Part shown: positions 1 through 64,000 of the stretch, in pieces
How positions within the stretch are numbered: position 1 is the stretch's first letter
Layout of the letters: each line of letters starts with the position of its first letter
Source: Mantamonas sphyraenae STR306
Taxonomy: Eukaryota > Protista > CRuMs
NCBI GenBank assembly: GCA_026936335.1
Contig: JAPMXV010000058.1
Coordinates: 299,226 to 363,225, forward strand
Direction of reading: 5' to 3'
DNA: 64,000 nt
Made by a program: the position numbers and the translations under genes
The notes under the pieces: generated by a model
What the model was told of the DNA's origin: nothing
Database searches by the model: none
What the model saw: the letters and a program-made list of their open reading frames with translations, nothing else

Positions 1-1805
1 TCGCTTCCAATGAAGCGTATGATCTTTGCCATTGCCGCACGGGGCACGAGCGTCCAGGCGGCCAACGGCTTGTAGGGGCAGCCCTCACGTTCAGCAATGC
101 GTGCATTAATCTCTTCGCTGAGGTTCATGAGCAGGAGGAGCTCAAACTTGGTGTTCATGCGCCGGGGCATGAGCCAGTGAATATCCGGCCTCCAAGTGAC
201 GCGCATGCCTTGCAGCTCCAGGCCATACTCCCGGTGGAAGCTTTCCGGGAAGGAATGGTTCCACCAGGCGTCGGCGAGGACGCGGCATGCCACGGTGTCG
301 CCGTCCTCGAAGCGAAGGAATCGCTTGGGTGGCAGCGGCGTGCCTTGCACCAACAAAAGGTAGAGCATTCGCGGTCGGCCCAGGGCGCACGCGTACTCCA
401 GAGGGGTGTCTGTACGGGCGCCGAGAAAGGTGGGGCTGAGGCCTCTGTGCAGAAAGTGAACAGCGAGATCCTGGTTGTTTTTCTCCACGGCCACGTGGAG
501 AGCAGTCTTTGTGTTTGGATAGCTGCTGGCAGATAGGCCAAAGTTCAACAGTCGGATGATGGTGTCGTAGTCGACGCGGTCGACGGCGCGCATGAGATCG
601 ATGGCGCGAGCTTCGTTGCGTGCGACGACGGATCGGACGGTGTTGAGGAGGCGCTCGGACATTTTGGTGGACGTGATGGTGGTCCACAGCAGCAAGTTTG
701 TGCTGCAGGTGCGCAGCCAGTCGGGGATGCAGTCGTCCGTGGCCCGATTGTTGTTGTCCAACCAAAACACCTGGAGGCCGCGGTTGACGAGGCATGCCTG
801 GCCGAGTACGCTCATGCCATAGTCTGTAAAGTTGTTGCTGCTGAGGTTAAGTACAGAGAGGGTGTTGTTGACCTTGAGGGTTTCAGCAAAGGCGACGGCA
901 GAGGTGTCGTTGAGGGAGCAACTGGTGAGGTAGAGCTTGTGCAGGCCCGGATTGAGACGTACGGACCAGGCAAACTCCTCTGCGGTGGGGTCCCCAATGG
1001 GATTGAAGGCAATGTCGACGCTGCGCATGGTGGGGTGGTCGCGAAGGACGAGGGCGAGGGCTACGCCGGTGAGGTCGGTGAGACGGTTCTCGCGAATGTA
1101 CAGCTCGGTGAGCGTGGTGCTGTGGCGGACAGCCTCGACGAGTTCGAGGCCAAAGGCGTCTGTGAGTTTGTTTGTGGTGAGGCGGAGGATCTTGAGGGTG
1201 TTGTTGTGGCGGAGAGCCTCGGAGAGTGCAATGCCGGTTGCGTCGCCAATCTTGCTGACGCTGAGGTCGATCTCCTGCAGAGAGGAGTTGACACGAAGGG
1301 CATCTGCGATGAGGAGGCCTGTGTTGTCTGTGAAATAGTTTGTGCTGAGGCGGACGATGTGGAGGGTGTTGTTTACGGCGAGGAGGTCGGCAATGGCGAC
1401 GCCTGTGGGGTCGCGCAGGTGGCAGCCGTCGAGGACAAGCTCGCGGACATGGCGGTCGAGCATGAGGTACTCTGCGGTTTGCACTCCGTCCACCTCCTTG
1501 AGGCGGCCGCCGTAGGTGAGAAGCCAGGTGCGGTTGGTGCGGTCGCTGACGCACTCGGGCAGGGGAGGGGGCTGGGCGGGCTTGAGCTTGCTGAGGCTGA
1601 CCCAGCCGCCAGTGGCGAGGAGGCGGCCCTTTTCGACGGTGTTTGTGCGTGAGAGGACGAGCTGGCCTTTGCGAACGGACATCTCGCCCGCATTCTTGGC
1701 GTGGTAGTTGCTGGTGGAGCGGAACAGATGGAAGTCTGGCTGAGAGGAGGGCTTCCCATCAAGGTCGAGGGATTCCGACGCCTTGGAGGCGCTGGACTGG
1801 GACAT
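1..1805 (-). CDS. SH3-like + RNI-type LRR + ankyrin-repeat protein (3' end outside window)
   Basis: Manual minus-strand translation from ATG 1805 (missing from the ORF track because it runs off the window). FRSTSNYHAKNAGEMSVRKGQLV is SH3-like; about 8 28-aa LRRs follow (e.g. LRVNSSLQEIDLSVSKIGDATGIALSEAL); then TALHVAVEKN/TPLEYACALG ankyrins and a WRPDIHWLMP tail. Confidence 0.8.
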   Translation of the reverse strand, partial: MSQSSASKASESLDLDGKPSSQPDFHLFRSTSNYHAKNAGEMSVRKGQLVLSRTNTVEKGRLLATGGWVSLSKLKPAQPPPLPECVSDRTNRTWLLTYGGRLKEVDGVQTAEYLMLDRHVRELVLDGCHLRDPTGVAIADLLAVNNTLHIVRLSTNYFTDNTGLLIADALRVNSSLQEIDLSVSKIGDATGIALSEALRHNNTLKILRLTTNKLTDAFGLELVEAVRHSTTLTELYIRENRLTDLTGVALALVLRDHPTMRSVDIAFNPIGDPTAEEFAWSVRLNPGLHKLYLTSCSLNDTSAVAFAETLKVNNTLSVLNLSSNNFTDYGMSVLGQACLVNRGLQVFWLDNNNRATDDCIPDWLRTCSTNLLLWTTITSTKMSERLLNTVRSVVARNEARAIDLMRAVDRVDYDTIIRLLNFGLSASSYPNTKTALHVAVEKNNQDLAVHFLHRGLSPTFLGARTDTPLEYACALGRPRMLYLLLVQGTPLPPKRFLRFEDGDTVACRVLADAWWNHSFPESFHREYGLELQGMRVTWRPDIHWLMPRRMNTKFELLLLMNLSEEINARIAEREGCPYKPLAAWTLVPRAAMAKIIRFIGS

Positions 1806-1879
1806 GGACCGCGTGTGGGGGGGGGGGGGGGGGTTGCGGCGGGTGGCGCACGACAAGCAAGAGCAGTAGCAACGAGCGG

Positions 1880-4030
1880 ATGTCATCAGAGAGCCTGGCA
1901 CTTTACGAATCCCTGGCAGGGATTGCAGACGTGAGCGGAGGACGGTTGGAGTCTGAGGAGGCGGTGGTGTTGACGCTGTCGCAGCGGGATCTGTTGAACA
2001 AAACGTGGCGGAAGAGCAGCGTGCGGGTGGAGGGTGGAGAGTTGAAGGGCACGCCAAGAGTGCGTGACAGCAAGGTGGTGTTGCAGGCGACGAGCCCGTC
2101 AGGGAGCAAGGTGGCGATTGTGCGGGAGGAGGAGAAGGGAGAGGGAGGCAAGGACGCGGTGTACACGGTGGAGGTGTGGGATGGCAGCGGGTGCAGGGCT
2201 CGTGTGAGCAGCCGCAAGGTGCACGGATCTGTGTATGCGGATGAGTGGTTTGGAGCGTTGAGCTGGAACGCAGAGGAAGACAAGCTGGCGTACGTAGCCG
2301 ACCGGTGCCAGAAGGACAAGCCGGCGTACTTTAGTGTGGAGGCAGTGAACTCGGAGCGAGAAGCAAGCGAACGCGTGGGAAGCAAGTATGACTTTGAGGA
2401 GGACTGGGGAGAGACGTACACTGGACGACACGAGAGCACACTGGTGGTGATGGATGTGGAAGGACGCAGCTTGCGCGTGCTGGACGCCGTGAAGGACGCC
2501 GGGCAGGTCGTATGGACGCCCGAGGGCGAACTTCTGTATGTGGGATGGCAGCCGACGGACAAGGGCGAGCGCATTGGCATCAAGTATTGCTACAACAGGC
2601 CGTCGCGGCTGTATGTGGTTGATGCGGACGGGAACGGAGAGCCGCGTGCGGTGAGTCCGCAGAGCGTGTTTGCACGCTCGCCAAGATTCTCCCCAGACGG
2701 GTCAACGCTCGTGTTTCTGGCAGTGTCTGGAGACACAGAGGTTCACAACACAGTGTCGTCTCTGCACCGTGCAGCGTGGCCTGTGGAGGACGCAGAGGCG
2801 TGTGTGGAGGTTGTTGGCGACGTGGATGTGCCTACGTCCGTCACGGCGTTCCCGGGACTTTACCTGCATGCTCTGCCGCGCAGATGCTTCGTGGATGATC
2901 ACCAGACCATTGTGCTGAGTTCGTCGTGGCGTAGCACGGTGCTTGGCCTGCAGGTGGATCTGGAGAGCGGGGAGGTGAGCGTACTGGGAGGGTGTGCACA
3001 CGGGTCATGGACGGTGCTGGATGCCATTGAGGGCTGTGTGTTGGCGTGTGCAAGCCGTCCGAATGCGCCGGTGACAGTGTACGTGGGAACAGGGTGTGGC
3101 GGTGCCGGCAGCGAGCACGACACAAACACGCAAGTGTGCGAGGCGCGTGCGTGCGGATACACATGGACGCAGGTGTACTCGAGCGAAGCAGCGGTGGAAG
3201 CAGAGGGGCTGACAAAGGCGCTGGGAGAGCTGGACTTTCACATTGAGACGCTGGGCAGCGGGAAGGAAGGAGACGACCATTTCCAGGGCGTGGTGATGCA
3301 CGTGGGCAACGAAGCGCGCCCGACGCTGCTGATGCCTCACGGAGGCCCGCACGGCGTGTATCCAGCAGCACACAGTGTGTTTGCCAGCTACTTGCTGCTG
3401 AGCGGGTACAACCTGGTGTTGGCCAACTACCGTGGTTCGACGGGCTTTGGCAAGCGAGCGCTGACGAGTCTGTGTGGCAAGGCCGGATACCAGGACGTGG
3501 ACGACTGCCAAGCAATCATGGAGGCAGCCATCCGAATGGGCCTGGTGGACACGGAGCACATTGGCGTGGTGGGCGGGTCGCACGGCGGGTTTCTGTCGAC
3601 ACACCTTGTGGCGCAGTTTCCGGAGCGGTACCGGGCGTGTGTGGTGCGCAACCCAGTGACTGCAATCCATACGATGTTTGCAGACACGGACATCAGTGAC
3701 TGGTGCCGTGTGGAGGGCGGCGTGTTTGTGGGCCGTCCGGACGAAGCATACCAGGCGCTGACGGGAGAGCAGATGCAGACGCTGTTCGAGGCGTCGCCTG
3801 TGCGCCATCTGTCATCCAAGCAGTCGCCTACGATGATTATGCTGGGCGAGAAGGACCGACGCGTGCCGTGGAAGACGCAGGGCGTGGCGTACTTTCGCCA
3901 GCTGCGAAACGCGGGGGTCCCGGTGAAGCTGCTGCAGTTCCCCAAGAGCGCACATGCCATTGTGGATGTGGAGGAGGAGACGACATCCAACGTACGCATG
4001 GTTCAGTGGTTCGACGAGCATGTGATGTGA
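1880..4030 (+). CDS. APEH: Acylamino-acid-releasing enzyme (S9C acylpeptide hydrolase)
   Basis: HGGPH, NYRGSTGFG, nucleophile GGSHGG, RNPV, DRRVP and H motifs; N-terminal propeller with EEDWGE and IKYCYNRPS. First ATG at 1880. Confidence 0.92.
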   Translation: MSSESLALYESLAGIADVSGGRLESEEAVVLTLSQRDLLNKTWRKSSVRVEGGELKGTPRVRDSKVVLQATSPSGSKVAIVREEEKGEGGKDAVYTVEVWDGSGCRARVSSRKVHGSVYADEWFGALSWNAEEDKLAYVADRCQKDKPAYFSVEAVNSEREASERVGSKYDFEEDWGETYTGRHESTLVVMDVEGRSLRVLDAVKDAGQVVWTPEGELLYVGWQPTDKGERIGIKYCYNRPSRLYVVDADGNGEPRAVSPQSVFARSPRFSPDGSTLVFLAVSGDTEVHNTVSSLHRAAWPVEDAEACVEVVGDVDVPTSVTAFPGLYLHALPRRCFVDDHQTIVLSSSWRSTVLGLQVDLESGEVSVLGGCAHGSWTVLDAIEGCVLACASRPNAPVTVYVGTGCGGAGSEHDTNTQVCEARACGYTWTQVYSSEAAVEAEGLTKALGELDFHIETLGSGKEGDDHFQGVVMHVGNEARPTLLMPHGGPHGVYPAAHSVFASYLLLSGYNLVLANYRGSTGFGKRALTSLCGKAGYQDVDDCQAIMEAAIRMGLVDTEHIGVVGGSHGGFLSTHLVAQFPERYRACVVRNPVTAIHTMFADTDISDWCRVEGGVFVGRPDEAYQALTGEQMQTLFEASPVRHLSSKQSPTMIMLGEKDRRVPWKTQGVAYFRQLRNAGVPVKLLQFPKSAHAIVDVEEETTSNVRMVQWFDEHVM

Positions 4031-4041
4031 GGTTCGAGCTT

Positions 4042-5320
4042 TCATTGCTCTGTGGCAGTGGCCTGCAGGACGCTTGCTGCGTGCTCCCAATCGAAAGGCA
4101 GGCCTGTGTTGAGGAGAGGATCGAGAGCCCACATGTGGCGCCAATGGAGATAGTGAAAACTGATGGGATAGGGAACGGGAGGCGGTTCTGTGTCGGCGTG
4201 TTTTGGGTCGAGGTAGTGTGCAGGAGATTGGCTGTAGAATCCGGGAATCTGCGTGGGATGGATGCCAAGCTGATTGGCACAGCTCCCAATCCAGACATCG
4301 GATGTCTGGAAGCGTGTCCAGTCGCAGTCGCCGTCCTTGTCCTGGGCATGCTGCGCCAACTTGTGCACAAAGGAGCGTGAGCCTACCCACCCTGCGCCGC
4401 CCGATAGGTAGACGCCATGTTCACCAAAGACACGCTGACCCAAGTACCAGTCGCGGTTTGGGTCGAACTGGGAAAGTTTCCTGCGCAGATTGATGGGCGA
4501 GTACATCGTGTCGTCTATGCCAGGGATGAGTCAGGAGAGAAGTGGGGAGTGAAAAGTGAGGGGACAAGGGATGGTGTGCCGTTACGTACCGTCTGCAAAA
4601 GCAATCCACTTTGCCCGTGGGAACCATTTGAGGGTGCGGAAAAGAGCACCCGGCCATTTGTTCTGTGCAATCATCCAGGCACGGCCATACTTTGGACGGA
4701 TGATGTCCGAGGCGTCGTCGTCCATATCGAGGTCTGGGAGGCCGTACACGGGATGGTCGGGATGGTAGGCGTCGGAAAACAGGAGGACGTGGTGGTCGGC
4801 AGCGTGGCGACTCCACGCGCGAACGCCCTTGACACGGCTGTTGTGCATGACTTGGCCCGTGATGACGACGAATACAATGTCATGAAGTGACACAGGGTAC
4901 ACTTGTGCGCCAATGTGGTCGTCAAAGAGCTTCTGCGCTGCGTCGAGGCGACTGCTGTCAGGACGGAGGACCTCTGCGGAGGAGCGCGCTGCGTTGGCGC
5001 GAGGGAAGAAAGGGCGGCTGTTGTCTTTGTGCATGGCTTCCAAGGAGTCGCGCAGCCTGTCTTGGCCAGCTACGGGCTCGTGGTGAGAGAGTCCAGGGAA
5101 GCGGGGCGGGCTGTGGAAAGGTGAGCAGGTCCTGGTCGTCTGCCGGCGTGTCGACACGGAGCTTGCGTGGGTTTGCAGAGCGAAGTGCAGAGAGGGACCA
5201 GGCCATACGAAGGACAAGGAGGAGGAGGATGCAGATGAAAGCGTGTGTGCGCACTTGCCACAGAGCGTGGAGGAGGGCGAGAATGCGAGGCTGTCGCGTT
5301 GGACGCGAGGCACGGCGCAT
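4042..5320 (-). CDS. Fringe/core-1 beta-1,3-galactosyltransferase-like GT31 glycosyltransferase (spliced)
   Basis: DIVFVVITG...KWIAFAD joined across an intron to DDTMYSPINLRRKLSQFDPNRDWYLG, YLSGGAGW, SDVWIGSC, PISFHY. The 5' exon structure is uncertain. Confidence 0.75.
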
Positions 5321-5443
5321 TGGAGAGTGACGAGTGACGAGAGGGGAGGAAGGTGGGAGGAGATTTGTGTGGATGGGATGCTTGGTGAGAGAACGGGGGG
5401 GAAGCAGGGATGGGTTGCGCCAGTGGAGGCAAGAAGGTTTGCC

Positions 5444-6148
5444 ATGTTTTGTCGAGGCGGAGGGAGGCTGCGACGCGCACATGTGGGACAAGTGCACCGA
5501 TGGATGGGTGGAGGGAGTGTGGAGATGCAACAGCAACGGGGAGTGAGCGTCAATGCAAACCAACTGCGACCAGGGAATCTGGTGCGGATGAAGGATCGGA
5601 TCCTGAACGTGGTGAGCGCGCAACACACGAAAACGGGCCGTGGGTCGGCATACGTTCAGACAGAGCTGCGGGACATCATGGCAGACACGAAAGTCAAGGT
5701 ACGGCTGCGATCGTCAGAGAGTGTGGACAAAGTGTACGTGGACAAGGAGAGCTGGGTGTTTTCGTACTCTTTGCCCGAGGACGAAGCGGCGGGTGTGTAC
5801 CAGCTGGTGTTCAACACACCGGATTACCTGAACGAAATGACGGTGATGTCGACCGAGGTGGCGTGGAAGGGCCGCATGGACCTGATGACGAGCGGGATGG
5901 CTGTGGATCTGCTGCTGGAAAATGCACGGCCGCTGATTGTGCAATACGAGAGCGTGCAGGTGCCTGTGGTGGAAGCAGACGCATTTATCCCCGGGCAGAC
6001 AGCAAAGCCACGCGCCAAGATGGCCCTGGTGGAGACACACATGCCGCAGCCGGTCAAACTGAGCGTGCCATCGCACGTGGAAGCAGGGGACGTGCTCGAG
6101 GTACGCAGCAACGGCGAGTATGTGAAGAGGGTGGGCAAGGGAGTTTGA
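5444..6148 (+). CDS. efp: Bacterial-type elongation factor P with N-terminal presequence (probably mitochondrial)
   Basis: ANQLRPGNLVRMKDRILNVVSAQHTKTGRGSAYVQTELRDI, RLRSSESVDK, and a C-terminal VPSHVEAGDVLEV..GEYVKR; Arg-rich leader. Confidence 0.85.
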   Translation: MFCRGGGRLRRAHVGQVHRWMGGGSVEMQQQRGVSVNANQLRPGNLVRMKDRILNVVSAQHTKTGRGSAYVQTELRDIMADTKVKVRLRSSESVDKVYVDKESWVFSYSLPEDEAAGVYQLVFNTPDYLNEMTVMSTEVAWKGRMDLMTSGMAVDLLLENARPLIVQYESVQVPVVEADAFIPGQTAKPRAKMALVETHMPQPVKLSVPSHVEAGDVLEVRSNGEYVKRVGKGV

Positions 6149-6221
6149 CGACGAAGGACGGGAGGGAGGGGGAGGAGGGAGCGAGATGCAAGGTTGCAAT
6201 GCAGGAGAACGGTGTTCATGT

Positions 6222-7232
6222 TCACGTGCGAGTGTTGCGGACGGCAAACCCCATTTGGCCGAGCCAGATGATGATGCGATCGAGGACTTCGATGGGTTGT
6301 GTGTGCCACAAGGCCGTGGGTATGTACGATTCGATTTCGCCTGCTTCGAGGAGACGATCATGCTCGGCGTCGTTCACGACGAGGCAGAGTTCGATCTGCT
6401 CGTCGACGGCAGAGGCAAACAGATGGTGGGATTCGGCGGTCCAAATGATTTCAGAAGCGAGGGCGTCTGTCCATCCTTCGGTGATCCCCTGGTGCATGTC
6501 CTCGACCATGTCGATGACGCGCTGGCGTCTGTTGCGGCGTGCGGCGCTGAGGAGGCGCTCCTTGTTGTTTCCCTTGTCGAGGTCAAAGCCAAAGATGAGG
6601 AGAAGGCAGACGATGTTGACGTGGCCACGTTGGGCTGCGAGGAAGATGGGATTCTCGATCAGGTGCGCATCCTTGCGCTTGGTGCTGTTCGAAGCGGTCC
6701 AGTACTCGGCAATGCCTGTTTGCGTTCTTGTTCCTTTGGCGTCGTCGTCGTTGTCACTCCTGTCTGCGTCGAAAATGTCCAGGCTAGCGCCCTGCTCGAG
6801 AAGTGAGAAGGCCGTCTCTGTGTTTCCGCTCTCGCAGGCGGCGTGCAGCGGCGTTTTCCCATTGTCATTGATCCAATTGATGGTGGCGCCGTGTGCAATG
6901 AGGTCGTTCACATAGAAAAAGCGGTCGTGACGTGCGGCGAAAAAGAGAGGTGTGTTGCCAAAGTCGTCGGTGACGTTTGGCTTTGCTCCGAGCTGCAAGA
7001 GGGTGTGGAAGGCTTCCTTGAGGCCAAACTTTGTGGCAATGACAAGCATGGGCATGCCGAGGGAGTCCTTGTGGTTTGGGTTGCTGGGGTTGAACTTGTG
7101 TGTGACGAGGCGGACGATCTCCTCTGCGTCGTTGTTCCGCACCGCTTCGGCGAGGGAAAACTTGACGTTGACTTTGGGCTCGTCAGCCACTGGGAAAGCC
7201 TGCTGCACTTTGCTTTCCCACGGAGTTGACAT
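6222..7232 (-). CDS. Ankyrin-repeat protein
   Basis: GNTPLFFAA, GKTPLHAAC and NPIFLAAQRGH repeats. Confidence 0.8.
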   Translation of the reverse strand: MSTPWESKVQQAFPVADEPKVNVKFSLAEAVRNNDAEEIVRLVTHKFNPSNPNHKDSLGMPMLVIATKFGLKEAFHTLLQLGAKPNVTDDFGNTPLFFAARHDRFFYVNDLIAHGATINWINDNGKTPLHAACESGNTETAFSLLEQGASLDIFDADRSDNDDDAKGTRTQTGIAEYWTASNSTKRKDAHLIENPIFLAAQRGHVNIVCLLLIFGFDLDKGNNKERLLSAARRNRRQRVIDMVEDMHQGITEGWTDALASEIIWTAESHHLFASAVDEQIELCLVVNDAEHDRLLEAGEIESYIPTALWHTQPIEVLDRIIIWLGQMGFAVRNTRT

Positions 7233-7291
7233 GGGTTCGGTGTTGCGCAGGGCAGCGCAACTCAGCGAACAACTGAGCAACTTTTTTGTCG

Positions 7292-10200
7292 ATGGAGGTT
7301 GCATACCGAGCGTCGGCGTTGCACCAAGCGATTGCTGAGGGTGAGGCGCAGGAGTGCATGCGGCTGCTGAGCAAGGGAGGGATGGCAGGGAGCAGCGAGG
7401 CAGCGCAAGTGGATGTGCTGGGCAACACGGCGATGCACATGTTGGTGCTGTGTCCGGCAATCTTTAGCACGGCAGAGCAGCTGCAGTGTATGGGGCTTCT
7501 GCACAAAGCACAGCCGGGACTGGTGGAAGTTGGGGACGCGTATGGACGGACGCCCGTGCTAGTGGCAGCACACCATGGGTTGGAGGAGGTGGTGGAGCAT
7601 TTGCTGGTGCGTCTGGGCGCAAATGTGCTGTGCACGGACAAGCAAGACAATACGGCGCTTCACTTGGCCGCGTACAATGGCCACTCGCAGGTGTTTGAGG
7701 TGTTGCTGGGTCATGTGAGGAAACAGCGGAGCAAGGCGAGCTTCCTGAACTGGGTGAACGAATCGTGGCAAACGGCGCTCCATGTTGCCTGTGCGCAGGG
7801 CCACTCGGACTGTGTGAGCATTCTGCTGGCACACGGTAGGTGGGAGTAGAAAGAGAGAGAGAGAGAGAGAGAGAGTGTGTGTGTGTGTATGTGTGATAGA
7901 GGATGTGGAGAGGCTGGAGGGGACAGTGCGTGTCGCCGGGGGGGGGAACTGACATGGAGATGAAGGCGCGAAAAGCGACTTGCTCGATCAGCGCGGGCTG
8001 TGCGCACTGAGCGTGGCTGTGGGTGGACTGCATACGTCGTGTGTAGAGGTGTTGATGTTAAACGACGCCGACCCAACGCTTGCAGATGCACAGGGAAAGT
8101 CGTGCATGCACTGGGTCGCGCAGAGAGGGGCGGAGGAAGCGCTGAAGCTGATTGTGGCGCTGAGCCAAGACACGAGGGTGCTGGTGAATGCCAAGGACGT
8201 GGATGGACACACTCCGCTGCACTATGCCGTGGCCAACAACCACCCTGGGATGGTGTCGCTGCTTCTGGAGCTCGGGGCGGCAGTGGACGCCCGTGGAAGG
8301 GATGGCGCGCAGCCCTTGCATATGGCAGCCATGGCCGGATATGTCGAGTGTGCGCAGCTATTGCTGGAGCATGGGGCGTCGGAGAATGCGTCGGATAACA
8401 GTCTGCAAACGCCATTGCATGTGTGTTGCCAGAGAGGTGAGGTTGTTGCACGAAGGAAGGGGACCAAGGCTGACACCAGTTGATGCACACACGCACACGC
8501 CACAGCTTGCATCTCAGTATGCAGACACGGAACTGATGGGGCTTTTGATGGACAACGGTGCAGACGTATCGTTGCGAGACGTAAACGGGTCGCACGCGCT
8601 GCACTATGCAGCGAGCAGCGGAAACGCGCTGAATGCAAACCTGTTGCTGAATTCCGGGGTTGACGTGGACTGTGTAGACTACAACGGCAAGAGTGCACTG
8701 CATTTGGCGGCCCTGTCTGGATTCGTGGACTTTGTGGCGCTGCTATTGCAGCGCCAGGCGCGATACGACCTCGGGGACCAGTCGGGCCGATTGGCGGTGC
8801 ACTGGGCGGCAGCAGGTGGGTCGGCAAGCACAGTGCAACGTCTTCTGTCTGTGAACCCGTACCAGGCCAGCGAAAGAGACCGGGAAGGGAGAAACAGCCT
8901 GCATTGGAGTGCAAGCATGAACCATGTCGAGGTGTGCCGCAGCCTAGTGGAAGACTATGGCCTGGAGGTAGGAGCGAACGACGTGGACGGGTGCAATGCA
9001 CTGCACCTGGCTGCTCGCTCAGGAGCTGTGCAAGCGGTGGAGTATCTGCTGAGTGTCGGGGTAGAAGTGGACGCACGCACGGCGCAGGGGTCGACTGCGT
9101 TGCATCTGGCGGTGTGTTACGGGGACATGGACACAGTACAGATGCTGGTGGATGCTGGAGCCTCTGTGGACGCGGTGGACAACGACGGGCGCACACCTCT
9201 GTTTGATGCAGCCTTTCACGACCACGTGGAGTGCTGTGCTTTGCTGCTGAGCCACGGAGCTCGAATTGGCGTGATGGATGAGACGGGTCGGTCGGTGATG
9301 CACGCGGCAGCTGCAGGTGGGGCACGACAAACGCTGGAGTGGCTGCTGGAGGCGACAGAGCCGGCGGCGGTAAACGTAGCGGACAGCAACGGGCGCACGT
9401 GTCTCATGTACGCGTGCAAGCACAACCACACGGAAGTGGTGACTCTGTTTGTGTCAGCGCGGAGCAAAGCTAAACGCACATACGATCAAACACCAAAAAG
9501 TGGCGTTGCACGTGGCGGCGAGCAGAGGCCATACAAATCTGATCCCGATCCTACTGGAGTATGGAGCGGACTGCAACGCGCAAGACGCAGCAGGTGTGAG
9601 TCTGTTGCACTGGGCGGCAGCGACGGGAGACCAAAAAGTGGTGCGGCTGCTGCTCGACCACGGGGCGGATCTGGAACTGGGCGACAAGCGAGGCACACGC
9701 GCACTGCACTATGCGGCGTCGCTGTCGTCGCCAGACACAGTGAGCATCCTGTTGCAAGCTGGTGCTCAGGCAGCGCAGGGCAACGCCGAGGGGATGACCG
9801 CATTGCACTTTGCGGCTTACTTTGGCAACTGGTGTGTATGCCAGCACCTGTTGGCAGAGACATCGCTTCACAGAGACGTGCAAGATGCGCATGGGAGTAC
9901 GCCGTGGAGTCTTGCGGAGTACGCGGGCCACGAGCAGGTGCTCAAGGTGTTTGAGAACGAACCGGTCGCGGTGGTGAATACGCCGCGCTCCAAGAAGCGT
10001 GGGAGCTCGGGCCTGGAGTCGCCGTCTGTGGAGATGCCCACTTTGAATCCGTGGGTGCGCACGCCTGGAAGGGAGGAAAGCTGGGAGAAGCACGAGCAAC
10101 GGGCACGTGAAGAAATGTTGGATCGGATGAGTGGGCCCGGCTCCCCTCTGGCGCCGCGGAGGCGACGTCAAGTGGGAGGGGCAGCAGCAGCAAGAAATAG

Positions 10201-10387
10201 TCCCGCAGGGAGTGCCAGTGGACGTGCAGCGCATGCGCTGGACTTTAGCAAACTGGAGGTGGAACACGAAGAAGTGACACAAGGACGAGGTGGAGGGTCG
10301 ACAGGGATTGGGGCTACGGCACAGCGGCTTGTAGTAACCCTGGTATTGCTTGTGCTTGTGCTCGTGTTTCGGTTTGGGCTGGTGTGA
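7292..10387 (+). CDS. Multi-ankyrin-repeat protein with C-terminal TM anchor (2 introns; probable 1-nt sequence frameshift near 9450)
   Basis: About 20 TALH/TPLH repeats across ORFs 7286-7849, 7980-8483, 8188-9954 and 9449-10387. GT donors at about 7836 and 8437; hydrophobic tail LVVTLVLLVLVLVF. Confidence 0.85.
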
Positions 10388-10444
10388 GTGCGCGAGAGGT
10401 GCAAGAAAGGGGGAGGGAGAGACCTGACGAGCAGAGCAGACGAA

Positions 10445-11952
10445 TCAACTGCAGCATTTGTTGCGATTGGCCCCCATCCCCTGGTTCAGCGACCCAATTG
10501 TCTCCTGTTCATCGGAGGCGCTGACTTTTTGGCTTTTGAAGAGGGCAGACTCGAAGGAAACGGCAGCGACGCGGTCGAACAGCTCCACGACTTTGTCGTC
10601 TGAGGCCGCAGAGTCAGTTTTTGGCGGTTGTGCGTGTGAGGGCAAAATGGGAACAACACGGCAAATGTACGTACTGGTTTTGCTGGACACTTCCCAGTAC
10701 TCGGCGTTGAGCTCCTGGGCGAGGTTTTCGCCTTCGTCGAAATCGACAGCGTGCTGCGCGGGGATCCCAACTCCGGGTTAGCGTGGTGTGGTGAGGGGCA
10801 ACGGGCTGGGGAGGGGGGAGAGGGCACATGCTGGATGCAACGCACAAACATGTCGGACTTGAGGCCGACGAGAAAGAGGTTGAACGAGCCCTCGTCGGTT
10901 TCGCTGACGACCTCTTTGAGCCAGGCCTTGGTGTCCTCAAAGCTGTTGCGGTTTCCCTGCGAGGGGGGGGGGGGAAGATGGGCAGAGCCACAGGAAAGAG
11001 TACGTGAAGTAGAGGAGAGGTTGTGAGCTGGGCTGTGTGTGTGTGTGGTGTGGAAAGAGTGTGAAGTGGTCGGTGCGGAGGCGTGTGAAACGTACAAGAT
11101 CAAAGGCAAGGAGGACGCTGATTGCACCGCGGTAGTAAGCGCGGCTGATGGCCTTGAACTTGTCCTGACCGGCTGTATCCCAGCTGTTTGGATGGGGGAT
11201 GTGAGGACGTGTGTGGGGAGGAAGGCGGGCGGTGGTGAGCGTGTGCACAGAGATGGGAATTCGCCGAGGGTGTGAGCGCGGAATGAAGACGGCGGAGATC
11301 CGCTCGGCGAGAACAGGGGTGGTAAGGACGCGGGAGGGGTCGGCGGGATGCAAGTCTGCGCTGGGGCGGGCACATTGGACACACGTACACGTGGAGCATG
11401 AAAGCCGTGTCCAGGACGGTGTATTTTCTGTACATAAAGTCGACGCCGATGGTCGCCTGGAAGTGGTGGGCGGGAGGGTCAGCCGCCGAGTTTGCGTGTT
11501 CGTGGACAAAGGCGACAGTCGAGCGCACCCTGCGCGCCGCAGAAGCAGCCGGAGACAAGAAGAAACACAGCACAGGCTTCCTGAAACCACTTACCTTGTA
11601 GCCATCCGAGTACGAGCCTTCCGTAATGCGTCGCTGTGGAATGGAGGCGGGTAGTGTGAGCGGCAAGTTGGCGGGCAATCGCCGAGGGGCAACAAGGGTC
11701 ACGCAGGTCTGAGTGTCCTTGTGTGTGTGTGGGTCGAGAGTCGGGATGTGTACGTACCACTAGACTGGTCTTCCCCGTGGCATGGGTCCCGACGAGAATG
11801 ACCTTGGCAGCCATCTTTTCCGAAACGCTACCCGAAACGGCGTTGCACCACTTTTCGACGCCCGGATCAAAGGAGGATTGGCCACCGCGGATGGGAGCAC
11901 CCGCACCGGCCTTGGGATACTTGGTGATGTCGCGCGCAGTCTGCTCCGCCAT
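10445..11952 (-). CDS. Rab34/Rab36-like small GTPase (multi-exon)
   Basis: Exons give KVILVGTHATGKTSL, ATIGVDF, WDTAGQDKFK, FLVGLKSD, EYWEVSSKT, LFDRVAAVSFE and a C-terminal CCS. The N-terminal extension is typical of Rab34/36. Confidence 0.85.
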
Positions 11953-12099
11953 GGCGGTGCTTGTGTGCGACATGCAGTGAGTGAGCAAGACGCGAGGCCG
12001 AAAGGAGTGGAGTTGGGTGTGCATGGGCACCTGCTTTGCATGCATTGCATTTTGCATGTTGAAATGGAGTGAACACAGACATGTGGAACATGCGACGGG

Positions 12100-13209
12100 T
12101 CACAGAAGCTGTTCGACATCGTCGCCGAGGCGGCGTAGGAGGACGTAGGCATCGCTGCCAAAGCCGTCGACACTGAGAAACTGTAGGTCGCCCGAGAAGT
12201 ACTTGCAGTAGAGGCGTGCGAGTGGGAGGCCGACGCCGTAGCCACCCATGGGCACGCTGAGGCCGTCTCCCGGGTCGACGACACTGGTGATGAGAGGCGC
12301 CGAGGTTGTGAACAGGTAGGAAAAGATTTGGTCGACCTCGGTGCGGCTCATGCCGCCACCCTCGTCGCAGACCTTGATGGTGACGTCTTCGGTGCCTCGT
12401 GCAATGATGACCTTGACGTCGGGGAGGGTGGTTTCGCTCTGGTGCTCTTCGATGGTTGCACGGAGGGAGTTTTTGATGAGTTCAAAGAGTATGTAGTGGA
12501 TGTGGGAGTCGACGTAGGGAAAGGTGAGGTCCATGTCGCCCATCACCTTGACCTGGGGCACCGAGTCGTAGCGGCGGACGGCGAGGGAGCGGGCGCTGGT
12601 CGCGGCGTCCTTGGCCACCTTGGACGGATTGCAGAAGCGGTTGATGATACCCACGGTGTCCGAGTCGGACGAGTCGCTGTGCATTTGATAGATGAGGGAG
12701 ATCTGCTGCTGGAGGAGCATGCGCAGGCCGATACGCTGGAGGAAAAAGTTGTCCAGGTAGTCGTTGATTTCTGGACTATGGTACAGCTGTTCGCTTTCGC
12801 CGAGAGTCTTTTTCAGCTCATACACACCCTGGGCCATGGTGACGACGGTGTCTGTGTGTCTGCGCTTGATGTCGTCGCACAGGATGCTAAAGGGCTCGAT
12901 GTCCTCAAAGGTCTCTGGCGGCTGGACCTCGGTGACTTGTTTGAATGAGAGGAGGTACTGGTCGCGCGTACGCATGACACTGGACATGTTGGCCAAGCCG
13001 GACGGGGCATTGGAGAGCCATTTGACGGCCTCGGCAAGGCGTACGGGCAGTTCCTGGTGCAGGAACTGGGAAGTGCGCATCACGGCCTCTTTGTCTGCGT
13101 TCCGGCCGACGGCAATCATCTGCTTCAGCGACACCAGGGTGGGCGACTTGCTGCTGTATAACTCCAGGGACTTGTATAGCTTGTCATTCCAAACGCGAGG
13201 ACGATACAT
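12100..13209 (-). CDS. PDK: Mitochondrial pyruvate/branched-chain ketoacid dehydrogenase kinase
   Basis: FLHQELPVRLA, RIGLRML, ELIKNSLRAT (N box), DEGGG, FSYLFTT, GYGVGLPLARLY. Confidence 0.92.
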   Translation of the reverse strand: MYRPRVWNDKLYKSLELYSSKSPTLVSLKQMIAVGRNADKEAVMRTSQFLHQELPVRLAEAVKWLSNAPSGLANMSSVMRTRDQYLLSFKQVTEVQPPETFEDIEPFSILCDDIKRRHTDTVVTMAQGVYELKKTLGESEQLYHSPEINDYLDNFFLQRIGLRMLLQQQISLIYQMHSDSSDSDTVGIINRFCNPSKVAKDAATSARSLAVRRYDSVPQVKVMGDMDLTFPYVDSHIHYILFELIKNSLRATIEEHQSETTLPDVKVIIARGTEDVTIKVCDEGGGMSRTEVDQIFSYLFTTSAPLITSVVDPGDGLSVPMGGYGVGLPLARLYCKYFSGDLQFLSVDGFGSDAYVLLRRLGDDVEQLL

Positions 13210-13375
13210 GGTGCGTGGTTGCGGTTCGTGCTGGACGCGTCCGCGCTGCTGCCACCAGTCCAGAACCGTTTCCAGTTGTTCTCTGTGTCCGCCCGAAACC
13301 GTGCCCGACACACCAGCTGGTTGACTACGCGTGCACGGCGACCCAGAAAAAGACAAAGAGAGGAACGGGAGGAGT

Positions 13376-16343
13376 ATGAGCAGCAGCAAGAGCAAGGGTA
13401 GCCAGAGCGGCTCGTCGGTGCGAGTCATTTGCAGGTTTCGACCGCAGAACAAGCTGGAGCTTGCTCAGAGCGGACAAGAGAGTGTGGAGTTTGGTGAAGA
13501 CAACCAGTCGTTGGTGTTGCGCATGGCCAATGGCAAGGACAAACACTCGTTCACGTTTGACAGGGTGTTCCCGCCCGGAACGCAGCAACAAGACATGTAC
13601 GACGCTGCAGCGCGGCCGATTGTGGATGGTAGGTGATGCGTGTGGGAGGTGAGCGGCGAAAGCGTGGGAGTGGTGTGTGCAGGCGCAGGGCAACACGTGG
13701 ACACAGATGCGGGTGTGAGAACGGGAGGGACGGGGGGCAGGTCGGCGGTGCAATTTTGGGAGGGCCTCGCTGACGCACAGGAGGACGCTGGACACAGATG
13801 TGTTGTCGGGATACAACGGCACTGTGTTTGCGTACGGCCAGACGGGCTCGGGCAAGACATACACGATGCAGGGACCGTCGGCAGAGGATCCGGAAACCAA
13901 GGGGATCATCCCGCGGATGATTGGGCACATCTTTGACGCAATCGACGACGCGGACCCAAACCTAGAGTTCCATTTGAAGGTATCCTATGTGGAGATCTAC
14001 ATGGAAAAGATCCGGGACTTGTTGAACACCAAGTCGACAAACCTGAAAGTGCGTGAAGAAAAGGGACGCGGCATCTGGATTGAAGGCTGCATTGAGCGGT
14101 TCATGGAGTCGCCGCAGGATGTGCTGGACGTCATGGACGAAGGGGCAAACAATAGGAGCATTGCAGCGACGCGGATGAACATGGATAGCTCGCGGTCGCA
14201 CGCGATCTTCATCCTGACGGTGGGGGTCAAGAATCTGGAGAGCGGCACGACCAAGAATGGCAAGTTGTACCTAGTGGATCTGGCAGGTTCGGAAAAGGTG
14301 GGCAAGACCAAGGCGAGCGGGACGACGCTGGAGGAGGCCAAAATGATCAACAAGAGCCTGAGCGCACTGGGCAACGTGATCAACTCGCTGACGGACGGGA
14401 AGTCCATGCACGTGCCGTACCGAGACTCAAAGTTGACGCGTGTGTTGCAAGAGAGCCTTGGAGGCAACGCACGGACGGCCATGATTATCAACTGCTCGCC
14501 GAGCACGTACAACGTGGAAGAGACGCTGAGCACGCTGCGGTTTGGCAGCCGTGCAAAGAACATCAAGAACAACGCCAAGGTGAACAAGGTGTATAGTGTG
14601 CGCGAGCTGACGGCACTGTTAAAGGCGGCGAACGAGGAGCTTGAACGCAAGGAGGCGACCATTGCGCAGCTAGAGGCAAGCCTGAGCGTCGTTGGTGGCA
14701 TAGGGCGCGTTGCAAGCGTGAAAGGAGACGGGCAGGGAGAAGGAGAGGGAGAAGGAGAGGAGGGAAAAGAAGATGGGGAGGACGGAGAGGAAGGAGAGGG
14801 CAAGCGGCTCGTGGACATGCAGGAGCTGGAGGAGCTGAGAAAACGGTACGTAGAGCTGGAGAAGAAGTACATGGAGAGTGACGAGGAGAGGAATGAGGTG
14901 TTTAGCAAGATGGAAGAGCTGCTGGAGGAGCTGGAGGAGAAGAACGCGGAAGTGGACGAGCTGATGGACTCGCTGGCGGCAAGCGAAGCAGAGATGAATG
15001 CGTACCAAGAGGTGGCAGAGGAGTCGCGGCAGGAGATGGACCAGCTTCTGGAGACGATGGGGGAGGTGAAATTTGCACAGGAAAAGGCGAGTTTTGAGCG
15101 AGACGATGCGCTGCTGTCGCTGGGGGACGCGCGTGCGGAGATCGAGGCGCTGAAGGAGGAACTGGAGGACGTGCGTGCACAGGTGAAGCTTGAACGTGCA
15201 GGGCAGGATGGGGTGGATCACGTGGCACGAGCGATGGAGGAACACAGCTCCAGGTTTGCGGAAGTGATGGACGAGGTGACGGAGAGTCCGTTGCGTGTGG
15301 GCAGCGGGACAGGGAAGCAAAAAGCGCAGGGGAAGGGGGATGTGGAGGCCAAAAAGCCCAAGGAGCAGTCGTCGGGAGCGGATGCGGGAACGGGGTCAAG
15401 TTCGGGTGGGGGGTTGAAGATGATCCAGCCGGTGGCGTTTACGATGGTGGAGGAGACGGATGAGACAGAGGAAGTGAATGTGGTGGAGGTGGGCGGGGTT
15501 GGGGACACGTCGAGTGAGGATGAGGTGGAGGATGAGGAGGAGGACGAGACAGACGCAGAGACGATTCACGTGGCGCCGCAAATGGTGGACACGAAGGAGC
15601 TGAAGGAGCTGCGCGCACGTGTGGCCGAACTTGAGAGGGAGAGGAGTACGTTTGAAGAGGCAGTGCGCGCGGAGGCGAGGAAAGAGAGGAAGAAGTTGCA
15701 GGAAAAGGCGGCGCGTGAGCTGGAGGAGTTTGCGTCGTTCAAAAAGGCATTGCTGGCAGATCTGGAGAACCGATGCGAAAAGGTGATTGAGTTGCAGCAG
15801 ACGGTGGAAGAGTCGGAGGAACGGTACAACGAGCTGGTGCGCAAGGGGATGGGAGACGCTTTCCTGAAGCGACACAAGGCGATGGAGCGGGAGATGCAGC
15901 AGACGAGCATGATGCACCAACGCATCCTGAACCAGACGGAAGCTCTCCGCAAGGAGAATGCACTGAACAAGAAGAAGATTGCGACACGGGAAGCACGGAT
16001 TGCAAGCCTGGAAGGGTTGGAGATCCAGGTGCGGGATCTGACGAGCAAGCTTCGGGAGGAGCGTGCTGCGCATGCGGCGAAAGTGGAGAAGCTGGAGGCT
16101 CGTGTGCAAAAACTGGAACAGACTGCAGGACGGGAAGAGGGTGTTGGACTGCGCGGACGTGGCCTTCGTGGCGGAGGACGCAGCAACAGCGGGCGGGATT
16201 TCATGCGTGCAGGGTCGACGGGCAGTGGCAGTGGAGGGGCGGAGGCAGGTGCGTCATCGTCGTCGAGCGGTCAGGCGGCAGCAGGAGAGAGCGAAGGCAA
16301 GAGGGAGCGATCGGGGTCGATTTGGAATTTCTGGAATGGATGA
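13376..16343 (+). CDS. Kinesin-1 heavy chain-like motor (intron 13629-13797)
   Basis: [40 protein letters not shown]; coiled-coil stalk; [15 protein letters not shown] tail motif. Confidence 0.93.
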
Positions 16344-16356
16344 AGCGAGGTTTTGC

Positions 16357-16857
16357 TCAGTATGGCTTCCGACGCTGGAAGTGGGGCATTTTGTAGGTAT
16401 GGGGCATGTACACGCCGCGGGCTCGCTTGATGGCCCGGGCAAGCTCGCGCTGCTTCTTGGCAGAGACGCCTGAGAGGCGGCGAGGGATGATCTTGCCTGG
16501 GGAAGGGTTGGAGGGAGCGGTAGGTGAGCATGTGCACGGTGTGGTGAGGGGATGAGGGAAGGGGACGGAGGGGGAAACCGTTTTCGGGGGCTGGTTGAGG
16601 AGAAAAGACGACGTACCGGACTCGGAGACAAACTTGCTGAGGAGGAGGACGTTCTTGTGGGTGATCTCCGGGGTGCCTGGCTGGCTGAGGGGACATTCCT
16701 TGCGGCGATTGCCGAGGAAAAAGGGCTTGGCCTTGGAAGAGTACGGGTTGAGGTCTTGCGGGTCGTAGAACTGGCCCGGATAGAACATACGGGAAGGATT
16801 GGCGCGAGGGAGGGCAGTGGCCGGGTTGAAATTGCGGCGGCTGTTGCTGTTGCTGTT

Positions 16858-16889
<32 letters not shown>

Positions 16890-17273
16890 GGTTGTTGTTG
16901 CGATTCTGGGAGTAGTTGTTGCGGTTGTTGTTTGCATTGCGGTTGTTGCCGCCGTGGGGCCCCGAAGAGGCGCGGCGGTTGCCGGACCCGGAGCCCTTGC
17001 CGCCTGCGGACGGTTCCTTTGGAGGCGGGACGGTGTTGAAGTTGTCCTCAGAGACGGCAAAGATGTTGTGGGAGGGTGTGGAGGAGGAGGAGGAGGAGGA
17101 GGAGTCATTGTCGTCGAGGAGGGCAGTGCGGGCAAGGGCTGGAAACATGCGTGAGCGTGAGCGGGGCGGCAAAACGGGGGCGAGGCAACAAAGAACATAC
17201 TGCTAAAGGCATCTACTCGCTGGACCACGGCAGCGGAAGAGGTGCCCACGATGCGATGAGTGCGTGTGAACAT
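16357..17273 (-). CDS. Mitochondrial ribosomal protein bS18-like (spliced)
   Basis: ITHKNVLLLSKFVSESG joined across an intron to KIIPRRLSGVSAKKQRELARAIKRAR; Asn-rich low-complexity region upstream. Confidence 0.85.
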
Positions 17274-17304
17274 GGGGGACGGGTCTGGATGTGGTTGCGC
17301 TGGT

Positions 17305-20228
17305 TCATTGAGCGGCGTCACGCTGGGCAAGGACAAGGGTGAGAGCATCGACCCATTGATCTCGCGCTTGCTGGTCTGCAGGCACAGTCTGGAGATCAAG
17401 AGAGCGGGAGTTGGCCACAATGCTGAAGCAGGCGTCCGGGACCATCTGTGACATGGACTTGCGCTTCTGACTGCGCAGAACCTCGCTGCTGTTGCCCTTG
17501 CTGAGGTACTTGACCTCTGCGATGTGGATGCTCTCGCACTTGCCTTTCTGGGCGTCTTCTTCGGTTTTGGCCCAGCAGATAGCGTTGAGGCCTTCGTCGA
17601 CCCAAATGTAGCGGTTGTGGGGCATGCCCTTGCGGCCAAACTTGAGAAAGGTGGCGCCACCATGCACCAGATTCTGTGCAGCTGTGAGAGCGTCCTCGTC
17701 GTGATCGTCTCCGGTGGTGTCTGTGTCGATCGTGACAACGGTTTCGCTCACAGCGTCTTCCTGCGCCGGTTCCTCGGCCTTGTCAGCCTCGTCAGCCTCT
17801 TCATCTTCCTCGTCCTCTTCGTCTTCTTCCTCTTCTTCGTCTCCGTCCTCATTGGGAAGCGTGGTCTGGAGGGTTTTGCGAGCTTTGAAGCCACGGAAGC
17901 GGGATTGGATTGCGGTAGCTGCTTGCTCCTGTTCCTTGAGCTCCTGGCGTGCCTTGCGCCCTCGCAGGTTGGCTTGGATCTTGGTGGCGGCCTGCTCCTG
18001 TTCCTTGAGCTCTTTGCGTGCTTTCTTGCCGCGAAAGGTGGCCTGGATCTTGGCCGCAGCCTGGTTTTGTTCCTCGGTGTCATCCTCCTCTTCGGGAACG
18101 TCCACAGCAACCTGATCGGACGATTGGAGGGTTTTGCGAGCTTTGAAGCCACGGAAGCGGGATTGGATTGCGGTAGCTGCTTGCTCCTGTTCCTTGAGCT
18201 CCTGGCGTGCCTTGCGCCCTCGCAGGTTGGCTTGGATCTTGGTGGCGGCCTGCTCCTGTTCCTTGAGCTCTTTGCGTGCTTTCTTGCCGCGCGAAGGTGG
18301 CCTGGATCTTGGCCGCAGCCTGGTTTTGTTCCTCGGTGTCATCCTCCTCTTCGGGAACGTCCACAGCAACCTGATCGGACGATTGGAGGGTTTTGCGAGC
18401 TTTGAAGCCGCGGAAGCGGGATTGGATAGCGGTGGCGGCTTGTTCTTGTTCCTTGAGCTCCTGGCGTGCCTTGCGCCCTCGCAGGTTGGCTTGGATCTTG
18501 GTGGCGGCCTGCTCCTGTTCCTTGAGCTCTTTGCGTGCTTGCTTGCCGCGGAAGGTGGCCTGGATCTTGGCAGCAGCCTGGTTTTGTTCCTCGGTGTCCT
18601 CTTCCTCTTGCTGATCTTGCTGCGTCTCTTGCTCCTCCTCAGAGGACTGAACAGGCACCTGGGGCAGCATGGAAGGTGGCCTGCCCAGGTTTTTGATGCG
18701 TGCGCTCTCTTCGGGGTCCTCGTCGTCTTGCGCGGGTTGGTCATCCTCGTCGCCGATGACTACGATGACGTCCTTGTGCTCCTCCCCGTCATCGTCATCA
18801 TCATCGTCGTCGTCGTCGTTGTCGTCTTGGCCTTTGTCTTTGTCGACGTTGTCACTGCTGTCCTCAGGCTGTGGCTCGGGCTCACCCTCGGTTTCCCCTT
18901 CCTGTGCCTCGTCCTCCTCCAGCTTGCCTGTGCGCTCTGCTGCAGCTTCGACTTGGTTGATCTTGTCGATTTCGGATGTGTTTGCGCTGCCGAGAGACTC
19001 TTTGAGGAGGGTGCTCTTGCTGCGGCTGACGAGGTCTGCAGTCTTGAGCTGGGAGGCGGTGCGTGCGAGGGGGTTCTCAGTTAGGGAGCCAGACTCATGG
19101 ACCTTGTTGATATTGCTGCGCATAAAGTTTTCCCAGCGGTTCATCTGCAGGTCGTCCTTGAACTGCACAAAGTGGCTCTGTTTGTCAAAAGTGACGATTT
19201 CGAGCGTGTACTCGCGCAGGTCGCTGGGCCACATGGTGGCACCTGCAAGGAAAATCTGACCGGCTGGCTTCTCGCCGCCCTCTTTGCGCTTGTAGTAGTA
19301 AAGGCGAATGCCCTTGAGGACGTGCCAGCGTTGCGTCCAGTTTTTGCGCGCTTGTGGCCTCGTTTGGTCAGGAAACCCTCCAGGTCTGGTTCGCGGATTT
19401 CACGCAGGAGGGGCTGCGTGCAATGCAGAAAAGGATGTGTGAGTGCACAGGAGACAGGGGAAGATCCGCCATGCGAGAGAGGGGAAGGGAGTGCTTGGCT
19501 GCGCGGGGCCGAACCGTGTTCGGAGAAAAGTCCATCCACGGGATTGTGTGTGCTGAAACAAGCGGCCGGCGGCGTAGGGAGGATCGCAAAAGGGGCTGGC
19601 TTACGTTTTCTGGGGTGTCATCCTCTGCGTGAAGGCGTACCATGCGCTTCATGGCGGTCATCCACTCGTCCCGCTCCTTGTCGGAGGAGGCCTCCAGGAG
19701 GTAGGACACCTCCTTTCCGCTTACGGAGAAGCAGGCGCCTTCGCGATCGGTCTTGGCCTTGGCAATGACAGTGCCACGCAGCAGGGGAAACTTGCCCAGT
19801 GCCTTGCCCGCCTGGATGGTAGTGAGGCGCAGAATGTGATTTGGAGCGAGTGAGGGCCAGGGTAAGCAGGGAGAAGGGAAGTGCGGCAAGGCCGTATCGA
19901 ATCAGGTCTCCAACGCCTTTGCGGGGTGGCATGCGAGACTCTGACAGACGCACAAACATACATTGGGGCTCTCAAAGTAAAAGACGGCATAACCATACGA
20001 GGTGACGGCTGGGAGGATTTTAAACCAGCGTCTCTTCCAGTTTTTGCGGACGTGACCTGTGGGAGGGTGACCATGAGGGCCAGTGTGAAGTGTGGGTGTG
20101 TGAGTGGTGTGGGAGGGAAAGGTGTGGGACGCGTTTGGGGACGGGGTGGCAGGCTGGGAGAGAGGCGGACCTTGCTTCCACAAATAGCCCTCCTTCAGCA
20201 CATCCAAGGATCCCGATGAGGTGGACAT
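17305..20228 (-). CDS. Triple-PH-domain protein with about 9 IQ calmodulin-binding motifs (multi-exon)
   Basis: KEGYLWKQG..KNWKRRWF, LEGFLTKRG..NWTQRW and a C-terminal PH (FLKFGRKG..RSLDLQ..RDQWVDAL). Repeated AAKIQATFRG / ATKIQANLRG / ATAIQSRFRG. Confidence 0.85.
17867..18600 (-). repeat. 258-bp coding tandem repeat, about 3 copies (3 IQ motifs per unit)
   Basis: TGGAGGGTTTTGCGAGCTTTGAAGCC recurs at 17867, 18125 and 18384; one unit carries an extra base near 18290. Confidence 0.9.
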
Positions 20229-20256
20229 GGTCTATATTTAGTGGGGGTTGGCAAGT

Positions 20257-21540
20257 TCACAACTCAGGGTCAAACTTGTGGTGGCCCGGGTTGCGCTCGA
20301 GCTGCTTCTGCTTGCGTTTGCTGGCGGCTTCAAGCTTGGCACGTTTGGCCATCAGCATTTGCATCTTTGTCATTTTGGGTTGCGATGGAGGCTGTTGTGG
20401 CGGTTGTGATGGTTGTTGTTCTGGCTGGTGCGGTTGCTCTGGCTGAGCAGGTTCCGTGGGCGCCGTGTGCCCTGGCCCCGGTGTGGGTGATGTGGAGGGA
20501 GATGCGGTGGGGGAGGCTGATGGGGAGGCTGATGGGGATGTGGATGGGGGTGAGGATGAGGATGAGGACGAGGAAGAGGATGTTGTGGTTGTGGTTGTGG
20601 TTGTGGTTGTGGTTGTGGTTGTGGTTGTGGTTTTGGGACTTGTGGGCGGGTCCTGCACCGACTGCTGCGACTGCTGCTGCTGCTGCTGCTGCTTGCGGAG
20701 CTGGTTTCGTTCCCAGGCTGGCATGAGGAACAACTGAAGCTCTGTTAGTCGTTTCTCTTCACTTTCCATGGTTTGCAGCTTACGCTGCAGCGTGACAAGC
20801 TGTTGTGCAGAGTCGGCGGTGGACACGGCCGAAACATAGGCGTCGAGGTCATCCTCTTGCTGTACAGTCGAGCTGGAGCTGCTGTTTGCAACACTCTGTA
20901 ACTCCTTTATCCTGGCGCGGACATGCGCGAGCTCGCGCTGCAGATCGGCGAGCTGGGTGTCAAGATCGGAGCGATCCTGCGGGCCACGCTTGCGCTTTTT
21001 GGACTCGTCGCGAAGCTCCCAGTCGTCGTCGTCGGCCTGATGGAAACCATGCTTGTCTTCTTCCTCCTCAATGGCGCGGAGTTCATCCAGCTTGCGCTTG
21101 AGGGAGGTGGCCTGTTCAGCGCGGACGGCCATCTTGGCCTGAATCTGCTGTTCTGCCTCCTGCTCGGTGGCGTCACGCAACTCTTGAGGCCCATCGAGGA
21201 GAAAGGAGCGGCTGCCAGCTCCAAAGCGGATCTGGTCGCCGACACGGACGCGGACAAAGACGCGTGCGTCGACGGCCTTCTTGTTGAGCTGTGTGCCGTG
21301 GGTGGAGCCCAGGTCAAACAGGTACATGCAACCATTGGAGTGATGTTGGAGAACGGCGTGGAAGCGTGACACAGAGGCGTGCGGATAGGGAATGTCCGCG
21401 TCGTCGACACGGCCCACTGTCCAAAAGGTCTTTGCGTCGCCAGCCAAGGGCAGCGAGTCCACTTCGACCCCGTTTCGGAGCACAACGAGAGCGTACGCGT
21501 GCTGTGGAGGAGCCGCCCAGTCTGGTTCGGTGTATCTCAT
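20257..21540 (-). CDS. FHA-domain protein, kanadaptin/SLC4A1AP-like
   Basis: YTEPDW, VGR...HASVSRFHAVLQ, DLGSTHGTQLN, GDQIRFG, EDDLDAY; Thr/Ser/Gln tracts. Confidence 0.8.
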   Translation of the reverse strand: MRYTEPDWAAPPQHAYALVVLRNGVEVDSLPLAGDAKTFWTVGRVDDADIPYPHASVSRFHAVLQHHSNGCMYLFDLGSTHGTQLNKKAVDARVFVRVRVGDQIRFGAGSRSFLLDGPQELRDATEQEAEQQIQAKMAVRAEQATSLKRKLDELRAIEEEEDKHGFHQADDDDWELRDESKKRKRGPQDRSDLDTQLADLQRELAHVRARIKELQSVANSSSSSTVQQEDDLDAYVSAVSTADSAQQLVTLQRKLQTMESEEKRLTELQLFLMPAWERNQLRKQQQQQQQSQQSVQDPPTSPKTTTTTTTTTTTTTTTTTSSSSSSSSSSPPSTSPSASPSASPTASPSTSPTPGPGHTAPTEPAQPEQPHQPEQQPSQPPQQPPSQPKMTKMQMLMAKRAKLEAASKRKQKQLERNPGHHKFDPEL

Positions 21541-21599
21541 TTGCGTGGGGGCGGTGGCGACAGCGGACGCAACCTGAACCACGCACTTCCTCGCAAACG

Positions 21600-23866
21600 A
21601 TGGCGAAATTGTCGCTGGCTCGTATGCCCAGCTCACCCTCTCTGCAACTTACGTTTGCCTTTCTGCTCCTGGGCTCCGTTTTCCTCAGTGTGCCCTTTCT
21701 GCTTCCGGAACTGAACCCGAACGCGGCGTAAGTTCTTGATTGTTCGAACGAGAGGGCGTGTGTTGGGCGAGGGCAGATGGAAGGGAAGGAGAGTCCCATG
21801 CACACGGTTATGCTCACCCGCCGCATGGTATGCCCTATGCCTGTGTCCCATCCCCTTGCAGCCAGAGTGTGGCCGAGTCTGCGTTCCGCTTCCAGCTGGA
21901 GGACCCTGTGAACACGGGGCTGTTCAAGAGTTCCTCGCGCGTTGGCCAGACGACACCGTCTTTGGGTAAGTGGGCGATGGTGTGGCTTGGACACAGGGCC
22001 ACAGGCGTGCCACCCAGTCTAGATGATGGCATGGCTGCGCCCGTGACGTGGATCATGACGATGCCAGCGTGTGCAAGCGGCGGCCCTGTGCAACATGCAC
22101 GCTTTGCGAAAACGAGGCGAGACGACTGACGCGCCACTCGGTTTTCCCGCCGTGACACACAGCCGCTTCGTATTACGGCGCCTCGGCCCTGGCTGCAGGC
22201 GGTCTGGACCTGCTGCACAAGGCTGAGCTGATTGCGTATGCTGAGGCCAAGCTTGCCAGCACGCGCAACGTGCAGGACATCCACTACGCGGTTGCCCTCT
22301 ACAAAGCTGCAGGCGGCGACGTCTCGGCCCAGTTTGCTGCCCGCAACTACGATCTGCTCATGTCTGTACGTTGTCCAGCCTGCACACAGACGCAGCACTC
22401 ACCCACCGTTGGCGCGTGGCTGTGACATGCGTCGGTGGTGTGCGGGTTTGGGTCCACACACAAAAAAAGGGACGGTGAAAGAGCAAAGTTGCCACGTGTC
22501 ACAAGAAACTCACACGCACGCGTGCACACGGCTTGCCACACAGCTTCTGGAGTCGAACGCAGGTTTCCGTGCTAGCGACGAGCGCTCTGCGTCGGTGACG
22601 GCGACGTTCCATGGCCTGCAGGCGCTGAAGGCGCTGGGCAAGCTGGACACATTCAAGCAGAAGCAGGGCGACGACTTTAACGCCCTGATCACGTTTGTGG
22701 CCAACCTGCGTGACGGCGAGGGAGGATTCCGCGACACTGCGGATGAGGAGCGTTCTGTGCATGCTACGTACCACGCAGTGCGCACGCTGGCGGAGTTCAA
22801 GAGTGATCTGGACGCCACGGTGCGCGACGAGGCCTTTACGTACCTGACACAGTTCCTGGCGTACTGCCAGGTGCAGGACGGCGGCTTTGTGGACACGCAG
22901 GTGCGTGACAGCGATGACTTCCGCTACACACAGGGCTCCACGGTGGCCACGGCCCAGGGGCTGTACATCATGGAGGTGGAGAAGCAGTTCAGCAAGGGCG
23001 TGGTGCTGTCGAGCTCGCGCATCATCTACCAGTCGGCCTACACGTACCTGCTGGCCAACGTCAAGGCCTCGGGCGTGTCTGCAAACGCGATGGCCAAGTA
23101 CGCGGACGCGGCAGCCACCGCGGCCGTGCTGGATCTTGTGTCGGCCCACGGCGTGTCTGTGGGCAAGCAGCCGCTGATCGGCAACACCGTGCAGGGGTTG
23201 GGCATGATTCTGCTCGTCCTGGGCTTCTACTACTTCTACCACGGCCAGCTTCCCGAGGCAGCGCCGGGCAACGACATCATGTCGACGCTGGGCAACTACG
23301 TGGTGGCTCTGGTCATCCCATACGGTCTGTCTCTGTTCCTGCCTCAGGGTGCCGCGTTTGGCGTGGTCTTTCTGGCTTGCCGTGCTGCGTACGACCTGTA
23401 CAACCGCAGCGACGAAAACCGCCTGGTTGTGGGTCTGAGCTATTCCACGCTGCATGTCGTGGTCATGGTCACGCTCTTTATGATGCGTCCCAACCTGATG
23501 ATGACGCGCGACGGCTACCTGCTGCTGCTGATTGTGGACATACTGACGACGGTTGTGCTTGCGTTTGCCCTGCCGACCATGCTGGACGCTCGCCTGACGG
23601 TCGACCAGGCTCTCGACGCTGGCCTGCTCTCTTGGCTCACCAACTGCATCATGGCCATTGTGCTTGTCAGCAACCGCGGCGAGCTTGACCAGGTCGTGCG
23701 CATGGCCACCGTCCACGAGACTGTCGGCCAGGTGTTTGTCTTTATCCCGCTCGCCTCGCTCGTTGCCCTCATGGGTATGAGTGCCATTGGTGCCGCCTTG
23801 GCTGGTCTGGCAGAGTCCAAGCAGTCCATTGCCGCCCAGCGTGCCATGAACGCACGCGCAGACTAG
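21600..23866 (+). CDS. Multi-pass membrane protein with prenyltransferase-beta/ribophorin-II-like alpha-toroid repeats (multi-exon)
   Basis: Repeats GF...SVxATF/YHA and DGGF...STVATAQG; N-terminal hydrophobic segment; about 7-8 C-terminal TM helices. Confidence 0.55.
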
Positions 23867-23913
23867 ATCGTGTTTGGTTGTCCGTGACAATGAACATGAT
23901 TGGAGATGAGGGC

Positions 23914-24060
23914 TATTGTATTGGCCACATGGCTGTGCACATGGCCTTCGGCTAGTCGATGCACCACATGGTGCGACAAGGTAGTATGGGTAAGCCTGTG
24001 GATTTGGATCTGTAGGCCGATCATTTGCCTCCTTCGTCGCTTGGTACCCTTTGTCGCTTG
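23914..24060 (-). ncRNA. Putative omegaRNA scaffold of Fanzor A (ends AATACAATA; guide from flanking DNA)
   Basis: 105-nt non-coding tract from stop to element end, with hairpins (GCACC-ACAT-GGTGC, GGCCA..TGGCC, GCCT..AGGC). Terminal 9-mer is shared with element B. The 5' limit is inferred. Confidence 0.45.
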
Positions 24061-27000
24061 GGAGCATGCTGTTGTGGTTGTGACCCACCCGAATCCTCTT
24101 CTTCCCCCACTTCCTCATCTCTTCTCTTCTTGCTTCTCTCGCCTGCCTTGTCTGCTGCCTTGCGTTGCACCTTGATTTTCTTTGTTGGCTTCTCCATCCA
24201 GACGCCCGTGACAAAGAAGAGCATCTGCCGCCAGAAGATGCAGTGTGCAGAGCCTCGATCTCTCTGAACTGCCTGGTGCAAGTTGTGCTCACCCTCGCCC
24301 TCCATCTCTTTGCATGCGTGCCGTTGTGCAAAGCGTTTGAGCTGCTTGGTGGCGTCAAACATGTTGGAGTCGATGTCCGACAGGCAGTGGCTGCTGCACG
24401 TCCGCCATCGCCCAAACTTCTCAGCGCCAAAGTCGTCCAAGTTGTCGACAGCGCTGCCACAGAAGCACTGCTGCGATGTATACCTCTCGTCTGCTGCAAT
24501 GACGACAAAGTGGTTGGCCAGCATCTCCCGCATCTCCTGCGATTTCCCGCGTCCGCCAAACGTCTTTGTCGGCTGCAGCACAATCACCTGCTCCAGGCCC
24601 AGATGCGCGCGGAACTTGTGGATCACGGAGATCATCTCACGCACGCCTGCCATCCTTCGTTTGCGAAACGTTGCGTACTGCGCACGCATGTGCTTCGCAT
24701 CCTTGTGCAAATCTTTTCCGAAGACACGTTGCTTGTACTCCTCCTTGAAGTCCGTGTACGACGCCAGCACTCGGTCCTGCCCTGCCTTGTGTGCCTGCAC
24801 ATCGTGGCTGTCCAGGGGCAAGGTGGCCACATACAGCTGGCCGTTCCGCACAAAGATCGCCTCGACCCAGTCTCGTCCACGACCAGGGTCAATGCTGATC
24901 CACAGCACCTTGCGTGCATGCTCAAGGACTGCGTATCCATTCTTGGCAAAGGCCTTGACCTGCTCGACCAAGCCACGCTTCGGAACGGGGTACTTCGGGA
25001 AACCGGGAGCAATCTTCCGGATCTCGGTCGTCCACGTGTCTGGCATGCCCGTTGGGTTCAGCACGGCAAGGGCAATCAGCGCGTTCTTCTTGGGGTCCAG
25101 CAGAAGGGGCAGGAGATGAGCCATCCTTGGCCTGATCAATGTTGCGAGGCTCGCCGGTGAAGGCAGGAGAGTGTGAACTCTTGGTGGCTGTAACACCAAG
25201 GCTCGCCTGTACTTCCCCTGAGCGGCGATTCCACCAGAGAGCATGCGCATGCTGCTGGCGCTGACGTTCTTCAGCAGGCACCTTGCGTTTTTCGTGCCAA
25301 CGCCGCGCGTGAGCATGAGTATTGACTTCACGGGAACTGTTCGCAGCGGCCGTTTCCCTGCCCAGTGCTTGTTGGGCAGATCCTCGTCACTGTTGTTTTC
25401 TGGCATGCGACGAGCATACCGACACCGATACACTGCCTGCTTGAGCCATTTAGGGAGACTCGGGATGGCCTCATCCGTCAAAACCCACTCGCGTTCTTTC
25501 AGTGCATTCCACCAACCCGGATTGGCGTCCGACTTGGCGTTCGGGTTTGCGTCTGGGGGGTCGTTTGGGTTGGCGTCCGGGTTGGCGTCCGGGTTGGCGT
25601 CCGGGTTGGCGTCCGGGTTGGCGTCCGGGTTGGCGTCCGGGTTGGCGTCCGGGTTGGCGTCCGGGTTGGCGTCTTGGGGGTCATCTGGGTTGGCATTCCC
25701 GTTCGGCTTTCCATGGGCTTTCCACCTTGCTTCCATGGTGTTCACAAAGATCTTAAACGCGTACGTCTTGACGGAGTACGCGCCGAAGACGAACTGGCCG
25801 CCAATGTCAACCGGACCGGGAAACATCGCGTCAACACAGTCCAATGATGCTGCTGTCGATGCAATGGCGCGCTTTGCTTGTGTGCTTTTGAGATTGGTCT
25901 TCAGGTCGGGCTTGAGCATCACATCCAACAGCACAGACAACGCGTCCCGTTTGCCACGCACGTGCTTGCCGAGTTGATCCGAGAGACTTGCGCACACCTC
26001 CTCGTACGGGTCCCATGGAGGTACACCTTGTGAGCGCTGCGCATCCACAGAGAGCTGCGCATCCACGGAGGACTCCTGCACATCCATGGATGACTCCACA
26101 TCCACAGAGGGCAGCACATCCACGGAGGACTCCTGCACATCCATGGATGACTCCACATCCACAGAGGGCAGCACATCCACGGAGGACTCCTGCACATCCA
26201 TGGATGACTCCACATCCACAGAGGGCAGCACATCCACGGAGGACTCCTGCACATCCATGGATGACTCCACATCCACAGAGGGCAGCACATCCATGGAGGA
26301 CTCCTGCACATCCATGGAGGGCCCCTGGACCTCCACTGAAGAGTGAGCAGCAGCCGCGGCAGCAGCCTTTGTGGCCTTGTGGATGGGCTGAGAGAACACA
26401 AAGTCACGTGTGTCCTTTGTCGACACCTGGTGGGTTTGGAACGCCTTCTTGGTCTTTGCATAGCTTGTACGCATGAGCGCGGCGACGCTGGCCACGATGG
26501 CGGACATGGGCAGCTCGCTGGGCGCCCCGTTCCTCATCAGCGCCACGATCATCGGGTAGGCACACAAGGAGATGGCCGACTGCAGGCTGCCATTGAAGGC
26601 ACGAGCGATGTCATTGGCCATGCTCGACACGGGCGCCTCCGAAAGATCCACCTTCAGACGCGTGACCATGAAGGAAAAGTCGAAACCATGTTGACCATCG
26701 CCCGCCTTCTGTATCCCGTTCCTGGTAAATCGTACAGACTTGAGCTCCTCTGGGGTGTCCACGTTCTCCTTGAGTACCTTGAGGTTGTGCGTCGCCACTG
26801 TGCGCAGGGCCGTGAACGCTTCGAGCAGGTAGAAGGGCTTCACGCGGCTGTGATCTTCCACCATCCCGTCGACCACCATCCCGTCAATCATCGTCTGATC
26901 CTCTGTTGGCAGCTCCGCCTCATCCAGCTCCGCCTCATCCAGCTCCCCCTCCTCCTGCTCGTCGCTGCCATCCACCGATTGCTGACGTCCATGGGGCGCA

Positions 27001-30000
27001 GTGAACCATGCAGTTGGGTCCTTTTTCACCTCTGGAATCACCTGGTCGACGAACCATGCTCGAAGCAAGGCTGTTTGCACGAGCATACAGTCCGCCAATG
27101 CTCCAAGCACGTCAGCCTCGCTCTTTCCAAGCCCACGCACGTTCGCCTCCAGCTTCAGATTCTTCTTGAGATCGCTTTGGTACTCAACAAAATCGTGCTC
27201 CCTGATCGCCGTGGCCGAAGGCAGCAGCGTGGCGAAATCAAAACCGTGCGGGATCCACACGGGTCGCCCCCGCTGGCTTCCCTTCACGTCATCCTTGTCA
27301 TAAAAAGCATCCTTGAGCGGCGTCAATGTCTCGCCCTCTGTTGTTGCCCCTGTCTGGAGCGCCACCTCGAATAGGTCCGCACGGGTCGCTGATGATGGGG
27401 TCGCAGGAGGGCGAAGCACTTGGCCATCCTTCCGCAGGAGCACTGCCAGTTGTTTCTCGTGCCGTGCTGTGATCACATGTGGAACAGATGTCCACCTTTT
27501 AACGGCCTCACGGGAACCGAGTGACTCCTCCTTGTTCTTTTTGAAGACAGATGCATCAAAGCCAGCAGGAATCTCCTCCACAAGCTGCTCGATTTCGGCT
27601 TCAGTTGCCGTCAGCAGGTAGGGCACCGCACAGTCCTCCTCGTCCGGCTCCGTGGCGTCCTCCTGGCCCACCATGGCCTTCGCAACATCCTTGTGAATGC
27701 CCTGTGCGAGATGGAATGGCATCTCCTGCACGTGCAGCGTCCCTTCCCGTGCACTGTGGCCACGCCCGAGCTTGTACTCCATATGCATACGGGTGTCATC
27801 GGTGTTCTTCAGCTCTGGCTTGTGGTTGTAGGTGATGTTGACCTCAGTCAAGCCCAATGCTTGTGCCAACTCCTCCACTGAGCGCGGTTTCGGCTTGGCC
27901 TGCGTACACAGTCTGCTGAACGACTCCATCACGGTCTGCGCGCGTTGATGATCGAGACCATGCACTCCTCCAAGCCGCTGGCAGACTGCTTGCGCCAGGG
28001 CGACGGCCGACATCGGACCATGGTCACGTTCGGTCTCCTCCAGACCCACCGTGAGCAGCTGCTGCCTCAGCGCTTTAGTCTCTTCTTCCTTCTTTTCGTC
28101 GTCACTCTTGATCGATGTTTTCCCTCGCGATTTGGTCTTTGTCGTCTTCCCCTTTTTGGGCTTCTTCTTGACTCCCTTGGCCCAGGTTATCAGTTTCCAT
28201 GACGTCGCTTGGGCGTGCACTTTCTTCGTGTCCACCACATGGGCGTTGAAGATGTTGACAACCCGCAGCCCCGGAGCTGACCCATGGAGTGCGAGGCCAG
28301 CCATGAGACGCCCCTCGCGGTGGCACAGAACGATATCGTCCTCGGCCTGGTTTGTGACGAACTCGTCCAGTGACATCGTTGCCACTTGATGGGCAGCAAG
28401 GTAGTCGCGCATCACTGGCGCCAGGGTGGTGACAGTGGCACGAGCGGCGAACGCTCGCTGCTTGGCGTTGGAGAAGGTGTCCTGGGACGCAGCTGCACTC
28501 AGTTGCTGGTAGAAGCGTTGCAGCTCGGCTGGCGTGGCTCGACCTGCAAACAGTGCGGCTGTGGACACGACGTCGTCCACAACCACAACCGTGCGAGTCG
28601 AGAACAGCTTGCTCAATCTGGGCAACACAGTGTCGAGGATCGTGGTGACCCATTGCCAGGCAGAGGTGAACGTGGCGGGATGCGTGATGGTATGGTCGGA
28701 GAGGTGCAAGTAGCGAGCGGCGAGGCTGCTGAGGCCAACGTACACTGCGGCAAGGCGGGTTCCCCCCGACCCAGCGACGCCACGCTGCACACCACCCTCC
28801 ACGCCCTCGTTGACAGCAGAGTCAGCCAAAGGTGGGGGTTGCCAGTTGTCGTTCAACACGTCCAGACACTTTGCGGTCACTGGCGTCTTGTCGCCGGCTG
28901 AAGTCGGAAGCTGTGTCAGCTGCCCTGCTGCCGATGTCTGCGTAGCGGGCACACGGTTGAAACGGAGCCCACGCACAGATGCGGTTGACCCAGCAACCTG
29001 CACCCGAGTCGAAGGGGGCCTTCCTTGAGGCGCTGGCGTTGTCCCTCGAGCCCGTGCAGCGTGCGCGTACAAACGCCTTCCAGCAGCTGAGGTGGAGCTC
29101 TCCTTGCTCTGCATCACAACTCGCGGGCCCCTGATGGCCATGGGCTTGCGGAACACGTTTGATTTGTTGTCGAGAGCCACGGTGCCCATGGCAGACGGCA
29201 ACCGCCACTCCTCTTCCGGTTGAGACTTGAGGAAGACCAGTTTGAAACCCACGGGCGCACGCTCAGGCGCGGGCCACTCCTCGTCAGTCAGCTGCTGCGC
29301 AAGGTCATTGTACACACGGAATTTCCCTTCCGCCAGTGGAAGCCATGCCGTGTAGTGGTCCCCTTTGAAACAGAGCACCCCGAAGGGCACTTGCTGCTCT
29401 TGCTCCTGCAGGCCCTCGCCCTCACGCTGCTGGAGAGCACCTCGCTCCGCAAGCATTGCAACCCCTGCGGCGTCCGCTGGCTGGGGGGTACCACCATGCA
29501 ACATCTGGATGGGGAATCCAGAGTCGAATGCGACCTCGAGGCTGTGATGAAGATCTGCCGAGTCACCCCACAGGTCGTCACCCCCTGCGAGCGCTGTAGC
29601 GGCAAGGAAGAGATCGTTGCAGGCCACGGCATACATGTCGTCGTCACAGAACATGGCCATGCACCAGGTCTGCCGCAGAAGGGCCGTGTTGACGACGCTG
29701 GGGTCTGTGTGTGCCGGCGCAAAGAAGAGGGGGCGGGTTAGCACTCTCCTGTCAGCGGGATTGAGTGCGGTTTGAGCTTACCTTGCTCCCCAGGCTCAGG
29801 CCCCAACTGGGTCGGGTCGTTCCCGCCTGTCGTTGCCTCCAGCCATCCGAGAAGGTACTTGCACATGGACGTTCGCAGAGGTGGAGAGGCGCGCACGGTG
29901 GTGGCATAGGACGACACCCAGCATGCCACCTTCGCGGTGTTGACACCGTTGACGTTGGCGTACCCTTGCATGTCACCTTCGGGCTCGCCCAGATTTGCAG

Positions 30001-30157
30001 GTAGTCTTGTTCGCGGTGTGTACAGGGAAATCGACTCGTTGTCGGCCACACAGGTCGGACACACCAGCGACACGTGAGATGGGGCTGACGTTACCCAGCA
30101 CACCATGAGCACTGTCTCGTTGTTGCAGCTATGGTGCTGACACTTCAGAATCGACAT
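24021..30157 (-). CDS. Giant Fanzor/TnpB-like RuvC nuclease A (~2,019 aa; exons 30157-29782 and 29704-24021)
   Basis: RuvC-I ISIDPG (D 24888-90), RuvC-II ADERYTSQQCFCG (E 24486-88), RWRTCSSHC zinc ribbon, RuvC-III QRDRGSAHCI (D 24258-60). A 77-nt intron (GTAAGC...CTAAC...CACAG) joins the upstream exon in frame. Confidence 0.85.
25567..25673 (-). repeat. 12-bp tandem repeat, about 9 copies, encoding (NPDA)n inside Fanzor A
   Basis: GGGTTGGCGTCC repeated on the + strand. Confidence 0.95.
26042..26320 (-). repeat. 57-bp tandem repeat, about 5 copies, encoding SMDVQESSVDVLPSVDVES inside Fanzor A
   Basis: Near-identical head-to-tail in-frame units with no spacers. Confidence 0.95.
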
Positions 30158-30222
30158 TCTACACTCTTGAAACTATTGACTCCACCCGCGCACTTGGGCC
30201 AGCCGCCGCTTTTCAGAGCAGG

Positions 30223-30990
30223 TCAGTTGTCAAACGCCAAGCCTCGCGCCTCGCTGTCAAATGCCGCAGAAAGCTTGTTGCCCTCTCCGACGCCCCCGAG
30301 CACTTGCACACAGTTCACAAGCCCCATCCTCCACAGCCCTACCCACGTCACTTGCTGCTCTGGAAGGGCCCCGCGCACGCCGTTGCCGACGAGAACATCG
30401 AAACGCACGTTGGCCGTTTGCCGGCACAGAGGGTTGAAATCCTGCAGTTCACACTCACTGAGGAGCACAGTGGCCCATGTAACGATGTTGAGAAACAGAG
30501 GGAACAGAGGCTGGACCTGGACGACCAGGAGGGCGAGGAAGGTGGGGTGCTGAGTTTGCAGGCGTTGCACGTCACAATAGAGTCTCGGCTGTTTTGTACC
30601 TGGCAAACTCAATCCAGCAGGAGATAGATCACCGAGGAGGGGTTGAAAGGTAGGAGGCATGGCCACAACGCCAAGAAAAATTGATGAGTGGCTAGAAGTT
30701 GCCGCGTCGTCGCGCTGCGTCGTCGCCTCTACATGCAAATGTGGGTGTGATGTGCTGTCCCCGTTTTCAATATGCTCCCTGTACGACGCCCGATTGCCCA
30801 CCAAACCGGCAGACGCAGCGCTGGGCACCGCACGGGCAAAGGGTGATGCTTCGTTGCCGTCGCGTGACCAGCAAGTGGCACACGTCCACAGGAACCAAAC
30901 AGAGTCAAGTGGAAAGGCTGTGCGACTACACCAAGACACTACAGCAGGAAGCGCCCCTTGCCGTGGGGCCTTGGCCGTCCTCGACGACAC
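30223..30990 (-). CDS. Possible small accessory ORF or further upstream exon of element A (hypothetical)
   Basis: 255-codon open frame on the element's coding strand; the 3' half has coding-like codon usage; no recognisable motif. Confidence 0.3.
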   Translation of the reverse strand: MSSRTAKAPRQGALPAVVSWCSRTAFPLDSVWFLWTCATCWSRDGNEASPFARAVPSAASAGLVGNRASYREHIENGDSTSHPHLHVEATTQRDDAATSSHSSIFLGVVAMPPTFQPLLGDLSPAGLSLPGTKQPRLYCDVQRLQTQHPTFLALLVVQVQPLFPLFLNIVTWATVLLSECELQDFNPLCRQTANVRFDVLVGNGVRGALPEQQVTWVGLWRMGLVNCVQVLGGVGEGNKLSAAFDSEARGLAFDN

Positions 30991-31472
30991 AAAGAACCGC
31001 CTTGTCAGGCTACGTGAAAATCAGGTTGTGAATCCACGGTATCGGGCTTCACAGGCTGTCTCATGGTGTTTGTAGATACATATTGGGACATGGGTCTGCT
31101 GAGGGGAGACGCATGTGCACAATAATTGTACTGGGTGTGAAGGGGTGCATCTCAACGGCGTCAACCTGCATGCTGCTCCTCCCACGGGTGTTGGAGCCAA
31201 AACCAGAGGACCATGTGGCATGATGACTGTATGCAGGCGTTCCATGGATTGTTTATGCACGGGGCGCATGGTATGTTCGCAAAGCCCGGTTGCAAGGCCG
31301 TCGCTCCTGACTCGGGTGACTGCTGCCAGGGGAGGTGGGCACTATCCACGCCTTGTAGGTGCCCCACTTAGCCCTCCCTGCTTCTCTTTGAGCCCCCCCG
31401 ACACAAAGATGGCATTGGGAGTACGGGTTTTTCAGCACCAGCGTGCGCCCTGAATGGCTACGCTCCACGATC

Positions 31473-32492
31473 CTACATGCGGTACCCGCAGTGATGGACC
31501 CAGTTCCTCACATCAGCAGCCGTAACATGCCCCAATGCAGTACAAATCGCCGCGAATGTGCAAATGTCCACTCGATGAAATTCCCTGCGGAGGACCGCCT
31601 TGAACTTGCTAAACATGAGCTCGATGGGGTTGAGCGTAGGTGTGTAAGGCGGGAGAAACTCGACATCCACCCCATACCAGGTGCACAGCTGGCGTACAGC
31701 ATCGCCTTTGTGGATGGAGCAGTTGTCCATAACCAGAACTGTTTGGCGGCAATCTCGCATGCGGGGCAAGAGGTCTTGCTCCAGGAACTCCATAAACAGC
31801 TGCCGGTTGTATGACCCCTCTCGCATTGTGTACGCTACCAGTGGCGAGCGCCCACCGGTGCTGATGGCCGCCAGCACGCTGATGCGCTTTTGCTTGGGAT
31901 GGTTCTCCACAACGACCGCTGGTTGCCCACGTTTCGCACGACCATATCTCCTGTAGCACACTCTGTTGTTCACTGCAGTTTCGTCCAAGAAGACCACGTT
32001 CGGCGCTCGGAACACACCGCGAATCCTCATTGCTCGAGTAAACTCGCGTGTGCGCGCCACGGTGGATTCCCTGAACCGTTGCTTGGCGATAGCACTCACC
32101 TTCTTGCGAGTCAGTCCCATGCGCGCACAAGAACGGCGAATTGTGGACAGAGATACCACCTTGTTGCGATGAAGAGCAACGGCTACTTGCAACTCGTCCA
32201 GGTACAGTCGCGGATCATCGGCCACCTGTTCAGCAATGAACTGGTCGTCATTGGCATCCAGGAGACGCCTGGACGGTGGTTGGGCCACAAGAGGGCGTAC
32301 ATGGCCCATGGCTCGGTGTTGACGTACAATCTTGGACACGACGGAAGGAGACACACCGAGAGCCTCCGCTGTGCCTCTGCACGAAGGACGCAAGCTGGAT
32401 TGGTAGTGAAAGAGAATGCATTCTCGTTTGTTCGCCGAAAAGGCTTTGCCGTGGATGTATGACCCACCCGTTGCATTCGTTTTGAAGGTCAT
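31473..32492 (-). CDS. IS630/Tc1-mariner DD34E transposase (339 aa)
   Basis: HTH (TAEALGVSPSVVSKI; LYLDEL..VSLSTIRR..GLTRKK); VFLDET, LVMDNCSIH and FLPPYTPTLNPIE, with 34 residues between D2 and E. Intact frame. Confidence 0.95.
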   Translation of the reverse strand: MTFKTNATGGSYIHGKAFSANKRECILFHYQSSLRPSCRGTAEALGVSPSVVSKIVRQHRAMGHVRPLVAQPPSRRLLDANDDQFIAEQVADDPRLYLDELQVAVALHRNKVVSLSTIRRSCARMGLTRKKVSAIAKQRFRESTVARTREFTRAMRIRGVFRAPNVVFLDETAVNNRVCYRRYGRAKRGQPAVVVENHPKQKRISVLAAISTGGRSPLVAYTMREGSYNRQLFMEFLEQDLLPRMRDCRQTVLVMDNCSIHKGDAVRQLCTWYGVDVEFLPPYTPTLNPIELMFSKFKAVLRREFHRVDICTFAAICTALGHVTAADVRNWVHHCGYRM

Positions 32493-32577
32493 TTTTGTTT
32501 TGCGTTGCTGACCACAGCGCGCTGAACGCCACAATACAGGATCATGGGAGGATGGGGGGGGGGGAGGGTGGATACGT

Positions 32578-32620
32578 GTGCGTGCATTGGTGTGCATTGG
32601 TGTGCATTGGTGTGCATTGT
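32578..32620. repeat. 10-bp minisatellite (GTGCATTGGT), about 4 copies
   Basis: Seen directly, just outside the element A end. Confidence 0.85.
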
Positions 32621-32637
32621 GTGGGCAACAATCTACC

Positions 32638-33397
32638 TTACAGGCCCCAGGCCTTGCGCATCAGAAGGTCGAAGTACATGTCGTTGTCAATGCTTGCGCT
32701 GACGCCCGAGTAGTAATTGACAAATTCGTCCCTTGTGATAATGCCATCCTTGTTGTCCTGGTCGTCAAAGGACTCTAGGAACTCGGCAAAGACCTGGTCC
32801 TCAGTCCATTCACCACTGAGATACCTTGGGTGCTTGCGAGCGTTGTACTTGGCACGGATGTCCTCGATGGTGATGGTGCCGTCGTTGTTGGCGTCAAATT
32901 TGTCAAAGGCGAGGTCGATGAGGTTGAGGCGGAACTCGTTCATGGGCGGCCGTAGCTCGTGCAAGAACTCATCAAAACTGACCACTCCGTCGCCGTTCTC
33001 GTCAAAAACTGCACAGACGAGTTCGAGGTGCTGGAGAGACGCGTGGAATTGCCCGGCGGGGCGTGTGGCGCAGGAAAGTGTCAGCGGCGGGCGAGAGCAG
33101 AAAGAAGCCGTTGGTCTGCGTTGAGCTAGGCTGTCGTGCGGCACACAGCCAAACGCAGCGGGATTGGTGCGTGCGTACCTCGTCTGAAAGATGGACGCCA
33201 TAGTCATCCAGACCTGTCTTGAGCTCGTCATAGCTCAGGGTCTTGTTGTTGTCGTCGTCCATGATGCGAAAGCTGCGGCCAAAGCTCTTGATGCCGCTTA
33301 CGCCACGCTTGAGGCACGCGTTGCGGATGTACTCGATCACCTCGCCTGCAGTGGTGGTTTGCGGGTCGAATTCGGCGACCGAGGATGAGGAGCTCAT
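32638..33397 (-). CDS. CAPS: Calcyphosin-like EF-hand protein (1 intron)
   Basis: RGVSGIKSFGRSFRIMDDD, FLHELRPPMNEFR, YNARKHPRYLSGE, YYSGVSASIDNDMYF. Confidence 0.92.
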
Positions 33398-33500
33398 CGC
33401 TGGCAGGGGATTTTCTTTGGGTGCCTTGGCGCCGAAAGACAGGACGCTGGCAAAACGCTGGACTGGGACTGGACATGGGAAGGGGGGAGGATTACCCTGC

Positions 33501-36449
33501 TCAAAATTCAATGTCATCCTCATCGCTGTCATCGCTGCTGTCACTCAAATCATCCAAAGGATCGGCGGAGCCCGTGTCAGGTGGGGACGCGGCATTGTTG
33601 TTACCAGCGCCAAATTCAAAGGCGGCGGCATCGTCGTCGTCGTCGTCATCATCTGTGTCGTCGTCTGCTCCGCCAAAGGAGGACGCCGGAGGAGCAGCGG
33701 GCAATGGAGCCTCGGGCTTGGGTGCTTGGCGCGGCCCAAAGTTGCTGCTTCGGGCAGTTGTGGAGGAGGAGGAAGAAGCGGTGGAGGTGGTGGTGGTGGA
33801 CGAAGAGGAGGAGGAGGAGGAGGAGGAGGAGGAGGATGCAGACCCGATCTGGCTGAGGCCTGCAAAGCTGCCGCCAAGACCGACCGGCTCGCCGTTCTCC
33901 TTGTCGAGTTCCTGCTGGATCTTGTAGCGGATGGTGTCCCAGGAAATGTCACCGATGGAGGAGCGGACCTTGAGAAACTCATCTTGGGTCTCTTGGCGGT
34001 TGAAGCGCTTGAGATACTTTTCGCGGTAGGCGAGGACGGTGTCAACATGTGTGGTGTGCTTGACGGCGAGGCCGAGGGCACGCTCCCAGCGGTAGAGGCG
34101 GATGTTGAGGTCGATGGCGCGGTAGATGAGCTTGTTTTCGAGGAGGATGCTTTCGGCCTCCTTGACTTCGCCGCGATAGAGGGCGAGTTCTGCGTTGCGG
34201 CCTGCCTGGCTGGGTACCTTGCAGACGTGGCGGATGAATTCGAGGCGGTCGACCTCGTCGATGGCAGCAAAGGCGCTGGCGGCGGTCTCGAGCTCGTTGT
34301 TGGCAATGGCCATGGCAGCCAAGGAGGCCCAAAGGGCATTGTCTTTGACAAACCGGCAGAGGCGTACGCTCTGGGCCCACTCGTTGTGGGAGACGTGCTC
34401 GTAGAGCATGCTGGGATAAGGGCTGACAGTGGTTGTAACGAGGGCGCCGTTGGAGCGGCGGACGGTGCACTGGGTGCCGATGAAGCTGACAAATTGGCAG
34501 CTCTTGCCAAACTCTGCGGCGTCGTTGGAGACACGTGTGCTGGGAGCAAGGTCGCGGTCGATGTACAGGACGTTGGGGTAGTACCAGGTGACAAACTTGT
34601 GGTCCATGACGGCAGCGAGCATGTCTGTTTCGTCGTTCCAGATGACTGCGTCGACCATGGCGCCCATCTTGACGAGTTTGTGGTTGAAGACATGGGTCAT
34701 GAACATGTCCCGGTTTGTGTCGATGAGCACAAGCTTGCGCTGGTTGGAGGAGCCGCTCTGATTGAGGGCGACCTCTGCCACATCAGCGCCCTGGTGCTCG
34801 ATGGGAGCGCCCATGGGCTTGCCGTTGCTGGTGTCGTAGACGTTGACGCGCTTTGGCTTTTGCGGGTCGACGACGGCGAGGGTGTCGTTGCAGAGGGAGA
34901 TCTTGAGGGTGTTGAGAGTTTCTGTTGTGTAGGGGATCTTGCAGGTGCGGCGGCCATCGTAGGACCAAACGTCAATGCCAGCGTTGTGGACGACGGCAAA
35001 GCTGCCTGCGGACAGGACGATGGTGTTGACAGTGTTTGAGCTGTCCTCCATGACAGGGGAGTTCCAGTCACGGACGTTGTAGATGCAGAGCTGTGTGGCG
35101 GTGGCGACAATGAGATGGCCAAAGCCGAGGGCCATCTTGACAACACGATCGCGAAAATCATACTCTTCGACGTGGTCGGAAAGGATGTCCTGGACGCGGA
35201 TCTGATTGTGCTCATTGAGGGTGACTTCGATGTTGCGCCACTCGAGGCGTCGATCGACGATGTTTGCAAAGCAGACGGCGCCGTTGCCGCCAGCTGCGGC
35301 GAGCTGTGTGCCGTCGGAGGTCCAGCTGATGGCATAGAGGGAGCCCGAGTCTGTCTTTTGGTTGCTGTAGGTCCAGCCGGCCTTGTCGCAGAGGCGGAGC
35401 TGGTTGTAGGAGCCGACGGCAAAGAGCTCACCGTCTGGGGACCACTTGACGGAGGTGGGCACGTAGTCAAGGGGCGAGCTGGCAAAGAGCGGGCGTGCGT
35501 AGGCGTCCCAGACTCGGTAGATGCAGTCCTCGCCGGCAGAGACGATGAGATTGTTGACGGGGTTCCAGTCAACGGCAAGGACGGCGCCCTGGTGGGCCTT
35601 CCAGGAGGTCTGCTTGCTGCCGGCGTTGAGCGATTTAAGGGCGAGTTCGGAGCCGGATGTGTACACGATGCTCTGGCCGTCGGGAGCCCAGCAGAGGGCA
35701 AAGATGGGGTTGTTTGACTGGACGAGGGTGGAGCGGAGCATGGCCTTGCTGCTCCACTGCTTGATGGTGCCGTCTTCGCTTCCGGTAACGAGGCCGTCGC
35801 CATCGCGGTTCCAGTCGCAGCAGATGAGGGAGACGCCATTCTTTGTGGCATCGGTCTGTGCCTCGAGTCGACCGGTGCTGGAGAAGAAGAGGAGTTTGCC
35901 TGAAACGGGAAGGGAGGTTGTGTGGGTGTGTGAGCAGGGGAGATGGGTTGTTCGCGCGCCAAAAAAAACGCACGCACGCACCGTTGGCAGTGGTCACAGC
36001 AAAGCGGTCAGCGGCGGAGGAGGAGCCTCCACGTGCAGAAAAGGCGGCCGGGGCCCATTGCATGTCTGTGGCATAGGATTCGAGTTCGACCTTGAGCTGT
36101 TCGGGGTCGCCACTGAACGGGGCCGGGAAGCGCAGCGGGTCGGCGGATGTGAGCTGCAAGGAGGCTGAGGGCTGGCGGGTGCGGGCAGAGGTGTGGATGG
36201 GAGGGAGTGGATGGGAGTGGGAGGAGTGGGATCGGTGGTGGCACGTACTTCATGTTCCACTGCCATACGGTGAGGTCGTCCGAGGTGGAGAAGAGTTCGT
36301 TGGAAGAGTTCCAGCCAACGGAGACGACCACATCTTTGTCTGGAGGAATCGGGCGGGTGAGTGGGTGTGACAAACAGAAAGGTGGGGATATGGGTTGAAG
36401 GGAGAAGCATACGGTGATTTGATTCTGCTTGCTGGACTTGGAGGCGCAT
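33501..36449 (-). CDS. IFT80: Intraflagellar transport protein 80 (WD40, multi-exon)
   Basis: WKAHQGAVLAVDWN, SAGEDCIYRVWD, LRLCDKAGW, WERALGLAVKHTTHVDTVLAYR. Confidence 0.93.
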
Positions 36450-36476
36450 GGGGTGCGGTGAAGTTTGTTTGCGTGG

Positions 36477-38412
36477 TCACGGGCGCCGGGTGGAATGCTT
36501 GTTGTTGGAGGGGCGGCGAGAAGGTCGAGAGGAGCGTCGAGGGCCTGGAGGGCGTTGGGAGGAGCGGAAGGAGGAGGAGGAGGATGAGGAGGAGGATGAG
36601 GAGGAGCGAGAACGGGGGCGGTTGGATGAGGAGGAGGAGGATCGAGAGCGGGGGCGGTGGGTGGAGGAGGAAGATGGTGAGGAGGATGGGGAGAAGGAGC
36701 GGCGACGGGGGGGTCGAGGAGAGCGGTTGCGGGGAGATGGGGAGGAACGGGAATCGTTCTCGTTGCGCGGGGCGCGAGGACCATCGTTGTCTCGTGGGCG
36801 TGAGCGACGGCGGGGGCGGGACGAATGGGAAGAGGAGTGGGAAAAGTCGGAGGAGGACGGGGAGGATGAGCGGGGATGAGGCGGGCGGGATGAGCGGCGG
36901 TGACCGGGAGAAGAGTCACGGTCTGTGCGCGGCGTGCGAGGACCATTGTGGTCATCAAAGTCACGGCGTGGTCGGCGGGAGGAGGTATGCTTGTGGGAAG
37001 AGTCACGGTAGATGTTTGTAGGGCGGCGGTTGGGAGGGGCAGAGGGAGAGTCGCGGGGCGGATTGCGGCGGTAGTGGTCGTCGGGCCCAGTGAGGTGGAG
37101 GGCAAGGCCGTTGTTGAGGGCGTTTTGGATGTCGCGCTGGGTTCTACGGTCGGAGGGCTTGACGAGGGAGGAGACGAGGCCCGAGGCGCCTGCGCGGCCG
37201 GTGCGGCCTGCGCGGTGGAGAAAGTCGACCATGTCGCGGGGAAAGTCGTACATGACGACGTGGTCGACGTGTGTGGTATCGAGGCCGCGGGAGAGGATGT
37301 CTGTGGTGACGAGGATGTGGTTGTTGCCGCGCTGGTAGTCGTCCCAGATCTTGGAGCGTGCACGAGGCGGGATCTGGCCATGGATGCAGGTTGTGGCGAG
37401 GCCTGCGTCGGAGAGGGTGTGGTCAAGTGCACGTGCGCTGTCGACGGTGTTGCAAAAGATGATTGTCTTGCGGTGTGCGTTCTGGGCGAGGAGGGCGACA
37501 AGGCGCTGGTTCTTGTTGTCGTAGGTGACGGGTTGGAAATCAAAGCGGACGTCCGGGTTGAGATGGTGGGTGCCGGACACAAGGACCTGGTGGACGGGTT
37601 CGTGCAGTTCGAGGGTCCTGTGAACGCGCTTGAGCTCGTTGGGGGCGGTGGCACTGGTCATGACGAGGCGGAGGTCGTTGCGGGCAAACATGGGCGCACA
37701 GAGGAGCTTGAGGTCGTCGAGGAACCCCTGGCCGAGCATAGTGTCAGCCTCGTCGATGATGAGATGCTGGACGGAGCCGAGGAGAAGGTTCTTGGCGTCG
37801 CGATGCTGCAGAAGGCGACCAACAGTGCCGATGACGACATCATTGGTCATGGCAAGGCTCTTGCGTTGGACACGGCGGTTGTCACCGCCAAGGGCCTTTG
37901 TGCCGGAGATCTTTGCGTGGTGGCAGAGGGTTTTGAGAACGGACTGCGGGACAGGGGTCAGTGATGGGATACGGGTAGTATGGGTGGGGGATTCGGGATG
38001 GCGGGGGTGGACGTACGGCAACTTGGGAACCCAGCTCGCGGTTGGGCACAATGACGAGGGCGCGGGGTCGCTTGTGTTGGGAGCCCATCTGGCCTGGCAA
38101 AAGTCCGCGGTGTTTCTCGTCGAGCTTGAGGAGGTGGACAAGGGGAGCGAGGTAGGCGAGGGTCTTGCCCGAACCCGTGGGTGCAGTGAAGGAGAGGCTG
38201 CTGGTCGGATGGGCCAGCTGCCAGGGGATGACCTGAGCCTGGACAGGGGTAGGCTGGGTGGCATTGAGCTCCTCGAGGGCGTCTGCAATGGGCTGGGGCA
38301 GGCCGAGGGTGCGCATGGCAGAGGACATGGGGCGGGAAGAGTGCGAGATGAGGGTGTGGCGGCTAGCAACGGCGGCGGACGACGTGGCTGAACGGCGGCA
38401 TCTTGAAAACAT
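36477..38412 (-). CDS. DEAD-box RNA helicase (DDX28/RH39-like, probably organellar; 1 intron)
   Basis: PTPVQ, APTGSGKT, VPNREL, DEAD, SAT, SRGLD, HRAGRTGRAG; R/S-rich tail. Confidence 0.9.
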
Positions 38413-38576
38413 GATGGGAGCGCCAGCGGGGCCAGGAAAAAGCGAAGAAGGTGAGGAATTGCTGGTGGAGTAGATGGGTGGAGAGTGTGGATACGGAGTT
38501 GTTGTGTTGAGCGTGGGTGGTGAGTAGGGGCAAAGAGGATGAGCTGGTGTCCGCCGTGGTGGCTTTGAAGGAGGTT

Positions 38577-38675
38577 GCAGATGATGAATGATTGTGATGA
38601 CGAATCTGAGGGTGAAGGTTAGAGAGCACCCGTCGTGATTAATTCACATTAATGGCTACATGAGATTGCTGATGC
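38577..38675 (+). ncRNA. Candidate C/D-box snoRNA
   Basis: GCA-g-ATGATGA (box C) ... CTGA-TGC (box D plus terminal stem), internal CTGA, and hairpins GGGTG/CACCC and GTGA/TCAC, in an AT-richer intergenic patch. Confidence 0.3.
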
Positions 38676-39008
38676 GTTTCCGCACGGCGGCGGACACCGG
38701 CATCCATAAGTGTGGGGAGACCGGGAAGGAGGTGTGCGGGCTGCGGGAAGTGAGGTGGACAGCTGCATGCAAAGAGGGTACGTGAAGGCTCACTCTTGAG
38801 TTTTTTGGCCGCGTACAGACAAGGATGGCAAGCGGACGGGTTGTCTTTGAGGCCATAGTGAGCGCCGGTTGAACTGGAATCGTTTGCTGAGGGTCATTTG
38901 ATTTGAGCAGGGCCAGCAGGTCCTAGGCACGCGGGAAAGTGTGCATGTGCGGTGGAGGGAATTGGGAGTGATCCCTCTCCCCAGGGTTTGGTGCAAGGGA
39001 AGGAGGAC

Positions 39009-41335
39009 ATGGCAAGGAAGAAGCTGAGGAATGGCGGAGACGGGGACGTCCTGGGAGGTGAGTGGTGGTGTGTGGTGGATAGTGTGTGGTGTGTGTGTGT
39101 GGGGGGGGCGGGGCGTGAGAGGAACGTGGCTGAGATGATGATTGTCGAAGGCATTTGTCTGATGTGCGCCGTGTTCGGTTGTCGAACACGGTTTTAGCCC
39201 TTGACGAGAATCGACAGCTACCAAAACACTGGCTGATCAGCACTGTTCCGTGTGGGGGCGGGAAGGGAAAGGAGGTTGGGGGGTTGATCAGGGTGTGGAG
39301 CCAGCTGACAGTATTCTGTTCTGCTCTAGGATGCACAGATAGATGTGTGGAGTACGGATGGAGAATGGAGGGTGAGGAGTGGGGAGTGGAGAGGTGGGAA
39401 TGGGGACTTGAATGGAAAGTTTGAGTCGAACGAGTCGGAATCATCGTTGTCGCGCGTGTCTTGGTGGACAGGGAAGGCGAGGGTGAGAGGGAAGAGGAGC
39501 CTTGCGGGAGTAGAGGCCGAGGAGGAAGTGGAGGCAGTGTTTTGTGGGAGGGCCACGCGTCGTGGGAGCCAACGAATTCGTTGTGGAGACAGAGGCATGG
39601 ACTCGTCAGCAGCCAAACAAGCGCGCGGGCGCGAACGGGTAGGTTTTTGTAACGGTGGCCAAGGCGTTCACCAGGGAACGGGAGCTGACATGGAGAGAGG
39701 TGTGTATGTTTGGGACACGTGGGATTGCGTGGCATTGGTGTGTGGGCACAGCTTCGGAGGCTGAGGGAAAAGCAGGCGCAGGAGAGCAAGGGGGAAGAGG
39801 CGACTGAGCAAAAGGCGGCTGCGCTGGGAATGCCCGAAACCCCGTCACGGGACGTGTCGTGGACAGCGACAGGGGAGGAGACGCCCCAGAGGATGGGAGC
39901 GAGCCCGGCAGCGAGGAGCATAGGGAGCGAAGCCGGAGTGGTGTCGCTGGCGTCGCTGGACGACTCGCTGGGAGACGCGGAAGAGGAAGCAGAAGCAGAA
40001 GAGAGCCAGACGGCAGCGGGGTTCGTGCAGAATGGACCGGTGAGGGTGGACGGAGGCAACGGGATGGGTATGAACACACAAAACACACTGGAGGGCCTGA
40101 AACTGAACTACGATTACACGACACCTGTGAAACGGGAAGAGCGGGAAGAGAAATCGTCGCAAGAAGAACAAGAGCGTGTGGCTGAGCTGCAGGCAACAGT
40201 GACGAGGCAGGCGGAAGAAATCGAGAGCATGCGGGGAAAGCTGGAGAAGGTGAACCGCGGGGCAAGCGCTGTGCGCGCTTCGGGAGGGGAGCTGCTGCGG
40301 AAGAACAAAGAGCTGCGCGGGCAGGTGGAGGAGCTGGAGCAGCGGCTGAGAGAGGTTCAAGAGGAGCACGGGGCCAAGGACAGGCTGTACAGCGAGGTGC
40401 AGCAGGCGTTGCACAAGCAGCGGCAGGAAAACGAACTGCTGCAGGCAAAGCTAAAGGCAAAGACGCTGAAGCAGCTCGGGGACGAGAAAGCGGGCCTGCT
40501 GTCGAAGTTGAGCGACCAGGAGAGGAGGATAGAGGGACTGGTGAAAGAAGTGGAGGATAGCAAGCACTTTCTGCAACAGGAGTCGAACAAGGTGCTGGAG
40601 CTGTACCAGAAACAGCGTGTGACGGAGGCGCTGGTGGCAGAACGCGAGGCAGAGGTGGAGGCGGCCAAACAGGACATCCGTGTGCTGCAGCAGAAGCTAG
40701 AGGCGGAAATGGCCATGGTGAACGGGTTTGGCAGGGAAAAGCAGACGTTGGTGGGCCAGATCCAGGAAAGCGGGGAGCGAATCGACGCTCTCCTGAAGGA
40801 GTCGCGCGAGTGGAGGCAGAAGTACGAGGCGGAGCAGCAGCAAAGAGTGATGCTGAACGAGCATCTGCGGCACATGGAGCGCATGCGCGACGGGCAGGTG
40901 GAGTTTATGCACGCGCAGCAAGTCAAAGTGGCGAGGCTGCAGAAACGACTGGAGGAGGCCGGTCTGGCAGTGGAGGACGAAGAAGAAGGAGACACGGGGG
41001 AGGACAAGGCGGGCGTGGACAAACAGAGCGAAGGAGAGGGAGATGGAGAGTCGCACGTAAGCGCGACGATCGATTGGGGCAAGGTGGCGGCGCACAAGCA
41101 AAACGGGCACCAGCACGTGGTGGATGTACAGGGTGGCGGAACGGATGGGCTGTCGTTGGGCATGGGTGCCCAACAGGAGGCGGCGGCGGAGGAGGAGGAT
41201 GGAGAGGAAAGTGGGGGAGGGGGCGGGCTCATGGGCTGGATCGGGTGGTTCTTTGGGATTGAAGAGGAAGAGGTGGAAGAAGTGGAGGTGGGTGGACTGC
41301 ACACAATGAGGCGGACACATGATACGATTGTATAG
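39009..41335 (+). CDS. Coiled-coil protein (multi-exon; 5' exons uncertain)
   Basis: Long heptad-rich ORF 39710-41335; upstream GT..AG introns; C-terminal MGWIGWFFG motif. Confidence 0.65.
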
Positions 41336-44300
41336 GTGTTTTCGTTTGAGTGACTCTTTTGTCTTGACCGGCGTGCGTGCCCTCACCCAACACAGAATGG
41401 TTGCCACCACACGCAGTCGTCGGCAGATCCATGGGAAGTACACAGCCGAACTGAGTCCCACGGAGTATGAGGCGGCCGTTCTGTACGAGAGGTACAGGCA
41501 CAGCGATCGCGTGGGATCGCCCCAAGTGCATCCGGATGCCTGGGCCTTCTTGTGCCACTTCACCAGCCACCGGCACCGCAGCCGAGTGGCCATTGCCTCT
41601 GAAGTCCATGCCCGTGTGGTGCTCAAGATCCTGAGGTACAGGCTAAGGGAGCCACGAAAACTGGACGACAACGAACAGCTGCCGCTTGCACAGGCCCTCT
41701 TTGCACTCGTTGCTGGCGTAGGTGTCCTTGACGTGAAGACCAAGGCCTTGTACATGTTTAAACAGCACTCAACCGTGATTCCAACAAAACCAATAGTTAT
41801 GGAGGCGTCCTACTCAGCTCCAGACGTGCGAGACAACCAGGAAGGGCCTGCGTTTGACCTGAAAAAGCTTGTGGAAAATGCAGCCAGCAATGGCAACCTG
41901 TGTCACGCCTCATGCAAATGGTGTCGACAGAGCACAGGAACCCCATCAGAGAACACACCGGAACTCGTCACAAACTACGTGCACACAGGGTACGACCTGA
42001 CGGGGGTAAGCCTGTTGCTGTTGGAGCAAGTGGAGAAGAAATTTGCCAACGACTTCAGTGTCCGCCCCGTGTTCCCCGTGCCTGGCAGCTTCAGCTCCGT
42101 AGCATTCAATGTTACGCGTCGCAAGGATCTTATCTCGCGCCCTGTACTCCGCATGGAAAACACCCTGTCCGAGAGGGAGCTGCATGACATGCGTGGTGGG
42201 GGCGCACGCAATCCGCTGGTCTCCGAGGACACGTCGGCAACGGAGGTGGGTGCCTCTGTAATGTATGTGCTGCACATCGAGAACCTTGTCATGTCCTGCA
42301 TGGCGCGTGTGCACACGACAGCAGAGTCAGCATCGTCGAGCTCATCGCTCCTCCAGCGTGCTGTGGAAGACGTGATGGCTGACGTACGTGACAAGGCGCG
42401 GCGTTGGAACCTGCGTGATGGGGATGTGACTGTGTTCCTGCGTGGTGAAACGCACACAACCATGTCCACGCTGGTCAACCAAACCAACCGCAGAGCGATC
42501 ATCTTCGAGGCCACGCTCGCGCACAAGCACAACGAGACCATGGAGCAGCTGCTGGATACCCTGAGTGCAGCGTGCGAACGCATGGGTTTCAACGTGGAAT
42601 GCTGCGCGAACCCCGTGTCAACCTGTTTGTCCAGGGCCTGCGCGCAAACAACCATCATCCAGAGTCCCCTCAGCGACGGATCTCTGATGCGAGAAGGCGT
42701 TTGGATCCAAGGCGAATCGGAACACACTATCACACGTGACAACCACATCCACAGGCTTGTGGTGGGGTTGTTGTGTGGTTGCTCAACACTTCCCATCACC
42801 CTTTCCACCGTAGGCAAGACGGGCAAGATGTTGGACTGTGTAAGGACGTGGCAATTGCGGGGCGAGCTCGTGGACGCGGAAAAGGCGGTGCGTCTTGCTG
42901 CAAGGTCGGATTCACGGGCAGCGGAAAAGCGGCAGCTCACCGATGAGGTCAACAGGGCGATAGCGGCTGTGGTGGACGACGCGACACTGGAAGAGCTGAA
43001 CGGAATGATGCGTACACCAGCAGTGGGCGCTTCTGTGGGCGCGAGCGACAACGACGATCACCACGACAATCATGAGGAGTCTCAGACACTCTTCGATGCA
43101 TGCCGTTTGATGCCAAGACGAGGGAGTGGTGTTGTGGCCGAGGCAATTTCGGTGGCGGGCGAAGGTTCAAGCGTTGGCGAGGCCATCAGCGCCATCGAGG
43201 AAGCTCTTCAGCAAGAGTGCAAGGAAAGAAAGCCACTGCCACCGGGGAGAACAAGCGTGTTTGTTCGGCGACGTGAGGTACACGGGCAGCGCTTGCGGCT
43301 ATTCGTGGCACGTGACTCCCTTGAGTCAGCGTCAATTCTGCGGGCCATGGGCACCCAGCACGTACGAGATGCAATGACGGAAGCAGGCTTGGATGACTAC
43401 GCCACGGCTGTGGACAAGATGGTGCAGGCAGAGAAGGGTTTGGTCCAGGCGGCGCGAACGGAGGCAAGCACAACCGCGTATGTAAGCAACAAGAAATGGG
43501 ACGCGTTTGTGGACGCCGTGCGCAAGGAGAACAGTGGAATGCCTGTGTCCAAGGCGAACAAGGTGGTGCCTGCGGCCACACTCCAGAAACTAAGGCGGGA
43601 GGCGCCGTCTTCACTGAAATCTCTCAGGATTCCCAAAGACACTACGTGCCTGCGAGTGACGAACGACGACAGTGGCAAGAAGAGCAACACTCGCCATGAT
43701 CCGAGGCCTAGTTTTGGTCCCGACTGGCCAGCAACGCACCAAGAACTCCTCTGCAAACTGCTGATGTGGGTTGGTGACGCCACCGTGACGCACACCGACA
43801 CTATCAGCCACATGACGACAAATTATACCCGCTCTCTTGGAGCAATTCACGAGACGAAGCCTGTTCCAATCCCTCCCAAGATCACTGCGGTGATAGACAA
43901 GTGGAACCATGCGGGGTACGAGGCGCAACGCACCCGAACGATGCTGGATTTGGAGGCCCTGGTTCCAAACCACAACATGGATGTCCAGGCGTGCGTGGAC
44001 TTCCCCGGCATGGTTGAGGCGATGCTTCTCACTCCGCTGCCCGAAGACGTGTGCGGCCGAGTGCAGATCACGGAGGCGCAGGCGGAAGGAAGCACACATT
44101 GGGAGACAACGGCGTTCAAGGCTGGAGCGAAGCGGTTTCAAGAAGACGCAAAGAGGATGCTGCCACACATTGTGTATGCGTTGAGGGAGTTTGCACGGAT
44201 CTACTTCACAGCGGCAGGCCTCGCGTCCACTCGCCGCGAGTGTGATAGGTTGTTTCTGGAGGTGACCAAATTCGAGATCAAGTCAGCACGGCGACACCTG

Positions 44301-46813
44301 CGCCAAGAACACGGTGTGCAGCTGGGAGAGGAGGACGAGGAAGAGGAGGAGGACGAGGACGAGGACGAGGAGGAAGATGAGGAGGACGAGGGGCGGGAAG
44401 AGGAGGACGAGGAGGACGAGGACGAGGACGAGGACACACGGGCGAATCCGAGCGAGCAGAAGGACGAGGAGGCAAAGGCAAAGGCACGTGACCCTGTGGA
44501 AGAATTCCTCGAGCTCACTGCCCCTGAACTGCGTGCGGTCTACCGCCGGCGCAGACCAAGCGATAGACCCGAGCGACCCCAGGTGGAGGATTTGGGTCTG
44601 GACGAAGGCCAGCCATCACGCGCAGCCCTCAAAAACAGGCTGTTGCTGTTCAGCCTGGTGCTGGCAGACGGCGTATTTGGCAAGCGCGGCATTCACGCCG
44701 ACAACACCGACGCCATGTCGCATGCGGTGGCTGTGTGGCTGGTGAGGGCAGCCGGTGGTTCCCAGCGCGCATATCTTCCCACCCCAAAACGCCTGTCCAC
44801 CCCGCAGACGATCATGACCTCCCAAGGTGGTCTAGATATTGCTTTGCTGCCGCTGCTTCATGGAAACGACCGGAAACCTTCCACCGAGGCGCCGGAAAAC
44901 GCTGCACTGTGGGACATGAAGCGCCAGCTCATGGACGACGCGGGCAAACTACCACGGGAGGTACGGCTTGTCCACGCCGCGTCACAGGTGGTGGGTTACC
45001 AGCTAGGCTTGCGGTTGGAGGAGCACGTGAAGAATGCTGTGGTCGAGATCAAGGAGACTGCACTGGCGTCAGCCAAGCAGGAGGGGGAAATGGCCGAGGT
45101 GGACGAGCTGGAAAGTGCGCTATCGGCGCTGAAAACGCGCCCTGCTGCAGAGCCAAATGACACACTGGTGTACCACGATGTTATCAGGGACGTCTTTCTG
45201 GCCCAAGAGGCAAGGAAGAAGAAGACAAAGACGAAGTCGGGAATGCGCGGGCCAAATCCGTTTCTCGCGGTTCAGAGAGCAAACGACGTCATTTTCAAGG
45301 GAGGTGAAGCCCGGATCCACCGGTTCAAGCCTAAACCGTGGGGATATCAGCAGCTGTTCACCCTTCCAGAGACAACACGAGGAGGACGGCGAGTTGGATT
45401 TCCGTGCCAAGAATCTGACGAACCCGTGCCAGCTGTTGCCTTGTTCAATTCCATGGTTCAGTGGGCAGGGGGTGGATCGGGATCAACGTTGGCCTCGCCC
45501 AAGCCCCCGGCCACCATCAGTGCACACCGGCTGTCCAACTTGGGCTGGAATCTATGGCGAAATTTTGGGCACAACTGGATGCCCAAGTTGCAAGCATCGC
45601 TGACAACCCATGCTGGAGACAACATGGCTGCGACCATCGACCGTGTTGTGGGTCTCATCAAGCACTATGCCCCTCCTTCGTCAAAGGAGCTCTCGGTGGC
45701 TTTGAAGGCCCTGGAATTGAATATCGAGATGCAAGATGAGCTGGTTCGCAAATGGGACGACGTGGCGCGTGCAGCTGGCACAGCAACAGGCAAACGCCTC
45801 GCGCTGTCCACATCCTGGCTGCCGCGAACTGAAGAGGCAGGGGCGTCGTCTGCATCATCGTCGTCGTCGTCATCGTCGTCGTCTTCTTCGTCGTCCGACA
45901 CGTCAATGACACGGTGGGCATCGAGTGTTCATGGTCTGTGTGCAGGCTACGACCCAGGTGTGTACCAGCACGTTGGAGCCCTGGTTTACTACTATGAGCG
46001 TGTTTGTGTTTCTCGTTTCGCAGACGTGTGCTGCATTGAGTACGGTCTGGCGTTTGACCTCAAGGGCACCAATGTCCGCTACGAGCAGAGGCGATCGGGC
46101 CATGCAGAGATCTCCAACAAGCTCAGCAAGCTGGGCAAGCAGCTTGCCAACGCTGTGGACGCGGCAAAGAATTCGAAGATCGAGGAGGAGATGAAAGCAT
46201 TGACCGAAAAGTTGAGGCCAATCCAACAGCATATGGCCAAGCTGATCAAACACGGAAGCGCGGCAGTGATGGCTGACCTCCAACGACAGTGCAACCACCG
46301 AATTCACGTCGGATATGGAGCGGCGCCCGTGGTTGCAAGTGTGCCAGTGCGCACTGATGCCGCCCAACTCGCCTGCGTCGCTACGGTGACGATGACTCAC
46401 GAAGCACAGACATCCAAACACTCTGCGTACGACTGTAAAGCCGTTCGAAAGCATGCTTGGAGTGTCGACAAGAACGGGTCACGGAACGATCGGTGGTATG
46501 TGCACGAAGTGGCCACCAAGACGCTGCCGGATGGAGAGGAGTGGGTGGCGCACAAGGATCGCAGTGCTGCCATCAACATGGCCAACAAATGCCATGCAGC
46601 TCGGTGTGGTGGTGTCGAGCTGTGGCTTTTCACATGGGTGTGGAGCGGCAAACGTGCGCATCTACAAGAGGCGGCCCGCCAGGCCATGCATGGTGGACAA
46701 GATGCAGGAAATGGGGGACAAAATGTCCAAGTGGAGTTGTAGATGATTGTTGTGGTGAAATGCTTGTTTAAACTAGCGCTTGTAAGCAGCGCGAGGTGAT
46801 TTGCAAAATACAA
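41333..46813 (+). mobile_element. Element B: non-autonomous insertion carrying a giant Fanzor-like gene (~5.5 kb)
   Basis: TATAG direct repeat at 41331-35 and 46814-18; the 3' end AATACAA|TA is identical to element A. Excision keeps the host stop and leaves a 6-nt gap between convergent stops. Confidence 0.65.
41397..46742 (+). CDS. Giant Fanzor/TnpB-like RuvC nuclease B (~1,781 aa)
   Basis: RuvC-I CAGYDPG (D 45951-53), helical insert, IHVGYG, RuvC-II THEAQTSK (E 46401-03), RuvC-III HKDRSAAINM (D 46557-59). First plausible ATG at 41397. Confidence 0.8.
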   Translation: MVATTRSRRQIHGKYTAELSPTEYEAAVLYERYRHSDRVGSPQVHPDAWAFLCHFTSHRHRSRVAIASEVHARVVLKILRYRLREPRKLDDNEQLPLAQALFALVAGVGVLDVKTKALYMFKQHSTVIPTKPIVMEASYSAPDVRDNQEGPAFDLKKLVENAASNGNLCHASCKWCRQSTGTPSENTPELVTNYVHTGYDLTGVSLLLLEQVEKKFANDFSVRPVFPVPGSFSSVAFNVTRRKDLISRPVLRMENTLSERELHDMRGGGARNPLVSEDTSATEVGASVMYVLHIENLVMSCMARVHTTAESASSSSSLLQRAVEDVMADVRDKARRWNLRDGDVTVFLRGETHTTMSTLVNQTNRRAIIFEATLAHKHNETMEQLLDTLSAACERMGFNVECCANPVSTCLSRACAQTTIIQSPLSDGSLMREGVWIQGESEHTITRDNHIHRLVVGLLCGCSTLPITLSTVGKTGKMLDCVRTWQLRGELVDAEKAVRLAARSDSRAAEKRQLTDEVNRAIAAVVDDATLEELNGMMRTPAVGASVGASDNDDHHDNHEESQTLFDACRLMPRRGSGVVAEAISVAGEGSSVGEAISAIEEALQQECKERKPLPPGRTSVFVRRREVHGQRLRLFVARDSLESASILRAMGTQHVRDAMTEAGLDDYATAVDKMVQAEKGLVQAARTEASTTAYVSNKKWDAFVDAVRKENSGMPVSKANKVVPAATLQKLRREAPSSLKSLRIPKDTTCLRVTNDDSGKKSNTRHDPRPSFGPDWPATHQELLCKLLMWVGDATVTHTDTISHMTTNYTRSLGAIHETKPVPIPPKITAVIDKWNHAGYEAQRTRTMLDLEALVPNHNMDVQACVDFPGMVEAMLLTPLPEDVCGRVQITEAQAEGSTHWETTAFKAGAKRFQEDAKRMLPHIVYALREFARIYFTAAGLASTRRECDRLFLEVTKFEIKSARRHLRQEHGVQLGEEDEEEEEDEDEDEEEDEEDEGREEEDEEDEDEDEDTRANPSEQKDEEAKAKARDPVEEFLELTAPELRAVYRRRRPSDRPERPQVEDLGLDEGQPSRAALKNRLLLFSLVLADGVFGKRGIHADNTDAMSHAVAVWLVRAAGGSQRAYLPTPKRLSTPQTIMTSQGGLDIALLPLLHGNDRKPSTEAPENAALWDMKRQLMDDAGKLPREVRLVHAASQVVGYQLGLRLEEHVKNAVVEIKETALASAKQEGEMAEVDELESALSALKTRPAAEPNDTLVYHDVIRDVFLAQEARKKKTKTKSGMRGPNPFLAVQRANDVIFKGGEARIHRFKPKPWGYQQLFTLPETTRGGRRVGFPCQESDEPVPAVALFNSMVQWAGGGSGSTLASPKPPATISAHRLSNLGWNLWRNFGHNWMPKLQASLTTHAGDNMAATIDRVVGLIKHYAPPSSKELSVALKALELNIEMQDELVRKWDDVARAAGTATGKRLALSTSWLPRTEEAGASSASSSSSSSSSSSSSSDTSMTRWASSVHGLCAGYDPGVYQHVGALVYYYERVCVSRFADVCCIEYGLAFDLKGTNVRYEQRRSGHAEISNKLSKLGKQLANAVDAAKNSKIEEEMKALTEKLRPIQQHMAKLIKHGSAAVMADLQRQCNHRIHVGYGAAPVVASVPVRTDAAQLACVATVTMTHEAQTSKHSAYDCKAVRKHAWSVDKNGSRNDRWYVHEVATKTLPDGEEWVAHKDRSAAINMANKCHAARCGGVELWLFTWVWSGKRAHLQEAARQAMHGGQDAGNGGQNVQVEL

Positions 46814-46815
46814 TA
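46700..46815 (+). ncRNA. Putative omegaRNA scaffold of Fanzor B
   Basis: About 70-nt AT-richer tract after the stop, with a GCGCT..AGCGC hairpin, ending AATACAATA. The 5' limit is inferred. Confidence 0.4.
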
Positions 46816-46824
46816 TAGCGGGGG

Positions 46825-48082
46825 TCAGCGGGCCCACCAGGAGCGTAGCCAACGCCAAATGAAAGGAAGAAAGGCAGGAAGAATCCACAGGACAAATTGG
46901 AGGACCGAGGCGAGCCACGGGTGGTTGACGACGAGAGCAGGGCGAGAAGGACGCACTGCTGTAGATGATGATGATGAAGTTGTGTTGGCGGTCGGGGGCG
47001 GGATCTCTGTGACGACGTCGGAAAAGTTGACGCGGGAGGTGGAATTCGAGCGGACGAGGGGCGCAGGGGGCTGGACAGCCTTTTTGCGTGCCTGACGGCG
47101 TGGTCGGTGGTCGCGGACAGGCTTGGCAGGGGAGGAGGAAGAAGAGGAGGAGGAGGAGGAGGCGAGGTAGGAATGGGCGGGAGGAGGCGAGTCGGAGTCG
47201 GAGTCTGAAAAAGCAAATTGGGAGTCATTGGGCAGGCGAGTGGGAGGAGTAAAGAACTGCTCAGTGGATGTTTGGAGGGTGGCGAGGTCGAGCTTGGGCA
47301 GGGAGTCGACCTGTTCGCTTTCGTCTTCGCTGAAACTAATGACGTCTGCACTGGAGGTGGAGGTGGGGCTTGCGCTTAGCCTGTCGTCACTCGGGAGGGG
47401 AGGAAGGGGTCCGTACTGCTGGCGGTACTGCTGGGCAAAGTCGCGGACGTGGTCCTCGGTGTAGGTGAGGAACATCTCTGCAGAAGACTTTGCGAGGGAG
47501 ATGATAAATATCTCAAAGAGGTAGCCGACGAGAGGCATGTTGAAGGAGACAGTGATGTCGACGGTGATCTCTGTGACGTCGCGGGCGCCAACGGCCTTCT
47601 GCAGAGAGAGGGTGTGAGACGGAGACGGAAAGGGAAGAGGGAAGGGACGAGGGGCAAGGGAGGTGCGGGCACGCACGTACGCTACGGACAACAAAGACGA
47701 GCTTTGCGTTGAAGTAGTTCTCCATAACATCGGGGAAAAAGTCTGCGTGTGTTTCAAAGAGAACATCGTCGTCTGTGTGGAGGGTGTGGGGCGGGAAGCG
47801 GATTTCTTGGACCTCGGTCATGCCGATGTTGCCTGTGCCGACGATGCCGGCGAGAAAGTCTGGAAACGGGACACCGACGGCCTGGAAGCGGGAGGTTCGG
47901 CGCTCGTGGGTGATTGTGTGTGTGTGTGGATCGCGTATGGAGAGCCAGGGGTCGAAGCGCATGTCCACATCCTTGCGGACGTTTGCATGGTAGTCTAGCT
48001 TGAAGGAGTCGTCCTTGCCAAAGTGGAGAAACTCCTCGGGGGAGCACTCGAGGAAGCGCTGGACTTGGTCGTGGCGGACCAT
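46825..48082 (-). CDS. VASt/StART-like lipid-transfer protein with C-terminal TM (1 intron)
   Basis: CSPEEFLHF..DDSF..YH, MTEVQEI, TEITVDITVSFNMPLVGYLFEIFI; hydrophobic tail. Confidence 0.6.
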
Positions 48083-48101
48083 GGCAGGGAGGACGTTGTG
48101 G

Positions 48102-49597
48102 ATGCGAGTGCGCCGCCGGCCACAAGCGTGGATGGGTGTGCAACAAGCGTCGAAGGGCCAACTGGCTTTCCATGTGCGGCTGGATGCGGCAAGCCACGTG
48201 CGGGTGCGTGCAAAAGTGGGCAAGGATGGCAGGACGTACCCTACGGTGGGGGATCTGGAACGCGCGATGTGCAGCCTGCGCGGGGTCAAACGATGCAGTG
48301 TGCAGGTGCAGTACGAGGAGGGCGAGACGAAGCGAAACGTTACGGTGAACCTGGACAAGAAGGAGACGAGCCTGGAGGAGGTGGCAGGGATGGCTGGGGC
48401 GTCGGGGACACTGTTGGTGCGGGAAGAGAGCGAAAAGATGGTGATTGTGGCAATTGTGATGATCATGGTCGGGTGTATGGCAAACAACATGACGCTGGAG
48501 AAGCTAATCAGGTGAGTTGCGGGAGGGTGGGGAGGACGGGAGGGGTGCGGTCGCGGGGGGGATGACGTCAGCAAGTGTGGGCTGACACAAGTGGGCGCAG
48601 GGCGGACTCTGGGTCGGGGAACGTGGTGACGACGCTGCAGTTTGCAGTGGTGGCGCTGTTGAGTCTGTTTATGCTGATGCAGTTTGGGCGTGAGCGATGG
48701 GTGCGAGTGGGGCGTGCGCGCGGAGAAACACCGGAGCTGGAGATTGAAGAGAGGGTGACCGAGGGGCTGTGGCCGATCCGATTTATGGAGAGGAGTGTGC
48801 CGCTGCAGTACTACGTGTTGATGGTGCTGATTTTTGGCGTTGTTTCTGTGCTGAACAACCACGCGTTCCAGTACGAGATCAGCCTGCCGCTTCACATGCT
48901 TGTGCGGAGTGGGGGTCTGATTGCGAGCTTTGCGGTGGGTGTGGTTGCATTGGGCAAGGCGTTCCGGAAGCGGGAATTTGCAGCAGTGATGGTGGTGACG
49001 GCGGGCATTGTGCTTGCGTCGGTGACATACGGAGCGATGAAGGGAGAGGCACAGCCTTGGGTGACGAGCGACTTTGACGACCACGCGTGGATGGTGGGCA
49101 TGCTGCTGTTGCTACTTGCGCTGGTGATGAGTGCGTCGCTGGGTGCGCTGCAGGAGTACACGTACGGACGATACGGGAAGAACTGGCGAGAGGCGATGTA
49201 CTATTCGCACGCACTGCCGCTTCCTGTGATGGCATACATGCTGTGGGACGACCTGGTGAAGCATACCGAGGTGTTGCGCGTGAAGAGCGTGTCGGCTGTG
49301 GCAGTAGGCGGAGTGGAGGTGCCCGAGTTGTGGGTGATGTTGGGGTTGAATGCGCTGACGCAGTATGTGTGTGTGCGCGGCGTGTTTACGCTCACCGGGT
49401 ACACGAGTTCTCTGAGCACGACGTTTGTGTTGACGGTGCGCAAGGTGTTGAGTTTGTTCGTGTCGGTTTGGTGGTTTGGCAACCCGTTCCCGCCGCGGCT
49501 GTGGGTGGCGGCGGTGATGGTGTTTGGAGGTTCGTTTGCGTACAGCCGGTTTAGGGCGGGTGGAGGAGGTGGAGGTGGGAAGGTGAAGGGTGATTGA
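48102..49597 (+). CDS. UDP-GlcNAc/UDP-xylose transporter SLC35B4/YEA4-like (intron 48512-48600; alternative start 48438)
   Basis: GCMANNMTLE, GNVVTTLQF, NNHAFQYEISLPLHMLVRSG, WREAMYYSHALPLP, TQYVCVRGV, LTVRKVLSL. Confidence 0.9.
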
Positions 49598-52500
49598 TGA
49601 AGGGATGGGAAGGGAATGAATTTGGAAGCGGGCGAAAGTTCGCACACGAGCACGAGGGCAACTGAATTGGAGTTGGTTCACGGTGATGACGGCAAGAAAC
49701 GCTGTTGCGCAGAGAGTGTGGTTGCGTGGATGGAGTGGGAAGGATGCAAGGAGCGGAAAGCCTCTTGCAGGGCGTGTGGTCAAGGTGAGAGGCTGCGTGT
49801 GCACACTTTTTTCACACTTTTCGATGGCAGCGTTTGCGGGTTCTCCCAAGGGGTGCATGCGTTTGTGAAGGGTGTATCTTGTGGGATGGGGTGGGCACGT
49901 TGGTGTGAGAGGGTGAACATGCATGTTTGTGACTGGGAGGGTCGGAGAAGGACGCGATGGGGTGGTGGAGATGCATGTTGGAGCGCGTTTGCGCGCGTTT
50001 TGATTTTGATGCTGCTGTGGCCATGGGGGGACTGTCGATTCACAGCTGGGATACGACAGGGGGAGAGGGAGGGGGAGGGGGTTGGTGGCTCACACACATG
50101 CCGAAGCAGACGTACGCGCAGGTGTTGCTTGTGCTAGTGGTCGTGCTTTGCTCACCAGTTCTCGCCGATTTCACCGTTCTGTGGGGAGGTTCTGCCGCGG
50201 TCATCCCACGAGGAGTTGCCGTGGCTCCCAACGGAGACACCTACGTCACTGGGTACACCACGGGGCAGCTTGATGGCCAGGGGTACGCTGGACAAGATGA
50301 CATTTTCCTGACAAAATTCACGGCAGCAGGCAACAAGGAATGGTCGAGGGCATTCGGCACCATTTACAGTGACGTAGGCGTAGACGTTGCCGTGTCATCC
50401 TCTGGCGAGGTCTACGTCACCGGAACCGTAGAAGGCTCGTTGCATGGCCAGCCGTATTCTGGCGCGAACTCGGACGCGGTTCTGATCAAGATGACTGGAT
50501 CAGGTGACAGGGTGTGGACAAAACAATGGGGTTCCAGCAGGCGCGACAGCGGAAACAGTGTGGCCGTGTCGTCCAGTGGAGACGTCTTTGTCGCAGGGGA
50601 GACAAACGGCGACATTGATGGGCAGACGCCGACCAACCTTTACAACATGTTTCTGACCAGAGTGAACGCAACTGGAAGTATCCTGTGGACCAAGGTCTTG
50701 GCAACCTCAGAGTCTGATTTCGCGTTTGGCGTGGCAGTGTCGGGTGCGTACATTTACATGACAGGTTACACGAACGCCGTTTTGGATGGACAGACGAGTG
50801 CAGGTGACTGGGACGTTGTTCTCTCCAAATGGAATGCGACAGGGCACTTGGTGTGGGCAAAGCAATGGGGAACCAGCTCAAGGGATTTTGGTCATGGCGT
50901 TGCGGTGTCGTCCGCAGGGGACATTTACGTCGCTGGAACCACCTCTGGGAACTTCACGGGGTTCACAAATCAAGGCGGGGATGACATCTTTCTGTCAAAG
51001 GTGGATGGAAGTGGCAATATGGTATGGACGACGCAGCTGGGCAGCTCTTTATCCGAGAACGTGGGTGGGGTTGCTGTGTCACCCGCAGGCGAAATCTTTG
51101 TGGCTGGTCAGACGGGCGGAGCACTTGACGGACAAGCCAACTTGGGCGGCAATGACTTTTACCTGAGCGGATGGAGCGCAACTGGGAGCAAACTCTGGAC
51201 GAAACAGTGGGGAACAAACGAGTCAGATTCCGGGACCGGGATGGCGATCTCACCAACAGGGCAAGCACTTGTTGTCGGTACCACCCGTGGCCATCTTGGG
51301 AGCGCTTTGATAGGCGAATCGGATGCTGCCCTGAGCAATGTCAAGCTCGTCGCCAACTGCTCGTACGTGCCGGGAACGTTTGAACGTACAGTTTACATGC
51401 CCCCCAGTCCATTCGACACTGGCAAGGTGGACTGTCCCTTGTGTCCCATTTTCACATTCAGCAATGCACCAGGAATGAGCACGTGCTACACGTGCATCGA
51501 AGGCAACGCCAACTTCGCTCCGGGGTCGGACAGCTGCAACGCCACATTCCCGTTCACCGTCTCTGTATCACCGTTGGTGACACCAAACACAGGTGGGACG
51601 GTGGTGGACATTCGTGGGGCAAATCTCAACAGCACCACGGTCGCTGTGTGGCGAGCTGAAGATGGGACGCGGCGTACAGGATCGTGCACGACGCTGAGCA
51701 CAACCCGACTGAACTGCACCACACCGGCGTTTCCGAAGCTAGAGAACGTCAGTGTGATCATTGAGACGGACCAGGCGTCGCCTCTGTATGTGGCACCGAC
51801 GATGGAGGTGTTCTCGAGCACGTTTACGTCGTTTGCACCTCTGAGCGGGCCGAGCACAGGAGGCACGACGGTGGTGGTACACACAGAGCGGATGGCAGTG
51901 AGGGCGCCGGAGCTGGCACGGTGTCGGTTTGGAACGCAGGTGCAGTGGGCGAGCGAAGTGTCGTCGTCGACGATGAAGTGCAACACGCCAGGCGGGGTGG
52001 GAACAGGGGAGGTGGATGTGTCTGTGGATGGGCAACAGTGGTACAGGGTTGCGGGGGGAGCGTTCACGTCGTACACGAGCACAGTGACAACAGTGTCGCC
52101 CGGGTCGGGGCTGACCACAGGTGGCACAGAGGTCAGGGTGACCGGAACGGGAATTGTGAACGGAAGAGATGTGCCTGTGGTGACGATTGATCCAAACGGG
52201 GTGACGGAGAGCACGAAAGTGGCGGGGGTGTTTACAGAGGGCGGGAGCACGATTGCGATCACGACGCCGGCGTTTGGCACGCCAGCGCTGGCCCAGGGGG
52301 CGGTGCTGGACTCCACGGTGAAGGTTGCGCCGAACGGGATGCAGGATCTACCCACAAGTGTGGGCTTTTTGCTGTACGAGGCACATGGACTGCAGGGTGT
52401 GACGCCATCGACGGCACCTGTGTCGACGGCAGGGATCAGTTTGTCGCTGTCACCGGATGCAGGGAAGACGTTTGGGAACACTGGCAACGAGATTCGGATG

Positions 52501-55500
52501 CGGATGCGCAGTAGTGGGGGCACAGAGGCGGTTGTGGCAGGGACATGGCAGACGGGAGGAACGCGGGTGACGGCGACGATGCCCTCGTTTGCAGAGAGCG
52601 GGAGGGGCGAAGTGTCGATTGCGCTGAACGGACAGCAGTGGAGTGCATGGCGAGAGTTGACGCTGTACCGGGTGGACAGCGTGACGCCTGCGTGGGGCCC
52701 GACGACGGGAGGAACGATGGTGACGGTGACCGGACACGGATTCAACGACACGGGGACAAACCTGTTGTGTTCGTTTGGATCTGTGCAAGGGCAGCGTGGG
52801 ACGTATGTGTCGCACAGTCGGGTGACGTGCGAGTCGCCGACGGCAGGCATGAGTACAGGATCGGTGAGTGTGGGCGTGACGACGAATGGGGCGGAGTACG
52901 CGCAGTCAACGGGGGCGGTGATGACCGCATACACGGTCCCTAAAGTGCAGAGTGTGCAACCTGTGGGGGTCAATTTGGGACAGGTGACGACTGTGACGAT
53001 TACGGGGACGGGGTTCATCAACACGGGGGTGATCAAGGTGCGGTTCGGGAGCCTGGAGGCAAACGGAACGTTTGTGGACGGGACGAGGATTGTGGCGGTG
53101 ACACCGAGCAACGGACGAGGAGCGCAGAGTGTGGAGGTGGCGCTGAACGGGCAGCAGTACACGAGTGATGGAGTGGTGTTTGAGTTTGGGACAGTGTTGT
53201 GTCCGACAAACACGTTTGCGCCTGGGGGAACGGCGCCGACGATCAATGATTGTGTGTGTCGACCGTTGTTCTATGAGCCGGAAGGGCGAGCGGGCAGGGA
53301 GTGTGTGCCGTGCAAGGAAGGAGCGGAATGTGCGGGACTTGGGGCGGCGCCGGTTGCGCTGCCTGGATTCTTTGCGACGACCTCGGGAAGCGACCCTACG
53401 TTTGTGCGGTGTGCTGTGGCGTCTGCGTGCCTTGGAGGAGCGTCGTCGACGTGTGCGCAAGGATACAAGGGAACGTTGTGCGGAGTGTGCGATGCCGGGT
53501 ACTACCGGCTGGGGGACACGTGCCAACCGTGCCAACAGGGGTCAGGTGGTACGATTACGTTGCTGATTGTGCTGTTTGTGTTGTATCTGTTCTTTGTGAA
53601 GCGACAGGTGCGTGCGAGTCGGAAGAGCACGGGCAAGGTGGCAGCGCTTGCGATTACGCACTTGCAGGTGATGAGCACGTTTAGCGAGTACCGGCTGAAC
53701 TGGCCGAACGAGGTGAAGTCTGTGTTCAACTACTTTTCGTTGGCCAACTTTAACATTGACACGGCGGCACCGGAGTGCTCTGTGGCAGACGGGTGGACGG
53801 CGGAAACACGGTTCTGGATCACGATGATGCTTCCGTTGATGGTCGGGGTTGGGTTGGTGTTGCGAGTGTGTGGACAGTACCTGCTGGCAAGGTGGGTTGA
53901 GAAGAATGGGGAAGCGTTCAAGGGGAAGCATGCAGATTTCTGTGCAGAACCGGACGCGTCGCTGCCGAAGTGGCGGTTTGCGCTGGACCTGATGCGTCAC
54001 AGTGTGTCGACGTTGTTTACGGAGGCGGAGCCGGTGGAAGCGGAGACGATGCGGCACCTGGTGAACGAGATGCTGTTTAGCATGGGGCTGCTGTACATCA
54101 CGCTGTGCACGCGGGTGTTGGAAGTGTTTGACTGCACGGAGGTGCGTACGGGGGTTGCAGTGATGGACGCGTCACCGAATGTGGTGTGTTGGGTGGATGA
54201 AGGGATACATGGGCGTCTGGTGGGGCCTGCGGTGGTGTTTGGGCTGCTGTATGTGTTGGGAACGCCTTTTGTGTTTTTGAGCATCATGTTGACGTCGCAG
54301 GATGTGGAGAAGCGACGGGACGAGGCATTTCTGCAAAAGTACTCGACGATCTTCAACAAGTACGATCCGCGACACTACTGGTTCGAGGCGATGGTGCTGC
54401 TGCGGAAGGCAGCTGTGGTGGGTGTGAAGCTGTTTGCGACGACGCTGCCGGCGCTGCAGGGACTGCTGGGGATGGTTGTGTTGGGAGGAGCCACTGTTGT
54501 GCATGACCGTACGCAGCCGTACAAGACGTCGATGCAGAACAATCTGGAAAGCATTCTGCTTGTGGAGTCGCTGCTGCTGCTGGTGGCTGGGATGGTGTTT
54601 GTGACGGGCAGTGATTCGACGGGGACAAACGCATGGAGCGTGCTGACGGTAGTTGTGGCGGGGAGTGTGATTGTGGTGTGTGTGGGATATGTGGTGCGTG
54701 ATGTGTGGGCAGGGATTCATGAGCGGCAACGGGAGAAGCGGGCGGAGGAGAAAACGACGGTCGCTGCGAAGCAGTTTGTCAGTGCGTTGCGTCACATGGT
54801 TCACCCAGATGTGCACGGAAGGCTTGAGGCAATGGCGGCCAACGGAGAGCTGAGTGAGGAGGAGGTTGAGCAGGTGGCCAAGGAGGTGGCGCAGTTGAAG
54901 GAGTTGCAATCGATGCCGGCCGTGAAGGGGATGGACAAGGCACGGAAGGCGGTGGACGTGGACAGCTTCTCACCATTGTTGCTGTATGTTGCACGCAACG
55001 ATTCGTCGACGCTGGCAAAGATTGTGCGGTTGCTGGGAAGCGAGCGAAGAGGGACGTTGGTGAGCGGGCGGTTGAGTTCGTTGTCGCAAGTTGCGCCGGG
55101 ATCTGGGAAGAAGGGAGGGAAGGAGGAGAAGGAGGAGGATGAGGAGGTTGAGGAGTTTGAAATGCAAGCCGTTTGATTGTGGTGTTTGGGGGGTGGGTGG
55201 GTGGGTATGGAACGCATCTTGTGTGATGAGATGCATGAGATGCGTTCAGCCGGTTTAGGGTGGGTGGAGGTGGGAAGGTGAAGGGTGATTGATGAAGGGA
55301 AGGGAATGAATTTGGAAGCGGGCGAAAGTTCGCAGCGAAAACGAGGGCAACTGAATTGGAGTTTTTTGTTCACGTTTGATGACGGCAAGAAACGCTGTTG
55401 CGCAGAGAGTGCGGTTGTGTGGATGGAGTGGGAAGGATGCAAGGAGCGGAAAGCCTCTTGCAGGGCGTGTGGTCAAGGTGAGAGGCTGCGTGTGCACACT

Positions 55501-58500
55501 TTTTTCACACTTTTCGATGGCAGCGTTTGCAGGTTCTCCCAAGGGGTGCATGCGTTTGTGGAGGTTGTATCTTGTGAGATGGGGTGGGCACGTTGGTGTG
55601 AGAGGGTGAACATGCATGTTTGTGACTGGGAGGGTCGGAGAAGGACGCGATGGGGTGGTGGAGATGCATGTTGGAGCGCGTTTGCGCGCGTTGTGATTTT
55701 GATGCTGCTGTGGCCATGGGGGGACTGTCGATTCACAGCTGGGATACGACAGGGGGGAGAGGGAGGGGGAGGGGGTTGGTGGCTCACACACATGCCGAAG
55801 CAGACGTACGCGCAGGTGTTGCTTGTGCTAGTCGTGGTCGTGCTTTGCTCACCAGTGCTCGCCGATTTCACCGTTCAGTGGGGGTCGAATGCGAACGAAT
55901 TTGCAGAAGGGGTTGCCGTGGCTCCCAACGGCGACACCTTTGTTACCGGGTACACCGAAGGGGACCTAGATGGCCAGGTGAACGCTGGAGCGTATGATAT
56001 TTTCTTGACCAAGATTACGGCCGCAGGCAAGAAAGAGTGGTCAAGGTTGGTTGGCAGCAGTTCCGATGAAAGGGGTCTGGGTGTTGCAGTGACGTCCACT
56101 GGGGAGATCTACGTCACCGGGTACGCACTGGCCTCGCTGGATGGCCAGGTGCACTCTGGCGGCCGAGACATTATCCTGGTCAAGTGGACTGGATCAGGTG
56201 ACAGGGTGTGGACACGGCAATGGGGCTCGAGCGGCAATGACGCCGGACGCAGTGTGGCCGTGTCGTCCAGTGGAGACGTCTTTGTCGCGGGGGAGATACC
56301 CGCTGACGTGCAGACGGCGACAAACGTTTATGACATGTTTCTGACCAGAGTGAACTCAACTGGAAGTATCATGTGGACCAAAGTTCTGGCAACCGCGCAG
56401 ACTGATGGCGCGTATGGCGTGGCAGTGTCGGGTGCGTACATTTATTTGACAGGTTATACGAACGGCGTTTTGGATGGACAGACGAGTGCAGGTGGCCGGG
56501 ACGTTGTTCTCTCCAAATGGAATGCAACGGGGCACTTGGTGTGGGCAAAGCAATGGGGAACCAGCTCAAGCGATGAGGGTCATGGCGTTGCCGTGTCGTC
56601 CGCAGGGGACATTTACGTCGCTGGAACCACCTTTGGGAGCTTCACGGGGTTCTCACATCAAGGCGGGTCTGACATCTTTCTGTCAAAGGTGGATGGAAGT
56701 GGCAATGTGGTGTGGACGACGCAGCTGGGCAGCTCTATATCCGAAACCGTGGGTGGGGTTGCTGTGTCACCCGCAGGCGAAATCTTTGTGGCTGGTCTGA
56801 CTTCTGGAACATTGGAGGGGCATGTGAGCGCAGGCGGCTCTGATGCTTTCTTGAGCGGATGGAGCGCAACTGGGAGCAAACTCTGGACGAAACAGTGGGG
56901 AACCTCTTGGTCCGAGTATGTGTATGGTTTTGCGATCTCACCAACAGGGCAGGGACTCGTCGTTGGTGGTTCTCGTGGAGAATTTGGAACGACGTCGGCG
57001 GGTTTGCATGATTGCTTTCTGAGCAATGTCAAGCTCGTCGCCAACTGCTCGTACGTGCCGGGAACGTTTGAACGTACAGTTTACATGCCCCCCGGTGCAT
57101 ACGACACTGGAACAGTGGACTGTCCCTTGTGCCCCATTGGGACGTTCAACGATGCACCAGGAATGAGCACGTGCTACACGTGCATCGAAGGCAGCGCCAA
57201 CTTCGCTCCGGGGTCGGACAACTGCAACACCACGTTCCCGTACATCAACTCGATTTCACCGTTGGTGACACCAAACACAGGTGGGACGGTGGTGGACATT
57301 CGGGGGGGGCATTACAATAGCACCACGGTCGCTGTGTGGCGAGCTGAAGACGGGACGCGGCGTACAGGATCGTGCACGACGCTGAGCACAACCCGACTGA
57401 ACTGCACCACACCGGCGTTTCCGAAGCTGGAGAACGTCAGTGTGATCATTGAGACGGACCAGGCGTCGCCTCTGTATGTGGCACCGACGATGGAGGTGTT
57501 CTCGAGCACGTTTACGTCGTTTGCACCTCTGAGCGGGCCGAGTACAGGAGGCACGACGGTGGTGGTACACACAGAGCGGATGGCAGTGAGGGCGCCGGAG
57601 CTGGCACGGTGTCGGTTTGGAACGCAGGTGCAGTGGGCGAGCGAAGTGACGTCGTCGACGATGAAGTGCAACACGCCAGGCGGGGTGGGAACAGGGGAGG
57701 TGGATGTGTCTGTGGATGGGCAACAGTGGTACAGGGTTGCGGGGGGAGCGTTCACGTCGTACACGAGCACAGTGACAACAGTGTCGCCCGGATCGGGGCT
57801 GACCACAGGTGGCACAGAGGTCAGGGTGACCGGAACGGGAATTGTGAACGGAAGAGATGTGCCTGTGGTGACGATTGATCCAAACGGGGTGACGGCGAGC
57901 ACGAAAGTGGCGGGGGTGTTTACAGAGGGCGGGAGCACGATTGCGATCACGACGCCGGCGTTTGGCACGCCAGCGCTGACAGAGGGGGCTGTGCTGAACT
58001 CCACGGTGAAGGTTGCGCCGAACGGGATGCAGGATCTACCCACAAGTGTGAGCTTTTTGCTGTACGAGGCACATGGACTGCAGGGTGTGACGCCATCGAC
58101 GGCACCTGTGTCGACGGCAGGGATCAGTTTGTCGCTGTCACCGGATGCAGGGAAGACGTTTGGGAACACTGGCAACGAGATTCGGGTGCGGGTGCGCAGC
58201 AGTGGGGGCACAGAGGCGGTTGTGGCAGGGACATGGCAGACGGGAGGAACGCGGGTGACGGCGACGATGCCCTCGTTTGCAGAGAGCGGGAGGGGCGAAG
58301 TGTCGATTGCGCTGAACGGACAGCAGTGGAGTGCATGGCGAGAGTTGACGCTGTACCGGGTGGACAGCGTGACGCCTGCGTGGGGCCCGACGACGGGAGG
58401 AACGATGGTGACGGTGACCGGACACGGATTCAACGACACGGGGACCAACCTGTTGTGCTCGTTTGGATCTGTGCAAGGGCAGCGTGGGACGTATGTGTCG

Positions 58501-60862
58501 CACAGTCGGGTGACGTGCGAGTCGCCGACGGCAGGCATGAGTACAGGATCGGTGAGTGTGGGCGTGACGACGAATGGGGCGGAGTACGCGCAGTCAACGG
58601 GGGCGGTGATGACCGCATACACGGTCCCTAAAGTGCAGAGTGTGCAACCTGTGGGGGTCAATTTGGGACAGGTGACGACTGTGACGATTACGGGGACGGG
58701 GTTCATCAACACGGGGGTGATCAAGGTGCGGTTCGGGAGCCTGGAGGCAAACGGAACGTTTGTGGACGGGACGAGGATTGTGGCGGTGACACCGAGCAAC
58801 GGACGAGGAGCGCAGAGTGTGGAGGTGGCGCTGAACGGGCAGCAGTACACGAGTGATGGAGTGGTGTTTGAGTTTGGGACAGTGTTGTGTCCGACAAACA
58901 CGTTTGCGCCTGGGGGAACGGCGCCGACGATCAATGATTGTGTGTGTCGACCGTTGTTCTATGAGCCGGAAGGGCGAGCGGGCAGGGAGTGTGTGCCGTG
59001 CAAGGAAGGAGCGGAATGTGCGGGACTTGGGGCGGCGCCGGTTGCGCTGCCTGGATTCTTTGCGACGACCTCGGGAAGCGACCCTACGTTTGTGCGGTGT
59101 GCTGTGGCGTCTGCGTGCCTTGGAGGAGCGTCGTCGACGTGTGCGCAAGGATACAAGGGAACGTTGTGCGGAGTGTGCGATGCCGGGTACTACCGGCTGG
59201 GGGACACGTGCCAACCGTGCCAACAGGGGTCAGGTGGGACGATTACGTTGCTGATTGTGCTGTTTGTGTTGTATCTGTTCTTTGTGAAGCGACAGGTGCG
59301 TGCGAGTCGGAAGAGCACGGGCAAGGTGGCAGCGCTTGCGATTACGCACTTGCAGGTGATGAGCACGTTTAGCGAGTACCGGCTGAACTGGCCGAACGAG
59401 GTGAAGTCTGTGTTCAACTACTTTTCGTTGGCCAACTTTAACATTGACACGGCGGCACCGGAGTGCTCTGTGGCAGACGGGTGGACGGCGGAAACACGGT
59501 TCTGGATCACGATGATGCTTCCGTTGATGGTCGGGGTTGGGTTGGTGTTGCGAGTGTGTGGACAGTACCTGCTGGCAAGGTGGGTTGAGAAGAATGGGGA
59601 AGCGTTCAAGGGGAAGCATGCAGATTTCTGTGCAGAACCGGACGCGTCGCTGCCGAAGTGGCGGTTTGCGCTGGACCTGATGCGTCACAGTGTGTCGACG
59701 TTGTTTACGGAGGCGGAGCCGGTGGAGGCGGAGACGATGCGGCACCTGGTGAACGAGATGCTGTTTAGCATGGGGCTGCTGTACATCACGCTGTGCACGC
59801 GGGTGTTGGAAGTGTTTGACTGCACGGAGGTGCGTACGGGGGTTGCAGTGATGGACGCGTCACCGAATGTGGTGTGTTGGGTGGATGAAGGGATACATGG
59901 GCGTCTGGTGGGGCCTGCGGTGGTGTTTGGGCTGCTGTATGTGTTGGGAACGCCTTTTGTGTTTTTGAGCATCATGTTGACGTCGCAGGATGTGGAGAAG
60001 CGACGGGACGAGGCATTTCTGCAAAAGTACTCGACGATCTTCAACAAGTACGATCCGCGACACTACTGGTTCGAGGCGATGGTGCTGCTGCGGAAGGCAG
60101 CTGTGGTGGGTGTGAAGCTGTTTGCGACGACGCTGCCGGCGCTGCAGGGACTGCTGGGGATGGTTGTGTTGGGAGGAGCCACTGTTGTGCATGACCGTAC
60201 GCAGCCGTACAAGACGTCGATGCAGAACAATCTGGAAAGCATTCTGCTTGTGGAGTCGCTGCTGCTGCTGGTGGCTGGGATGGTGTTTGTGACGGGCAGT
60301 GATTCGACGGGGACAAACGCATGGAGCGTGCTGACGGTAGTTGTGGCGGGGAGTGTGATTGTGGTGTGTGTGGGATATGTGGTGCGTGATGTGTGGGCAG
60401 GGATTCATGAGCGGCAACGGGAGAAGCGGGCGGAGGAGAAAACGACGGTCGCTGCGAAGCAGTTTGTCAGTGCGTTGCGTCACCTGTTCCACCCAGATGT
60501 GCACGGAAGGCTTGAGGCAATGGTGGCCAACGGAGAGCTGAGTGAGGAGGAGGTTGAGCAGGTGGCCAAGGAGGTGGCGCAGTTGAAGGAGTTGCAATCG
60601 ATGCCGGCCGTGAAGGAGATGGACAAGGCACGGAAGGCGGTGGACGTGGACAGCTTCTCACCATGGCTGTTGTATGTTGCGAGCAACGATTCGTCGACGC
60701 TGGCAAAGATTGTGCGTCTGCTGGGAAGCGAACGAAGAGGCACGTTGGTGAGCGGGCGGTTGAGTTCGTTGTCGCAAGTTGCGCCGGGATCTGGGAAGAA
60801 GGGAGGGAAGGAGGAGAAGGAGGAGGATGAGGAGGTTGAGGAGTTGGAAATGCAAGCCTTGT
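49543..60862 (+). repeat. Tandem segmental duplication, about 5.7-kb unit x2 (approx. 49543-55172 and 55248-60862)
   Basis: Upstream non-coding DNA and CDS are both duplicated; copy 2 starts with the last codons of the SLC35B4 gene (AGCCGGTTTAGGG...GGTGATTGATGAAGGG). Confidence 0.95.
50098..55176 (+). CDS. Surface receptor-like protein: signal peptide, SBBP beta-propeller, IPT/TIG repeats, Cys-rich repeats, multi-TM (copy 1)
   Basis: GVAV..SG..YVTG.T.G.LDGQ...G..DIFL.K x7; SGPSTGGT IPT domains; CAQGYKGTLCGVC; ITHLQV, FDC and YWFEAMVLLRK TM region. Confidence 0.88.
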   Translation: MPKQTYAQVLLVLVVVLCSPVLADFTVLWGGSAAVIPRGVAVAPNGDTYVTGYTTGQLDGQGYAGQDDIFLTKFTAAGNKEWSRAFGTIYSDVGVDVAVSSSGEVYVTGTVEGSLHGQPYSGANSDAVLIKMTGSGDRVWTKQWGSSRRDSGNSVAVSSSGDVFVAGETNGDIDGQTPTNLYNMFLTRVNATGSILWTKVLATSESDFAFGVAVSGAYIYMTGYTNAVLDGQTSAGDWDVVLSKWNATGHLVWAKQWGTSSRDFGHGVAVSSAGDIYVAGTTSGNFTGFTNQGGDDIFLSKVDGSGNMVWTTQLGSSLSENVGGVAVSPAGEIFVAGQTGGALDGQANLGGNDFYLSGWSATGSKLWTKQWGTNESDSGTGMAISPTGQALVVGTTRGHLGSALIGESDAALSNVKLVANCSYVPGTFERTVYMPPSPFDTGKVDCPLCPIFTFSNAPGMSTCYTCIEGNANFAPGSDSCNATFPFTVSVSPLVTPNTGGTVVDIRGANLNSTTVAVWRAEDGTRRTGSCTTLSTTRLNCTTPAFPKLENVSVIIETDQASPLYVAPTMEVFSSTFTSFAPLSGPSTGGTTVVVHTERMAVRAPELARCRFGTQVQWASEVSSSTMKCNTPGGVGTGEVDVSVDGQQWYRVAGGAFTSYTSTVTTVSPGSGLTTGGTEVRVTGTGIVNGRDVPVVTIDPNGVTESTKVAGVFTEGGSTIAITTPAFGTPALAQGAVLDSTVKVAPNGMQDLPTSVGFLLYEAHGLQGVTPSTAPVSTAGISLSLSPDAGKTFGNTGNEIRMRMRSSGGTEAVVAGTWQTGGTRVTATMPSFAESGRGEVSIALNGQQWSAWRELTLYRVDSVTPAWGPTTGGTMVTVTGHGFNDTGTNLLCSFGSVQGQRGTYVSHSRVTCESPTAGMSTGSVSVGVTTNGAEYAQSTGAVMTAYTVPKVQSVQPVGVNLGQVTTVTITGTGFINTGVIKVRFGSLEANGTFVDGTRIVAVTPSNGRGAQSVEVALNGQQYTSDGVVFEFGTVLCPTNTFAPGGTAPTINDCVCRPLFYEPEGRAGRECVPCKEGAECAGLGAAPVALPGFFATTSGSDPTFVRCAVASACLGGASSTCAQGYKGTLCGVCDAGYYRLGDTCQPCQQGSGGTITLLIVLFVLYLFFVKRQVRASRKSTGKVAALAITHLQVMSTFSEYRLNWPNEVKSVFNYFSLANFNIDTAAPECSVADGWTAETRFWITMMLPLMVGVGLVLRVCGQYLLARWVEKNGEAFKGKHADFCAEPDASLPKWRFALDLMRHSVSTLFTEAEPVEAETMRHLVNEMLFSMGLLYITLCTRVLEVFDCTEVRTGVAVMDASPNVVCWVDEGIHGRLVGPAVVFGLLYVLGTPFVFLSIMLTSQDVEKRRDEAFLQKYSTIFNKYDPRHYWFEAMVLLRKAAVVGVKLFATTLPALQGLLGMVVLGGATVVHDRTQPYKTSMQNNLESILLVESLLLLVAGMVFVTGSDSTGTNAWSVLTVVVAGSVIVVCVGYVVRDVWAGIHERQREKRAEEKTTVAAKQFVSALRHMVHPDVHGRLEAMAANGELSEEEVEQVAKEVAQLKELQSMPAVKGMDKARKAVDVDSFSPLLLYVARNDSSTLAKIVRLLGSERRGTLVSGRLSSLSQVAPGSGKKGGKEEKEEDEEVEEFEMQAV

Positions 60863-60864
60863 GA
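55792..60864 (+). CDS. Surface receptor-like protein, copy 2
   Basis: Same architecture; near-identical after the propeller. Confidence 0.88.
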   Translation: MPKQTYAQVLLVLVVVVLCSPVLADFTVQWGSNANEFAEGVAVAPNGDTFVTGYTEGDLDGQVNAGAYDIFLTKITAAGKKEWSRLVGSSSDERGLGVAVTSTGEIYVTGYALASLDGQVHSGGRDIILVKWTGSGDRVWTRQWGSSGNDAGRSVAVSSSGDVFVAGEIPADVQTATNVYDMFLTRVNSTGSIMWTKVLATAQTDGAYGVAVSGAYIYLTGYTNGVLDGQTSAGGRDVVLSKWNATGHLVWAKQWGTSSSDEGHGVAVSSAGDIYVAGTTFGSFTGFSHQGGSDIFLSKVDGSGNVVWTTQLGSSISETVGGVAVSPAGEIFVAGLTSGTLEGHVSAGGSDAFLSGWSATGSKLWTKQWGTSWSEYVYGFAISPTGQGLVVGGSRGEFGTTSAGLHDCFLSNVKLVANCSYVPGTFERTVYMPPGAYDTGTVDCPLCPIGTFNDAPGMSTCYTCIEGSANFAPGSDNCNTTFPYINSISPLVTPNTGGTVVDIRGGHYNSTTVAVWRAEDGTRRTGSCTTLSTTRLNCTTPAFPKLENVSVIIETDQASPLYVAPTMEVFSSTFTSFAPLSGPSTGGTTVVVHTERMAVRAPELARCRFGTQVQWASEVTSSTMKCNTPGGVGTGEVDVSVDGQQWYRVAGGAFTSYTSTVTTVSPGSGLTTGGTEVRVTGTGIVNGRDVPVVTIDPNGVTASTKVAGVFTEGGSTIAITTPAFGTPALTEGAVLNSTVKVAPNGMQDLPTSVSFLLYEAHGLQGVTPSTAPVSTAGISLSLSPDAGKTFGNTGNEIRVRVRSSGGTEAVVAGTWQTGGTRVTATMPSFAESGRGEVSIALNGQQWSAWRELTLYRVDSVTPAWGPTTGGTMVTVTGHGFNDTGTNLLCSFGSVQGQRGTYVSHSRVTCESPTAGMSTGSVSVGVTTNGAEYAQSTGAVMTAYTVPKVQSVQPVGVNLGQVTTVTITGTGFINTGVIKVRFGSLEANGTFVDGTRIVAVTPSNGRGAQSVEVALNGQQYTSDGVVFEFGTVLCPTNTFAPGGTAPTINDCVCRPLFYEPEGRAGRECVPCKEGAECAGLGAAPVALPGFFATTSGSDPTFVRCAVASACLGGASSTCAQGYKGTLCGVCDAGYYRLGDTCQPCQQGSGGTITLLIVLFVLYLFFVKRQVRASRKSTGKVAALAITHLQVMSTFSEYRLNWPNEVKSVFNYFSLANFNIDTAAPECSVADGWTAETRFWITMMLPLMVGVGLVLRVCGQYLLARWVEKNGEAFKGKHADFCAEPDASLPKWRFALDLMRHSVSTLFTEAEPVEAETMRHLVNEMLFSMGLLYITLCTRVLEVFDCTEVRTGVAVMDASPNVVCWVDEGIHGRLVGPAVVFGLLYVLGTPFVFLSIMLTSQDVEKRRDEAFLQKYSTIFNKYDPRHYWFEAMVLLRKAAVVGVKLFATTLPALQGLLGMVVLGGATVVHDRTQPYKTSMQNNLESILLVESLLLLVAGMVFVTGSDSTGTNAWSVLTVVVAGSVIVVCVGYVVRDVWAGIHERQREKRAEEKTTVAAKQFVSALRHLFHPDVHGRLEAMVANGELSEEEVEQVAKEVAQLKELQSMPAVKEMDKARKAVDVDSFSPWLLYVASNDSSTLAKIVRLLGSERRGTLVSGRLSSLSQVAPGSGKKGGKEEKEEDEEVEELEMQAL

Positions 60865-61441
60865 TGTGGAGTGGTTTGTGGCGGAATCATTTTCGCGCAG
60901 TGTCCCCTCCTCCGCTGGGTTCCATGCTTCCGATCCATGCTTCAAGCTTGCCATTGTTATGTCATGTTCTGTGAGTTGCTTGCTGTGATAAGATCACGCG
61001 GTTCTACTGCAACACGGTGTTCCACCACGGTGGCTATGTGCATAAGTGAGGAGCAATTGGGTTACGGCCTCGCTCACGTTGCACAGCATCAAACTGGCCA
61101 GCGGCCACGCCGATTTTGTGTACGCCGTGGACATCAACACGTCTGGTGAGCCTCTTCATGTATCGGGACAATCCACTGGCAGAATTGACGTCGCAAAGTT
61201 GGCGACGACGTACAGTGCTGGCCACCCCGACTTCCCGTCCAATAAAACAACACCACATGAGCACATACAACACGCGCAGTGGTCACAAACGAGAGCTTGA
61301 AAGCATCTACGTCGCTGAGCCCGTGGAGCCCGTGGAGCCCGTGGAGCCGCTGGAAGGCGAGGTTACGCCCTTGTCGCTTTCCTCTCCGGCCAGAAAACGG
61401 TGCCGGGCGCAAGTGTGCCGTCAGCGAGTTCATTCCAGGGT

Positions 61442-63496
61442 TCATTCGAGGCGTTGGCGTTTGGAGGAGGACGAGGACGACGAGGAGGAAAGGTCTTTGC
61501 GCTTGGGGAGGGTGAAGGAGGGGATGGGGTAGGCGTTGACGAGTGCGACGGTGGTGGGGCGGGTGGTGATGTGGGGTGTGATGCGGTTGAGGAGGGTGTG
61601 GAGGAGGGTGTGCAGTGTGGCGTCGCTGGGTTTGGGGTTGTCGAGCCAGGCGATCTTGAGGGAGAGGGAGGTGACGCCGCGGGTGAGCGTGGCGCTGATG
61701 GCGATTAAAACCTGCTGGTAGGTGAGATGTGGCCTAAGGAGGCGGAGAAAGAAGGCCAGGTCGACAGGCGGCACGCCAATGTTGCCCAGCGCCAGGATGA
61801 TGTGTCGCAGCAGGGACCGCAGGTCGCCGTTGTTTACCAGCTCACGCAGTGCATGGTGCTCGTGTGTGTGCTGATGGCGAGGTTGCTTGGCTGCGCGTGC
61901 CTTCATGTGTGCCAGCAGCTTCTGGAACTCCCGCGCCGTGCAGCTGCCACGCTCGTCGCTGAGACGGCTGCTCCAGCCACTGCGTACAGGCTCAGGATGC
62001 CACTTGTCCACGTTGGTGGTGGCGAGGTGGTGGTCGTAGTCGCATTGTGTCCAGTGTGGGTCGCTGTCGTTGTCAGCAGGGCGTCGTGCTTTCTGCAGCC
62101 ACAATTGGGTATGCTTGTGCTTCTTCCAGGTGGTGGGATGGGGTCTGTTGCCGATAGTGTCCATCTCTGTCATGAGCAGGTGAAGGAGGGCGTAGTTGGG
62201 GTCACCGCGGTCGTGTGGTTCCTCCAGCCAGCACACCTTCAACCCAGCCTTTGTCACACCCACGGCCAGACCAGCGTGGAGGATAGCATGGCTGCACGTC
62301 TGTTGATCCATGTCACGGCCGAGAAGGGTGAGGCAGAAGGCCATATCGCCCTGGGAGAGGGGAATGTTGCCCAGAGCGAGCTGAATCTGTCGGATCAGCG
62401 TGGTCAGGGTGCCATGACAGACCACAACACGCGCCTGCAGGGTCATGAGGTCGGGGATGTCGTCGATGGGATGCTCGCTGGCCAGGGTGTGCATGTGCTT
62501 CAGCAGTGCCGTGTGCTCCTTCTTGTTGCTGTGCATGCGCTCTCCACTGATTCTCGCTGTCCACCCTTTGCGCACAACACCATCTGGCGACTTTTTCGTG
62601 TTAGCCCCGCCTGCTTTCTTCCGCGCGCCGGGATCTCGATTCTTGGTCATCCTAGCCCGTGTGCTCGACGTTCCTGTCTCTGTGCCACTGCCAGCCGTGA
62701 CCCTGTGCCTGCGCTGTCCGCTGCCTTTCATCTGTTGTGGACCAGTACGGCGGCTGGTATGGCCTCTTCGTCGTTGTGTGCGGCCTCCACTTGCGCGCCT
62801 CGACTGCAATTCATCCGTGTCCTCCTGTTCCATGTCGTCTGCGTCGTCGTCGCTGTCGTCTTGCGGCATGTACTCCTCATCCATAATATCACCTGTGTCT
62901 GCAAAACTGAGCGTGCCCTGAGTTTCCAATTGGTCTTCCACGTGCTGCTGGGTTGCGTCGTATGCCTCGCAATCTCCTTCGTACGCCTCCATCCATGAGC
63001 TGGTCATCCACTCTGAGTTGCTGGGGACTGACCGAGGTTCACGGTGGCCAAAGTTGAGTACCATCAGGTCCTCCACGTCGCCGGTGTCATGTGTGTGTGT
63101 GTCCTGGTCTGCGTCGTCGTCGTCGCTGTCTCCAGTCTGCCGTGTGGCCTGGTGGGAGGAGGACGACGATGTGGTGGTGGATGTGGTCCGTGTGATGCCG
63201 ACAAAGGCGGGGCTGATGCGTTTGGGGACGCGGTTGTGGTTTGCGGTGGGTTGAGCAGGCAGAGGGTGCACCGGAGGCTGAGCCAAGTGCACCTGGGCGG
63301 TTTGTCGCGGCTGAGGAGGCGGCGGAGGAGGGTAGGCGTAGTATAGGTGGCTCTGATGAGCATATGCATGGTGTTGCTGGGAGTGGGTGTTGACAGGGAC
63401 CCAGATGATGGGTGGTTGTGGGTGCTGGTACGGGTTTTGTACGCCAGAGACGGGCAGCGTGTTCGGAAACGGCTGGGCAGCCATGGGAGGGACCAT
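61442..63496 (-). CDS. Subtelomeric hypothetical protein (684 aa) with a duplicated ~80-aa helical domain
   Basis: Long ATG-initiated ORF; Pro/Gln-rich, acidic and basic regions; two copies of L..L.R.I.LALGNI.....D.AF.L.LL...GVT...LK..WL..P. Confidence 0.7.
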   Translation of the reverse strand: MVPPMAAQPFPNTLPVSGVQNPYQHPQPPIIWVPVNTHSQQHHAYAHQSHLYYAYPPPPPPQPRQTAQVHLAQPPVHPLPAQPTANHNRVPKRISPAFVGITRTTSTTTSSSSSHQATRQTGDSDDDDADQDTHTHDTGDVEDLMVLNFGHREPRSVPSNSEWMTSSWMEAYEGDCEAYDATQQHVEDQLETQGTLSFADTGDIMDEEYMPQDDSDDDADDMEQEDTDELQSRRASGGRTQRRRGHTSRRTGPQQMKGSGQRRHRVTAGSGTETGTSSTRARMTKNRDPGARKKAGGANTKKSPDGVVRKGWTARISGERMHSNKKEHTALLKHMHTLASEHPIDDIPDLMTLQARVVVCHGTLTTLIRQIQLALGNIPLSQGDMAFCLTLLGRDMDQQTCSHAILHAGLAVGVTKAGLKVCWLEEPHDRGDPNYALLHLLMTEMDTIGNRPHPTTWKKHKHTQLWLQKARRPADNDSDPHWTQCDYDHHLATTNVDKWHPEPVRSGWSSRLSDERGSCTAREFQKLLAHMKARAAKQPRHQHTHEHHALRELVNNGDLRSLLRHIILALGNIGVPPVDLAFFLRLLRPHLTYQQVLIAISATLTRGVTSLSLKIAWLDNPKPSDATLHTLLHTLLNRITPHITTRPTTVALVNAYPIPSFTLPKRKDLSSSSSSSSSKRQRLE

Positions 63497-63980
63497 GTAC
63501 CCGTAGCTGTGGGGGAGACGGGAGGGGGCGGGCGGGGTGGCAACGGTGTGCGGAAGGCGGAGTGGACGCCGTCAGGGCAGAAGCAGGGATGAAGGGAGGC
63601 CGGAACGAGCAGAGAGGGAAAACGGAGGAGATTGGCAGAACGGGAAACTGGCAACGGGGAGGGCAGTGACAGGGGAGAGGGGATCGGAGAAGAGCGGAGA
63701 AGGCAGCAGCGGTGGTGATGGGGAAGTGGAGATGCAGGGGAGGAGTGCAGGGAAGTGACAGAGGCATGGAGGAGGCAAGGAAGCGGGAGAAGCGGGCAGT
63801 CTGAAAAACGGAGTGGAAGGCAGAACGCACGCTGGGTAGGTGTTGGGTTCGTGTTGTTGCTTCGGAGTGCTTGAGTAGTCTTTGTCCATGATGGTGGTGG
63901 TGGTAGTGGAGTGTAAGTGGATTGTGTTGGACAGGTGGAGAATGTTGTGGGTGTTGGTGATATTTTGGTTGAAGGCGGAT

Positions 63981-64000
63981 GGTTAGGGTTAGGGTTAGGG
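63981..64000 (+). repeat. Telomeric repeat (TTAGGG)n
   Basis: GG(TTAGGG)x3 running to the sequence end, with the G-rich strand oriented outward. Confidence 0.85.

Follow-up and report, generated by a model that had tools for sequence, protein, structure and literature searches.

Two sites in the window (the whole 64,000-nt stretch of DNA analysed) that share a short terminal motif are best explained, with good confidence, as the right ends of two Fanzor1-type OMEGA transposons of the IS630/Tc1-mariner group. Each element ends at ACAA, and its insertion duplicates a TN dinucleotide, usually directly after a G. Each site marks the 3′ boundary of a DNA transposon that is present in multiple copies in this eukaryote, where a tract conserved among copies gives way to a flank that varies, an arrangement expected of a Fanzor1 element, and the DNA directly past the motif is likely to serve as guide. 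Following characterised Fanzor1s, a transcript of the conserved tract would read through the duplication into the flank to give an RNA with a scaffold ending in ACAA-U-(N) and a 14–15-nt guide. The resulting ribonucleoprotein would cut the empty site left by excision, where the left flank and the duplication together would form the TAM (approximately TGTN for element A). At filled sites, the element's own A replaces the G before TN, which suggests self-protection, and such sites would be spared. Repair from the sister chromatid or the homologue would then restore the element (restorative homing). The host, Mantamonas sphyraenae, is a CRuMs flagellate (PMC10492846), and a literature search found no paper that joins "Fanzor" with "Mantamonas". 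Genome-wide searches covered one assembly (25,061,354 bases, 78 contigs), in which the labels A–E and H are used for families of elements with a giant ORF; A and B are represented in the window, and C, D, E and H are additional families found in the genome.

Elements A and B and their right ends

Element A (23916–32534, minus strand; 8,619 bp; approximately 10 copies) is an autonomous IS630/Tc1-mariner transposon with the ends TTGT...ACAA. Its DD34E transposase (31473–32492, minus strand; approximately 339 aa counted from its first ATG within the element) has an N-terminal HTH and 34 residues between the second D and the E of the catalytic triad, and is matched by Pfam DDE_3 (E 6e-27) and by the NCBIfam IS630 model (128.6 bits, cut-off of 100). 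The TIRs are imperfect and bipartite (TTGT-N12-GCTGTG, 15/26 identical). Copy comparison places the right TA of the target-site duplication at 23914–23915 (minus strand), and the flanks of 10 A sites place the left TG and left TA, a predicted TAM of the form (T)GT(N), at 32535–32538 (minus strand). Two A copies (L071 and L072, contigs C17 and C41) have an identical left flank and different right flanks, which suggests recombination between copies or segmental duplication. In some A copies (L007, L008, L009 and L010), one or two additional tandem units of approximately 140 nt at the 3′ end of the ORF lengthen its basic, NLS-like tail and leave the scaffold untouched. Further IS630-type transposase subfamilies, approximately 46% identical to that of A, are present on contigs C44 (two sites), C11, C43, C59 and C46.

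Element B (41333–46813, plus strand; 5,481 bp; approximately nine copies in three subfamilies) is non-autonomous. It has no transposase, and its left end matches that of the autonomous family E, which encodes its own, second transposase (46–47% identical to that of A). Unable to move itself, B would depend on a transposase supplied in trans, most likely that of family E. Flank reading places the left TG and left TA at 41329–41332 (plus strand); this junction can alternatively be read as a 5-bp duplication (41331–41335) next to a trimmed left end, which leaves the empty site unchanged. The TIR identity of B is only 9/26, with a left end that starts CAGG or TAGG and a right end of ACAA. A domain search found no match to an HUH Rep transposase or helicase family, and a Helitron, Replitron or retro-type origin was rejected because the left end belongs to an IS630-type family. 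Contigs from four DNA runs showed no empty allele of B, although contigs cannot prove absence. At the left junction, the terminal TAG of a host coiled-coil ORF (39710–41335) spans positions 41333–41335, so that the insertion leaves the stop intact. Downstream of B, the window also carries a tandem pair of genes for large SBBP/TIG/TRP-like membrane proteins (49957–60864, plus strand).

The original prediction started from a 9-mer, AATACAATA, common to the ends of A and B. This 9-mer is present exactly twice in the window (23914–23922, minus strand, and 46807–46815, plus strand), each time just 3′ of a very long ORF, compared to an expectation of 0.01; none of 100 shuffles reached two. The distances given from stop codon to end (105 nt for A and 71 nt for B, counted to ACAA) and the flank sequences quoted for both elements are likewise correct. 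The junction had been drawn between AATACAA and TA, and this is the true transposon end: the dinucleotide that follows is the target-site duplication. Conservation does stop sharply, as anticipated, but one base earlier than the end of the 9-mer. Among 10 A copies and nine B copies, each with a different flank, DNA identity ends at query positions 786–787 (A) and 713–716 (B), and Illumina contigs of other B copies have loose ends at 46814 and diverge from the reference beyond it. The terminal base of the 9-mer is A in 6/10 A copies and in 2/6 copies of subfamilies B1 and B2, as it is the variable second base of the TN duplication. In 28 tabulated copies from four families, the first base after ACAA is always T, and the second is A (11), G (11), T (4) or C (2). 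The 9-mer is not invariant even inside B, where one B1 copy ends AAAACAA and B3 copies end ACAG-T or ACAA-C (the last hyphen marking the element end). The conserved motif is ACAA-T(N), not the 9-mer; ACAA-T is the only part common to the ends across families and is also found in C, D and H, while the right end of family E is GGAA-T. Four extra matches to a 12-nt A end pattern lack any further similarity and look like chance.

Whether the A and B ends agree beyond ACAAT by coincidence is an even question. The sequence before ACAA is different in families C, D and H, BLAST finds no similarity between the A and B proteins, their movers appear to be different transposases, and the ninth base is added only because both window copies happen to carry TA. 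Against coincidence, three additional identical bases are expected in approximately 1 of 64 cases for a single pair, and the scaffold ends of A and B may share ancestry. For A, C and D, part of the conservation has another source. The motif GTGCACAGY-N12-ACAA is found at both ends of C and D and at the right ends of A (38 matches, control 4) and is therefore a bipartite TIR, of which ACAA is the outer part; conservation in these families is thus by itself no proof of an RNA end. In B, the ACAA of the right end has no mirror at the left end, which favours constraint from an RNA scaffold. C and D have too little room for a transposase and are probably mobilised by that of A, with which they have one TIR type in common despite a differing preference at position −2.

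Giant Fanzor-like proteins

The ORF of A (24021–29744, minus strand) is a 1,907-codon open frame whose true start is uncertain and which may have an intron near it, and that of B (41397–46742, plus strand) encodes 1,781 aa when read from its first ATG within the element, in an open frame (41319–46742, plus strand) that starts outside the element. Upstream of both ends, these ORFs carry a RuvC triad in the Fanzor layout (a DPG motif, an E directly preceding the zinc finger, and RD or KD), for which the published Fanzor1 arrangement served as reference (PMC10711439, PMC13565253). In A, the triad is formed by D1619 (DPG), E1753 and D1829, with an RD motif; in B, it is formed by D1519 (DPG), E1669 and D1721. 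The RuvC residues are invariant within families A and B, and the triads are intact in each family read. Between the E and the RD, A has a C4 zinc finger (TNB) with a weak Pfam match to Cas12f1-like_TNB (E 0.036) and with four Cys residues that are invariant in A, C and D. A C4 zinc finger is absent from B, which has only one Cys, plus His residues, in this region. B is predicted to be Fanzor1-like in its working but atypical.

The giant proteins are too divergent for sequence searches, which came back blank or nearly so: direct comparison of A with B gave no similarity, a homologue search of 5.8 billion proteins returned none among characterised Fanzors, a search of 1.8 billion representatives returned only two weak fragments, and a PDB sequence search gave only noise. 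For the C-termini of both A and B, the nearest neighbours in language-model embeddings (0.92–0.95) are TNB/DUF8286 clusters from giant viruses, Mucoromycota and green algae. A low-confidence structure model (pLDDT 50) adopts an RNase H/RuvC fold; its top matches include Cas12j, CasPi and TnpB at Z scores of 6.5–8, a value that lies within the range of common arrangements and is not decisive. For the N-terminal approximately 1,500 aa, a Pfam search gave no match and the single-sequence fold was unusable (pLDDT 36); the sequence read for C and D covered regions other than their N-terminal halves. By eye, degenerate PIN/XPG-like motifs can be seen at 28200–28800 (minus strand) and 42200–42900 (plus strand), and a protease-like His box is visible near 29300 in ORF A. 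PIN/XPG-like or protease N-terminal domains were rejected as visual resemblance, the Pfam search being blank and folding giving no support. An A-type mariner on contig C29 (L097) has a transposase at 71045–72043 and a 1,824-codon ORF within 74000–79500 that starts like Fanzor A; in place of RuvC it has, by eye, an XPG/FEN1-like end (EAD...VVAEDSDD), for which Pfam gave no match. This element suggests that the nuclease cargo is swappable.

Target-site duplications and trimmed left ends

Both ends were read in 33 copies (10 of A, nine of B, eight of C, four of D and two of E), a set that leaves out the ends of families F and G and of three further C or D copies. An intact left end with a matched 2-bp duplication is observed in 17/33 copies. 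These duplications are TA (8), TG (6), TT (2) and TC (1), and with nine non-TA cases the elements depart from the strict TA duplication of IS630/Tc1/mariner transposons and use TN. Three of the 33 copies have a mismatched duplication despite an intact left end, and 13 have a trimmed left end or a longer duplication. The right end is precise in all 33 copies, and the left end is often trimmed. In seven of the 33 copies, a trimmed left end is accompanied by an 8–14-bp duplication at the target: one of A (contig C57, 14 bp), two of B (C21, 12 bp; C58, 11 bp), two of C (C52, 8–10 bp; C34, 9 bp), one of D (C30, 8 bp) and one of E (C2, 8 bp). Each starts at or beside the target T and adjoins a left end that has lost between a few and approximately 65 nt, with microhomology or filler frequent at the junction. 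Duplications of at least 8 bp were found by script in 4/28 copies, compared to 0.13% of mismatched flank pairs, and the three others were found by inspection; the 12-bp duplication of B is also present in independent Illumina contigs. Chimeric sequence is observed on contig C57 (approximately 42,050–42,100, L074), where a C-type end fragment, microhomology, a 14-bp duplication and a full A-type left end follow one another.

One account of the long duplications, only a little short of even likelihood, is one-ended transposition. One-ended events are known for DDE transposases. In such an event, the right end is joined at the T and the left end fails; the host then processes the site by nicking, fill-in and end joining, which leaves a duplication of a few bases and a trimmed left end. 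This account explains the small left truncations, the fillers and the microhomologies equally well and requires no homologous template. It does not by itself explain why the failure always falls on the left, with 0/33 right ends damaged, although selection for an intact omegaRNA could create such a bias. Also against it, Helitron2 elements that carry a Fanzor show the same one-sided pattern with an unrelated HUH transposase, and siblings that lack Fanzor hardly show it, an observation for which Bao and Jurka left the cause open (PMC3627910). That the pattern recurs with a DDE transposase as mover implicates what the systems have in common, Fanzor, a role that Craig regarded as highly tentative for the Helitron duplications (PMC10288648).

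The long duplications with trimmed left ends could thus be scars of Fanzor cutting and repair, a reading that is possible and not yet probable because one-ended transposition followed by host repair fits about equally. To produce such a scar, Fanzor would cut the empty site 14–21 nt past the TAM, repair synthesis would enter from the right flank and copy the element, and the new strand would join the untrimmed protospacer stub via microhomology. The 8–14-bp duplications would then be imperfect outcomes of homing repair, and all of them are shorter than the Fanzor1 cut distance of 14–21 nt (PMC10432273).

Predicted scaffolds, guides and TAMs, and relation to known systems

The predicted omegaRNA scaffold of A, including the TA of the duplication, spans 23914–24020 (minus strand), a stop-to-end tract conserved among copies, and the predicted guide consists of approximately 15 nt of unique host flank (23899–23913, minus strand; its start may be 23914). 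For B, the predicted scaffold with the right TA (46814–46815) spans 46743–46815 (plus strand) and may begin inside the ORF, and the predicted guide lies in the flank past the element (46816–46830, plus strand; its start may be 46815). In both elements, copies agree over the 70–105 nt that separate the stop from the end, but not in the flank beyond. Hairpins had been claimed for both tracts. They are present, including a terminal 9-bp hairpin in A that holds the TIR motif GTGCACAGC within its arm and loop, but folding is no better than that of shuffles (z of −1.5 for A and approximately 0 for B). The B tract contains one conserved stem-loop with a single pair change, and no Rfam family matched the scaffold tracts.

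In characterised Fanzor1s, the 3′ duplication lies inside the scaffold, the guide begins after it, and the RNA extends approximately 15 nt past it (PMC10711439, PMC13565253); native guides are approximately 14–15 nt long (PMC10432273). The predicted guides fit this rule to within 1 nt. The register originally proposed, with guides starting at 23913 and 46816, is retained, while the proposed length of 20 nt is shortened to approximately 14–15 nt. Because the second base of the TN duplication is free, the guide could begin 1 nt upstream; a register in which the invariant U closes the scaffold and the guide begins at 23914 (A) or 46815 (B), or in which the T is encoded by the element, is considered rather unlikely. 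It is favoured by the variable second base in the 28 tabulated copies and by two long-duplication copies (B on contig C58 and E on contig C2) that have the T on the right only. In contrast, the scaffold takes in the entire 3′ duplication in solved Fanzor1 complexes (PMC13565253, PMC10711439), the GtFz1 TAM ends in N, indicating that a free last base is tolerated (PMC10432273), and the predicted closing stem of B and D can pair through both bases of the duplication.

The left flanks support a TAM prediction. A G precedes the duplication in 19/22 sites, including 10/10 A sites, which parallels SpuFz1, where the TAM (CATA) includes the 5′ duplication, preceded by CA (PMC10432273). A T precedes this G in 8/10 A sites and in 1/12 C and D sites (Fisher p 0.0015, post hoc); for C and D, the predicted TAM is approximately GGTN. 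The assembly contains no second perfect site for guide A or guide B, and matches with two mismatches are at approximately the control level; the target would therefore be the element's own empty site. That the motif is a transposase end only (TIR plus target T), with degenerate giant ORFs as cargo, no functional omegaRNA and meaningless "guides", is unlikely: the shared TIR at left and right ends in the A, C and D families, the weak scaffold folding and the A-type element whose ORF resembles A at the N-terminus but lacks a Fanzor C-terminus are in its favour, but it is opposed by the intact RuvC triads, by right ends that stay precise where left ends are trimmed, by the unmirrored ACAA of B and by the one-sided G preference.

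That an omegaRNA reads through the transposon end into the flank, taken as a known rule in the original prediction, agrees with published Fanzor1 data, and because this rule was already known, the core of that prediction is an application of established biology. What is new here is the giant proteins, the TN duplication, the deep lineage and possible in vivo scars. Taken together, and tentatively, these features could represent a radiation of giant (1,600–1,900 aa) Fanzor1 proteins on mariner-type transposons, with family-specific TAMs that can be read from the flanks and with scars of Fanzor cutting and homing in the native host. The exact scaffold, guide and TAM predictions concern Fanzor-like proteins of approximately three times the usual size in a deep-branching lineage, and the relaxed TN duplication offers a test of where the scaffold ends and the guide starts. 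If true, homing scars in the native host would also explain the variable duplications in Chlamydomonas Fanzor elements, open since 2013. As the junction pattern is common to unrelated Fanzor-Helitrons, the role of Fanzor in a native host becomes testable from sequence and a simple assay.

Among known systems, SpuFz1 on Spu-1 of Spizellomyces punctatus (PMC10432273, PMC3627910) is similar in having a TIR element with a 2-bp duplication, a TAM that can be predicted from bases conserved 5′ of the left end, and a tract of approximately 75–105 nt from stop to right end followed by a variable flank as guide. The Mantamonas systems differ in their proteins, which are approximately three times longer (1,600–1,900 aa compared to 633 aa; the mean for Fanzors is 620 aa, PMC10530073) and have no detectable sequence similarity, in their duplication of TN instead of TA and in their short, bipartite TIRs. 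With the Tc1/mariner Fanzor1 elements PGv-1 and PUl-1/PUl-4 (PMC3627910), they share a mariner-type transposase upstream of Fanzor, non-autonomous Fanzor-only partners with common ends, and exchangeable 3′ cargo. However, those elements are all flanked by TA, whereas the Mantamonas elements have a relaxed TN and frequent long duplications, and several divergent giant families coexist within one 25-Mb genome. The Chlamydomonas reinhardtii Fanzor-Helitron2 elements CRe-1/2/3 likewise have intact 3′ ends and 5′ truncation (PMC3627910; PMC10288648), and their variable 7–19-bp duplications directly after the target motif, with occasional filler, resemble those of the Mantamonas copies; the mover is a Helitron (HUH) there and a DDE transposase in Mantamonas, where truncations are mostly shorter than 12 nt. 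Finally, a right-flank guide that targets the empty donor site through a left-flank TAM is the arrangement of restorative homing by IS605/IS607 TnpB, for which experiments are confined to bacteria according to a review that also places Fanzor cleavage only in vitro and in heterologous settings (PMC13565253).

Follow-up and report, generated by a model that had tools for sequence, protein, structure and literature searches.

Giant Fanzor1-like RuvC proteins with additional N-terminal domains in two mobile elements of Mantamonas sphyraenae

Two giant proteins, A and B, are encoded in the window, a 64,000-nucleotide stretch of the Mantamonas sphyraenae genome (C58:299226-363225). Each is probably a highly divergent RNA-guided RuvC endonuclease of the Fanzor1 type, which would take its guide from the right end of its element together with the host flank and which has extra domains placed in front of the nuclease; we assign this reading a probability of about 0.7. 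M. sphyraenae is a diploid CRuMs protist (PMC10492846), and genome-wide counts were taken on an assembly of 25,061,354 bp in 78 contigs. The giant ORF of A occupies positions 24021-29744 of the minus strand (1,907 codons) and that of B positions 41319-46742 of the plus strand (1,807 codons). Features of both elements are listed in Table 1.

Table 1. Positions of the features of elements A and B within the window
Feature	Position	Strand	Remarks
Element A	23916-32534	-	8,619-bp Tc1/IS630-type transposon; multi-copy
TA target duplication of A	right 23914-23915; left 32535-32536		on the coding strand, TG stands before the left copy
Candidate omegaRNA scaffold of A	23916-24020	-	9-bp hairpin 23923-23946; the host flank below 23914 would serve as guide
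Exon 2 of protein A	24021-29704	-	whole protein ~2,019 aa
RuvC and zinc finger of A	24195-24917	-	D1619 (DPG), E1753, C1760/1762/1783/1787, D1829
In-frame tandem repeats in A	25517-26318	-	12-nt and 57-nt units; low-complexity linkers, vary between copies
Degenerate 5'-nuclease (PIN/FEN1) fold in A	27945-28877	-	probable; motif reading by eye
USP-type His box of A	29295-29387	-	H130, N146/D147 of the long ORF; within residues 120-150
Predicted intron of A	29705-29781	-	77 nt, phase 1, GT-AG
Exon 1 of protein A	29782-30157	-	376 nt; four-Cys zinc-ribbon-like motif and USP-type Cys box (candidate catalytic C79)
DD34E transposase of A	31473-32489	-	338 aa; Pfam DDE_3 E 6e-27; paired-type HTH
Element B (subfamily B1)	41336-46813	+	5,478 bp, without transposase
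5-bp target duplication of B	41331-41335; second copy 46814-46818		contains the stop codon of a host ORF lying upstream
Protein B	41397-46742	+	~1,781 aa
5'-nuclease (FEN1/T5 exo/XPG) fold in B	42246-42977	+	structure model; most catalytic acids lost
RuvC of B	45936-46628	+	D1545 (DPG), E1695, D1747; has lost the zinc finger
Candidate omegaRNA scaffold of B	46743-46813	+	hairpin 46773-46795

An earlier note on this DNA had reported the two long ORFs and six RuvC motifs, and all are present where it placed them: ISIDPG, DERYTS and RDRGSA at residues 1616, 1752 and 1828 of A, and GYDPG, HEAQTSK and KDRSAAIN at residues 1543, 1694 and 1746 of B. The intact D-E-D triads that it claimed for both proteins were likewise confirmed. 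The three acidic residues are invariant in 12 divergent families of the genome, so the motifs are not chance occurrences. At least 12 families of giant ORFs, of 1,574-2,058 codons and in dozens of copies, were found in the genome; sister families have DIG, DWG or DTG in place of DPG, and the RuvC-III Asp is invariant in 51 sequences. The giant size was borne out too, with A (~2,019 aa) and B (~1,781 aa) being about three times as long as is usual for Fanzors; Fanzor1 proteins are mostly 600-700 aa and at most ~800 aa long (PMC11423790, PMC10711439).

The repositioned catalytic Glu is present in both proteins; the zinc ribbon behind it, claimed for both, was observed in A and not in B. In A, Glu-1753 lies six residues ahead of the first of four Cys residues, A being the only one of the two in which the Glu-finger spacing can be measured; the finger matched Pfam PF07282 (TNB) with an E value of 0.005, below the cut-off. 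A single Cys follows the Glu in subfamilies B1, B2, and B3, indicating that B has no zinc ribbon.

Neither window protein gave a significant direct match in the PDB or in Pfam. A phmmer search of the A and B C termini against the PDB returned antibody and DARPin noise only, and profiles built from Mantamonas sequences alone detected no Fanzor in the PDB. Because neither single sequences nor these profiles reach a solved Fanzor structure, the link to Fanzor1 is a transitive one. A profile of nine non-B families matched 63 proteins among 1.8 billion, the best match being a Mantamonas plastica transcript; the long matches were mostly proteins of 600-900 aa with the Pfam domain Cas12f1-like_TNB. 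When extended with these outside matches, the profile ranked SpuFz1 (1e-33), PpFz1 (1e-31) and GtFz1 (9e-23) in the PDB far above Fanzor2 (1e-8) and TnpB (4e-5). An HMM made from the outside matches alone scored A at 1e-10 and scored no shuffled sequence. The same HMM missed B (hhalign E value of 0.044), and hhalign gave no match between A-type and B-type profiles. In language-model features, A and B were nearest to the same TNB/DUF8286 clusters (0.96 and 0.95, respectively). Length-limited word-index searches found no full-length homologue of A, and for the M. plastica protein P0064 found only P0064 itself. In a weakly supported tree that contained no labelled references, A and B were far apart, with B beside another M. 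plastica protein.

The RuvC motif register of B agrees with a Fanzor reading. The C-terminal part of B was modelled with a pLDDT of 62 from an alignment seeded with Fanzor-like rows. The top 33 rows of a Foldseek search with this model were nearly all Fanzor, TnpB or Cas12 proteins, with PpFz1 first, although none had an E value < 0.001 (best 3e-3). The C terminus of B may have the RuvC fold that the earlier note had proposed to check in both proteins. A structural comparison of the same seeded model with Cas12o1 (VIA) gave a Z-score of 8.7 and a root mean square deviation of 3.2 over 121 aligned residues. A wide VIA search with the B RuvC model was dominated by a helical hairpin.

By transitive profile ranking, A and B are nearer to Fanzor1 than to Fanzor2 or TnpB. 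A has the sequence hallmarks of a Fanzor1 protein. B lacks the zinc finger and most likely works like a Fanzor all the same, on evidence weaker than that for A. Motifs, profiles, language-model features and the Foldseek search with B together support the view of the earlier note that these are multi-domain Fanzor1-like proteins with DPG, a repositioned Glu and the RuvC-III Asp, carried in mobile elements.

Element A has 10 right ends in the genome. The transposase gene lies upstream of the giant ORF on the same strand in all 10 copies and is truncated in two of them. The DD34E spacing of the transposase identifies the element as Tc1/IS630 and not as mariner (DD34D), and element B has no transposase, terminal inverted repeat or TA duplication; the description of both insertions as mariner-type was therefore rejected. 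Six of the 10 A copies, including that in the window, have TA/TA target duplications preceded by TG. Matching TG/TG and TT/TT flanks were found at two further copies; in another, the duplication is 14 bp long and comes with 29 filler bases, and the remaining copy has a clipped left end. The ends of A are asymmetric, with terminal inverted repeats that match over only ~4 bp (7 if the TGTA target is counted). A search for an empty site corresponding to the A boundary found none. In the Spu-1 element, two fixed bases (CA) precede the TA, and CATA is the TAM of SpuFz1 (PMC10432273); on this analogy we predict TGTA as the candidate TAM of A.

For element B, too, 10 right ends were counted genome-wide; they fall into three subfamilies, and the nine copies traced to these are 100, 83, and ~61% identical in the RuvC region. 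No transposase match was seen near any B copy traced. Target duplications of sister copies reach 11 and 12 bp, as against mostly 2-4 bp when flanks are mismatched in pairs. B lacks a transposase; its movement probably takes place in trans or through copying in the course of break repair, and the variable target duplications are in keeping with this. The first ATG of the B ORF, at 41319, is outside the element, and translation therefore probably starts at 41397, giving a protein of 1,781 aa.

A and B had been described as related insertions. A blastp comparison of the two proteins gave no match, the last seven bases of the right ends are all that the two elements have in common, and the window has host genes, IFT80 among them, in the interval that separates the two; we conclude that they are two independent insertions, and their treatment as one system or as sister insertions was rejected. 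The terminal bases AATACA(A/G) are common to the right ends of A, B, and two other families, D and E. Bacterial contamination was considered and dismissed, as introns, the IFT80 neighbour and the chromosome-scale contig speak against it.

The N terminus of A is predicted to begin on a separate upstream exon. The length of ~2,019 aa is arithmetic from the predicted splice, the exons having been searched singly and never joined. The intron phase is identical in a diverged copy of A on contig C68; in the copy on C17 the intron segment is in frame and free of stop codons, so that the reading frame there continues naturally. The USP Cys box, His box and Asn/Asp are kept in three diverged A subfamilies and in families D and E, the last two having a matching Cys box on upstream exons of their own. 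A five-copy profile of the His box gave 27 matches in the PDB, all of them USPs (best E value of 2e-4), and family E matched Pfam UCH with an E value of 6e-4. The continuous protease region of the C17 copy found no match in the PDB. The USP-like region of A itself is short, scores below the Pfam cut-off and has no clear ubiquitin-binding fingers. The N terminus of A is thus a probable Cys/His/Asp protease of the USP-like, ubiquitin-removing kind, a call made on a short His box. No protease motif was seen in the B-type proteins.

A FEN1/XPG-like domain was suspected from motifs ahead of structure prediction. The first 807 residues of B were modelled with low confidence (pLDDT 40.5). In a VIA structure search with this model, 11 of the top 12 rows were 5' nucleases, matching over residues 287-530, and the fold was placed at about residues 310-550; the best row had a middling Z-score of 7.3 with a root mean square deviation of 3.6 over 126 aligned residues, and the first row of the atlas was a 5'-3' exonuclease. 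The fold includes an H3TH-like segment. Read against the known FEN1 motifs, the metal-binding acids (D, D, ExE, DxD, D) are mostly replaced in B1-B3, while by the same kind of motif reading families F, G, and H keep EAE and DSD, and M. plastica P0064 keeps EAD and DTD. With the acids lost in B1-B3 and kept in these relatives, the domain is expected to bind DNA ends without catalysis, probably in both A and B; we infer that it is catalytic in families F, G, and H. The call in A was made by eye, since hhalign comparisons among the shallow profiles were never significant. A Pfam search found no PIN or XPG family, and the F/G/H profile found no FEN1 in the PDB.

The extra length, given in the earlier note as more than 1,000 aa of N-terminal cargo, is not one anonymous block. 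The N-terminal extension amounts to ~800-970 aa and comprises the USP-like protease and/or the 5'-nuclease fold; the remainder is an expanded core with low-complexity inserts. These boundaries were set by eye, the Fanzor core seeming to start near residue 860 of A and residue 830 of B; putative WED and REC domains ahead of the RuvC region were likewise assigned by eye.

Every region measured is under purifying selection. The dN/dS ratio was 0.09-0.44 along A with exon 1 included (0.11-0.33 in exon 1), and 0.17-0.53 along B where synonymous sites were not saturated. Values well below 1 led us to reject the N terminus as passive cargo. Conservation of the proteins is highest at the RuvC end. Synonymous divergence between A and the C68 copy was 0.10 at the RuvC end and 0.42-0.83 upstream, and the transposases of these two copies are 99% identical; between B1 and B2 it was 0.35 at the RuvC end as against ~0.7 upstream. 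That ends are shared while middles differ points to mosaic copies, in which the middles were swapped by recombination or conversion between subfamilies.

A conserved right-end tail of 71-105 nt containing a hairpin follows the stop codon. In B, the hairpin lies 18 bases before the end of the element, and across seven related sequences, a weak sample, all pairs are kept with one compensatory change between subfamilies. The predicted right-end folds were barely better than those of shuffled sequences (z ~ -1.4 for A). Rfam gave no match, and few or no short guide-only elements of A or B were seen in the genome.

By analogy with TnpB and SpuFz1, we propose that TG^TA sites would be where the DD34E transposase inserts A. 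A ribonucleoprotein of the Fanzor and the right-end RNA, with TGTA as the predicted TAM in the case of A, would then cut the emptied site or a homologous empty site, and repair of the break from a filled copy would restore the element. The 5'-nuclease fold may bind or guide the cut ends, and the USP-like domain may deubiquitinate either the protein that carries it or the chromatin at the break. A more far-reaching version, possible in our estimation but doubtful, is that giant Fanzor1 proteins have radiated in Mantamonas as RNA-guided multi-enzyme machines, each combining a RuvC cutter with a domain that processes 5' ends and, in certain families, with an active deubiquitinase; such proteins would cut an empty site, influence how it is repaired, insert a copy of the element, in part with no transposase, and exchange middle modules by recombination.

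Several other explanations were weighed against that of a guided nuclease. The giant protein might itself be the mobilising enzyme, its guided cut and end processing inserting the element without a transposase in a homing-type copy-in, with the Tc1 transposase of A as a secondary partner. B and most other families lack a transposase yet have recent near-identical copies, and this view would also account for the mosaic copies and for target duplications that measure 5, 11, 12, and 14 bp and in part include filler; against it, the TA duplications are clean in six of 10 A copies, B could move in trans given that A, B, D, and E have the same terminal bases, and new, unrelated target sites are left unexplained by a guide made from the donor flank. 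We regard this as rather improbable. Less probable again is that the proteins, B especially, are RNA-guided binders or regulators that cut little, the ribonucleoprotein serving to deliver a DNA-end-binding domain or an active deubiquitinase to chromatin, where it could, for instance, protect the element against being silenced. The missing C4 finger and the lost acids of the fused 5'-nuclease fold in B would suit such a role, as would the precedent of CrFNuc, which bound its RNA and did not cut (PMC10530073), but a D-E-D triad invariant in 12 families and a RuvC end more conserved than any other part argue for cutting.

We consider it very unlikely that A is a polyprotein in which the papain-fold domain processes the protein itself and frees a Fanzor of normal size, ubiquitin not being the substrate. 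Low-complexity linkers between the modules and the short USP domain of A without clear ubiquitin-binding fingers are in keeping with this, but B-type proteins are equally large with no protease motif seen, and all PDB matches are USPs, with no viral processing proteases among them. That the motifs arose by chance, or that the N-terminal parts are passively captured host sequence, can draw on the want of a direct significant PDB or Pfam match for the window proteins; it is hardly credible given a triad invariant in 12 families, frames of 1,570-2,060 codons in dozens of copies and dN/dS well below 1.

The Fanzor1 proteins described so far are 600-800-aa single-purpose nucleases; here, a single 25-Mb genome holds at least 12 families of 1,570-2,060 aa with repair-related domains. 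Our search of mainly open-access literature found no description of a Fanzor-XPG or Fanzor-deubiquitinase fusion. If active, these proteins would represent natural equivalents of engineered Cas-exonuclease fusions and, as far as the literature searched extends, the first OMEGA effector tied to ubiquitin removal. With them, the function of Fanzors for their transposons becomes open to direct test, as does the way in which a eukaryotic element directs break repair in favour of its own copying. A single 8.6-kb unit, element A, brings together the catalytic residues, a candidate guide scaffold, a transposase and a predicted TAM (TGTA).

A and B share with the Fanzor1 proteins SpuFz1, PpFz1, and GtFz1 the DPG motif, the RuvC-III Asp and a short conserved right end after the stop codon; in A, the Glu six residues before the finger and the TA duplication with two fixed bases ahead, comparable with the CATA of Spu-1 (PMC10432273), are further likenesses. 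They differ in their length of 1,780-2,020 aa, in the fused USP-like and 5'-nuclease-like domains, in the absence of the C4 finger from B and, for A, in terminal inverted repeats that match over only ~4 bp. Fanzor1-bearing Tc1/mariner elements are known in PGv-1 and PUl-1 (Bao and Jurka 2013, PMC3627910). Like these, A has a DDE transposase upstream of the Fanzor and a TA duplication; unlike them, its transposase is DD34E (Tc1/IS630) and not DD34D, its ends are asymmetric and the duplications vary in some of its copies. These features are all absent from B.

B is more like the non-autonomous Chlamydomonas elements CRe-1, CRe-2, and CRe-3, algal elements in which variable target duplications are already known (PMC3627910): it is Fanzor-only, with a sub-terminal hairpin and target duplications of variable length, although its right end resembles that of the Tc1-type element A. 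With the FEN1/XPG/EXO1/T5 superfamily, B has in common the fold with its H3TH-like segment, whereas the domain in B is fused to a RuvC nuclease and most of the active-site acids are missing. The USP (peptidase C19) family shares with A the Cys box, His box and Asn/Asp; the domain in A differs from it in that it is short, scores under the Pfam cut-off, is interrupted by an intron and is joined to a Fanzor.

Besides the nuclease ORFs of A, the Tc1/IS630 transposon of the window, and B, the element without a transposase, the genome contains giant Fanzor-like ORFs of 1,574-1,896 codons that belong to at least nine more families. The FEN1-type acidic set is complete in sister families F, G, and H, and USP motifs are present in families D and E. 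Family D is accompanied at four sites by a second Tc1 transposase family, which is ∼47% identical to the transposase of A.

In the window, the host genes on either side of A, and likewise of B, are convergent, with their 3′ ends facing the insertion. In an uncontrolled tally drawing on loci L001-L010 and L021-L029, an ORF on the opposite strand ended <90 bases from the right end, the end after the nuclease stop codon, in about half of the remaining copies.

Two A copies, on contigs C17 and C41, share their left flank and differ in the right one; this pattern could reflect recombination between the two copies, flank transduction, or misassembly. In several A copies (L007-L010 and L012), the final part of the ORF, past the RuvC-III motif, contains ∼144 bases duplicated in tandem. 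One copy is truncated and lacks the nuclease end, and a more distant relative is decayed, with frameshifts. Within A, 1.3 kb separates the transposase stop codon from exon 1. The first 650 bases of this stretch are 83% conserved in the diverged copy on contig C68; comparison with that copy gave no clear common ORF, and an Rfam search of the stretch gave no match.

Elsewhere in the window, two large membrane proteins, with SBBP β-propeller, IPT/TIG repeats, and a TRP-like multi-pass region, lie in tandem at a spacing of 5.69 kb. An ORF of 684 aa with an internal repeat had no Pfam match and is partially similar at the DNA level to segment 28763-28818 of the A ORF. A tandem repeat (259-bp unit, 2.9 copies, 97% identity) has 69-bp sub-units resembling repeats that encode IQ motifs.

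Locations of the features described (window positions unless a contig of genome G000 is given)
Feature	Position	Locus
Further giant ORF families	C1, C59, C2, C10, C30, C29, C63	L043, L045-L051
Element borders beside host-gene 3′ ends	23866-23916, 32534-32638, 41335, 46813-46825	
A copies sharing a left flank	C17:156449; C41:146533	L034; L039
Truncated A copy	C29:70988-74816	
Decayed, more distant relative	C34:228268-230730	
Transposase stop to exon 1	30158-31472	
Tandem membrane proteins	49684-60864	
684-aa ORF	61442-63496	
259-bp repeat	17867-18609	

Motif reading suggests a composite architecture for two proteins from outside this genome. Both P0052, a Logan protein of 1,224 aa, and P0064, a 1,048-aa Mantamonas plastica transcript product, appear to combine a PIN/XPG-like N terminus with a Fanzor1-type end.
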